Source: Eledone cirrhosa
Lineage: Eukaryota
Direction: 5' to 3'
NCBI GenBank assembly: GCA_964016885.1
Contig: OZ024757.1
Span: forward strand, 35,216,001-35,280,000
Length of the DNA: 64,000 nt
Shown here piece by piece: positions 1-64,000 of this stretch (positions are counted from its first letter, which is position 1; the number at the start of each line of letters is the position of its first letter). The notes beneath the pieces were generated by a model. That model searched no databases. It was not told the DNA's origin and saw only the letters and a list, made by a program, of their open reading frames with translations. A program made the translations under genes and the position numbers.

Positions 1-515
1 AGAGGAAGACAGAGATGAAACGAGAGAGAGAGAGCAAGATGAAACGAGAGAGAGAGATTTAACGAGAGAGAGGAAGAGAGAGATGGAACGAGAGAGAGGA
101 AGAGAGAGATGGAACGAGAGAGAGGAAGACAGAGAGCGCAAGATGAAACGAGAGAGAGAGAGAGAGAGCGAGATGAAACGAGAGAGAGGAAGAGAGAGAG
201 CGCGAGATGAAACGAGAGAGAGGAAGTGAGAGAGCGCGAGATGAAACGAGAGAGAGAGAGCGAGATGAAATGAGAGAGTGAGAGTGAGATGAAACGAGAG
301 AGAGAGAGAGAGAGCGTGATGAAATGAGAGAGAGAGAGCGAGATGAAATGAGAGAAAGAGAGTGAGATGAAATGAGAGAGTGAGAGCGAGATGAAACGAG
401 ACAGGGAGAGCGAGATGAAATGAGAGAGTGAGAGCGAGATGAAACGAGAGAGTGAGAGCGAGATGAAACGAGAGAGAGAGAGAGCGAGATGACACGAGAC
501 AGAGAGAGCGAGATG

Positions 516-551
<36 letters not shown>

Positions 552-1096
552 TGAAACGAGAGAGAGAGTGCGAAATGAAACGAGAGTGAGAGAGCGAGAT
601 GAAACGAGAGAGTGAGAGCGAGATGAAATGAGAGAGAGAGAGAACGAGATGAAATGAGAGAGAGAGAGAGCGAGATGAAATGAGACATAGAGAGATGAAA
701 CGAGAGAGAGATGAAACGAGAAAGAGAGGAAACGAGAGAGTGGAAACAAGAGTAGAGAGCGAGATGAAACAGGAGTGAGAGAGCGAGATGAAACAGGAGA
801 GAGAGAGCGAGATGAAACGAGAGGGAGCGAGAGATGAAACGAGAGAGCGAGAGAGAGATAGAGGGAAATGAAACGAGAGAGAGAGAGACAGATGAAACGA
901 GGGATATAGAGATGAAACGAGAGAGAGATATGAAACGAGAGAGAGGAAGAGAGAGATAGAACGAGAGAGAGGAAGAGAGAGATGAAACGAGAGAGAGGAA
1001 GACAGAGGTGAAACGAGAGAGAGAGAGAGCGAGATGAAACGAGAGAGAGAGCGAGATGAAACGAGAGAAAGGAAGAGAGAGAGCGCGAGATGAAAC

Positions 1097-1502
1097 TCTG
1101 TCATGGACATCTCTGCCCATGTGGCTAATAATTCTGTCATGTAATGTTATGGACAACTCTGCCCCTGTGGCTATTAATTCTGTCATGTAATGTTATGGAC
1201 ATCTCTGCCTCTGTGGCTAATAATTCTGACATGTAATGTTATGGAATCTCTGCCCCTGTGGCTAATAAATCTGTCATGTAATGTTACGGACATCTCTGCC
1301 CCTGTGGCTAATAAATCTGTCATGTAATGTTATGGACATCTCTGCCCCTGTGGCTAATAATTCTGACATGTAATGTTATGGACATCTCTGCCCCTGTGGC
1401 TAATAATTCTGACATGTAATGTTATGGACATCTGTGCCCCTGTGGCTAATAATTCTGACATGTAATGTTATGGACATCTCTGCCCCTGTGGCTAATAATT
1501 CT
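1097..1502 (+). repeat. 46-bp minisatellite array (about 9 units)
   Basis: Units start at 1136, 1182 and 1228 (period 46). The first unit carries a 10-bp deletion. Confidence 0.95.
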
Positions 1503-1571
1503 GAGAGAGATGAAACAAGTGAGGGATTAGAGAGAGATGAAACAAGTGAGGGATTAGAGTGTTGAAACAAG
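1503..1571 (+). repeat. Module cap (example): 27-bp doublet AGAGAGAGATGAAACAAGTGAGGGATT followed by AGAGTGTTGAAACAAG
   Basis: Present, as a doublet or a single copy, at the same end of every non-palindromic 46-bp array on either strand. Missing only at the orphan unit at 7168. Confidence 0.9.
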
Positions 1572-3210
1572 AGAGAGGAAGAGAGAGTGAGAGCGAGATC
1601 AAACGAGAGAGAGAGAGCGAGATGAAATGAGAGAGAGAGAGCGAGATGAAACAAGACAGAGAGAGCGGGATGAAACGAGACAGAGAGAGCGAGAGCGAGA
1701 TGAAACGAGACAGAGAGAGCGAGATGAAACGAGAGAGAGAGAGCGAGATGAAATGAGAGAGAGAGAGCGAGATGAAATGAGAGAGAGAGAGCGAGATGAA
1801 ACGAGAGAGTGAGAGCGAGATGGAACAAGAGAGAGCGAGAGAGAGCGAGATGAAATGAGAGAGAGAGAGCGAGATGAAACGAGAGAGTGAGAGCGAGATG
1901 GAACGAGAGAGAGCGAGAGAGAGCGAGATGAAATGAGAGAGAGAGAGCGAGATGAAATGAGAGAGAGAGAGCGAGATGAAACGAGACAGAGAGAGCGGGA
2001 TAAAACGAGACAGAGAGAGCGAGAGCGAGATGAAACGAGACAGAGAGAGCGAGATGAAACGAGAGAGAGAGAGCGGGATGAAACGAGAGAGTGAGAGCGA
2101 GATGGAACGAGACAGAGAGAGCGAGATGAAACGAGAGTGGGAGAGCTAGATGAAACAAGAGAGAGAGGAAACGAGAGAGAGAGGAAACGAGAGAGACGAA
2201 ACGAGAGAGAGGAAACGAGAGTAGAGAGCGAGATGAAACAGGAGAGAGAGAACGAGATGAAACAGGAGAGAGATAGCGAGATGAAACGAGAGGGAGAGAG
2301 AGATGAAACGAGAGAGCGAGAGAGAGATAGAGGGAGATGAAACGACAGAGAGAGAGACAGATGAAACGAGGGAGATAGAGATGAAACGAGAGAGAGGAAG
2401 AGAGAGATGGAACGAGAGAGAGGAAGAGAGAGATGGAACGAGAGAGAGGAAGACAGAGATGAAACGAGAGAGAGACAGAGCAAGATGAAACGAGAGAGAG
2501 AGATTAAACGAGAGAGAGGAAGAGAGAGATGGAACGAGAGAGAGGAAGAGAGAGATGGAACGAGAGAGAGGAAGACAGAGATGAAACGAGAGAGAGAGAG
2601 ATCGAGATGAAACGAGAGAGAGGAAGAGAGAGAGCGCAAGATGAAACGAGAGAGAGAGAGAGAGAGCGAGATGAAACGAGAGAGAGGAAGAGAGAGAGCG
2701 CGAGATGAAACGAGAGAGAGTAAGAGAGAGAGCGCGAGATGAAACGAGAGAGAGAGAGAACGAGATGAAATGAGAGAGAGAGAGAGCGAGATGAAATGAG
2801 ACATAGAGAGATGAAACGAGAGAGAGATGAAACGAGAAAGAGAGGAAACGAGAGAGTGGAAACAAGAGTAGAGAGCGAGATGAAACAGGAGTGAGAGAGC
2901 GAGATGATACAGGAGAGAGAGAGCGAGATGAAACGAGAGGGAGCGAGAGATGAAACGAGAGAGGGAGAGAGACATAGAGGGAAATGAAACGACAGAGAGA
3001 GAGACAGATGAAACGAGGGATATAGAGATGAAACGAGAGAGAGATATGAAACGAGAGAGAGGAAGAGAGAGATAGAACGAGAGAGAGGAAGAGAGAGATG
3101 AAACGAGAGAGAGGAAGACAGAGGTGAAACGAGAGAGAGAGAGCGGGATGAAACGAGAGAGAGAGCGAGATGAAATGAGAGAGAGGAAGAGAGAGAGCGC
3201 GAGATGAAAC

Positions 3211-3524
3211 TCTGTCATGGACATCTCTGCCCCTGTGGCTAATAATTCTGTCATGTAATGTTATGGACAACTCTGCCCCTGTGGCTAATAATTCTGTCAT
3301 GTAATGTTATGGACATCTCTGCCCCTGTGGTTAATAATTCTGACATGTAATGTTATGGAATCTCTGCCCCTGTGGCTAATAAATCTGTCATGTAATGTTA
3401 CGGACATCTCTGCCCCTGTGGCTAATAAATCTGTCATGTAATGTTATGGACATCTCTGTCCCTGTGGCTAATAATTCTGACATGTAATGTTATGGACATC
3501 TCTGCCCCTGTGGCTAATAATTCT
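3211..3524 (+). repeat. 46-bp minisatellite array (about 7 units)
   Basis: Tandem 45/46-bp units. Confidence 0.95.
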
Positions 3525-5834
3525 GAGAGAGATGAAACAAGTGAGGGATTAGAGAGAGATGAAACAAGTGAGGGATTAGAGTGTTGAAACAAGAGAGAGA
3601 GAGGAAGAGTGAGTTAGAGCGAAATCAAACGAGAGAGAGCGAGATGAAATGAGAGAGTGAGAGCGAGATGAAACGAGAGAGAGAGAGAGAGCGAGATGAA
3701 ATGAGAGAGAGAGAGCGAGATGAAATGAGAGAGAGAGAGCGAGATGAAACGAGACAGAGAGAGCGGGATGAAACGTGACAGAGAGAGCGAGAGCGAGATG
3801 AAACGAGACAGAGAGAGCGAGATGAAACGAGAGAGAGAGAGCGAGATGAAATGAGAGAGAGAGAGCGAGATGAAATGAGAGAGAGAGAGCGAGATGTAAC
3901 GAGAGAGTGAGAGCGAGATGGAACGAGACAGAGAGAGCGAGATGAAACGAGAGTGGGAGAGCTAGATGAAACGAGAGAGAGAGGAAACGAGAGAGAGAGG
4001 AAACGAGAGAGACGAAACGAGAGTAGAGAGCGAGATGAAACAGGAGAGAGAGAGCGAGATGAAACGAGAGGGAGAGAGAGATGAAACGAGAGAGCGAGAG
4101 AGAGATAGAGGGAGATGAAACGACAGAGAGAGAGACAGATGAAACGAGGGAGATAGAGATGAAACGAGAGAGAGAGATGAAACTAGAGAGAGGAAGAGAG
4201 AGATGGAACGAGAGAGAGGAAGAGAGAGATGGAACGAGAGAGAGGAAGACAGAGATGAAACGAGAGAGAGAGAGAGCAAGATGAAACGAGAGAGAGAGAT
4301 GAAACGAGAGAGAGGAAGAGAGAGATGGAACGAGAGAGAGGAAGACAGAGATGAAACGAGAGAGAGAGAGATTGAGATGAAACGAGAGAGTGAGAGCTAG
4401 ATGAAACGAGAGAGAGAGGAAACGAGAGAGAGAGGAAACGAGAGAGAGGAAACGAGAGTAGAGAGCAAGAGGAAACAGGAGAGAGGGAGAGCGAGGTGAA
4501 ACCGGAGAGAGAGAGCGAGATGAAACGAGAGGGAGGGAGAGATGAAACGAGAGAGCGAGAGAGAGATAGAGGGAGATGAAACGAGAGAGTGATAGCTAGA
4601 TGAAACGAGAGTGAGAGGAATAGAGAGATGGAACGAGAGAGAGGAAGACAGATATGAAACGAGAGAGAGAGAGAGAGCGAGATGAGACGAGAGAGAGGAA
4701 GAGAGAGAGCGCGAGATGAAATGAGAGAGAGAGAGAGCGAGATGAAACGAGAGAGAGGAAGAGAGAGAGCGCGAGATGAAAAGAGAGAGAGAGAGAGCGA
4801 GATGAAAAGAGAGAGAGGAAGAGAGAGAGCGCGAGATGAAACGAGAGAGAGAGAGCGAGATGAAATGAGAGAGTGAGGGTGAGATGAAACGAGAGAGAGA
4901 GAGAGAGATAGCGAGATGAAATGAGAGAGAGAGAGCGAGATGAAATGAGAGAGAGAGAGAGCGAGATGAAACGAGACAGAGAAAGCGGGATGAAACGAGA
5001 CAGAGAGATCGAGAGGAAATGAGAGACAGAGAGAGCGAGATGAAACGAGAGAGTGAGAGCGGGATGGAACGAGACAGAGAGAGCGAGATGAAACGAGAGA
5101 GTGAGGAAACGAGAGAGAGAGGAAACGAGACAGAGGAAACGAGAGAGAGGAAACGAGAGTAGAGAGCGAGATGAAACAGGAGAGAGAGAGACCGAGATAA
5201 AACAGGAGAGAGAGAGCGAGATGAAACGAGAGGGAGGGAGAGATGAAACGAGAGAGCGAGAGAGAGATAGTGGGAGATGAAACGACAGAGAGAGAGACAG
5301 ATGAAACGAGGGAGATAGATATGAAACGAGAGAGCGAGATGAAACGAGAGAGTGAGAGCGAGATGGAACGAGACAGAGAGAGCGAGATGAAACGAGAAAG
5401 AGAGAGCGAGATGTAATGAGAGAGAGAGTGGGATGGAACGAGACAGAGAGGAAACGAGAAAGAGAGGAAACGAGAGAGAGAGGAAACGAGAGAGAGGAAA
5501 CGAGAGTAGAGAGCGAGATGAAACAGGAGAGAGAGAGCGTGATGAAACAGGAGAGAGAGAGCGAGATGAAACGAGAGGGAGGGAGAGATGAAACGAGAGA
5601 GGGAGAGAGAGATAGAGGGAGATGAAACGACAGAGAGAGAGACAGATGAAACGAGGGAGATAGAGATGAAACGAGAGAGGAAGAGAGAGATGGAACGAGA
5701 GAGAGGAAGAGAGAGATGAAACGAGAGAGAGGAAGACAGAGATGAATAGAGAGAGAGAGAGAGCGAGATGAAACGAGAGAGAGGAAGAGAGAGAGCGCGA
5801 GATGAAACGAGAGAGAGAGAGCGCGAGATGAAAC

Positions 5835-6433
5835 TCTGTCATGTAATGTTATGGACATATCTGCCCTTGGGGCTAATAATTGTCATGTAATGTTATGGAC
5901 GTCTCTGCCCCTGTGGCTAATAATTCTGTCATGTAATGTTATGGACATCTCTGCCCCTGTGGCTAATAATTATGTCATGTAATGTTATGGACATCTCCGC
6001 CCCTGTGGCTAATAATTCTGACATGTAATGTTATGGACATCTCTGCCCCTCTGGCTAATAATTCTGACATGTAATGTTATGGACATCTCTGCCCCTGTGG
6101 CTAATAAATCAGAATTATTAGCCACAGGGGCAGAGATGTCCATAACATTACATGTCAGAATTATTAGCCACAGGGGCAGAGATGTCCATAACATTACATG
6201 TCAGAATTATTAGCCACAGGGACAGAGATGTCCATAACATTACATGACAGATTTATTAGCCACAGGGGCAGAGATGTCCATAACACTACATGTCAGAATT
6301 ATTAGCCACAGGGGCAGAGATGTCCATAACATTACATTACATAATTATTAGCCACAGGGGCAGAGATGTCCATAACATTACATGACAATTATTAGCCGCA
6401 AGGGCAGATATGTCCATAACATTACATGACAGA
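5835..6433. repeat. Palindromic 46-bp minisatellite array, inversion centre at 6111 (about 6 units +, about 7 units -)
   Basis: ...GTGGCTAATAAATC-A-GAATTATTAGCCAC... with one central base and one mismatch. The mirror ORFs 6009-6194(-) and 6028-6213(+) are symmetric about 6111. Confidence 0.95.
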
Positions 6434-7167
6434 CTTTCATCTCGCGCTCTCTCTCTCTCTCGTTTCATCTCGCGCTCTCTCTCTTCCTCTCTCTCGTTTC
6501 ATCTCGCGTTAACTCTCTTCCTCTCTCTCGTTTCATCTCGCTCTCTCTCTCTCGTTTCATCTCTGTCTTCCTCTCTCTCGTTCCATCTCTCTCTTCCTCT
6601 CTCTCGTTCCATCTCTCTCTTCCTCTCTCTCGTTTCATCTCTCTCTCTCTCTGTCGTTTCATCTCCCTCTAACTCTCTCTCGCTCTCTCGTTTCATCTCT
6701 CTCTCCCTCTCGTTTCATCTCGCTCTCTCTCTCCTGTTTCATCTCGCTCTCTCTCTCCTGTTTCATCTCGCTCTCTCTCTCCTGTTTCATCTCGCTCTCT
6801 ACTCTCGTTTCCTCTCTCTCATATCCTCTCTCTCGTTTCCTCTCTCTCTCGTTTCCTCTAGCTCTCACTCTCTCGTTTCATCTCGCTCTCTCTCTCTCAT
6901 TTCATCTCGCTCTCTCTCTCTCATTTCATCTCGCTCTCTCTGTCTCGTTTCATTTCGCTCTCTCTCTCTCTCATTTCATCTCGCTATCTCTATCTCGTTT
7001 CATCCCGCTCTCTCTGTCTCGTTTCATCTCGCTCTCTCTCTCTCATTTCATCTCGCTCTCTCTCTCTCATTTCATCTCGCTCTCTCTCTCTCGTTTCATC
7101 TCGCTCTCACTCTCTCATTTCATCTCGCTCTCTCTCTCGTTTGATCTCGCTCTCACTCTCTCTTCCT

Positions 7168-7215
7168 CAATTATTAGCCCCTAGGGCAGATATGTCCATA
7201 ACATTACTTGACAGA
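7168..7215 (-). repeat. Orphan single minisatellite unit at a deletion junction
   Basis: CAATTATTAGCCCCTAGGGCAG... is fused directly to a truncated cap. Confidence 0.9.
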
Positions 7216-8046
7216 CTTTCATCTGGCGCTCTCTCGTTTCATCTCTTCCTCTCTCTCGTTTCATCTCACTCTCTCTCTCTCTCGTTTCATCTCGCACTCT
7301 CTCTCTTCCTCTCTCTCGTTTTATCTTGCTCTCTCTCTCTCTCGTTTCATCTCTGTCTTCCTCTCTCTCGTTCCATCTCTCTCTTCCTCTCTCTCGTTTC
7401 ATCTCTCTCTCTCGTTTCATCTCTATCTCCCTCGTTTCATCTGTCTCTCTCTCTGTCGTTTCCTCTCCCTCTATCTCTCTCTCGCTCTCTCGTTTCATCT
7501 CTCTCTCCCTCTCGTTTCATCTCGCTCTCTCTCTCCTGTTTCATCTCGCTCTCTCTCTCTCCTGTTTCATCTCGCTCTCTACTCTCGTTTCCTCTCTCTC
7601 GTATCCTCTCTCTCGTTTCCTCTCTCTCTCGTTTCCTCTCTCTCTCGTTTCCTCTAGCTCTCACTCTCTCGTTTCATCTCGCTCTCTCTCTCTCATTTCA
7701 TCTCGCTCTCTCTCTCTTGTTTCATCTCGCTCTCTCTGTCTCGTTTCATTTCGCTCTCTCTCTCTCTCATTTCATCTCGCTCTCTCTGTCTCGTTTCATC
7801 CCGCTCTCTCTGTCTCGTTTCATCTCGCTCTCTCTCTCTCATTTCATCTCGCTCTCTCTCTCTCATTTCATCTCGCTCTCTCTCTCTCTCGTTTCATCTC
7901 GCTCTCACTCTCTCATTTCATCTCGCTCTCTCTCTCTCTCGTTTGATCTCGCTCTCACTCTCTCTTCCTCTTTCTCTCTTGTTTCAACACTTTAATCCCT
8001 CACTTGTTTCATCTCTCTCTAATCCCTCACTTGTTTCATCTCTCTC

Positions 8047-8415
8047 AGAATTATTAGCCACAGGGGCAGAGATGTCCATAACTTTACATGTCAGAATTAT
8101 TAGCCACAGGGGCAGAGATGTCCATAACATTACATGTCAGAATTATTAGCCACAGGGGCAGAGATGTCCATAACATTACATGACAGATTTATTAGCCACA
8201 GGGGCAGAGATGCCCATAACATTACATGACGAATTTATTAGCCACAGGGGCAGAGATGTCCATAATATTACATGACAGAATTATTAGCCACAGGGGCAGA
8301 GATGGCCATAACATTACATGACAGAATTATTAGCCACAGGGACAGAGATGTCCATAACATTACATGACAATTATTAGCCCCTAGGGCAGATATGTCCATA
8401 ACATTACTTGACAGA
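8047..8415 (-). repeat. 46-bp minisatellite array (about 8 units)
   Basis: Tandem reverse-complement units. Confidence 0.95.
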
Positions 8416-9242
8416 CTTTCATCTGGCGCTCTCTCGTTTCATCTCTTCCTCTCTCTCGTTTCATCTCACTCTCTCTCTCTCTCGTTTCATCTCGCACTCT
8501 CTCTCTTCCTCTCTCTCGTTTTATCTTGCTCTCTCTCTCTCTCGTTTCATCTCTGTCTTCCTCTCTCTCGTTCCATCTCTCTCTTCCTCTCTCTCGTTTC
8601 ATCTCTCTCTCTCGTTTCATCTCTATCTCCCTCGTTTCATCTGTCTCTCTCTCTGTCGTTTCCTCTCCCTCTATCTCTCTCTCGCTCTCTCGTTTCATCT
8701 CTCTCTCCCTCTCGTTTCATCTCGCTCTCTCTCTCCTGTTTCATCTCGCTCTCTCTCTCTCTCCTGTTTCATCTCGCTCTCTACTCTCGTTTCCTCTCTC
8801 TCGTATCCTCTCTCTCGTTTCCTCTCTCTCTCGTTTCCTCTCTCTCTCGTTTCCTCTAGCTCTCACTCTCTCGTTTCATCTCGCTCTCTCTCTCTCATTT
8901 CATCTCGCTCTCTCTCTCTCGTTTCATCTCGCTCTCTCTGTCTCGTTTCATTTCGCTCTCTCTCTCTCTCATTTCATCTCGCTCTCTCTGTCTCGTTTCA
9001 TCCCGCTCTCTCTGTCTCGTTTCATCTCGCTCTCTCTCTCTCATTTCATCTCGCTCTCTCTCTCTCATTTCATCTCGCTCTCTCTCTCTCGTTTCATCTC
9101 GCTCTCACTCTCTCATTTCATCTCGCTCTCTCTCTCGTTTGATCTCGCTCTCACTCTCTCTTCCTCTCTCTCTCTTGTTTCAACACTCTAATCCCTCACT
9201 TGTTTCATCTCTCTCTTATCCCTCACTTGTTTCATCTCTCTC

Positions 9243-9519
9243 AGAATTATTAGCCACAGGGGCAGAGATGTCCATAACATTACATGTCAGAATTATTAGC
9301 CACAGGGGCAGAGATGTCCATAACATTACATGACAGATTTATTAGCCACAGAGGCAGAGATGTCCATAACATTACATGACGAATTTATTAGCCACAGGGG
9401 CAGAGATGTCCATAACATTACATGACAGAATTATTAGCCACAGGGGCAGAGATGTCCATAACATTACATGACAATTATTAGCCCCAAGGGCAGATATGTC
9501 CATAACATTACATGACAGA
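9243..9519 (-). repeat. 46-bp minisatellite array (about 6 units)
   Basis: Tandem reverse-complement units. Confidence 0.95.
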
Positions 9520-10170
9520 CTTACATCTCACGCTCTCTCTCTCTCGTTTCATCTCGCGTTCTCTCTCTTCCTCTCTCTCGTTTCATCTCGCTCTCTCTCT
9601 CTCGTTTCATCTCACGCTCTCTCTCTTCTTCTCTCTCCTTTCATCTCGCTCTCTCTCTCTCTCGTTTCAACTTTGTCTTCCTCTCTCTCGTTTCATCTCT
9701 CTCTTCCTCTCTCTCTCGTTCCATCTCTCTCTCGTTTCATCTCGCTCTCTCTGTCTCGTTCCATCTCGCTCTCTCTCTCTCGTTTCATCTCTATCTCCCT
9801 CGTTTCATCTGTCTCTCTCTCTGTCGTTTCATCTCCCTCTATCTCTCTCTCGCTCTCTCGTTTCATCTCTACCTCCCTCTCGTTTCATCTCGCTCTCTCA
9901 CTCCTGTTTCATCTCGCTCTCTCTCTCCTGTTTAATCTCGCTCTCTACTCTCGTTCCATCTCTCTCTCATTTCATCTCACTCTCTCTCTCTCATTTCATC
10001 TCGCTTTCTCTCTCTCGTTTCATCTCGCTCTCACTCTCTCATTTCATCTCGCTCTCTCTCTCTCGTTTGATCTCGCTCTCACTCTCTCTTCCTCTCTCTC
10101 TCTTGTTTCAACACTTTAATCCCTCACTTGTTTCATCTCTCTCTAATCCCTCACTTGTTTCATCTCTCTC

Positions 10171-10495
10171 AGAATTATTAGCCACAGGGGCAGAGATGTC
10201 CATAACGTTACATGTCAGAATTATTAGCCACAGGGGCAGAGATGTCCATAACATTACATGTCAGAATTATTAGCCACAGGGGCAGAGATGTCCATAACAC
10301 TACATGACAGATTTATTAGCCACAGGGGCAGAGATGTCCATAACATTACATGACGGATTTATTAGCCACAGGGGCAGAGATGTCCATAACATTACATGAC
10401 AGAATTATTAGCCACAGGGGCAGAGATGGCCATAACATTACATGACAGAATTATTAGCCACAGGGGCAGATATGTCCATAACATTACATGACAGA
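10171..10495 (-). repeat. 46-bp minisatellite array (about 7 units)
   Basis: Tandem reverse-complement units. Confidence 0.95.
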
Positions 10496-11159
10496 CTTTC
10501 ATCTCGCGCTCTCTCGTTTCATCTCGCTCTCTCTCTCTTCCTCTCTCTCGTTTCATCTCACTCTCTCTCTTTCTCGTTTCATCTCGCACTCTCTCTCTTC
10601 CTCTCTCTCGTTTTATCTTGCTCTCTCTCTCGTTTCATCTCTGTCTTCCTCTCTCTCGTTCCATCTCTCTCTTCCTCTCTCTCGTTTCATCTCTCTCTCT
10701 CGTTTCAACTCTATCTCCCTCGTTTCATCTGTCTCTCTCTCTGTCGTTTCATCTCCCTCTATCTCTCTCTCGCTCTCTCGTTTCATCTCTCTCTCCCTCT
10801 CGTTTCATCTCGCTCTCTCTCTCCTGTTTCATCTCGCTCTCTACTCTCGTTTCCTCTCTCTCGTATCCTCTCTCTCGTTTCCTCTCTCTCTCGTTTCCTC
10901 TCTCTCTCGTTTCCTCTAGCTCTCTCTGTCTCGTTTCATCCCGCTCTCTCTGTCTCGTTTCATCTCGCTCTCTCTCTCTCATTTCATCTCGCTCTCTCTC
11001 TCTCATTTCATCTCGCTCTCTCTCTCTCGTTTCATCTCGCTCTCACTCTCTCATTTCATCTCGCTCTCTCTCTCTCTCTCGTTTGATCTCGCTCTCACTC
11101 TCTTTTCCTCTCTCTCTCTTGTTTCAACACTCTAATCCCTCACTTGTTTCATCTCTCTC

Positions 11160-11528
11160 AGAATTATTAGCCACAGGGGCAGAGATGTCCATAACATTAC
11201 ATGTCAGAATTATTAGCCACAGGGGCAGAGATGTCCATAACATTACATGACAGTTTTATTAGCCACAGGGGCAGAGATGTCCATAACATTACATGACGAA
11301 TTTATTAGCCACAGGGGCAGAGATGTCCATAACATTACATGACAGAATTATTAGCCACAGGGGCAGAGATGTCCATAACATTACATGACATAATTATTAG
11401 CCACAGGGGCAGAGATGTCCATAACATTACATGACAGAATTATTAGCCACAGGGGCAGATATGTCCATAACATTACATGACAATTATTAGCCCCAAGGGC
11501 AGATATGTCCATAACATTACATGACAGA
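11160..11528 (-). repeat. 46-bp minisatellite array (about 8 units)
   Basis: Tandem reverse-complement units. Confidence 0.95.
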
Positions 11529-12662
11529 CTTACATCTCACGCTCTCTCTCTCTCGTTTCATCTCACGCTCTCTCTCTTCCTCTCTCTCGTTTCATCTCGC
11601 TCTCTCTCTCTCTCTTGTTTCATCTCGCGCTCTCTCTCTTCTTCTCTCTCGTTTCATCTCGCTCTCTCTCTCTCTCGTTTCAACTTTGTCTTCCTCTCTC
11701 TCGTTCCATCTCTCTCTTCCTCTCTCTCTCGTTCCATCTCTCTCTCGTTTCATCTAGCTCTCACTCTCACGTTTCATCTCGCTCTCTCTGTCTCGTTCCA
11801 TCTCGCTCTCTCTCTCTCGTTTCATCTCTATCTCCCTCGTTTCATCTGTCTCTCTCTCTGTCATTTCATCTCCCTCTATCTCTCTCTCGCTCTCCCGTTT
11901 CATCTCTACCTCCCTCTCGTTTCATCTCGCTCTCTCACTCCTGTTTCATCTCGCTCTCTCTCTCCTGTTTAATCTCGCTCTCTACTCTCGTTCCATCTCT
12001 CTCTCGTTTCATCTAGCTCTCACTCTCTCGTTTCATCTCGCTCTCTCTGTCTCTCATTTCATCTCGATCTCTCTGTCTCGTTTCATCCCGCTCTCTCTCT
12101 CTCGTTTCATCTCACTCTCACTCTCTCATTTCATCTCGCTCTCTCTCTCTCGTTTCATCTCGCGCTCTCTCTCTTCCTCTCTCTCGTTTCATCTCGCTCT
12201 CTCTCTCTCTCTCGTTTCATCACGCGTTCTCTCTCTTCCTCTCTCTCGTTTCATCTCTCTCTCTCGTTTCATCTCTATCTCCCTCGTTTCATCTGTCTCT
12301 CTCTCTGTCGTTTCATCTCCCTCTATCTCTCTCTCGCTCTCTCGTTTCATCTCTCTCTCCCTCTCGTTTCAACTCGCTCTCTCTCTCCTGTTTCATCTCG
12401 CTCTCTCTCTCTCCTGTTTCATCTCGCTCTCTACTCTCGTTTCCTCTCTCTCGTTTCCTCTCTCTCGTTTCCTCTCTCTCTCGTTTCCTCTCTCTCTCGT
12501 TTCATTTAGCTCTCACTCTCTCGTTTCATCTCGCTCTCTCTCTCTCATTTCATCTCGCTCTCTCTCTCTCGTTTCCATAGAAAAGGTAAAGAAAAGAAGA
12601 ATGCTCTATGTATTGTACAGAGCTATTTAATTACATAATAAACAACAGAATATAATTATTCC

Positions 12663-13430
12663 ATGCAAATAGACTTAGAATGGAAAACATTCAGACAGAG
12701 AAGAATGGATAATGAGCGTCGTAAGAGAAATTGGCCAACAATTAATATTAATGGAAATGTAGAAGAATTTCATATTAGTGATATGAATGTTTCGTGTGAT
12801 CACTGTGGAGCTTTGAAATTTAGAAATGAAAATTGTAACTGTTGTAATAAAGGAAAGGTTGTGTTGCCACCATTGCAAATATACCCTGAGAGACTGAGAA
12901 ATCTCTTTGAAAGAGGCCAGGAAGCAGTTGATTTCACAGAAACATCTGCAATTAAATCTACATTTATTTCACTTCATTTGGTGTTACCACCCGGCAGAGG
13001 CCCGTATAGCTTTCATATTCAGAGTCAAACATATCACTACACCCCCATCTCTGTAACCTGCAGAAAATACACCACAATATGGCCAGTTATATATTATTGA
13101 TGGGAACGAAGGTATGTAGCACAGATTGGAAGTACAACCAAATAATTGTTTCTGGCACAAGGCCAGCAATTACTGGTACTTTATTCTATCGACCTCATAA
13201 GGATGAAAACAAAGTCAACCTTGGAGGGATTTGAACCCAGAACGTAAATGGCCATAACCCTATGCTGTAAAGCATGGTGTCTGGCGCTCTACCGATACTG
13301 CCAATCCACTGCCCTAGTACCAACAAATAATGACTGCTCACCACAAAAAATGGCTATGATAAGAGAAGTGTTGCATGAATGTAATCCATATGTCGAAGTG
13401 TACAATACAATGCATGGCATCACAAATGAA
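12663..13430 (+). pseudogene. Decayed Helitron RepHel (Rep/helicase) N-terminal fragment, interrupted by a SINE
   Basis: Motifs occur in the order typical of Helitron N-termini: MNVSCDHCGALKF..E..NCCNKGKVVLP (CxxC..CC), FTSFG (shifted frame, 12968-12982), PPGRGPYSFHIQSQTYH, then after a frameshift PQYGQLYIID (13072-13101) and VLHECNPY. In-frame stops at 13054 and 13117. No HUH/Y2 or Pif1 helicase motifs. Recognised from memory of the family; no search was run. Confidence 0.85.
13147..13315 (-). mobile_element. tRNA-derived SINE inserted in the Helitron fragment, with a 16-bp target-site duplication
   Basis: The minus strand has an A-box-like TGGCAGTATCGG and a B box GGTTCAAATCC. Flanks AGTACAACCAAATAAT (13131-13146) and AGTACCAACAAATAAT (13316-13331) match at 14/16. 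The body TACTGGTACTT..ATCGACC...AAGGATGAAA resembles octopod SINEs as recalled. Confidence 0.85.
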
Positions 13431-13456
13431 TATATATATATATATATATATATATA
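13431..13456. repeat. (TA)13 microsatellite ending the Helitron homology
   Basis: Read directly from the sequence. Confidence 0.95.
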
Positions 13457-13947
13457 CTACTAAAGTGTATGTAAAATTTTAAAATAAATACTTAAATTCA
13501 ATTTGTATAATTACACATACAATATGTTTTGTTGTAAAACCCTAAATAATGATTTAAGAAATGATGTCAATCTCTTTGTACAGAGAAAAACAATTTATAT
13601 ATATGCATTGTGTGCGCGTGTATACTCCATTTAAGACAGTGAAAAACCTAGTACCTCCTTCAAAGAATGCCAAATAGTTTATGCCTAAGGTGTAACACTA
13701 ATTAAGTTACCGGTGTAGATATTTCAGTTGAACCCTGCTTCAAACATGCATATTATTATTATATATTTTCAAACACACTTACATACATTATATTTATACA
13801 CATAGAAATAATAAGTTAAAACTAAAGTATAATGATATAACAACAGTATATAATAGTTTTCTTCACTTTATTGAGATGCAATCGTTTTAAAGAAAAAACA
13901 TGACAGTATAAGAAATATTTAATATGAGAACATAATATTTCAGGTAG

Positions 13948-13979
13948 GATGGTGGTTTCTCTATGATGGTGGTTTCTCT
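13948..13979 (+). repeat. 15-bp direct duplication GATGGTGGTTTCTCT (also in islands 2 and 3)
   Basis: Two copies at 13948-13962 and 13965-13979. Confidence 0.9.
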
Positions 13980-13992
13980 TTGAACTAATAAT

Positions 13993-14160
13993 TGTTTCTA
14001 TTTTAGGCACAAGGTCAGTAATTAACCAGTACATTACTGGTACTTTATTTTATCGACCCCGTAAGGATGAAAGGCAAAGTTGACCTCGGATCGTAAAGGG
14101 ACGTAACTATGCTGGAAAGCATGGCGTCAGACCCTCTACCGATACTGCCAATTCACCATA
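13993..14160 (-). mobile_element. Second SINE of the same family, B box deleted
   Basis: Aligns to 13147-13315 (GGCACAAGG, TTACTGGTACTTTATT, ATCGACC, TAAGGATGAAA, CTCTACCGATACTGCCAAT) but lacks the GGATTTGAACC segment. Confidence 0.8.
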
Positions 14161-14164
14161 CAGT

Positions 14165-14347
14165 ATAATTATACAAATATGCATATAGATAGCAATATAT
14201 ATACACTAATATGTATGTACATATTTACACATATGTACATATATATAGGGAGAGAGAGACACACATGTATGTATATATATATATACACATGCGTGTATGC
14301 ATGTGTGTTTATGTACATTCTTCGGTATATATATCGGTATACACATT
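14165..14347. repeat. Degenerate TA/CA/TG microsatellite-rich region
   Basis: Alternating purine-pyrimidine low complexity. Repeated at about 36758-36938. Confidence 0.85.
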
Positions 14348-14585
14348 GGAGACACAGAGAGAGAGAGTTGAAACGAGAGGTGAGAGAGAGAGTTGAAACG
14401 AGGAGAGAGTTGAAACGAGGAGAGAGTTTAAACAAGAGGGTGAGGGGAGAGAGGAAGAGAGAGAGAGGGGATGAGAGAGAGGAAGAGAGAGAGAGAGGGG
14501 AAGAGAGAGAGAGGGAGAGAAGGGGATGAAACAAGAGGGTGAGGGATGAAACAACAGAGAGAGGGGAGAGAAAGAGAGAGGGGAT

Positions 14586-14622
<37 letters not shown>

Positions 14623-14631
14623 ATTGAAACA
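14348..14631 (+). repeat. Degenerate GA-rich transition zone between island and satellite arm
   Basis: GAGAGTTGAAACGAG x3, GGGATGAAACAA x2 and pure (GA)n. Repeated at about 36939-37238. Confidence 0.85.
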
Positions 14632-15301
14632 AGAGAGAGATGAAACAAGTGAGGGATTAGAGAGAGATGAAACAAGTGAGGGATTAGAGTGTTGAAACAA
14701 GAGAGAGAGAGCGAGATGAAATAAGAGAAAGAGAGTGAGATGAAATGAGAGAGTGAGAGCGAGATGAAACGAGACAGGGAGAGCGAGATGAAATGAGAGA
14801 GTGAGAGCGAGATGAAACGAGAGAGAGAGAGAGCGAGATGACACGAGACAGCGAGAGCGAGATGAAATGAGAGAGAGAGAGAACGAGATGAAATGAGAGA
14901 GAGAGAGAGCGAGATGAAATGAGACATAGAGAGATGAAACGAGAGAGAGAGATGAAACGAGAAAGAGAGGAAACGAGAGAGTGGAAACAAGAGTAGAGAG
15001 CGAGATGAAACAGGAGTGAGAGAGCGAGATGAAACAGGAGAGAGAGAGCGAGATGAAACGAGAGGGAGAGAGAGATGAAACGAGAGAGCGAGAGAGAGAT
15101 AGAGGGAAATGAAACGACAGAGAGAGAGACAGATGAAACGAGGGATATAGAGATGAAACGAGAGAGAGAGATGAAACGAGAGAGAGGAAGAGAGAGATAG
15201 AACGAGAGAGAGGAAGAGAGAGATGAAACGAGAGAGAGGAAGACAGAGGTGAAACGAGAGAGAGAGAGAGCGAGATGAAACGAGAGAGAGGAAGAGAGAG
15301 A

Positions 15302-15678
15302 GCTAATAATTGTCATGTAATGTTATGGACATCTCTGCCCCTGTGGCTAATAATTCTGTCATGTAATGTTATGGACAACTCTGCCCCTGTGGCTGATAAT
15401 TCTGTCATGTAATGTTATGGACATCTCTGCCCCTGTGGCTAATAATTCTGACATGTAATGTTATGGAATCTCTGCCCCTGTGGCTAATAAATCTGTCATG
15501 TAATGTTACGGACATCTCTGCCCCTGTGGCTAATAAATCTGTCATGTAATGTTATGGACATCTCTGCCCCTGTGGCTAATAATTCTGACATGTAATGTTA
15601 TGGACATCTCTGCCCCTGTGGCTAATAATTCTGACATGTAATGTTATGGACATCTCTGCCCCTGTGGCTAATAATTCT
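15302..15678 (+). repeat. 46-bp minisatellite array (about 8 units, left junction deleted)
   Basis: Tandem units starting mid-unit. Confidence 0.95.
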
Positions 15679-16671
15679 GAGAGAGATGAAACAAGTGAGG
15701 GATTAGAGAGAGATGAAACAAGTGAGGGATTAGAGTGTTGAAACAAGAGAGAGAGAGGAAGAGAGAGTGAGAGCGAAATCAAACGAGAGAGAGCGAGATG
15801 AAATGAGAGAGTGAGAGCGAGATGAAACGAGAGAGAGAGAGAGAGCGAGATGAAATGAGAGAGAGAGAGCGAGATGAAATGAGAGAGAGAGAGCGAGATG
15901 AAACGAGACAGAGAGAGCGGGATGAAACGAGACAGAGAGAGCGAGAGCGAGATGAAACGAGACAGAGAGAGTGAGATGAAACGAGAGAGAGAGATCGAGA
16001 TGAAATGAGAGAGAGAGAGCGAGATGAAATGAGAGAGAGAGAGCGAGATGAAACGAGAGAGTGAGAGCGAGATGGAACGAGACAGGGGGAGCGAGATGAA
16101 ATGAGAGAGTGAGAGCGAGATGAAACGAGGGAGTGAGAGCGAGATGAAACGAGAGAGAGAGAGAGCGAGATGACACGAGACAGCGAGAGCGAGATGAAAT
16201 GAGAGAGAGAGAGAACGAGATGAAATGTGAGAGAGAGAGAGCGAGATGAAATGAGACATAGAGAGATGAAACGAGAGAGAGATGAAACGAGAAAGAGAGG
16301 AAACGAGAGAGTGGAAACAAGAGTAGAGAGCGAGATGAAACAGGAGTGAGAGAGCGAGATGAAACAGGAGAGAGAGAGCGAGATGAAACGAGAGGGAGAG
16401 AGAGATGAAACGAGAGAGCGAGAGAGAGATAGAGGGAAATGAAACGACAGAGAGAGAGACAGATGAAACGAGGGATATAAAGATGAAACGAGAGAGAGGA
16501 AGAGAGAGATAGAACGAGAGAGAGGAAGAGAGAGATGAAACGAGAGAGAGGAAGACAGAGGTGAAACGAGAGAGAGAGAGAGCGAGATGAAACGAGAGAG
16601 AGAGCGAGATGAAACGAGAGAGAGTGCGAGATGAAACGAGAGAGAGGAAGAGAGAGAGGGCGAGATGAAAC

Positions 16672-16937
16672 TCTGTCATGGACATATCTGCCCCTGGGGC
16701 TAATAATTGTCATGTAATGTTATGGACATCTCTGCCCCTGTGGCTAATAATTCTGTCATGTAATGTTATGGACAACTCTGCCCCTGTGGCTGATAATTCT
16801 GTCATGTAATGTTATGGACATCTCTGCCCCTGTGGCTAATAATTCTGACATGTAATGTTATGGAATCTCTGCCCCTGTGGCTAATAAATCTGTCATGTAA
16901 TGTTACGCACATCTCTGCCCCTGTGGCTAATAATTCT
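16672..16937 (+). repeat. 46-bp minisatellite array (about 6 units)
   Basis: Tandem units. Confidence 0.95.
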
Positions 16938-18637
16938 GAGAGAGATGAAACAAGTGAGGGATTAGAGAGAGATGAAACAAGTGAGGGATTAGAGTGTTGA
17001 AACAAGAGAGAGAGAGGAAGAGAGAGTGAGAGCGAAATCAAACGAGAGAGAGCGAGATGAAATGAGAGAGTGAGAGCGAGATGAAACGAGAGAGAGAGAG
17101 AGAGCGAGATGAAATGAGAGAGAGAGAGCGAGATGAAATGAGAGAGAGAGAGCGAGATGAAACGAGACAGAGAGAGCGGGATGAAACGAGACAGAGAGAG
17201 CGAGAGCGAGATGAAACGAGACAGAGAGAGTGAGATGAAACGAGAGAGAGAGAGTGAGATGAAATGAGAGAGAGAGAGCGAGATGAAATGAGAGAGAGAG
17301 AGCGAGATGAAACGAGAGAGTGAGAGCGAGATGGAACGAGACAGAGAGAGCGAGATGAAACGACAGTGGGAGAGCTAGATGAAACGAGAGAGAGAGGAAA
17401 CGAGAGAGAGAGAGAGGAAACGAGAGAGACGAAACGAGAGAGAGGAAACGAGAGTAGAGAGCGAGATGAAACAGGAGAGAGAGACCGAGATGAAACAGGA
17501 GAGAGAGAGCGAGATGAAACGAGAGGGAGAGAGAGATGAAACAAGAGAGCGAGAGAGAGATCGAGGGAGATGAAACGACAGAGAGAGAGACAGATGAAAC
17601 GAGGGAGATAGAGATGAAACGAGAGAGAGAGATGAAACGAGAGAGAGGAAGAGAGAGATGGAACGAGAGAGAGGAAGTCAGAGATGAAACGAGAGAGAGA
17701 GAGAGCAAGATGAAACGAGAGAGAGAGATGAAACGAGAGAGAGGAAGAGAGAGATGGAACGAGAGAGAGGAAGAGAGAGATGGAACGAGAGAGAGGAAGC
17801 CAGAGATGAAACGAGAGAGAGAGAGAGAGAGATGAAACGAGAGAGAGGAAGAGAGAGAGAGCGCAAGATGAAACGAGAGAGAGAGAGCGAGATGAAACGA
17901 GAGAGAGGAAGAGACAGAGCGCGAGATGAAACGAGAGAGAGGAAGAGAGAGAGCGCGAGATGAAACGAGAGAGAGAGAGCGAGATGAAATGAGAGAGTGA
18001 GAGTGAGATGAAACGAGAGAGAGAGAGAGAGCGAGATGAAATGAGAGAGAGAGAGCGAGATGAAATGAGAGAGAGAGAGCGAGATGAAACGAGACAGAGA
18101 GAGCGGGATGAAACGAGACAGAGAGATCGAGATGAAATGAGAGAGAGAGAGCAAGATGAAATGAGAGAGAGAGAGCGAGATGAAACGAGAGAGTGAGATC
18201 GAGATGGAACGAGTCAGAGAGAGCGAGATGAAACGAGAGAGTGAGAGCTAGATGAAACGAGAGAGAGGAAACGAGAGAGAGAGGAAACGAGAGAGAGGAA
18301 ACGAGAGAGAGGAAACGAGAGTAGAGAGCAAGATGAAACAGGAGAGAGAGAGAGCGAGATGAAACCGGAGAGAGAGAGCGGGATGAAACGAGAGGGAGGG
18401 AGATATGAAACGAGAGAGCGAGAGAGAGATAGAGGGAGATGAAACGAGAGAGTGACAGCTAGATGAAACGAGAGAGAGAGGAATAGAGAGATGGAACGAG
18501 AGAGAGGAAGACAGATATGAAACGAGAGAGAGAGAGCGAGATGAAACGAGAGAGAGGGAGAGAGCGCGAGATGAAATGAGAGAGAGAGAGAGCGAGATGA
18601 AACGAGAGAGAGGAAGAGAGAGAGCGCGAGATGAAAG

Positions 18638-19050
18638 TCTGTCATGTAATGTTATGGACATATCTGCCCTTGGCGCTAATAATTGTCATTTAATGTTATG
18701 GACATATCTGCCCTTGGGGCTAATAATTGTCATGTAATGTTATGGATATCTCTGCCCCTGTGGCTAATAATTCTGTCATGTAATGTTATGGACATCTCTG
18801 CCCCTGTGGCTAATAATTCTGTCATGTAATGTTATGGACATCTCTGCCCCTGTGGCTAATAATTCTGTCATGTAATGTTATGGACATCTCTGCCCATGTG
18901 GCTAATAAATCTGACATGTAATGTTATGGACATCTGTGCCCCTGTGGCTAATAAATCTGTCATGTAATGATATGGACATCTCTGCCCCTGTGGCTAATAA
19001 TTCTGACATGTAATGTTATGGACATCTCTGCCCCTGTGGCTAATAATTCT
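18638..19050 (+). repeat. 46-bp minisatellite array (about 9 units)
   Basis: Tandem units. The first two are 44-bp variants. Confidence 0.95.
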
Positions 19051-20459
19051 GAGAGAGATGAAACAAGTGAGGGATTAGAGAGAGATGAAACAAGTGAGGG
19101 ATTAGAGTGTTGAAACAAGAGAGAGGAAGAGAGAGTGAGAGCGAGATCAAACGAGAGAGAGAGAGCGAGATGAAATGAGAGAGAGAGAGCGAGATGAAAC
19201 AAGACAGAGAGAACGGGATGAAACGAGACAGAGAGAGCGAGAGCGAGATGAAACGAGACAGAGAGAGCGAGATGAAACGAGAGAGAGAGAGCGAGATGAA
19301 ATGAGAGAGAGAGAGCGAGAAGAAATGAGAGAGAGAGAGCGAGATGAAACGAGAGAGTGAGAGCGAGATGGAACGAGAGAGAGAGAGAGAGCGAGATGAA
19401 ATGAGAGAGAGAGAGCGAGATGAAATGAGAGAGAGAGAGCGAGATGAAACGAGACAGAGAGAGCGGGATGAAACGAGACAGAGAGAGCGAGAGCGAGATG
19501 AAACGAGACAGAGAGAGCGAGATGAAACGAGAGAGAGAGAGCGGGATGAAATGAGAGAGAGAGAGCGAGATGAAATGAGAGAGAGAGAGCGAGATGAAAC
19601 GAGAGAGTGACAGCGAGATGGAACGAGACAGAGAGAGCGAGATGAAACGAGAGTGGGAGAGCTAGATGAAACGAGAGAGAGAGGAAACGAGAGAGAGAGG
19701 AAACGAGAGAGACGAAACGAGAGAGAGGAAACGAGAGTAGAGAGCGAGATGAAACAGGAGAGAGAGAGCGAGATGAAACAGGAGAGAGATAGCGAGATGA
19801 AACGAGAGGGAGAGAGAGATGAAACGAGAGAGCGAGAGAGAGATAGAGGGAGATGAAACGACAGAGAGAGAGACAGATGAAACGAGGGAGATAGAGATGA
19901 AACGAGAGAGAGGAAGAGAGAGATGGAACGAGAGAGAGGAAGAGAGAGATGGAACGAGAGAGAGGAAGACAGAGATGAAACGAGAGAGAGAGAGCAAGAT
20001 GAAACGAGAGAGAGAGATTAAACGAGAGAGATGGAACGAGAGAGAGGAAGAGAGAGATGGAACGAGAGAGAGGAAGACAGAGAGCGCAAGATGAAGCGAG
20101 AGAGAGAGAGAGCGAGATGAAATGAGAGAGAGGAAGAGAGAGAGCGCGAGATGAAACGAGAGAGAGGAAGTGAGAGAGCGCGAGATGAAACGAGAGAGAG
20201 AGAGCGAGATGAAATGAGAGAGTGAGAGTGAGATGAAACGAGAGAGAGAGAGAGAGAGCGTGATGAAATGAGAGAGAGAGAGCGAGATGAAATGAGAGAA
20301 AGAGAGTGAGATGAAATGAGAGAGTGAGAGCGAGATGAAACGAGACAGGGAGAGCGAGATGAAATGAGAGAGTGAGAGCGAGATGAAACGAGAGAGTGAG
20401 AGCGAGATGAAACGAGAGAGAGAGAGAGCGAGATGACACGAGACAGAGAGAGCGAGATG

Positions 20460-20507
<48 letters not shown>

Positions 20508-21074
20508 TGAAACGAGAGAGAGAGTGCGAAATGAAACGAGAGTGAGAGAGCGAGATGAAACGAGAGAGTGAGAGCGAGATGAAATGAGAGAGAGAGAGAA
20601 CGAGATGAAATGAGAGAGAGAGAGAGCGAGATGAAATGAGACATAGAGAGATGAAATGAGAGAGAGATGAAACGAGAAAGAGAGGAAACGAGAGAGTGGA
20701 AACAAGAGTAGAGAGCGAAATGAAACAGGAGTGAGAGAGCGAGATGAAACAGGAGAGAGAGAGCGAGATGAAACGAGAGGGAGCGAGAGATGAAACGAGA
20801 GAGCGAGAGAGAGATAGAGGGAAATGAAACGACAGAGAGAGAGACAGATGAAACGAGGGATATAGAGATGAAACGAGAGAGAGATATGAAACGAGAGAGA
20901 GGAAGAGAGAGATAGAACGAGAGAGAGGAAGAGAGAGATGAAACGAGAGAGAGGAAGACAGAGGTGAAATGAGAGAGAGAGAGAGCGAGATGAAACGAGA
21001 GAGAGAGCGAGATGAAACGAGAGAGAGAGCGAGACGAAACGAGAGAGAGGAAGAGAGAGAGCGCGAGATGAAAC

Positions 21075-21480
21075 TCTGTCATGGACATCTCTGCCCATGT
21101 GGCTAATAATTCTGTCATGTAATGTTATGGACAACTCTGCCCCTGTGGCTAATAATTCTGTCATGTAATGTTATGGACATCTCTGCCCCTGTGGCTAATA
21201 ATTCTGACATGTAATGTTATGGAATCTCTGCCCCTGTGGCTAATAAATCTGTCATGTAATGTTACGGACATCTCTGCCCCTGTGGCTAATAAATCTGTCA
21301 TGTAATGTTATGGACATCTCTGCCCCTGTGGCTAATAATTCTGACATGTAATGTTATGGACATCTCTGTCCCTGTGGCTAATAATTCTGACATGTAATGT
21401 TATGGACATCTCTGCCCCTGTGGCTAATAATTCTGACATGTAATGTTATTGACATCTGTGCCCCTGTGGCTAATAATTCT
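21075..21480 (+). repeat. 46-bp minisatellite array (about 9 units)
   Basis: Tandem units. Confidence 0.95.
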
Positions 21481-22800
21481 GAGAGAGATGAAACAAGTGA
21501 GGGATTAGAGAGAGATGAAACAAGTGAGGGATTAGAGTGTTGAAACAAGAGAGAGGAAGAGAGAGTGAGAGCGAGATCAAACGAGAGAGAGAGAGCGAGA
21601 TGAAATGAGAGAGAGAGAGCGAGATGAAACAAGACAGAGAGAGCGGGATGAAACGAGACAGAGAGAGCGAGAGCGAGATGAAACGAGACAGAGAGAGCGA
21701 GATAAACGAGAGAGAGAGAGCGAGATGAAATGAGAGAGAGAGAGCGAGATGAAATGAGAGAGAGAGAGAGCGAGATGAAACGAGAGAGTGAGAGCGAGAT
21801 GGAACGAGAGAGAGCGAGAGAGAGCGAGATGAAATGAGAGAGAGAGAGCGAGATGAAACAGGAGAGAGATAGCGAGATGAAACGAGAGGGAGAGAGAGAT
21901 GAAACGAGAGAGCGAGAGAGAGATAGAGGGAGATGAAACGACAGAGAGAGAGAGACAGATGAAACGAGGGAGATAGAGATGAAACGAGAGAGAGGAAGAG
22001 AGAGATGGAACGAGAGAGAGGAAGAGAGAGATGGAACGAGAGAGAGGAAGACAGAGATGAAACGAGAGAGAGACAGAGCAAGATGAAACGAGAGAGAGAG
22101 ATTAAACGAGAGAGAGGAAGAGAGAGATGGAACGAGAGAGAGGAAGAGAGAGATGGAACGAGAGAGAGGAAGACAGAGATGAAACGAGAGAGAGAGAGAT
22201 CGAGATGAAACGAGAGAGAGGAAGAGAGAGAGCGCAAGATGAAACGAGAGAGAGAGAGAGAGAGCGAGATGAAACGAGAGAGAGTAAGAGAGAGAGCGCA
22301 AGATGAAACGAGAGAGTGAGAGCGAGATGAAATGAGAGAGAGAGAGAACCAGATGAAATGAGAGAGAGAGAGAGCGAGATGAAATGAGACATAGAGAGAT
22401 GAAACGAGAGAGAGATGAAACGAGAAAGAGAGGAAACGAGAGAGTGGAAACAAGAGTAGAGAGCGAGATGAAACAGGAGTGAGAGAGCGAGATGAAACAG
22501 GAGAGAGAGAGCGAGATGAAACGAGAGGGAGCGAGAGATGAAACGAGAGAGCGAGAGAGACATAGAGGGAAATGAAACGACAGAGAGAGAGACAGATGAA
22601 ACGAGGGATATAGAGATGAAACGAGAGAGAGATATGAAACGAGAGAGAGGAAGAGAGAGATAGAACGAGAGAGAGGAAGAGAGAGATGAAACGAGAGAGA
22701 GGAAGACAGAGGTGAAACGAGAGAGAGAGAGAGCGAGATGAAACGAGAGAGAGAGCGAGATGAAACGAGAGACAGGAAGAGAGAGAGCGCGAGATGAAAC

Positions 22801-23168
22801 TGTCATGTAATGTTATGGACATCTCTGCCCCTGTGGCTAATAATTATGTCATGTAATGTTATGGACATCTCTGCCCCTGTGGCTAATAATTCTGTCATGT
22901 AATGTTATGGACAACTCTGCCCCTGTGGCTAATAATTCTGTCATGTAATGTTATGGACATCTCTGCCCCTGTGGCTAATAATTCTGACATGTAATGTTAT
23001 GGAATCTCTGCCCCTGTGGCTAATAAATCTGTCATGTAATGTTACGGACATCTCTGCCCCTGTGGCTAATAAATCTGTCATGTAATGTTATGGACATCTC
23101 TGTCCCTGTGGCTAATAATTCTGACATGTAATGTTATGGACATCACTGCCCCTGTGGCTAATAATTCT
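22801..23168 (+). repeat. 46-bp minisatellite array (about 8 units)
   Basis: Tandem units. Confidence 0.95.
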
Positions 23169-25144
23169 GAGAGAGATGAAACAAGTGAGGGATTAGAGAG
23201 AGATGAAACAAGTGAGGGATTAGAGTGTTGAAACAAGAGAGAGAGAGGAAGAGTGAGTGAGAGCGAAATCAAACGAGAGAGAGCGAGATGAAATGAGAGA
23301 GTGAGAGCGAGATGAAACGAGAGAGAGAGAGAGAGCGAGATGAAATGAGAGAGAGAGAGCGAGATGAAATGAGAGAGAGAGAGCGAGATGAAACGAGACA
23401 GCGAGAGCGGGATGAAACGAGACAGAGAGAGCGAGAGCGAGATGAAACGAGACAGAGGGAGCGAGATGAAACGAGAGAGAGAGAGCGAGATGAAATGAGA
23501 GAGAGAGAGCGAGATGAAATGAGAGAGAGAGAGCGAGATGTAACGAGAGAGTGAGAGCGAGATGGAACGAGACAGAGAGAGCGAGATGAAACGAGAGTGG
23601 GAGAGCTAGATGAAACAAGAGAGAGAGGAAACGAGAGAGAGAGGAAACGAGAGAGACGAAACGAGAGAGAGGAAACGAGAGTAGAGAGCGAGATGAAACA
23701 GGAGAGAGAGAGCGAGATGAAACAGGAGAGAGAGAGCGAGATGAAACGAGAGGGAGAGAGAGATGAAACGAGAGAGCGAGAGAGAGATAGAGGGAGATGA
23801 AACGACAGAGAGAGAGACAGATGAAACGAGGGAGATAGAGATGAAACGAGAGAGAGAGATGAAACGAGAGAGAGGAAGAGAGAGATGGAACGAGAGAGAG
23901 GAAGACAGAGATGAAACGAGAGAGAGAGATGAAACGAGAGAGAGGAAGAGAGAGATGGAACGAGAGAGAGGAAGACAGAGATGAAACGAGAGAGAGAGAG
24001 ATTGAGATGAAACAAGAGAGTGAGAGCTAGATGAAACGAGAGAGAGAGGAAACGAGAGAGAGAGGAAACGAGAGAGAGAGGAAACGAGAGAGAGGAAACG
24101 AGAGAGAGGAAACGAGAGTAGAGAGCAAGAGGAAACAGGAGAGAGAGAGAGCGAGATGAAACCGGAGAGAGAGAGCGAGATGAAACGAGAGGGAGGGAGA
24201 GATGAAACGAGAGAGCGAGAGAGAGATAGAGGGAGATGAAACGAGAGAGTGATAGCTAGATGAAACGAGAGTGAGAGGAATAGAGAGATGGAACGAGAGA
24301 GCGGAAGACAGATATGAAACGAGAGAGAGAGAGAGCGAGATGAAACGAGAGAGAGGAAGAGAGAGAGCGCGAGATGAAATGAGAGAGAGAGAGAGCGAGA
24401 TGAAACGAGAGAGTGAGGCAACGAGAGAGAGAGGAAACGAGACAGAGGAAACGAGAGAGGAAACGAGAGTAGAGAGCGAGATGAAACAGGAGAGAGAGAG
24501 AGCGAGATAAAACAGGAGAGAGAGAGAGAGATGAAACAAGAGGGAGGGAGAGATGAAACGAGAGAGCGAGAGAGAGATAGAGGGAGATGAAACGACAGAG
24601 AGAGAGACAGATGAAACGAGGGAGATAGATATTAAACGAGAGAGCGAGATGAAACGAGAGAGTGAGAGCGAGATGGAACGAGACAGAGAGAGCGAGATGA
24701 AACGAGAAAGAGAGAGCGAGATGTAATGAGAGAGAGAGTGGGATGGAACGAGACAGAGAGGAAACGAGAAAGAGAGGAAACGAGAGAGAGAGGAAACGAG
24801 AGAGAGGAAACGAGAGTAGAGAGCGAGATGAAACAGGAGAGAGAGAGCGAGATGAAACAGGAGAGAGAGAGCGAGATGAAACAGGAGAGAGAGAGCGAGA
24901 TGAAACGAGAGGGAGGGAGAGATGAAACGAGAGAGGGAGAGAGAGATAGAGGGAGATGAAACGACAGAGAGAGAGACAGATGAAACGAGGGAGATAGAGA
25001 TGAAACGAGAGAGGAAGAGAGAGATGGAACGAGAGAGAGGAAGAGAGAGATGAAACGAGAGAGAGGAAGACAGAGATGAATAGAGAGAGAGAGAGAGAGA
25101 GCGAGATGAAACGAGAGAGAGGAAGAGAGAGCGCGAGATGAAAC

Positions 25145-25833
25145 TGTCATGTAATGTTATGGACATATCTGCCCTTGGGGCTAATAATTGTCATGTAATG
25201 TTATGGACGTCTCTGCCCCTGTGGCTAATAATTCTGTCATGTAATGTTATGGACATCTCTGCCCCTGTGGCTAATAATTCTGACATGTAATGTTATGGAC
25301 ATCTCCGCCCCTGTGGCTAATAATTCTGACATGTAATGTTATGGACATCTCTGCCCCTCTGGCTAATAATTCTGACATGTAATGTTATGGACATCTCTGC
25401 CCCTGTGGCTAATAAATCAGAATTATTAGCCACAGGGGCAGAGATGTCCATAACATTACATGTCAGAATTATTAGCCACAGGGGCAGAGATGTCCATAAC
25501 ATTACATGTCAGAATTATTAGCCACAGGGACAGAGAAGTCCATAACATTACATGTCAGAATTATTAGCCAGAGGGGCAGAGATGTCCATAACATTACATG
25601 TCAGAATTATTAGCCACAGGGGCAGAGATGTCCATAACATTACATGACAGATTTATTAGCCACAGGGGCAGAGATGTCCATAACACTACATGTCAGAATT
25701 ATTAGCCACAGGGGCAGAGATGTCCATAACATTACATTACATAATTATTAGCCACAGGGGCAGAGATGTCCATAACATTACATGACAATTATTAGCCGCA
25801 AGGGCAGATATGTCCATAACATTACATGACAGA
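25145..25833. repeat. Palindromic 46-bp minisatellite array, inversion centre at 25419 (about 6 + 9 units)
   Basis: Identical centre sequence. Mirror ORFs at 25317-25502 and 25336-25521. Confidence 0.95.
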
Positions 25834-26587
25834 CTTTCATCTCGCGCTCTCTCTCTCTCCCGTTTCATCTCGCGCTCTCTCTCTTCCTCTCTCTCGTTTC
25901 ACCTCGCTCTCTCTCTCTCGTTTCATCTCGCGTTAACTCACTTCCTCTCTCTCGTTTCATCTCGCTCTCTCTCTCTCGTTTCATCTCTATCTCCCTCGTT
26001 TCATCTGTCTCTCTCTCTGTCGTTTCATCTCCCTTTAACTCTCTCTCTCCCTCTCGTTTCATCTCGCTCTCTCTCTCCTGTTTCATCTCGCTCTCTCTCT
26101 CCTGTTTCATCTCGCTCTCTCTCTCCTGTTTCATCTCGCTCTCTACTCTCGTTTCCTCTCTCTCATATCCTCTCTCTCGTTTCCTCTCTCTCTCGTTTCC
26201 TCTAGCTCTCACTCTCTCGTTTCATCTCGGTCTCTCTCTCTCATTTCATCTCGCTCTCTCTCTCTCATTTCATCTCGCTCTCTCTGTCTCGTTTCATTTC
26301 GCTCTCTCTCTCTCTCATTTCATCTCGCTATCTCTATCTCGTTTCATCCCGCTCTCTCTGTCTCGTTTCATCTCGCTCTCTCTCTCTCATTTCATCTCGC
26401 TCTCTCTCTCTCATTTCATCTCGCTCTCTCTCTCTCATTTCATCTCGCTCTCTCTCTCTCTCGTTTCATCTCGCTCTCACTCTCATTTCATCTCGCTCTC
26501 TCTCTCTCGTTTGATCTCGCTCTCAGTCTATCTTCCTCTCTCTCTCTTGTTTCAACACTCTAATCCCTCACTTGTTTCATCTCTCTC

Positions 26588-26908
26588 AGATTTATTAGCC
26601 ACAGGGGCAGAGATGTCCATAACATTACATGACGAATTTATTAGCCACAGGGGCAGAGATGTCCATAACATTACATGACAGAATTATTAGCCACAGGGGC
26701 AGAGATGTCCATAACATTACATGACATAATTATTAGCCACAGGGGCAGAGATGTCCATAACATTACATGACAGAATTATTAGCCACAGGGGCAGAGATGT
26801 ACATAACATTACATGACAATTATTAGCCCCAAGGGCAGATATGTCCATAACATTACATGACAATTATTGGCCCCAAGGGCAGATATGTCCATAATATTAC
26901 ATGACAGA
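26588..26908 (-). repeat. 46-bp minisatellite array (about 7 units)
   Basis: Tandem reverse-complement units. Confidence 0.95.
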
Positions 26909-28340
26909 CTTTCATCTCGCGCTCCCTCTCTCTCGTTTCATCTCGCCCTCTCTCTCTTCCTCTCTCTCGTTTCATCTCGCTCTCTCTCTCTCTCGTTTCA
27001 TCTCGCGCTCTCTCTCTTCCTCTCTCTCGTTTCATCTCGCTCTCTCTCTCTCTCGTTTCATCTTTGTCTTCCTCTCTCTCGTTCCATTTCTCTCTTCCTC
27101 TCTCTCTCGTTCCATCTCTCTCTCGTTTCATCTAGCTCTCACTCTCTCGTTTCATCTCGCTCTCTCGTTTCATCTCTATCTCCCTCGTTTCATCTGTCTC
27201 CCTCTCTGTCGTTTCATCTCCCTCTATCTCTCTCTCGCTCTCTCGTTTCATCTCTCCCTCCCTCTCGTTTCATCTCGCTCTCTCACTCCTGTTTCATCTC
27301 GCTCTCTCTCTCCTGTTTCATCACGCTCTCTACTCTCGTTCCATCTCTCTCTCGTTTCATCTAGCTCACACTCTCTCGTTTCATCTCGCTCTCTCTGTCT
27401 CATTCCATCTCGCTCTTTCTGTCTCGTTTCATCTCGCTCTCTCTCTCTCATTTCATCTCGCTCTCTCTCTCTCATTTCATCTCGCTCACTCTCTCTCTCT
27501 CGTTTCATCTCACTCTCACTCTCTCATTTCATCTCGCTCTCTCTCTCTCTCGTTTCATCTCACGCTCTCTCTCTTCCTCTCTCTCGTTTCATCTCGCTCT
27601 CTCTCTCTCTCTCGTTTCATCACGCGCTCTCTCTCTTCCTCTCTCTCTTTTCATCTCTCTCTCTCTCTCTCTCTCCTTTCATCTCTGTCTTCCTCTCTCT
27701 CGTTCCATCTCTTTCTTCCTCTCTCTCGTTCCATCTCTCTCTTCCTCTCTCTCGTTTCATCTCTCTCTCTCGTTTCATCTGTCTCTCTCTCTGTCGTTTC
27801 ATCTCCCTCTATCTCTCTCTCGCTCTCTCGTTTCATCTCTCTCTCCCTCTCGTTTCATCTCGCTCTCTCTCTCCTGTTTCATCTCGCTCTCTCTCTCTCC
27901 TGTTTCATCTCGCTCTCTACTCTCGTTTCCTCTCTCTCGTTTCCTCTCTCTCTCGTTTCCTCTCTCTCTCATTTCATGTAGCTCTCACTCTCTCGTTTCA
28001 TCTCGCTCTCTCTCTCTCATTTCATCTCGCTCTCTCTCTCTCGTTTCATCTCGCTCTCTCTGTCTCGTTTCATCTCGCTCTCTCTGTCTCTCATTTCATC
28101 TCGCTCTCTCTGTCTCGTTTCATCTCGCTCTCTCTCTCTCATTTCATCTCACTCTCTCTCTCTCATTTCATCTCGCTCTCTCTCTCTCGTTTCATCTCGC
28201 TCCCACTCTCTCATTTCATCTCGCTCTCTCTCTCTCGTTTGATCTCGCTCTCACTCTCTCTTCCTCTTTCTCTCTTGTTTCAACACTTTAATCCCTCACT
28301 TGTTTCATCTCTCTCTAATCCCTCACTTGTTTCATCTCTC

Positions 28341-28663
28341 AGAATTATTAGCCACAGGGGCAGAGATGTCCATAACATTACATGTCAGAATTATTAGCCA
28401 CAGGGGCAGAGATGTCCATAACATTACATGACAGATTTATTAGCCACAGGGGCAGAGATGTCCATAACATTACATGACGAATTTATTAGCCACAGGGGCA
28501 GAGATGTCCATAATATTACATGACAGAATTATTAGCCACAGGGGCAGAGATGGCCATAACATTACATGACAGAATTATTAGCCACAGGGGCAGAGATGTC
28601 CATAACATTACATGACAATTATTAGCCCCTAGGGCAGATATGTCCATAACATTACTTGACAGA
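28341..28663 (-). repeat. 46-bp minisatellite array (about 7 units)
   Basis: Tandem reverse-complement units. Confidence 0.95.
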
Positions 28664-29474
28664 CTTTCATCTGGCGCTCTCTCGTTTCATCTCTTCCTCT
28701 CTCTCGTTTCATCTCACTCTCTCTCTCTCTCGTTTCATCTCGCACTCTCTCTCTTCCTCTCTCTCGTTTTATCTTGCTCTCTCTCTCTCTCTCTCGTTTC
28801 ATCTCTGTCTTCCTCTCTCTCGTTCCATCTCTCTCTTCCTCTCTCTCGTTTCATCTCTCTCTCTCGTTTCATCTCTATCTCCCTCGTTTCATCTGTCTCT
28901 CTCTCTGTCGTTTCATCTCCCTCTATCTCTCTCTCGCTCTCTCGTTTCATCTCTCTCTCCCTCTCGTTTCATCTCGCTCTCTCTCTCCTGTTTCATCTCG
29001 CTCTCTCTCTCTCCTGTTTCATCTCGCTCTCTACTCTCGTTTCCTCTCTCTCGTATCCTCTCTCTCGTTTCCTCTCTCTCTCGTTTCCTCTAGCTCTCAC
29101 TCTCTCGTTTCATCTCGCTCTCTCTCTCTCATTTCATCTCGCTCTCTCTCTCTCGTTTCATCTCGCTCTCTCTGTCTCGTTTCATTTCGCTCTCTCTCTC
29201 TCATTTCATCTCGCTCTCTCTGTCTCGTTTCATCCCGCTCTCTCTGTCTCGTTTCATCTCGCTCTCTCTCTCTCATTTCATCTCGCTCTCTCTCTCTCAT
29301 TTCATCTCGCTCTCTCTCTCTCGTTTCATCTCGCTCTCACTCTCTCATTTCATCTCGCTCTCTCTCTCGTTTGATCTCGCTCTCACTCTCTCTTCCTCTC
29401 TCTCTCTTGTTTCAACACTCTAATCCCTCACTTGTTTCATCTCTCTCTTATCCCTCACTTGTTTCATCTCTCTC

Positions 29475-29751
29475 AGAATTATTAGCCACAGGGGCAGAGA
29501 TGTCCATAACATTACATGTCAGAATTATTAGCCACAGGGGCAGAGATGTCCATAACATTACATGACAGATTTATTAGCCACAGAGGCAGAGATGTCCATA
29601 ACATTACATGACGAATTTATTAGCCACAGGGGCAGAGATGTCCATAACATTACATGACAGAATTATTAGCCACAGGGGCAGAGATGTCCATAACATTACA
29701 TGACAATTATTAGCCCCAAGGGCAGATATGTCCATAACATTACATGACAGA
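29475..29751 (-). repeat. 46-bp minisatellite array (about 6 units)
   Basis: Tandem reverse-complement units. Confidence 0.95.
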
Positions 29752-30407
29752 CTTACATCTCACGCTCTCTCTCTCTCGTTTCATCTCGCGTTCTCTCTCT
29801 TCCTCTCTCTCGTTTCATCTCGCTCTCTCTCTCTCGTTTCATCTCACGCTCTCTCTCTTCTTCTCTCTCGTTTCATCTCGCTCTCTCTCTCTCTCGTTTC
29901 AACTTTGTCTTCCTCTCTCTCGTTTCATCTCTCTCTTCCTCTCTCTCTCGTTCCATCTCTCTCTCGTTTCATCTAGCTCTCACTCTCTCGTTTCATCTCG
30001 CTCTCTCTGTCTCGTTCCATCTCGCTCTCTCTCTCTCGTTTCATCTCTATCTCCCTCGTTTCATCTGTCTCTCTCTCTGTCGCTTCATCTCCCTCTATCT
30101 CTCTCTCGCTCTCTCGTTTCATCTCTACCTCCCTCTCGTTTCATCTCGCTCTCTCACTCCTGTTTCATCTCGCTCTCTCTCTCCTGTTTAATCTCGCTCT
30201 CTACTCTCGTTCCAACTCTCTCTCGTTTCATCTAGCTCTCCCTCTCTCGTTTCATCTCGCTCTCTCTGTCTCTCATTTCATCTCGATCTCTCTGTCTCGT
30301 TTCATCCCGCTCTCTCTCTCTCGTTTCATCTCACTCTCACTCTCTCATTTCATCTCGCTCTCTCTCTCTCGTTTCATCTCGCGCTCTCTCTCTTCCTCTC
30401 TCTCATT

Positions 30408-30441
<34 letters not shown>

Positions 30442-30948
30442 TCATCTCTGTCTTCCTCTCTCTCGTTCCATCTCTCTCTTCCTGTCTCTCGTTCCATCTC
30501 TCTCTTCCTCTCTCTCGTTTCATCTCTATCTCCCTCGTTTCATCTGTCTCTCTCTCTGTCGTTTCATCTCCCTCTATCTCTCTCTCGCTCTCTCGTTTCA
30601 TCTCTCTCTCCCTCTCGTTTCATCTCGCTCTCTCTCTCCTGTTTCATCTCGCTCTCTACTCTCGTTTCCTCTCTCTCGTTTCCTCTCTCTCCTTTCCTCT
30701 CTCTCTCGTTTCCTCTCTCTCTCGTTTCATCTAGCTCTCACTCTCTCGTTTCATCTCGCTCTCTCTCTCTCATTTCATCTCGCTCTCTCTCTCTCATTTC
30801 ATCTCGCTCTCTCTCTCTCTCGTTTCATCTCGCTCTCACTCTCTCATTTCATCTCGCTCTCTCTCTCTCGTTTGATCTCGCTCTCACTCTCTCTTCCTCT
30901 CTCTCTCTTGTTTCAACACTCTAATCCCTCACTTGTTTCATCTCTCTC

Positions 30949-31269
30949 AGATTTATTAGCCACAGGGGCAGAGATGTCCATAACATTACATGACGAATTT
31001 ATTAGCCATAGGGGCAGAGATGTCCATAACATTACATGACAGAATTATTAGCCACAGGGGCAGAGATGTCCATAACATTACATGACATAATTATTAGCCA
31101 CAGGGGCAGAGATCTCCATAACATTACATGACAGAATTATTAGCCACAGTGGCAGAGATGTACATAACATTACATGACAATTATTAGCCCCAAGGGCAGA
31201 TATGTCCATAACATTACATGACAATTATTAGCCCCAAGGGCAGATATGTCCATAACATTACATGACAGA
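30949..31269 (-). repeat. 46-bp minisatellite array (about 7 units)
   Basis: Tandem reverse-complement units. Confidence 0.95.
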
Positions 31270-32763
31270 CTTTCATCTCACGCTCTCTCTCTCTCGTTTC
31301 ATCTCGCCCTCTCTCTCTTCCTCTCTCTCGTTTCATCTCGCTCTCTCTCTCTCTCGTTTCATCTCGCGCTCTCTCTTTTCCTCTCTCTCGTTTCATCTCG
31401 CTCTCTCTCTCTCTCTCGTTTCATCTTTGTCTTCCTCTCTCTCGTTCCATTTCTCTCTTCCTCTCTCTCTCGTTCCATCTCTCTCTCGTTTCATCTCTAT
31501 CTCCCTCGTTACATCTGTCTCTCTCTCTGTCGTTTCATCTCCCTCTATCTCTCTCTCGCTCTCTCGTTTCATCTCTCCCTCCCTCTCGTTTCATCTCGCT
31601 CTCTCACTCCTGTTTCATCTCGCTCTCTCTCTCCTGTTTCATCTCGCTCTCTACTCTCGTTCCATCTCTCTCTCGTTTCATCTAGCTCACACTCTCTCGT
31701 TTCATCTCGCTCTCTCTGTCTCGTTCCATCTCGCTCTCACTCTCTCGTTTCATCTCGCTCTCTCTGTCTCTCATTTCATCTATCTCTCTGTCTCGTTTCA
31801 TCCCGCTCTTTCTGTCTCTTTTCATCTCGCTCTCTCTCTCTCATTTCATCTCGCTCTCTCTCTCTCGTTTCATCTCTCTCTCACTCTCTCATTTCATCTT
31901 GCGCTCTCTCTCTCTCGTTTCATCTCGCGCTCTCTCTCTCTTCCTCTCTCTCGTTTCATCTCGCTCTCTCTCTCTCTCTCGTTTCATCACGCGCTCTCTC
32001 TCTTCCTCTCTCTCGTTTCATCTCGATCTCTCTCTCTGTCGTTTCATCTCTGTCTTCCTCTCTCTCGTTCCATCTCTCTCTTCCTCTCTCTCGTTCCATC
32101 TCTCTCTTCCTCTCCCTCGTTTCATCTCTCTCTCTCGTTTCATCTCTATCTCCCTCGTTTCATCTGTCTCTCTCTCTGTCGTTTCATCTCCCTCTATCTC
32201 TTTCTCGCTCTCTCGTTTCATCTCTCTCTCCCTCTCGTTTCATCTCGCACTCTCTCTCCTGTTTCATCTCGCTCTCTCTCTCTCCTGTTTCATCTCGCTC
32301 TCTACTCTCGTTTCCTCTCTCTCGTTTCCTCTCTCTCGTTTCCTCTCTCTCTCGTTTCCTCTCTCTCTCGTTTCATGTAGCTCTCACTCTCTCGTTTCAT
32401 CTCGCTCTCTCTCTCTCATTTCATCTCGCTCTCTCTCTCTCATTTCATCTCGCTGTCTCTGTCTCGTTTCATCTCGCTCTCTCTGTCTCTCATTTCATCT
32501 CGCTCTCTCTGTCTCGTTTCATCCCGCTCTCTCTGTCTCGTTTCCTCTCGCTCTCTCTCTCTCATTTCATCTCACTCTCTCTCTCTCATTTCATCTCGCT
32601 CTCTCTCTCTCGTTTCATCTCGCTCTCACTCTCTCATTTCATCTCGCTCTCTCTCTCTCGTTTCATCTCGCTCTCACTCTCTTCCTCTCTCTCTCTTGTT
32701 TCAACACTTTAATCCCTCACTTGTTTCATCTCTCTCTAATCCCTCACTTGTTTCATCTCTCTC

Positions 32764-33088
32764 AGAATTATTAGCCACAGGGGCAGAGATGTCCATAACG
32801 TTACATGTCAGAATTATTAGCCACAGGGGCAGAGATGTCCATAACATTACATGTCAGAATTATTAGCCACAGGGGCAGAGATGTCCATAACATTACATGA
32901 CAGATTTATTAGCCACAGGGGCAGAGATGTCCATAACATTACATGACGAATTTATTAGCCACAGGGGCAGAGATGTCCATAACATTACATGACAGAATTA
33001 TTAGCCACAGGGGCAGAGATGGCCATAACATTACATGACAGAATTATTAGCCACAGGGGCAGATATGTCCATAACATTACATGACAGA
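32764..33088 (-). repeat. 46-bp minisatellite array (about 7 units)
   Basis: Tandem reverse-complement units. Confidence 0.95.
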
Positions 33089-33754
33089 CTTTCATCTCGC
33101 GCTCTCTCGTTTCATCTCGCTCTCTCTCTCTTCCTCTCTCTCGTTTCATCTCGCTCTCTCTCTTTCTCGTTTCATCTCGCACTCTCTCTCTTCCTCTCTC
33201 TCGTTTTATCTTGCTCTCTCTCTCTCTCGTTTCATCTCTGTCTTCCTCTCTCTCGTTCCATCTCTCTCTTCCTCTCTCTCGTTTCATCTCTCTCTCTCGT
33301 TTCAACTCTATCTCCCTCGTTTCATCTGTCTCTCTCTCTGTCGTTTCATCTCCCTCTATCTCTCTCTCGCTCTCTCGTTTCATCTCTCTCTCCCTCTCGT
33401 TTCATCTCGCTCTCTCTCTCCTGTTTCATCTCGCTCTCTACTCTCGTTTCCTCTCTCTCGTATCCTCTCTCTCGTTTCCTCTCTCTCTCGTTTCCTCTCT
33501 CTCTCGTTTCCTCTAGCTCTCTCTGTCTCGTTTCATCCCGCTCTCTCTGTCTCGTTTCATCTCGCTCTCTCTCTCTCATTTCATCTCGCTCTCTCTCTCT
33601 CATTTCATCTCGCTCTCTCTCTCTCGTTTCATCTCGCTCTCACTCTCTCATTTCATCTCGCTCTCTCTCTCTCTCGTTTGATCTCGCTCTCACTCTCTTT
33701 TCCTCTCTCTCTCTTGTTTCAACACTCTAATCCCTCACTTGTTTCATCTCTCTC

Positions 33755-34123
33755 AGAATTATTAGCCACAGGGGCAGAGATGTCCATAACATTACATGTC
33801 AGAATTATTAGCCACAGGGGCAGAGATGTCCATAACATTACATGACAGTTTTATTAGCCACAGGGGCAGAGATGTCCATAACATTACATGACGAATTTAT
33901 TAGCCACAGGGGCAGAGATGTCCATAACATTACATGACAGAATTATTAGCCACAGGGGCAGAGATGTCCATAACATTACATGACATAATTATTAGCCACA
34001 GGGGCAGAGATGTCCATAACATTACATGACAGAATTATTAGCCACAGGGGCAGATATGTCCATAACATTACATGACAATTATTAGCCCCAAGGGCAGATA
34101 TGTCCATAACATTACATGACAGA
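33755..34123 (-). repeat. 46-bp minisatellite array (about 8 units)
   Basis: Tandem reverse-complement units. Confidence 0.95.
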
Positions 34124-35257
34124 CTTACATCTCACGCTCTCTCTCTCTCGTTTCATCTCGCGCTCTCTCTCTTCCTCTCTCTCGTTTCATCTCGCTCTCT
34201 CTCTCTCTCGTGTTTCATCTCGCGCTCTCTCTCTTCTTCTCTCTCGTTTCATCTCGCTCTCTCTCTCTCTCGTTTCAACTTTGTCTTCCTCTCTCTCGTT
34301 CCATCTCTCTCTTCCTCTCTCTCTCGTTCCATCTCTCTCTCGTTTCATCTAGCTCTCACTCTCTCGTTTCATCTCGCTCTCTCTGTCTCGTTCCATCTCG
34401 CTCTCTTTCTCTCGTTTCATCTCTATCTCCCTCGTTTCATCTGTCTCTCTCTCTGTCATTTCATCTCCCTCTATCTCTCTCTCGCTCTCCCGTTTCATCT
34501 CTACCTCCCTCTCGTTTCATCTCGCTCTCTCACTCCTGTTTCATCTCGCTCTCTCTCTCCTGTTTAATCTCGCTCTCTACTCTCGTTCCATCTCTCTCTC
34601 GTTTCATCTAGCTCTCACTCTCTCGTTTCATCTCGCTCTCTCTGTCTCTCATTTCATCTCGATCTCTCTGTCTCGTTTCATCCCGCTCTCTCTCTCTCGT
34701 TTCATCTCACTCTCACTCTCTCATTTCATCTAGCTCTCTCTCTCTCGTTTCATCTCGCGCTCTCTCTCTTCCTCTCTCTCGTTTCATCTCGCTCTCTCTC
34801 TCTCTCTCTCTTCATCACGCGTTCTCTCTCTTCCTCTCTCTCGTTTCATCTCTCTCTCTCGTTTCATCTCTATCTCCCTCGTTTCATCTGTCTCTCTCTC
34901 TGTCGTTTCATCTCCCTCTATCTCTCTCTCGCTCTCTCGTTTCATCTCTCTCTCCCTCTCGTTTCAACTCGCTCTCTCTCTCCTGTTTCATCTCGCTCTC
35001 TCTCTCTCCTGTTTCATCTCGCTCTCTACTCTCGTTTCCTCTCTCTCGTTTCCTCTCTCTCGTTTCCTCTCTCTCTCGTTTCCACTCTCTCTCGTTTCAT
35101 TTAGCTCTCACTCTCTCGTTTCATCTCGCTCTCTCTCTCTCATTTCATCTCGCTCTCTCTCTCTCGTTTCCATAGAAAAGGTAAAGAAAAGAAGAATGCT
35201 CTATGTATTGTACAGAGCTATTTAATTACATAATAAACAACAGAATATAATTATTCC

Positions 35258-36025
35258 ATGCAAATAGACTTAGAATGGAAAACATTCAGACAGAGAAGAA
35301 TGGATAATGAGCGTCGTAAGAGAAATTGGCCAACAATTAATATTAATGGAAATGTAGAAGAATTTCATATTAGTGATATGAATGTTTCGTGTGATCACTG
35401 TGGAGCTTTGAAATTTAGAAATGAAAATTGTAACTGTTGTAATAAAGGAAAGGTTGTGTTGCCACCATTGCAAATATACCCTGAGAGACTGAGAAATCTC
35501 TTTGAAAGAGGCCAGGAAGCAGTTGATTTCACAGAAACATCTGCAATTAAAACTACATTTATTTCACTTCATTTGGTGTTACCACCCGGCAGAGGCCCGT
35601 ATAGCTTTCATATTCAGAGTCAAACATATCACTACACCCCCATCTCTGTAACCTGCAGAAAATACACCACAATATGGCCAGTTATATATTATTGATGGGA
35701 ACGAAGGTATGTAGCACAGATTGGAAGTACAACCAAATAATTGTTTCTGGCACAAGGCCAGCAATTACTGGTACTTTATTCTATCGACCTCATAAGGATG
35801 AAAACAAAGTCAACCTTGGAGGGATTTGAACCCAGAACGTAAATGGCCATAACCCTATGCTGTAAAGCATGGTGTCTGGCGCTCTACCGATACTGCCAAT
35901 CCACTGCCCTAGTACCAACAAATAATGACTGCTCACCACAAAAAATGGCTATGATAAGAGAAGTGTTGCATGAATGTAATCCATATGTCGAAGTGTACAA
36001 TACAATGCATGGCATCACAAATGAA
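35258..36025 (+). pseudogene. Decayed Helitron RepHel N-terminal fragment, copy 2
   Basis: Near-identical to 12663-13430 with the same lesions. Confidence 0.85.
35742..35910 (-). mobile_element. tRNA-derived SINE, copy in island 2
   Basis: Same sequence and target-site duplication as 13147-13315. Confidence 0.85.
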
Positions 36026-36049
36026 TATATATATATATATATATATATA
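36026..36049. repeat. (TA)12 microsatellite
   Basis: Read directly from the sequence. Confidence 0.95.
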
Positions 36050-36585
36050 CTACTAAAGTGTATGTAAAATTTTAAAATAAATACTTAAATTCAATTTGTA
36101 TAATTACACATACAATATGTTTTGTTGTAAAACCCTAAATAATGATTTAAGAAATGATGTCAATCTCTTTGTACAGAGAAAAACAATTTATATATATGCA
36201 TTGTGTGCGCGTGTATACTCCATTTAAGACAGTGAAAAACCTAGTACCTCCTTCAAAGAATGCCAAATAGTTTATGCCTAAGGTGTAACACTAATTAAGT
36301 TACCGGTGTAGATATTTCAGTTGAACCCTGCTTCAAACATGCATATTATTATTATATATTTTCAAACACACTTACATACATTATATTTATACACATAGAA
36401 ATAATAAGTTAAAACTAAAGTATAATGATATAACAACAGTATATACTAGTTTTCTTCACTTTATTGAGATGCAATCGTTTTAAAGAAAAAACATGACAGT
36501 ATAAGAAATATTTAATATGAGAACATAATATTTCAGGTAGGATGGTGGTTTCTCTATGATGGTGGTTTCTCTTTGAACTAATAAT

Positions 36586-36753
36586 TGTTTCTATTTTAGG
36601 CACAAGGTCAGTAATTAACCAGTACATTACTGGTACTTTATTTTATCGACCCCGTAAGGATGAAAGGCAAAGTTGACCTCGGATCGTAAAGGGACGTAAC
36701 TATGCTGGAAAGCATGGCGTCAGACCCTCTACCGATACTGCCAATTCACCATA
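36586..36753 (-). mobile_element. Second SINE, copy in island 2
   Basis: Same as 13993-14160. Confidence 0.8.
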
Positions 36754-37194
36754 CAGTATAATTATACAAATATGCATATAGATAGCAATATATATACACA
36801 AATATGTATGTACATATTTACACATATGTACATATATATAGGGAGAGAGAGAGACACATGTATGTATATATATATACACATGCGTGTATGCATGTGTGTT
36901 TATGTACATTCTTCGGTATATATATCGGTATACACATTGGAGACACAGAGAGAGAGAGTTGAAACGAGAGGTGAGAGAGAGAGTTGAAACGAGGAGAGAG
37001 TTGAAACGAGGAGAGAGTTTAAACAAGAGGGTGAGGGGAGAGAGGATGAGAGAGAGAGAGAGGAAGAGAGAGAGAGGGGATGAGAGAGAGGAAGAGAGAG
37101 AGAGAGGGGAAGAGAGAGAGAGGGAGAGAAGGGGATGAAACAAGAGGGTGAGGGATGAAACAACAGAGAGAGGGGAGAGAAAGAGAGAGGGGAT

Positions 37195-37229
<35 letters not shown>

Positions 37230-37966
37230 ATTGAAACAAGAGAGAGATGAAACAAGTGAGGGATTAGGGAGAGATGAAACAAGTGAGGGATTAGAGTGTT
37301 GAAACAAGAGAGAGAGAGTGAGATGAAATGAGAGAAAGAGAGTGAGATGAAATGAGAGAGTGAGAGCGTGATGAAACGAGACAGGGAGAGCGAGATGAAA
37401 TGAGAGAGTGAGAGCGAGATGAAACGAGAGAGTGAGAGCGAGATGAAACGAGAGAGAGAGAGAGCGAGATGACACGAGACAGAGAGAGCGAGATGAAATG
37501 AGAGAGAGAGAGAACGAGATGAAATGAGAGAGAGAGAGAGCGAGATGAAATGAGACATAGAGAGATGAAACGAGAGAGAGATGAAACGAGAAAGAGAGGA
37601 AACGAGAGAGTGGAAACAAGAGTAGAGAGCGAGATGAAACAGGAGTGAGAGAGCGAGATGAAACAGGAGAGAGAGAGCGAGATGAAACGAGAGGGAGAGA
37701 GAGATGAAACGAGAGAGCGAGAGAGAGATAGAGGGAAATGAAACGACAGAGAGAGAGACAGATGAAACGAGGGATATAGAGATGAAACGAGAGAGAGAGA
37801 TGAAACGAGAGAGAGGAAGAGAGAGATAGAACGAGAGAGAGGAAGAGAGAGATGAAACGAGAGAGAGGAAGACAGAGGTGAAACGAGACAGAGAGAGAGC
37901 GAGATGAAACGAGAGAGAGAGCGAGATGAAACGAGAGAGAGGAAGAGAGAGAGCGCGAGATGAAAC

Positions 37967-38187
37967 TCTGTCATGGACATATCTGCCCCTGGGGCTAATA
38001 ATTGTCATGTAATGTTATGGACATCTCTGCCCCTGTGGCTAATAATTCTGTCATGTAATGTTATGGACAACTCTGCCCCTGTGGCTGATAATTCTGTCAT
38101 GTAATGTTATGGACATCTCTGCCCCTGTGGCTAATAATTCTGACATGTAATGTTATGGACATCTCTGCCCCTGTGGCTAATAATTCT
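37967..38187 (+). repeat. 46-bp minisatellite array (about 5 units)
   Basis: Tandem units. Confidence 0.95.
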
Positions 38188-39851
38188 GAGAGAGATGAAA
38201 CAAGTGAGGGATTAGAGAGAGATGAAACAAGTGAGGGATTAGAGTGTTGAAACAAGAGAGAGAGAGGAAGAGAGAGTGAGAGCGAAATCAAACGAGAGAG
38301 AGCGAGATGAAATGAGAGAGTGAGAGCGAGATGAAACGAGAGAGAGAGAGAGAGAGCGAGATGAAATGAGAGAGAGAGAGAGCGAGATGAAATGAGAGAG
38401 AGAGAGCGAGATGAAACGAGACAGAGAGAGTGGGATGAAACGAGACAGAGAGAGCGAGAGCGAGATGAAACGAGACAGAGAGTGAGATGAAACGAGAGAG
38501 AGAGAGCGAGATGAAATGAGAGAGAGAGAGCGAGATGAAATGAGAGAGAGAGAGCGAGATGAAACGAGACAGAGAGAGCAAGATGAAACGAGAGTGGGAG
38601 AGCTAGATGAAACGAGAGAGAGAGGAAACGAGAGAGAGAGAGAGGAAACGAGAGAGAGGAAACGAGAGTAGAGAGCGAGATGAAACAGGAGAGAGAGAGC
38701 GAGATGAAACAGGAGAGAGAGAGCGAGATGAAACGAGAGGGAGAGAGAGATGAAACGAGAGAGCGAGAGAGAGATCGAGGGAGATGAAACGACAGAGAGA
38801 GAGACAGATGAAACGAGGGAGATAGAGATGAAACGAGAGAGAGAGATGAAACGAGAGAGAGGAAGAGAGAGATGGACCGAGAGAGAGGAAGTCAGAGATG
38901 AAACGAGAGAGAGAGAGAGAGCAAGATGAAACGAGAGAGAGAGATGAAACGAGAGAGAGGAAGAGAGAGATGGAACGAGAGAGAGGAAGAGAGAGATGGA
39001 ACGAGAGAGAGGAAGCCAGAGATGAAACGAGAGAGAGAGAGAGAGAGATGAAACGAGAGAGAGGAAGAGAGAGAGAGCGCAAGATGAAACGAGAGCGAGA
39101 GAGCGAGATGAAACGAGAGAGAGGAAGAGAGAGAGCGCGAGATGAAACGAGAGAGAGGAAGAGAGAGAGCGCGAGATGAAACGAGAGAGAGAGAGAGCGA
39201 GATGAAATGAGAGAGTGAGAGTGAGATGAAACGAGAGAGAGAGAGAGAGCGAGATGAAATGAGAGAGAGAGAGCGAGATGAAATGAGAGAGAGAGAGCGA
39301 GATGAAACGAGACAGAGAGAGCGGGATGAAACGAGACAGAGAGATCGAGATGAAATGAGAGAGAGAGAGCAAGATGAAATGAGAGAGAGAGAGCGAGATG
39401 AAACGAGAGAGTGAGATCGAGATGGAACGAGTCAGAGAGAGCGAGATGAAACGAGAGAGAGGAAACGAGAGAGAGAGGAAACGAGAGAGAGGAAACGAGA
39501 GAGAGGAAACGAGAGAGAGGAAACGAGAGTAGAGAGCAAGATGAAACAGGAGAGAGAGAGAGCGAGATGAAATCGGAGAGAGAGAGCGAGATGAAACGAG
39601 AGGGAGGGAGAGATGAAACGAGAGAGCGAGAGAGAGATAGAGGGAGATGAAACGAGAGAGTGACAGCTAGATGAAACGAGAGAGAGAGGAATAGAGAGAT
39701 GGAACGAGAGAGAGGAAGACAGATATGAAACGAGAGAGAGAGAGAGCGAGATGAAACGAGAGAGAGGAAGAGAGAGAGCGCGAGATGAAATGAGAGAGAG
39801 AGAGAGCGAGATGAAACGTGAGAGAGGAAGAGAGAGAGCGCGAGATGAAAG

Positions 39852-40264
39852 TCTGTCATGTAATGTTATGGACATATCTGCCCTTGGGGCTAATAATTGT
39901 CATTTAATGTTATGGACATATCTGCCCTTGGGGCTAATAATTGTCATGTAATGTTATGGATATCTCTGCCCCTGTGGCTAATAATTCTGTCATGTAATGT
40001 TATGGACATCTCTGCCCCTGTGGCTAATAATTCTGTCATGTAATGTTATGGACATCTCTGCCCCTGTGGCTAATAATTCTGTCATGTAATGTTATGGACA
40101 TCTCTGCCCCTGTGGCTAATAAATCTGACATGTAATGTTATGGACATCTGTGCCCCTGTGGCTAATAAATCTGTCATGTAATGTTATGGACATCTCTGCC
40201 CCTGTGGCTAATAATTCTGACATGTAATGTTATGGACATCTCTGCCCCTGTGGCTAATAATTCT
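39852..40264 (+). repeat. 46-bp minisatellite array (about 9 units)
   Basis: Tandem units, same variant type as the array at 18638. Confidence 0.95.
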
Positions 40265-41697
40265 GAGAGAGATGAAACAAGTGAGGGATTAGAGAGAGAT
40301 GAAACAAGTGAGGGATTAGAGTGTTGAAACAAGAGAGAGGAAGAGAGAGTGAGAGCGAGATCAAACGAGAGAGAGAGAGCGAGATGAAATGAGAGAGAGA
40401 GAGCGAGATGAAACAAGACAGAGAGAACGGGATGAAACGAGACAGAGAGAGCGAGAGCGAGATGAAACGAGACAGAGAGAGCGAGATGAAACGAGAGAGA
40501 GAGAGCGAGATGAAATGAGAGAGAGAGAGCGAGTTGAAATGAGAGAGAGAGAGCGAGATGAAACGAGAGAGTGAGAGCGAGATGGAACGAGAGAGAGAGA
40601 GAGATCGAGATGAAATGAGAGAGAGAGAGCGAGATGAAATGAGAGAGAGAGAGCGAGGTGAAACGAGACAGAGAGAGCGGGATGAAACGAGACAGAGAGA
40701 GCGAGAGCGAGATGAAACGAGACAGAGAGAGCGAGATGAAACGAGAGAGAGAGAGCGGGATGAAATGAGAGAGAGAGAGCGAGATGAAATGAGAGAGAGA
40801 GAGCGAGATGAAACGAGAGAGTGAGAGCGAGGTGGAACGAGAGAGAGAGAGAGAGAGCGAGATGAAACGAGACAGAGAGAGCGGGATGAAACGAGACAGA
40901 GAGAGCGAGAGCGAGATGAAACGAGACAGAGAGAGCGAGATGAAACGAGAGAGAGAGAGCGAGATGAAATGAGAGAGTGAGAGCGAGATGAAACGAGAGA
41001 GAGAGAGAGAGCGAGATGAAATGAGAGAGAGAGAGCGAGATGAAACGAGACAGAGAGAGCGGGATGAAACGAGACAGAGAGAGCGAGAGCGAGATGGAAC
41101 GAGACAGAGAGAGCGAGATGAAACGAGAGTGGGAGAGCTAGATGAAACGAGAGAGAGAGGAAACGAGAGAGAGAGAGAGGAAACGAGAGAGACGAAACGA
41201 GAGAGAGGAAACGAGAGTAGAGAGCGAGATGAAACAGGAGAGAGAGAGCGAGATGAAACAGGAGAGAGAGAGCGAGATGAAACGAGAGGGAGGGAGAGAT
41301 GAAACGAGAGAGCGAGAGAGAGATCGAGGGAGATGAAACGACAGAGAGAGAGACAGATGAAACGAGGGAGATAGAGATGAAACGAGAGAGAGAGATGAAA
41401 CGAGAGAGAGGAAGAGAGAGATGGAACGAGAGAGAGGAAGTCAGAGATGAAACGAGAGAGAGAGAGAGAGCAAGATGAAACGAGAGAGAGAGATGAAACG
41501 AGAGAGAGGAAGAGAGAGATGGAACGAGAGAGAGGAAGAGAGAGATGGAACGAGAGAGAGGAAGACAGATATGAAACGAGAGAGAGAGAGAGCGAGATGA
41601 AACGAGAGAGAGGAAGAGAGAGAGCGCGAGATGAAATGAGAGAGAGAGAGAGCGAGATGAAACGAGAGAGAGGAAGAGAGAGAGCGCGAGATGAAAG

Positions 41698-42064
41698 TCT
41701 GTCATGTAATGTTATGGACATATCTGCCCTTGGGGCTAATAATTGTCATTTAATGTTATGGACATATCTGCCCTTGGGGCTAATAATTGTCATGTAATGT
41801 TATGGATATCTCTGCCCCTGTGGCTAATAATTCTGTCATGTAATGTTATGGACATCTCTGCCCCTGTGGCTAATAATTCTGTCATGTAATGTTATGGACA
41901 TCTCTGCCCCTGTGGCTAATAATTCTGTCATGTAATGTTATGGACATCTCTGCCCCTGTGGCTAATAAATCTGACATGTAATGTTATGGACATCTGTGCC
42001 CCTGTGGCTAATAAATCTGTCATGTAATGTTATGGACATCTCTGCCCCTGTGGCTAATAATTCT
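41698..42064 (+). repeat. 46-bp minisatellite array (about 8 units)
   Basis: Tandem units, same variant type as the array at 18638. Confidence 0.95.
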
Positions 42065-43842
42065 GAGAGAGATGAAACAAGTGAGGGATTAGAGAGAGAT
42101 GAAACAAGTGAGGGATTAGAGTGTTGAAACAAGAGAGAGGAAGAGAGAGTGAGAGCGAGATCAAACGAGAGAGAGAGAGCGAGATGAAATGAGAGAGAGA
42201 GAGCGAGATGAAACAAGACAGAGAGAACGGGATGAAACGAGACAGAGAGAGCGAGAGCGAGATGAAACGAGACAGAGAGAGCGAGATGAAACGAGAGAGA
42301 GAGAGCGAGATGAAATGAGAGAGAGAGAGCGAGATGAAATGAGAGAGAGAGAGCGAGATGAAATGAGAGAGAGAGAGTGAGATGAAACGAGACAGAGAGA
42401 GCGAGAGCGAGATGAAACGAGACAGAGAGAGCGAGATGAAACGAGAGAGAGAGAGCGGGATGAAATGAGAGAGAGAGAGCGAGATGAAATGAGAGAGAGA
42501 GAGCGAGATGAAATGAGAGAGAGAGAGCGAGATGAAACGAGAGAGTGAGAGCGAGATGGAACGAGACAGAGAGAGCGAGATGAAACGAGAGTGGGAGAGC
42601 TAGATGAAACGAGAGAGAGAGGAAACGAGAGAGAGAGGAAACGAGAGAGACGAAACGAGAGAGAGGAAACGAAAGTAGAGAGCGAGATGAAACAGGAGAG
42701 AGAGAGCGAGATGAAACAGGAGAGAGAGAGCGAGATGAAACAGGAGAGAGATAGCGAGATGAAACGAGAGGGAGAGAGAGATGAAACGAGAGAGCGAGAG
42801 AGAGATAGAGGGAGATGAAACGACAGAGAGAGAGACAGATGAAACGAGGGAGATAGAGATGAAACGAGAGAGAGGAAGAGAGAGATGGAACGAGAGAGAG
42901 GAAGAGAGAGATGGAACGAGAGAGAGGAAGACAGAGATAAAACGAGAGAGAGAGAGAGAGCAAGATGAAACGAGAGAGAGAGAGCGAGATGAAATGAGAG
43001 AGTGAGAGCGAGATGAAACGAGAGAGAGAGAGAGAGCGAGATGAAATGAGAGAGAGAGAGCGAGATGAAATGAGAGAGAGAGAGCGGGATGAAACGAGAC
43101 AGAGAGAGCGAGAGCGAGATGAAACGAGATAGAGAGAGTGAGATGAAACGAGAGAGAGAGAGTGAGATGAAATGAGAGAGAGAGAGCGAGATGAAATGAG
43201 AGAGAGAGAGCGAGATGAAACGAGAGAGTGAGAGCGAGATGGAACGAGACAGAGAGAGCGAGATGAAACGAGAGTGGGAGAGCTAGATGAAACGAGAGAG
43301 AGAGGAAACGAGAGAGAGAGAGAGGAAACGAGAGAGACGAAACGAGAGAGAGGAAACGAGAGTAGAGAGCGAGATGAAACAGGAGAGAGAGAGCGAGATG
43401 AAACAGGAGAGAGAGAGCGAGATGAAACGAGAGGGAGAGAGAGATGAAACGAGAGAGCGAGAGAGAGATCGAGGGAGATGAAACGACAGAGAGAGAGACA
43501 GATGAAACGAGGGAGATAGAGATGAAACGAGAGAGAGAGATGAAACGAGAGAGAGGAAGAGAGAGATGGAACGAGAGAGAGGAAGTCAGAGATGAAACGA
43601 GAGAGAGAGAGAGAGCAAGATGAAACGAGAGAGAGAGATGAAACGAGAGAGAGGAAGAGAGAGATGGAACGAGAGAGAGGAAGAGAGAGATGGAACGAGA
43701 GAGAGGAAGACAGATATGAAACGAGAGAGAGAGAGAGCGAGATGAAACGAGAGAGAGGAAGAGAGAGAGCGCGAGATGAAATGAGAGAGAGAGAGAGCGA
43801 GATGAAACGAGAGAGAGGAAGAGAGAGAGCGCGAGATGAAAG

Positions 43843-44163
43843 TCTGTCATGTAATGTTATGGACATATCTGCCCTTGGGGCTAATAATTGTCATTTAATG
43901 TTATGGACATATCTGCCCTTGGGGCTAATAATTGTCATGTAATGTTATGGATATCTCTGCCCCTGTGGCTAATAATTCTGTCATGTAATGTTATGGACAT
44001 CTCTGCCCCTGTGGCTAATAATTCTGTCATGTAATGTTATGGACATCTCTGCCCCTGTGGCTAATAAATCTGACATGTAATGTTATGGACATCTGTGCCC
44101 CTGTGGCTAATAAATCTGTCATGTAATGTTATGGACATCTCTGCCCCTGTGGCTAATAATTCT
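43843..44163 (+). repeat. 46-bp minisatellite array (about 7 units)
   Basis: Tandem units, same variant type as the array at 18638. Confidence 0.95.
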
Positions 44164-46025
44164 GAGAGAGATGAAACAAGTGAGGGATTAGAGAGAGATG
44201 AAACAAGTGAGGGATTAGAGTGTTGAAACAAGAGAGAGGAAGAGAGAGTGAGAGCGAGATCAAACGAGAGAGAGAGAGCGAGATGAAATGAGAGAGAGAG
44301 AGCGAGATGAAACAAGACAGAGAGAACGGGATGAAACGAGACAGAGAGAGCGAGAGCGAGATGAAACGAGACAGAGAGAGCGAGATGAAACGAGAGAGAG
44401 AGAGCGAGATGAAATGAGAGAGAGAGAGCGAGATGAAATGAGAGAGAGAGAGCGAGATGAAACGAGAGAGTGAGAGCGAGATGGAACGAGAGAGAGAGAG
44501 AGAGCGAGATGAAATGAGAGAGAGAGAGCGAGATGAAACGAGAGAGTGAGAGCGAGATGGAACGAGACAGAGAGAGCGAGATGAAACGAGAGTGGGAGAG
44601 CTAGATGAAACGAGAGAGAGAGGAAACGAGAGAGAGAGGAAACGAGAGAGACGAAACGAGAGAGAGGAAACGAGAGTAGAGAGCGAGATGAAACAGGAGA
44701 GAGAGAGCGAGATGAAACAGGAGAGAGATAGCGAGATGAAACGAGAGGGAGAGAGAGATGAAACGAGAGAGCGAGAGAGAGATAGAGGGAGATGAAACGA
44801 CAGAGAGAGAGACAGATGAAACGAGGGAGATAGAGATGAAACGAGAGAGAGGAAGAGAGAGATGGAACGAGAGAGAGGAAGAGAGAGATGGAACGAGAGA
44901 GAGGAAGACAGAGATGAAACGAGAGAGAGATAGAGAGCAAGATGAAACGAGACAGAGAGAGCGGGATGAAACGAGACAGAGAGAGCGAGAGCGAGATGAA
45001 ACGAGACAGAGAGAGCGAGATGAAACGAGAGAGAGAGAGCGGGATGAAATGAGAGAGAGAGAGCGAGATGAAATGAGAGAGAGAGAGCGAGATGAAACGA
45101 GAGAGTGAGAGCGAGGTGGAACGAGAGAGAGAGAGAGAGAGCGAGATTAAACGAGACAGAGAGAGCGGGATGAAACGAGACAGAGAGAGCGAGAGCGAGA
45201 TGAAACGAGACAGAGAGAGCGAGATGAAACGAGAGAGAGAGAGCGAGATGAAATGAGAGAGTGAGAGCGAGATGAAACGAGAGAGAGAGAGCGAGATGAA
45301 ATGAGAGAGAGAGAGCGAGATGAAATGAGAGAGAGAGAGCGAGATGAAACGAGACAGAGAGAGCGGGATGAAACGAGACAGAGGGAGCGAGAGCGAGATG
45401 GAACGAGACAGAGAGAGCGAGATGAAACGAGAGTGGGAGAGCTAGATGAAACGAGAGAGAGAGGAAACGAGAGAGAGAGAGAGGAAACGAGAGAGACGAA
45501 ACGAGAGAGAGGAAACGAGAGTAGAGAGCGAGATGAAACAGGAGAGAGAGAGCGAGATGAAACAGGAGAGAGAGAGCGAGATGAAACAGGAGAGAGAGAG
45601 CGAGATGAAACGAGGGGGAGAGAGAGATGAAACGAGAGAGCGAGAGAGAGATCGAGGGAGATGAAACGACAGAGAGAGAGACAGATGAAACGAGGGAGAT
45701 AGAGATGAAACGAGAGAGAGAGATGAAACGAGAGAGAGGAAGAGAGAGATGGAACGAGAGAGAGGAAGTCAGAGATGAAACGAGAGAGAGAGAGAGAGCA
45801 AGATGAAACGAGAGAGAGAGATGAAACGAGAGAGAGGAAGAGAGAGATGGAACGAGAGAGAGGAAGAGAGAGATGGAACGAGAGAGAGGAAGACAGATAT
45901 GAAACGAGAGAGAGAGAGAGCGAGATGAAACGAGAGAGAGGAAGAGAGAGAGCGCGAGATGAAATGAGAGAGAGAGAGAGCGAGATGAAACGAGAGAGAG
46001 GAAGAGAGAGAGCGCGAGATGAAAG

Positions 46026-46392
46026 TCTGTCATGTAATGTTATGGACATATCTGCCCTTGGGGCTAATAATTGTCATTTAATGTTATGGACATATCTGCC
46101 CTTGGGGCTAATAATTGTCATGTAATGTTATGGATATCTCTGCCCCTGTGGCTAATAATTCTGTCATGTAATGTTATGGACATCTCTGCCCCTGTGGCTA
46201 ATAATTCTGTCATGTAATGTTATGGACATCTCTGCCCCTGTGGCTAATAATTCTGTCATGTAATGTTATGGACATCTCTGCCCCTGTGGCTAATAAATCT
46301 GACATGTAATGTTATGGACATCTGTGCCCCTGTGGCTAATAAATCTGTCATGTAATGTTATGGACATCTCTGCCCCTGTGGCTAATAATTCT
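46026..46392 (+). repeat. 46-bp minisatellite array (about 8 units)
   Basis: Tandem units, same variant type as the array at 18638. Confidence 0.95.
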
Positions 46393-48380
46393 GAGAGAGA
46401 TGAAACAAGTGAGGGATTAGAGAGAGATGAAACAAGTGAGGGATTAGAGTGTTGAAACAAGAGAGAGGAAGAGAGAGTGAGAGCGAGATCAAACGAGAGA
46501 GAGAGAGCGAGATGAAATGAGAGAGAGAGAGCGAGATGAAACAAGACAGAGAGAACGGGATGAAACGAGACAGAGAGAGCGAGAGCGAGATGAAACGAGA
46601 CAGAGAGAGCGAGATGAAACGAGAGAGAGAGAGCGAGATGAAATGAGAGAGAGAGAGCGAGATGAAATGAGAGAGAGAGAGCGAGATGAAACGAGAGAGT
46701 GAGAGCGAGATGGAACGAGAGAGAGAGAGAGAGAGAGATGAAATGAGAGAGAGAGAGCGAGATGAAATGAGAGAGAGAGAGCGAGATGAAACGAGACAGA
46801 GAGAGCGGGATGAAACGAGACAGAGAGAGCGAGAGCGAGATGAAACGAGACAGAGAGAGCGAGATGAAACGAGAGACAGAGAGCGGCATGAAATGAGAGA
46901 GAGAGAGCGAGATGAAATGAGAGAGAGAGAGCGAGATGAAACGAGAGAGTGAGAGCGAGATGGAACGAGACAGAGAGAGCGAGATGAAACGAGAGTGGGA
47001 GAGCTAGATGAAACGAGAGAGAGAGGAAACGAGAGAGAGAGGAAACGAGAGAGACGAAACGAAAGAGAGGAAACGAGAGTAGAGAGCGAGATGAAACTGC
47101 AGAGAGAGAGCGAGATGAAACAGGAGAGAGATAGCGAGATGAAACGAGAGGGAGCGAGAGATGAAACGAGAGAGCGAGAGAGAGATAGAGGGAGATGAAA
47201 CGACAGAGAGAGAGACAGATGAAACGAGGGAGATAGAGATGAAACGAGAGAGAGGAAGAGAGAGATGGAACGAGAGAGAGGAAGAGAGAGATGGAACGAG
47301 AGAGAGGAAGACAGAGATGAAACGAGAGAGAGAGAGAGAGCAAGATGAAACGAGAGAGAGAGATTAAACGAGAGAGAGGAAGAGAGAGATGGAACGAGAG
47401 AGAGGAAGAGAGAGATGGAACGAGAGAGAGGAAGACAGAGAGCGCAAGATGAAACGAGAGAGAGAGAGAGAGAGAGCGAGATGAAACGAGAGAGAGGAAG
47501 AGAGAGAGCGCGAGATGAAACGAGAGAGAGGAAGTGAGAGAGCGCGAGATGAAACGAGAGAGAGAGAGCGAGATGAAATGAGTGAGTGAGAGTGAGATGA
47601 AACGAGAGAGAGAGAGAGAGAGCGTGATGAAATGAGAGAGAGAGAGCGAGATGAAATGAGAGAAAGAGAGTGAGATGAAATGAGAGACTGAGAGCGAGAT
47701 GAAACGAGACAGGGAGAGCGAGATGAAATGAGAGAGTGAGAGCGAGATGAAACGAGAGAGTGAGAGCGAGATGAAACGAGAGAGAGAGAGAGCGAGATGA
47801 CACGAGACAGAGAGAGCGAGATGAAATGAGAGAGAGAGAGAGAGAGAGAGAGCGAGATGAAACGAGAGAGAGAGTGCGAAATGAAACGAGAGTGAGAGAG
47901 CGAGATGAAACGAGAGAGTGAGAGCGAGATGAAATGAGAGAGAGAGAGAACGAGATGAAATGAGAGAGAGAGAGAGCGAGATGAAATGAGACATAGAGAG
48001 ATGAAACGAGAGAGAGATGAAACGAGAAAGAGAGGAAACGAGAGAGTGGAAACAAGAGTAGAGAGCGAGATGAAACAGGAGTGAGAGAGCGAGATGAAAC
48101 AGGAGAGAGAGAGCGAGATGAAAAGAGAGGGAGCGAGAGATGAAACGAGAGAGCGAGAGAGAGATAGAGGGAAATGAAACGACAGAGAGAGAGACAGATG
48201 AAACGAGGGATATAGAGATGAAACGAGAGAGAGATATGAAACGAGAGAGAGGAAGAGAGAGATAGAACGAGAGAGAGGAAGAGAGAGATGAAACGAGAGA
48301 GAGGAAGACAGAGATGAAACGAGAGAGAGAGAGAGCGAGATGAAACGAGAGAGAGGAAGAGAGAGAGCGCGAGATGAAAC

Positions 48381-49016
48381 TCTGTCATGGACATCTCTGC
48401 CCATGTGGCTAATAATTCTGTCATGTAATGTTATGGACAACTCTGCCCCTGTGGCTATTAATTCTGTCATGTAATGTTATGGACATCTCTGCCCCTGTGG
48501 CTAATAATTCTGACATGTAATGTTATGGAATCTCTGCCCCTGTGGCTAATAAATCTGTCATGTAATGTTACGGACATCTCTGCCCCTGTGGCTAATAAAT
48601 CTGTCATGTAATGTTATGGACATCTCTGCCCCTGTGGCTAATAATTCTGACATGTAATGTTATGGACATCTCTGTCCCTGTGGCTAATAATTCTGACATG
48701 TAATGTTATGGACATCTCTGCCCCTGTGGCTAATAATTCTGACATGTAATGTTATGGACATCTGTGCCCCTGTGGCTAATAATTCTGACATGTAATGTTA
48801 TGGACATCTCTGCCCCTGTGGCTAATAATTCTGACATGTAATGTTATGGACATCTCTGTCCCTGTGGCTAATAATTCTGACATGTAATGTTATGGACATC
48901 TCTGCCCCTGTGGCTAATAATTCTGACATGTAATGTTATGGACATCTGTGCCCCTGTGGCTAATAATTCTGACATGTAATGTTATGGACATCTCTGCCCC
49001 TGTGGCTAATAATTCT
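48381..49016 (+). repeat. 46-bp minisatellite array (about 14 units)
   Basis: Tandem units with an internal 184-bp duplication. Confidence 0.95.
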
Positions 49017-51271
49017 GAGAGAGATGAAACAAGTGAGGGATTAGAGAGAGATGAAACAAGTGAGGGATTAGAGTGTTGAGACAAGAGAGAGGAAGAGAGA
49101 GTGACAGCGAGATCAAACGAGAGAGAGAGAGCGAGATGAAATGAGAGAGAGAGAGCGAGATGAAACAAGACAGAGAGAGCGGGATGAAACGAGACAGAGA
49201 GAGCGAGAGCGAGATGAAACGAGACAGAGAGAGCGAGATGAAACGAGAGAGAGAGAGCGAGATGAAATGAGAGAGAGAGAGCGAGATGAAATGAGAGAGA
49301 GAGAGCGAGATGAAACGAGAGAGTGAGAGCGAGATGGAACGAGAGAGAGCGAGAGAGAGCGAGATGAAATGAGAGAGAGAGAGCGAGATGAAACGAGAGA
49401 GTGAGAGCGAGATGGAACGAGAGAGAGCGAGAGAGAGCGAGATGAAATGAGAGAGAGAGAGCGAGATGAAATGAGAGAGAGAGAGCGAGATGAAACGAGA
49501 CAGAGAGAGCGGGATGAAACGAGACAGAGAGAGCGAGAGCGAGATGAAACGAGACAGAGAGAGCGAGATGAAACGAGAGAGAGAGAGCGGGATGAAATGA
49601 GAGAGAGCGAGATGAAATGAGAGAGAGAGAGCGAGATGAAACGAGAGAGTGAGAGCGAGATGGAACGAGACAGAGAGAGCGAGATGAAACGAGAGTGGGA
49701 GAGCTAGATGAAACGAGAGAGAGAGGAAACGAGAGAGACGAAACGAGAGAGTGGAAACGAGAGTAGAGAGCGAGATGAAACAGGAGAGAGAGAACGAGAT
49801 GAAACAGGAGAGAGATAGCGAGATGAAACGAGAGGGAGAGAGAGATGAAACGAGAGAGCGAGAGAGAGATAGAGGGAGATGAAACGACAGAGAGAGAGAC
49901 AGATGAAACGAGGGAGATAGAGATGAAACGAGAGAGAGGAAGAGAGAGGAAGAGAGAGATGGAACGAGAGAGAGGAAGACAGAGATGAAACGTGAGAGAG
50001 ACAGAGCAAGATGAAACGAGAGAGAGAGATTAAACGAGAGAGAGGAAGAGAGAGATGGAACGAGAGAGAGGAAGAGAGAGATGGAACGAGAGAGAGGAAG
50101 ACAGAGATGAAACGAGAGAGAGAGAGATCGAGATGAAACGAGAGAGAGGAAGAGAGAGAGCGCAAGATGAAACGAGAGAGAGAGAGAGAGAGCGAGATGA
50201 AACGAGAGAGAGGAAGAGAGAGAGCGCGAGATGAAACGAGAGAGAGTAAGAGAGAGAGCGCGAGATGAAACGAGAGAGTGATAGCGAGATGAAATGAGAG
50301 AGAGAGAGAACGAGATGAAATGAGAGAGAGAGAGAGCGAGATGAAATGAGACATAGAGAGATGAAACGAGAAAGAGAGGAAACGAGAGAGTGGAAACAAG
50401 AGTAGAGAGCGAGATGAAACAGGAGTGAGAGAGCGAGATGAAACAGGAGAGAGAGAGCGAGATGAAACGAGAGGGAGCGAGAGATGAAACGAGAGAGCGA
50501 GAGAGACATAGAGGGAAATGAAACGACAGAGAGAGAGACAGATGAAACGAGGGATATAGAGATGAAACGAGAGAGAGATATGAAACGAGAGAGAGGAAGA
50601 GAGAGATAGAACGAGAGAGAGGAAGAGAGAGATGAAACGAGAGAGAGGAAGACAGAGGTGAAACGAGAGAGAGAGAGAGCGAGATGAAACGAGAGAGAGG
50701 AAGAGAGAGAGAGCGCAAGATGAAACGAGAGAGAGAGAGCGAGATGAAACGAGAGAGAGGAAGAGAGAGAGCGCGAGATGAAACGAGAGAGAGGAAGAGA
50801 GAGAGCGCGAGATGAAACGAGAGAGAGAGAGCGAGATGAAATGAGAGAGTGAGAGTGAGATGAAACGAGAGAGAGAGAGAGAGCGAGATGAAATGAGAGA
50901 GAGAGAGCGAGATGAAATGAGAGAGAGAGAGCGAGATGAAACGAGACAGAGAGAGCGGGATGAAACGAGACAGAGAGATCGAGATGAAATGAGAGAGAGA
51001 GAGCAAGATGAAATGAGAGAGAGAGAGCGAGATGAAACGAGAGAGTGAGATCGAGATGGAACGAGTCAGAGAGAGCGAGATGAAACGAGAGTGAGAGCTA
51101 GATGAAACGAGAGAGAGGAAACGAGAGAGAGAGGAAACGAGAGAGAGGAAACGAGAGAGAGGAAACGAGAGTAGAGAGCAAGATGAAACAGGAGAGAGAG
51201 AGAGCGAGATGAAACGAGAGAGAGAGCGAGATGAAACGAGAGAGAGGAAGAGAGAGAGCGCGAGATGAAAC

Positions 51272-51585
51272 TCTGTCATGGACATCTCTGCCCCTGTGGC
51301 TAATAATTCTGTCATGTAATGTTATGGACAACTCTGCCCCTGTGGCTAATAATTCTGTCATGTAATGTTATGGACATCTCTGCCCCTGTGGCTAATAATT
51401 CTGACATGTAATGTTATGGAATCTCTGCCCCTGTGGCTAATAAATCTGTCATGTAATGTTACGGACATCTCTGCCCCTGTGGCTAATAAATCTGTCATGT
51501 AATGTTATGGACATCTCTGTCCCTGTGGCTAATAATTCTGACATGTAATGTTATGGACATCTCTGCCCCTGTGGCTAATAATTCT
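51272..51585 (+). repeat. 46-bp minisatellite array (about 7 units)
   Basis: Tandem units. Confidence 0.95.
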
Positions 51586-53796
51586 GAGAGAGATGAAACA
51601 AGTGAGGGATTAGAGAGAGATGAAACAAGTGAGGGATTAGAGTGTTGAAACAAGAGAGAGAGAGGAAGAGTGAGTTAGAGCGAAATCAAACGAGAGAGAG
51701 CGAGATGAAATGAGAGAGTGAGAGCGAGATGAAACGAGAGAGAGAGAGAGCGAGATGAAATGAGAGAGAGAGAGCGAGATGAAATGAGAGAGAGAGAGCG
51801 AGATGAAACGAGACAGAGAGAGCGGGATGAAACGAGAGAGAGAGAGCGAGATGAAATGAGAGAGAGAGAGCGAGATGAAATGAGAGAGAGAGAGCGAGAT
51901 GTAACGAGAGAGTGAGAGCGAGATGGAACGAGACAGAGAGAGCGAGATGAAACGAGAGTGGGAGAGCTAGATGAAACGAGAGAGAGAGGAAACGAGAGAG
52001 AGAGGAAACGAGAGAGACGAAACGAGAGAGAGGAAACGAGAGTAGAGAGCGAGATGAAACAGGAGAGAGAGAGCGAGATGAAACAGGAGAGAGAGAGCGA
52101 GATGAAACGAGAGGGAGAGAGAGATGAAACGAGAGAGCGAGAGAGAGATAGAGGGAGATGAAACGACAGAGAGAGAGACAGATGAAACGAGGGAGATAGA
52201 GATGAAATGAGAGAGAGAGATGAAACTAGAGAGAGGAAGAGAGAGATGGAACGAGAGAGAGGAAGAGAGAGATGGAACGAGAGAGAGGAAGACAGAGATG
52301 AAACGAGAGAGAGAGAGAGAGCAAGATGAAACGAGAGAGAGAGATGAAACGAGAGAGAGGAAGAGAGAGATGGAACGAGAGAGAGGAAGACAGAGATGAA
52401 ACGAGAGAGAGAGAGATTGAGATGAAACGAGAGAGTGAGAGCTAGATGAAACGAGAGAGAGAGGAAACGAGAGAGAGAGGAAACGAGAGAGAGAGGAAAC
52501 GAGAGAGAGGAAACGAGAGTAGAGAGCAAGAGGAAACAGGAGAGAGAGAGAGCGAGGTGAAACCGGAGAGAGAGAGCGAGATGAAACGAGAGGGAGGGAG
52601 AGATGAAACGAGAGAGCGAGAGAGAGATAGAGGGAGATGAAACGAGAGAGTGATAGCTAGATGAAACGAGAGTGAGAGGAATAGAGAGATGGAACGAGAG
52701 AGAGGAAGACAGATATGAAACGAGAGAGAGAGAGAGCGAGATGAAACGAGAGAGAGGAAGAGAGAGAGCGCGAGATGAAATGAGAGAGAGAGAGAGCGAG
52801 ATGAAACGAGAGAGAGGAAGAGAGAGAGCGCGAGATGAAAAGAGAGAGAGAGCGAGATGAAAAGAGAGAGAGGAAGAGAGAGAGCGCGAGATGAAACGAG
52901 AGAGAGAGAGCGAGATGAAATGAGAGAGTGAGGGTGAGATGAAACGAGAGAGAGAGAGATAGCGAGATGAAATGAGAGAGAGAGAGCGAGATGAAATGAG
53001 AGAGAGAGAGAGCGAGATGAAACGAGACAGAGAAAGCGGGATGAAACGAGACAGAGAGATCGAGAGGAAATGAGAGACAGAGAGAGCGAGATGAAACGAG
53101 AGAGTGAGAGCGGGAGGGAACGAGACAGAGAGAGCGAGATGAAACGAGAGAGTGAGGAAACGAGAGAGAGAGGAAACGAGACAGAGGAAACGAGAGAGAG
53201 GAAACGAGAGTAGAGAGCGAGATGAAACAGGAGAGAGAGAGACCGAGATAAAACAGGAGAGAGAGAGCGAGATGAAACGAGAGGGAGGGAGAGATGAAAC
53301 GAGAGAGCGAGAGAGAGATAGAGGGAGATGAAACGACAGAGAGAGAGACAGATGAAACGAGGGAGATAGATATGAAACGAGAGAGCGAGATGAAACGAGA
53401 GAGTGAGAGCGAGATGGAACGAGACAGAGAGAGCGAGATGAAACGAGAAAGAGAGAGCGAGATGTAATGAGAGAGAGAGTGGGATGGAACGAGACAGAGA
53501 GGAAACGAGAAAGAGAGGAAACGAGAGAGAGAGGAAACGAGAGAGAGGAAACGAGAGTAGAGAGCGAGATGAAACAGGAGAGAGAGAGCGTGATGAAACA
53601 GGAGAGAGAGAGCGAGATGAAACGAGAGGGAGGGAGAGATGAAACGAGAGAGGGAGAGAGAGATAGAGGGAGATGAAACGACAGAGAGAGAGACAGATGA
53701 AACGAGGGAGATAGAGATGAAACGAGAGAGGAAGAGAGAGATGGAACGAGAGAGAGGAAGAGAGAGATGAAACGAGAGAGAGGAAGACAGAGATGA

Positions 53797-53835
<39 letters not shown>

Positions 53836-53901
53836 TGAAACGAGAGAGAGGAAGAGAGAGAGCGCGAGATGAAACGAGAGAGAGAGAGCGCGAGATGAAA
53901 C

Positions 53902-54730
53902 TCTGTCATGTAATGTTATGGACATATCTGCCCTTGGGGCTAATAATTGTCATGTAATGTTATGGACGTCTCTGCCCCTGTGGCTAATAATTCTGTCATG
54001 TAATGTTATGGACATCTCTGCCCCTGTGGCTAATAATTATGTCATGTAATGTTATGGACATCTCCGCCCCTGTGGCTAATAATTCTGACATGTAATGTTA
54101 TGGACATCTCTGCCCCTCTGGCTAATAATTCTGACATGTAATGTTATGGACATCTCTGCCCCTGTGGCTAATAAATCAGAATTATTAGCCACAGGGGCAG
54201 AGATGTCCATAACATTACATGTCAGAATTATTAGCCACAGGGGCAGAGATGTCCATAACATTACATGTCAGAATTATTAGCCACAGGGGCAGAGATGTCC
54301 ATAACATTACATGTCAGAATTATTAGCCAGAGGGGCAGAGATGTCCATAACATTACATGTCAGAATTATTAGCCACAGGGGCAGAGATGTCCATAACATT
54401 ACATGTCAGAATTATTAGCCACAGGGGCAGAGATGTCCATAACATTACATGTCAGAATTATTAGCCAGAGGGGCAGAGATGTCCATAACATTACATGTCA
54501 GAATTATTAGCCACAGGGGCAGAGATGTCCATAACATTACATGACAGATTTATTAGCCACAGGGGCAGAGATGTCCATAACACTACATGTCGGAATTATT
54601 AGCCACAGGGGCAGAGATGTCCATAACATTACATTACATAATTATTAGCCACAGGGGCAGAGATGTCCATAACATTACATGACAATTATTAGCCGCAAGG
54701 GCAGATATGTCCATAACATTACATGACAGA
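53902..54730. repeat. Palindromic 46-bp minisatellite array, inversion centre at 54178 (about 6 + 12 units)
   Basis: Identical centre sequence. Mirror ORFs at 54076-54261 and 54095-54280. Confidence 0.95.
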
Positions 54731-55554
54731 CTTTCATCTCGCGCTCTCTCTCTCTCTCGTTTCATCTCGCGCTCTCTCTCTTCCTCTCTCTCGTTTCACC
54801 TCGCTCTCTCTCTCTCGTTTCATCTCGCGTTAACTCTCTTCCTCTCTCTCGTTTCATCTCGCTCTCTCTCTCTCGTTTCATCTCTGTCTTCCTCTCTCTC
54901 GTTCCATCTCTCTCTTCCTCTCTCTCGTTTCATCTCTCTCTCTCGTTTCATCTCTATCTCCCTCGTTTCATCTGTCTCTCTCTCTGTCGTTTCATCTCCC
55001 TCTAACTCTCTCTCGCTCTCTCGTTTCATCTCTCTCTCCCTCTCGTTTCATCTCGCTCTCTCTCTCCTGTTTCATCTCGCTCTCTCTCTCCTGTTTCATC
55101 TCGCTCTCTCTCTCCTGTTTCATCTCGCTCTCTACTCTCGTTTCCTCTCTCTCATATCCTCTCTCTCGTTTCCTCTCTCTCTCGTTTCCTCTAGCTCTCA
55201 CTCTCTCGTTTCATCTCGCTCTCTCTCTCTCATTTCATCTCGCTCTCTCTCTCTCATTTCATCTCGCTCTCTCTGTCTCGTTTCATTTCGCTCTCTCTCT
55301 CTCTCATTTCATCTCGCTATCTCTATCTCGTTTCATCCCGCTCTCTCTGTCTCGTTTCATCTCGCTCTCTCTCTCTCATTTCATCTCGCTCTCTCTCTCT
55401 CATTTCATCTCGCTCTCTCTCTCTCTCGTTTCATCTCGCTCTCACTCTCTCATTTCATCTCGCTCTCTCTCTCTCGTTTGATCTCGCTCTCACTCTATCT
55501 TCCTCTCTCTCTCTTGTTTCAACACTCTAATCCCTCACTTGTTTCATCTCTCTC

Positions 55555-55875
55555 AGATTTATTAGCCACAGGGGCAGAGATGTCCATAACATTACATGAC
55601 GAATTTATTAGCCACAGGGGCAGAGATGTCCATAACATTACATGACAGAATTATTAGCCACAGGGGCAGAGATGTCCATAACATTACATGACATAATTAT
55701 TAGCCACAGGGGCAGAGATGTCCATAACATTACATGACAGAATTATTAGCCAGAGGGGCAGAGATGTACATAACATTACATGACAATTATTAGCCCCAAG
55801 GGCAGATATGTCCATAACATTACATGACAATTATTAGCCCCAAGGGCAGATATGTCCATAACATTACATGACAGA
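55555..55875 (-). repeat. 46-bp minisatellite array (about 7 units)
   Basis: Tandem reverse-complement units. Confidence 0.95.
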
Positions 55876-57295
55876 CTTTCATCTCGCGCTCCCTCTCTCT
55901 CGTTTCATCTCGCCCTCTCTCTCTTCCTCTCTCTCGTTTCATCTCGCTCTCTCTCTCTCTCGTTTCATCTCGCGCTCTCTCTCTTCCTCTCTCTCGTTTC
56001 ATCTCGCTCTCTCTCTCTCTCGTTTCATCTTTGTCTTCCTCTCTCTCGTTCCATTTCTCTCTTCCTCTCTCTCTCGTTCCATCTCTCTCTCGTTTCATCT
56101 AGCTCTCACTCTCTCGTTTCATCTCGCTCTCTCGTTTCATCTCTATCTCCCTCGTTTCATCTGTCTCCCTCTCTGTCGTTTCATCTCCCTCTATCTCTCT
56201 CTCGCTCTCTCGTTTCATCTCTCCCTCCCTCTCATTTCATCTCGCTCTCTCACTCCTGTTTCATCTCGCTCTCTCTCTCCTGTTTCATCTCGCTCTCTAC
56301 TCTCGTTCTATCTCTCTCTCGTTTCATCTAGCTCACACTCTCTCGTTTCATCTCGCTCTCTCTGTCTCGTTCCATCTCGCTCTTTCTGTCTCGTTTCATC
56401 TCGCTCTCTCTCTCTCATTTCATCTCGCTCTCTCTCTCTCATTTCATCTCGCTCACTCTCTCTCTCTCGTTTCATCTCACTCTCACTCTCTCATTTCATC
56501 TCGCTCTCTCTCTCTCTCTCGTTTCATCTCACGCTCTCTCTCTTCCTCTCTCTCGTTTCATCTCGCTCTCTCTCTCTCTCTTGTTTCATCACGCGCTCTC
56601 TCTCTGCCTCTCTCTCTTTTCATCTCTCTCTCTCTCTCTCTCGTTTCATCTCTGTCTTCCTCTCTCTCGTTCCATCTCTCTCTTCCTCTCTCTCGTTCCA
56701 TCTCGCTCTTCCTCTCTCTCGTTTCATCTCTCTCTCTCGTTTCATCTGTCTCTCTCTCTGTCGTTTCATCTCCCTCTATCTCTCTCTCGCTCTCTCGTTT
56801 CATCTCTCTCTCCCTCTCGTTTCATCTCGCTCTCTCTCTCCTGTTTCATCTCGCTCTCTCTCTCTCCTGTTTCATCTCGCTCTCTACTCTCGTTTCCTCT
56901 CTCTCGTTTCCTCTCTCTCTCGTTTCATGTAGCTCTCATTCTCTCGTTTCATCTCGCTCTCTCTCTCTCATTTCATCTCGCTCTCTCTCTCTCTCGTTTC
57001 ATCTCGCTCTCTCTGTCTCGTTTCATCTCGCTCTCTCTGTCTCTCATTTCATCTCGCTCTCTCTGTCTCGTTTCATGTCGCTCTCTCTCTCTCATTTCAT
57101 CTCACTCTCTCTCTCTCATTTCATCTCGCCCTCTCTCTCTCGTTTCATCTCGGTCCCACTCTCTCATTTCATCTCGCTCTCTCTCTCTCGTTTGATCTCG
57201 CTCTCACTCTCTCTTCCTCTTTCTCTCTTGTTTCAACACTTTAATCCCTCACTTGTTTCATCTCTCTCTAATCCCTCACTTGTTTCATCTCTCTC

Positions 57296-57664
57296 AGAAT
57301 TATTAGCCACAGGGGCAGAGATGTCCATAACTTTACATGTCAGAATTATTAGCCACAGGGGCAGAGATGTCCATAACATTACATGTCAGAATTATTAGCC
57401 ACAGGGGCAGAGATGTCCATAACATTACATGACAGATTTATTAGCCACAGGGGCAGAGATGTCCATAACATTACATGACGAATTTATTAGCCACAGGGGC
57501 AGAGATGTCCATAATATTACATGACAGAATTATTAGCCACAGGGGCAGAGATGGCCATAACATTACATGACAGAATTATTAGCCACAGGGGCAGAGATGT
57601 CCATAACATTACATGACAATTATTAGCCCCTAGGGCAGATATGTCCATAACATTACTTGACAGA
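57296..57664 (-). repeat. 46-bp minisatellite array (about 8 units)
   Basis: Tandem reverse-complement units. Confidence 0.95.
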
Positions 57665-58441
57665 CTTTCATCTGGCGCTCTCTCGTTTCATCTCTTCCTC
57701 TCTCTCGTTTCATCTCACTCTCTCTCTCTCTCGTTTCACCTCGCACTCTCTCTCTTCCTCTCTCTCGTTTTATCTTGCCCTCTCTCTCTCTCGTTTCATC
57801 TCTGTCTTCCTCTCTCTCGTTCCAACTCTCTCTTCCTCTCTCTCGTTTCATCTCTCTCTCTCGTTTCATCTCTATCTCCCTCGTTTCATCTGTCTCTCTC
57901 TCTGTCGTTTCGTCTCCCTCTATCTCTCTCTCGCTCTCTCGTTTCATCCCTCTCTCCCTCTCGTTTCATCTCGCTCTCTCTCTCCTGTTTCATCTCGCTC
58001 TCTCTCTCTCCTGTTTCATCTCGCTCTCTACTCTCGTTTCCTCTCTCTCGTATCCTCTCTCTCGTTTCCTCTCTCTCTCGTTTCCTCTCTCTCTCGTTTC
58101 CTCTAGCTCTCACTCTCTCGTTTCATCTCGCTCTCTCTCTCTCATTTCATCTCGCTCTCTCTCTCTCGTTTCATCTCGCTCTCTCTGTCTCGTTTCATTT
58201 CGCTCTCTCTCTCTCTCATTTCATCTCGCTCTCTCTGTCTCGTTTCATCCCGCTCTCTCTGTCTCGTTTCATCTCGCTCTCTCTCTCTCATTTCATCTCG
58301 CTCTCTCTCTCTCATTTCATCTCGCTCTCTCTCTCGTTTGATCTCGCTCTCACTCTCTCTTCCTCTCTCTCTCTTGTTTCAACACTCTAATCCCTCACTT
58401 GTTTCATCTCTCTCTTATCCCTCACTTGTTTCATCTCTCTC

Positions 58442-58716
58442 AGAATTATTAGCCACAGGGGCAGAGATGTCCATAACATTACATGACAGAATTATTAGCC
58501 ACAGGGGCAGAGATGTCCATAACATTACATGACATAATTATTAGCCACAGGGGCAGAGATGTCCATAACATTACATGACAGAATTATTAGCCACAGGGGC
58601 AGAGATGTACATAACATTACATGACAATTATTAGCCCCAAGGGCAGATATGTCCATAACATTACATGACAATTATTAGCCCCAAGGGCAGATATGTCCAT
58701 AACATTACATGACAGA
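58442..58716 (-). repeat. 46-bp minisatellite array (about 6 units)
   Basis: Tandem reverse-complement units. Confidence 0.95.
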
Positions 58717-60114
58717 CTTTCATCTCGCGCTCTCGCTCTCTCGTTTCATCTCGCCCTCTCTCTCTTCCTCTCTCTCGTTTCATCTCGCTCTCTCTCTCTC
58801 TCGTTTCATCTCGCGCTCTCTCTTTTCCTCTCTCTCGTTTCATCTCGCTCTCTCTCTCTCTCTCGTTTCATCTTTGTCTTCCTCTCTCTCGTTCCATTTC
58901 TCTCTTCCTCTCTCTCTCGTTCCATCTCTCTCTCGTTTCATCTCGCTCTCTCACTCCTGTTTCATCTCGCTCTCTCTCTCCTGTTTCATCTCGCTCTCTA
59001 CTCTCGTTCCATCTCTCTCTCGTTTCATCTAGCTCACACTCTCTCGTTTCATCTCGCTCTCTCTGTCTCGTTCCATCTCGCTCTCACTCTCTCGTTTCAT
59101 CTCGCTCTCTCTGTCTCTCATTTCATCTCGATCTCTCTGTCTCGTTTCATCCCGCTCTTTCTGTCTCTTTTCATCTCGCTCTCTCTCTCTCATTTCATCT
59201 CGCTCTCTCTCTCTCGTTTCATCTCTCTTTCACTCTATCATTTCACCTCGCGCTCTCTCTCTCTCGTTTCATCTCGCGCTCTCTCTCTCTTCCTCTCTCT
59301 CGTTTCATCTCGCTCTCTCTCTCTCTCTCGTTTCATCACGCGCTCTCTCTCTTCCTCTCTCTCGTTTCATCTCGATCTCTCTCTCTGTCGTTTCATCTCT
59401 GTCTTCCTCTCTCTCGTTCCATCTCTCTCTTCCTCTCTCTCGTTCCATCTCTCTCTTCCTCTCTCTCTTTTCATCTCTCTCTCTCGTTTCATCTCTATCT
59501 CCCTCGTTTCATCTGTCTCTCTCTCTGTCGTTTCATCTCCCTCTATCTCTCTCTCGCTCTCTCGTTTCATCTCTCTCTCCCTCTCGTTTCATCTCGCACT
59601 CTCTCTCCTGTTTCATCTCGCTCTCTCTCTCTCCTGTTTCATCTCGCTCTCTACTCTCGTTTCCTCTCTCTCGTTTCCTCTCTCTCGTTTCCTCTCTCTC
59701 TCGTTTCCTCTCTCTCTCGTTTCATGTAGCTCTCACTCTCTCGTTTCATCTCGCTCTCTCTCTCTCATTTTATCTCGCTCTCTCTCTCTCATTTCATCTC
59801 GCTGTCTCTGTCTCGTTTCGTCTCGCTCTCTCTGTCTCTCATTTCATCTCGCTCTCTCTGTCTCGTTTCATCCCGCTCTCTCTGTCTCGTTTCCTCTCGC
59901 TCTCTCTCTCTCATTTCATCTCACTCTCTCTCTCTCATTTCATCTCGCTCTCTCTCTCTCGTTTCATCTCGCTCTCACTCTCTCATTTCATCTCGCTCTC
60001 TCTCTCTCGTTTGATCTCGCTCTCACTCTCTCTTCCTCTCTCTCTCTTGTTTCAACACTTTAATCCCTCACTTGTTTCATCTCTCTCTAATCCCTCACTT
60101 GTTTCATCTCTCTC

Positions 60115-60439
60115 AGAATTATTAGCCACAGGGGCAGAGATGTCCATAACGTTACATGTCAGAATTATTAGCCACAGGGGCAGAGATGTCCATAACATTA
60201 CATGTCAGAATTATTAGCCACAGGGGCAGAGATGTCCATAACATTACATGACAGATTTATTAGCCACAGGGGCAGAGATGTCCATAACATTACATGACGA
60301 ATTTATTAGCCACAGGGGCAGAGATGTCCATAACATTACATGACAGAATTATTAGCCACAGGGGCAGAGATGGCCATAACATTACATGACAGAATTATTA
60401 GCCACAGGGGCAGATATGTCCATAACATTACATGACAGA
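60115..60439 (-). repeat. 46-bp minisatellite array (about 7 units)
   Basis: Tandem reverse-complement units. Confidence 0.95.
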
Positions 60440-61103
60440 CTTTCATCTCGCGCTCTCTCGTTTCATCTCGCTCTCTCTCTCTCTTCCTCTCTCTCGTTTC
60501 ATCTCACTCTCTCTCTTTCTCGTTTCATCTCGCACTCTCTCTCTTCCTCTCTCTCGTTTTATCTTGCTCTCTCTCTCTCTCGTTTCATCTCTGTCTTCCT
60601 CTCTCTCGTTCCATCTCTCTCTTCCTCTCTCTCGTTTCATCTCTCTCTCTCGTTTCAACTCTATCTCCCTCGTTTCATCTGTCTCTCTCTCTGTCGTTTC
60701 ATCTCCCTCTATCTCTCTCTCGCTCTCTCGTTTCATCTCTCTCTCCCTCTCGTTTCATCTCGCTCTCTCTCTCCTGTTTCATCTCGCTCTCTACTCTCGT
60801 TTCCTCTCTCTCGTATCCTCTCTCTCGTTTCCTCTCTCTCTCGTTTCCTCTCTCTCTCGTTTCCTCTAGCTCTCTCTGTCTCGTTTCATCCCGCTCTCTC
60901 TGTCTCGTTTCATCTCGCTCTCTCTCTCTCATTTCATCTCGCTCTCTCTCTCTCATTTCATCTCGCTCTCTCTCTCTCGTTTCATCTCGCTCTCACTCTC
61001 TCATTTCATCTCGCTCTCTCTCTCTCTCGTTTGATCTTGCTCTCACTCTCTTTTCCTCTCTCTTGTTTCAACACTCTAATCCCTCACTTGTTTCATCTCT
61101 CTC

Positions 61104-61472
61104 AGAATTATTAGCCACAGGGGCAGAGATGTCCATAACATTACATGTCAGAATTATTAGCCACAGGGGCAGAGATGTCCATAACATTACATGACAGTTT
61201 TATTAGCCACAGGGGCAGAGATGTCCATAACATTACATGACGAATTTATTAGCCACAGGGGCAGAGATGTCCATAACATTACATGACAGAATTATTAGCC
61301 ACAGGGGCAGAGATGTCCATAACATTACATGACATAATTATTAGCCACAGGGGCAGAGATGTCCATAACATTACATGACAGAATTATTAGCCACAGGGGC
61401 AGATATGTGCATAACATTACATGACAATTATTAGCCCCAAGGGCAGATATGTCCATAACATTACATGACAGA
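61104..61472 (-). repeat. 46-bp minisatellite array (about 8 units)
   Basis: Tandem reverse-complement units. Confidence 0.95.
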
Positions 61473-62610
61473 CTTACATCTCACGCTCTCTCTCTCTCGT
61501 TTCATCTCGCGCTCTCTCTCTTCCTCTCTCTCGTTTCATCTCGCTCTCTCTCTCTCTCTCTCTTGTTTCATCTCGCGCTCTCTCTCTTCTTCTCTCTCGT
61601 TTCATCTCGCTCTCTCTCTCTCTCGTTTCAACTTTGTCTTCCTCTCTCTCGTTCCATCTCTCTCTTCCTCTCTCTCTCGTTCCCTCTCTCTCTCGTTTCA
61701 TCTAGCTCTCACTCTCTCGTTTCATCTCGCTCTCTCTGTCTCGTTCCATCTCGCTCTCTCTCTCTCGTTTCATCTCTATCTCCCTCGTTTCATCTGTCAC
61801 TCTCTCTGTCATTTCATCTCCCTCTATCTCTCTCTCGCTCTCCCGTTTCATCTCTACCAGCCTCTCGTTTCATCTCGCTCTCTCACTCCTGTTTCATCTC
61901 ACTCTCTCTCTCCTGTTTAATCTCGCTCTCTACTCTCGTTCCATCTCTCTCTCGTTTCATCTAGCTCTCACTCTCTCGTTTCATCTCGCTCTCTCTGTCT
62001 CTCATTTCATCTCGATCTCTCTGTCTCGTTTCATCCCGCTCTCTCTCTCTCGTTTCATCTCACTCTCACTCTCTCATTTCATCTCGCTCTCTCTCTCTCG
62101 TTTCATCTCGCGCTCTCTCTCTTCCTCTCTCTCGTTTCATCTCGCTCTCTCTCTCTCTCTCGTTTCATCACGCGTACTCTCTCTTCCTCTCTCTCGTTTC
62201 ATCTCTCTCTCTCGTTTCATCTCTATCTCCCTCGTTTCATCTCTCTCTCTCTCTGTCGTTTCATCTCCCTCTATCTCTCTCTCGCTCTCTCGTTTCCTCT
62301 CTCTCTCCCTCTCGTTTCAACTCGCTCTCTCTCTCCTGTATCATCTCGCTCTCTCTCTCTCCTGTTTCATCTCGCTCTCTACTCTCGTTTCCTCTCTCTC
62401 GTTTCCTCTCTCTCGTTTCCTCTCTCTCTCGTTTCCTCTCTCTCTCGTTTCATTTAGCTCTCACTCTCTCGTTTTATCTCGCTCTCTCTCTCTCATTTCA
62501 TCTCGCTCTCTCTCTCTCGTTTCCATAGAAAAGGTAAAGAAAAGAAGAATGCTCTATGTATTGTACAGAGCTATTTAATTACATAATAAACAACAGAATA
62601 TAATTATTCC

Positions 62611-63378
62611 ATGCAAATAGACTTAGAATGGAAAACATTCAGACAGAGAAGAATGGATAATGAGCGTCGTAAGAGAAATTGGCCAACAATTAATATTAAT
62701 GGAAATGTAGAAGAATTTCATATTAGTGATATGAATGTTTCGTGTGATCACTGTGGAGCTTTGAAATTTAGAAATGAAAATTGTAACTGTTGTAATAAAG
62801 GAAAGGTTGTGTTGCCACCATTGCAAATATACCCTGAGAGACTGAGAAATCTCTTTGAAAGAGGCCAGGAAGCAGTTGATTTCACAGAAACATCTGCAAT
62901 TAAAACTACATTTATTTCACTTCATTTGGTGTTACCACCCGGCAGAGGCCCGTATAGCTTTCATATTCAGAGTCAAACATATCACTACACCCCCATCTCT
63001 GTAACCTGCAGAAAATACACCACAATATGGCCAGTTATATATTATTGATGGGAACGAAGGTATGTAGCACAGATTGGAAGTACAACCAAATAATTGTTTC
63101 TGGCACAAGGCCAGCAATTACTGGTACTTTATTCTATCGACCTCATAAGGATGAAAACAAAGTCAACCTTGGAGGGATTTGAACCCAGAACGTAAATGGC
63201 CATAACCCTATGCTGTAAAGCGTGGTGTCTGGCGCTCTACCGATACTGCCAATCCACTGCCCTAGTACCAACAAATAATGACTGCTCACCACAAAAAATG
63301 GCTATGATAAGAGAAGTGTTGCATGAATGTAATCCATATGTCGAAGTGTACAATACAATGCATGGCATCACAAATGAA
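62611..63378 (+). pseudogene. Decayed Helitron RepHel N-terminal fragment, copy 3
   Basis: Near-identical to 12663-13430 with the same lesions. Confidence 0.85.
63095..63263 (-). mobile_element. tRNA-derived SINE, copy in island 3
   Basis: Same as 13147-13315 except A>G at 63222. Confidence 0.85.
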
Positions 63379-63402
63379 TATATATATATATATATATATA
63401 TA
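63379..63402. repeat. (TA)12 microsatellite
   Basis: Read directly from the sequence. Confidence 0.95.
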
Positions 63403-63938
63403 CTACTAAAGTGTATGTAAAATTTTAAAATAAATACTTAAATTCAATTTGTATAATTACACATACAATATGTTTTGTTGTAAAACCCTAAATAATGATT
63501 TAAGAAATGATGTCAATCTCTTTGTACAGAGAAAAACAATTTATATATATGCATTGTGTGCGCGTGTATACTCCATTTAAGACAGTGAAAAACCTAGTAC
63601 CTCCTTCAAAGAATGCCAAATAGTTTATGCCTAAGGTGTAACACTAATTAAGTTACCGGTGTAGATATTTCAGTTGAACCCTGCTTCAAACATGCATATT
63701 ATTATTATATATTTTCAAACACACTTACATACATTATATTTATACACATAGAAATAATAAGTTAAAACTAAAGTATAATGATATAACAACAGTATATAAT
63801 AGTTTTCTTCACTTTATTGAGATGCAATCGTTTTAAAGAAAAAACATGACAGTATAAGAAATATTTAATATGAGAACATAATATTTCAGGTAGGATGGTG
63901 GTTTCTCTATGATGGTGGTTTCTCTTTGAACTAATAAT

Positions 63939-64000
63939 TGTTTCTATTTTAGGCACAAGGTCAGTAATTAACCAGTACATTACTGGTACTTTATTTTATC
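63939..64000 (-). mobile_element. Second SINE, copy in island 3 (cut by window end)
   Basis: Same as the start of 13993-14160. Confidence 0.75.

What the first reader, a model, noticed from the sequence alone, without database searches (positions are those of the whole stretch)
1..64000. Multi-level, strand-switching macrosatellite (22-27 kb unit) built around a Helitron remnant
Seen: repetition nests from the GA dinucleotide, to a punctuated word of about 20 bp, to an ordered sub-block of about 0.6 kb, to a 1-2.7 kb module (cap + GA tract + 46-bp array), to 6-17 kb arms, to a 22.6/27.4 kb unit. Orientation flips twice per unit, once at a spacerless palindrome and once across a unique island of about 1.8 kb. 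The result is a tandem chain of giant imperfect inverted repeats. Inference: this may be an undescribed structural domain (centromeric, heterochromatic or subtelomeric) or a self-amplifying element. I do not recognise it as a named satellite family.
Basis: partly seen in the sequence, partly recalled or inferred. Interest (0 to 1): 0.75.

Follow-up and report, generated by a model that had tools for sequence, protein, structure and literature searches.

The report
Mirror-arm macrosatellite from a dead transposon
In what is probably an octopus genome, a block of junk DNA around a dead jumping gene carries repeat arms that face each other like giant mirrors, but the arms are not copies of each other, so the mirrors most likely come from old copying errors that were later multiplied head-to-tail, with no sign yet of a function.

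Summary
The architecture is real. The window holds three hairpin centres (7-base loop), three 1.8-kb islands, arms of 6.5-17 kb and units of 22.6 and 27.4 kb.

It is one local form of a composite macrosatellite family of about 3 Mb, found on four or five chromosomes of a cephalopod genome. The family is built on a dead Helitron carrying an inserted GA/46-bp piece. The centre junction has 66 exact copies (C18, C20, C25, one small contig). The island junction has only 10, all on C18.

The facing arms are separate lineages: they share 22% of 41-mers, against 60-62% between same-direction arms. Two-copy 61-mers in the window are 4,594 direct and 16 inverted. So fixed inversion junctions were most likely multiplied by direct tandem duplication, not by hairpin replication or arm-to-arm conversion. 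Simpler forms (no arm, one-way arm, small inversion) survive elsewhere in the genome.

The closest published case is the Tribolium "macro-dyad" satellite. This one is not on all chromosomes, and it offers a neutral explanation for conserved inversion sites. A centromeric role is untested, and no reads were laid.

The parts
1..6109 (+). Plus arm ('P' lineage), end of a 13.6-kb arm that begins upstream of the window; modules of cap + GA-word tract + 46-bp array
6099..6123 (.). Centre 1: tail-to-tail 46-mer junction, 7-nt loop, 2-bp microhomology
6110..12571 (-). Minus arm ('M' lineage), 5 modules
12566..12586 (+). Island junction J2 (inverted GA tract joined to the Helitron relic at a 4-bp microhomology); 10 exact copies in the genome, all on C18
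12572..13422 (+). Island 1, left part: fragment of a dead Helitron RepHel gene (matches aa 148-340), frameshifted and interrupted
13141..13309 (+). About 170-bp interspersed insertion splitting the RepHel match; a diverged second copy lies at about 13987-14157 (the label 'octopus SINE' is recalled, from no call)
13423..14356 (+). Island 1, right part ('X'): AT-rich non-coding piece, the start of the X + GA + 46-mer segment inserted into the Helitron relic
14357..25415 (+). Plus arm, 6 modules, 11.1 kb
25407..25431 (.). Centre 2 (identical junction)
25423..35166 (-). Minus arm, 7 modules, 9.7 kb
35167..36947 (+). Island 2 (4 substitutions from island 1)
36948..54174 (+). Plus arm, 8 modules, 17.2 kb; includes a 14-monomer 46-bp array at 48395-49012
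54166..54190 (.). Centre 3 (identical junction)
54182..62519 (-). Minus arm, 6 modules, 8.3 kb
62520..64000 (+). Island 3, cut by the window end (continues about 300 bp)

Best explanation
This is a recently expanded composite macrosatellite whose inverted layout likely comes from a few one-off copying errors that were later multiplied as an ordinary head-to-tail array, probably without a function of its own. Steps: (1) shown: a dead Helitron sits in 8-13 kb blocks that are tandemly repeated elsewhere without arms. (2) Shown junctions, inferred event: a piece made of X + GA tract + 46-mer was inserted into the relic, with a 3-bp target-like duplication in the simplest copies, and its cap/GA/46-mer module multiplied into one-way arms. 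(3) Shown junctions, inferred mechanism: microhomology template switches in the 46-mer inverted part of an arm; one such junction is the centre. (4) Shown to be C18-only: a second junction, J2, joined an inverted GA tract to the relic and made a self-contained unit of island, plus arm, centre and minus arm. (5) Inferred: unequal exchange or break-induced replication copied that unit in direct tandem, changed module and monomer counts, and then duplicated 150-200 kb blocks. Crossovers between facing arms are rare.
For: Arms: 41-mer sharing is 0.60 plus-plus (55 pairs), 0.62 minus-minus (45 pairs) and 0.22 plus-minus (110 pairs); across a centre it is 0.21 (7) and across an island 0.22 (10). Two-copy 61-mers in the window are 4,594 direct and 16 inverted; in 435 kb, 17,523 and 901. 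The nearest relative is on the same strand for 20 of 22 window modules and 121 of 132 in all. Neighbouring centres have the same orientation in 56 of 61 pairs. Of 32 strand-switch sites found in arms, 24 are the centre type and 8 are five other types; read from the printed junctions, each has 2-4 bp of microhomology. The centre and one partner junction bound a 4-monomer inverted tract at C18:34.938 Mb and a 15-module tract at C25:26.56 Mb. Armless and one-way forms occur on C23, C18:15 Mb, C18:25 Mb, C1 and C25:14.7 Mb. J2 has 10 copies, J1 35, the centre 66 and the Helitron-X junction 99. The 10 J2 islands differ by 4.6 substitutions per kb on average (45 pairs).
Against: The order of events is inferred from surviving forms, without a rooted tree. 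Near-perfect hairpins of about 130 bp with a 7-nt loop persist in 66 copies, although long interrupted palindromes are reported to be unstable (10.1101/2023.09.19.558550); this could point to selection or protection by chromatin. The family has spread between chromosomes, which plain unequal exchange does not explain. The window's first plus arm shares 42-44% of 41-mers with minus-type terminal arms, and one unit at C18:35.72 Mb is flipped, so facing arms do recombine at times. No read data were laid, and the C18 arrays hold two 200-N gaps outside the window.
Confidence: 0.7

Rival explanations
1. The arrays are chromosome-specific (peri)centromeric or heterochromatic domains, and the dyad centres are kept because they form hairpins or cruciforms, as proposed for Tribolium macro-dyads.
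For: Identical centres occur on three chromosomes and one small contig. The hairpin is predicted to be very stable. On C25 two oppositely oriented halves flank a region holding an 80-bp satellite that has no match on C1-C24. The arms have no CpG depletion (o/e 1.1-1.3).
Against: The family covers about 0.1% of the assembly, on four or five chromosomes. Centre flanks differ by a median of 1 base in 185 (0.5%), about the same as the islands (0.46%), so no extra conservation is seen. Arm lengths across a centre are not positively correlated (rho -0.71, n=7, p=0.07). Flanks hold minisatellites and 84-bp repeats that look like zinc-finger exons.
Confidence: 0.13
2. The unit is a self-amplifying element: either a non-autonomous Helitron copied by rolling circle, or a foldback transposon (arm-island-arm) laid in tandem.
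For: A Helitron remnant is in every unit. The family has spread to several chromosomes. A lone 2.7-copy 46-mer lies at C7. A review describes tandem arrays of truncated Helitrons (PMC12628747, passages).
Against: The unit holds only RepHel aa 148-340. Arm-to-relic junctions fall at seven or more different relic positions between about 3970 and 5800, so there is no fixed end. All 10 J2 copies lie inside the C18 arrays, with no solo copy. The arms are not mirror copies.
Confidence: 0.09
3. The chain was built by repeated hairpin replication, ODIRA cycles or breakage-fusion-bridge, or is kept by arm-to-arm gene conversion as in Y-chromosome palindromes.
For: The centres are interrupted palindromes. 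One minor junction falls on the monomer's own short inverted repeat, as in ODIRA (PMC10766183, passages).
Against: Repeated fold-back would give alternating islands and mirror arms. The window's three islands all read +, 9 of 10 J2 islands are +, and recent duplicates are direct by 4,594 to 16. Such a switch may explain the first inversion, but not the amplification.
Confidence: 0.04
4. The strand switches or the unit count are assembly artefacts (fold-back chimeric reads, or over-expanded repeats).
For: The region is highly repetitive and has two scaffold gaps nearby. No reads were laid.
Against: Chimeric fold-backs would give mirror arms at random sites. Here one junction recurs 66 times on four contigs between non-mirror arms, and the units differ in module counts and substitutions. 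The window has no N.
Confidence: 0.04

Closest known systems
Tribolium satellite macro-dyad symmetries (TmSat1/TmSat2; PMC13081366: abstract, outline, passages and all of section 7 read; supplements not read)
   Same: [quoted passage not shown]
   Different: There the two satellites make up 38% of the genome and lie on all chromosomes, and the transitions hold no foreign DNA. Here the family is about 0.1%, on four or five chromosomes, one switch crosses a Helitron-derived island, and the arms are shown to be separate lineages copied in direct tandem. That paper says macro-dyads were documented only in Tribolium.
Composite satellites from 'TE graveyards' and Helitron/Helentron-linked arrays in bivalves (PMC12628747, passages read; PMC8268682 and PMC7492417, search listing only)
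   Same: The monomer is stitched from decayed transposon pieces and short tandem arrays around a Helitron, in a mollusc.
   Different: Here the unit is a 20-40 kb macrosatellite with inverted arms. The arrays lie in an insertion within a dead RepHel gene, not between intact Helentron ends.
ODIRA and DUP-TRP/INV-DUP inverted copy-number variants (PMC10766183, passages; 10.1101/2023.09.19.558550, part 1 of 4)
   Same: Inversion junctions at 2-14 bp repeats by template switching; paired junctions bounding an inverted segment.
   Different: Those are single somatic or de novo events with identical mirror arms. Here the junctions are fixed, amplified and flanked by diverged arms. No replication origin is known.
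Drosophila FB foldback elements (recalled; search found 0 papers)
   Same: Long inverted arms made of short tandem repeats around a central loop.
   Different: No solo copies, no target duplication around the unit, and arms that are not mirror copies.

Membership tests
Macro-dyad satellite (Tribolium type) | Multi-kb subarrays in opposite orientation | tested here: met
   Arms of 6.5-17 kb
Macro-dyad satellite (Tribolium type) | [quoted passage not shown] | tested here: met
   66 exact centres, 35 J1, 10 J2
Macro-dyad satellite (Tribolium type) | Dominant satellite on all chromosomes | tested here: not met
   99 of 99 Helitron-X junctions on C1, C18, C20, C25; among C1-C17 the 46-mer matches only C1 and C7
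Macro-dyad satellite (Tribolium type) | Putative (peri)centromeric position | not testable with these tools
   No CENP-A, FISH or methylation data
Helitron (autonomous) | RepHel homology | tested here: met
   E 1.9e-30, 54% to P0001, which carries PF14214 and PF05970; the fragment itself has 0 Pfam hits
Helitron (autonomous) | Intact Rep and helicase reading frame | tested here: not met
   Only aa 148-340, in three pieces, in the window; the longer relic L011 also has gaps
Non-autonomous Helitron tandem array | Units begin and end at fixed Helitron termini | tested here: not met
   Seven or more different re-entry positions; the relic's own termini were not mapped
Foldback (FB-type) transposon | Near-identical inverted arms | tested here: not met
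   0.22 sharing across the island against 0.60 between direct arms
Foldback (FB-type) transposon | Dispersed solo copies with target duplications | tested here: not met
   All 10 J2 copies lie in the C18 arrays
ODIRA-type amplicon | Junction at a short pre-existing inverted repeat or microhomology | tested here: inconclusive
   2-4 bp microhomology at six junction types; only one clearly on a monomer-internal inverted repeat
ODIRA-type amplicon | Replication origin inside the amplicon | not testable with these tools
   No origin data
Y-type palindrome with arm-to-arm conversion | Arms more alike within a palindrome than between units | tested here: not met

The most novel reading that the evidence does not exclude
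These arrays are young, chromosome-specific (peri)centromeric domains of an octopod, in which a periodic hairpin centre every 20-40 kb is kept because it extrudes and organises chromatin. That would make macro-dyad architecture a convergent centromere feature of beetles and cephalopods, caught here with its whole build history.
Probability: 0.12. Interest if true: 0.85.

Novelty: new variant of a known kind. Interest (0 to 1): 0.48.

Why it matters
Periodic macro-dyad satellites were reported only for Tribolium (PMC13081366), where conserved inversion sites were read as a hint of function. This case extends the pattern to a cephalopod and keeps its intermediates. It shows that identical inversion sites can follow from single origin plus direct tandem copying, and it gives a simple test (arm lineages, direct versus inverted low-copy k-mers) that can be run on the beetle data. 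It also gives probes for octopod centromere mapping, on which my searches found no paper, and a natural case of about 130-bp hairpins persisting in dozens of copies.

Tried and rejected
Pfam scan of the 152-aa fragment: 0 families. Rfam gathering scan of 5 loci (43.6 kb), to test a ribozyme or retrozyme origin: 0 matches. Coding repeat: the 95 stop-free frames of 200 aa or more lie on the pyrimidine-rich strand of the GA tracts, where stops are scarce, so I rejected this. Naming the taxon through an RTE fragment: 9 hits, none named. A hemocyanin search places the genome among molluscs, with best single-unit scores to 4yd9_C (503 bits) and 1js8_A (498) against 369 for 8tnv_A; that these are squid, octopus and gastropod entries is recalled. 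Octopus rather than squid rests on a recalled SINE and on AI notes. Sequencing runs: 4 of 15 listed runs (2 studies, 2 organism labels) hold half or more of the relic's words, and one may be the source sample; none was laid, so they say nothing on the architecture; no RNA holder listed. The 80-bp satellite between the C25 halves as a shared centromere repeat: no match on C1-C24 (1,506 matches, first 100 listed). A 24-of-29 likeness between the 46-mer and a motif in a neighbouring fold-back element was seen by eye and not tested statistically. Literature: searches found no paper on octopus satellites or centromeres. PMC13282606 (part 1 of 3 and a term search) has no 'satellite' or 'centromer' at word start. 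The two other papers with 'macro-dyad' that I opened only cite it. Dfam and Repbase were not available. Supplements, including the repeat library of PMC13282606, were not read and could hold parts of this repeat.
Full report
1. Observation. The window is G000:C18:35,216,001-35,280,000 in a 3.0-Gb assembly and has no N. Purine skew reverses six times. There are 34 arrays of a 46-bp monomer, each on one strand, mostly followed by a 27-bp x2 cap and a GA-word tract. Words have a median length of 24 bp and come in an ordered phrase of about 0.6-0.8 kb that recurs one to three times per tract (31 tracts). Three centres (6107, 25415, 54174) share one junction with a 7-nt loop; the fold is -163 kcal/mol and 0 of 100 shuffles match it. 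Three islands start near 12576, 35171 and 62524; islands 1 and 2 differ at 4 of 1,781 positions.

2. The island. Its left 850 bp match the N-terminal part of a RepHel protein (P0001; E 1.9e-30; 54% over 126 aa). Only aa 148-340 are present, in three pieces, split by an insertion of about 170 bp. A longer relic without arms (L011, C18:15 Mb) reaches aa 1498 with gaps. The right 930 bp ('X') are foreign to the relic. In the simplest copies X + GA + 46-mer sits in the relic between two copies of a 3-bp word (7 such right-hand junctions).

3. The family. A 26-mer of the relic has 248 exact copies; the first 100 listed are on C1, C18, C20 and C23, and C25 appears. Sampling 20 stretches showed armless blocks in direct arrays of 8.2 and 8.6 kb (C23), one-module and one-way-arm forms (C18:25 Mb, C25:14.7 Mb, C1), and 2.7-kb sub-repeats. 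All 99 Helitron-X junction matches are on C1 (1), C18 (23), C20 (13) and C25 (62). The centre has 66 exact copies: C18 16, C20 13, C25 35, C644 2. On C20 and C25 the inverted arm returns to the relic mostly by junction J1 (35 copies) in units of about 30-40 kb. The window's junction J2 has 10 copies, all on C18. I mapped C18:34.895-35.33 and 35.63-35.84 Mb in full and sampled the rest. The window's unit forms runs of three to six islands inside minus-strand relic blocks; two islands have variant junctions. My rough sum of the spans is about 3 Mb, or 0.1% of the assembly.

4. Are the arms mirrors? No. Sharing of 41-mers is 0.60 among plus arms (55 pairs), 0.62 among minus arms (45) and 0.22 between them (110); it is 0.21 across a centre (7) and 0.22 across an island (10). 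Within 5 kb of a centre, the left arm finds 2-61% of its 41-mers in its own right arm and 17-95% in another unit's left arm. Two-copy 61-mers are 4,594 direct and 16 inverted in the window, and low-copy offsets peak near 150 and 200 kb. The nearest module is on the same strand in 20 of 22 window cases and 121 of 132 overall; the two window exceptions point to the flipped unit at 35.73 Mb. Neighbouring centres keep their orientation in 56 of 61 pairs. Against this reading: the window's first plus arm is partly mixed with minus-type modules, and one unit is flipped, so inversion crossovers do occur.

5. Junctions. Of 32 strand-switch sites found within arms, 24 are the centre and 8 belong to five other types. 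Read from the printed junctions, each has 2-4 bp of microhomology; one lies on the monomer's own short inverted repeat. J2 shares 4 bp between the GA word and the relic. The centre and one partner junction bound a 4-monomer inverted tract on C18 and a 15-module tract on C25, which suggests they are the two ends of one original inversion (inference). Arms rejoin the relic at seven or more positions, so the unit has no fixed transposon end.

6. Mechanism. Most likely (0.7): insertion into a dead Helitron inside an existing tandem block, then module expansion, an inversion by microhomology template switch, a C18-only junction that closed the short unit, and direct tandem copying. The junctions, copy numbers and lineages are shown. 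The order and the repair pathways are inferred. The centre flanks (median 1 mismatch in 185 bp among 16 C18 copies) are no better conserved than the islands (4.6 per kb), so descent alone can explain their identity. Rivals are a chromosome-specific centromeric role (0.13), a self-amplifying element (0.09), repeated hairpin amplification or conversion (0.04) and misassembly (0.04). No reads were laid, so misassembly is judged only from the assembly itself.

7. Taxon. Hemocyanin genes match molluscan hemocyanins, best at single-unit level to 4yd9_C and 1js8_A (the organisms of these entries are recalled as squid and octopus). 'Octopod' rests on a recalled SINE and on unchecked scan notes.

8. 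Comparison. The closest case is the Tribolium macro-dyad satellite (PMC13081366; abstract, passages and section 7 read), which states that such arrays were documented only in that genus. This array works like it in layout but fails the test of being a dominant satellite on all chromosomes. The composite monomer fits the 'TE graveyard' idea (PMC12628747, passages). The junctions resemble ODIRA-type switches (PMC10766183, passages; 10.1101/2023.09.19.558550, part 1 of 4). Searches showed no description of this repeat or of such arrays in cephalopods; the library lacks most subscription papers, and supplements and repeat databases were not seen. The scan's notes held nothing near this place or like this sequence.

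9. Verdict. The structure is real and unusually well ordered, and is a new variant of a known kind. It is probably neutral. It is useful as a worked history of how macro-dyads arise and as a probe set for octopod centromeres. Interest 0.48.

Noticed in passing
L117 1-10000 (G000:C25:28.30 Mb; array starts near 28.14 Mb): A pure 80-bp satellite (1,506 exact 28-mer matches, none on C1-C24) lies between the two oppositely oriented halves of the C25 array; a candidate chromosome-specific centromere.
   Followed up: partly
L019 1270-2960; L011 1323-2800: A fold-back element of 1.5-1.7 kb with a 6-bp target-like duplication lies in the ancestral block; it holds a motif like the 46-mer at 24 of 29 positions, by eye.
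   Followed up: partly
L091-L092 (G000:C7:42172773-42172885): A lone 2.7-copy 46-mer inside a SINE-like fragment, far from any array; donor or stray insertion.
   Followed up: partly
L084, L085, L119, L124: 84-bp repeats that look like C2H2 zinc-finger exons flank the C18 and C25 arrays.
   Followed up: no
L012-L014, L022-L025: Other minisatellites (55, 61, 89, 34 and 120 bp) expand inside the same ancestral block, and a 2.7-kb sub-repeat of relic plus 89-mer forms its own arrays.
   Followed up: no
G000:C18:35703758-35740923 (L072-L076): One unit with a flipped island and centre marks an inversion crossover between facing arms.
   Followed up: yes
L111-L114 (G000:C26 21.9-22.0 Mb; C1 173.7-173.9 Mb): Multi-unit hemocyanin genes: an inverted pair on C26 and three direct copies on C1.
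   Followed up: no
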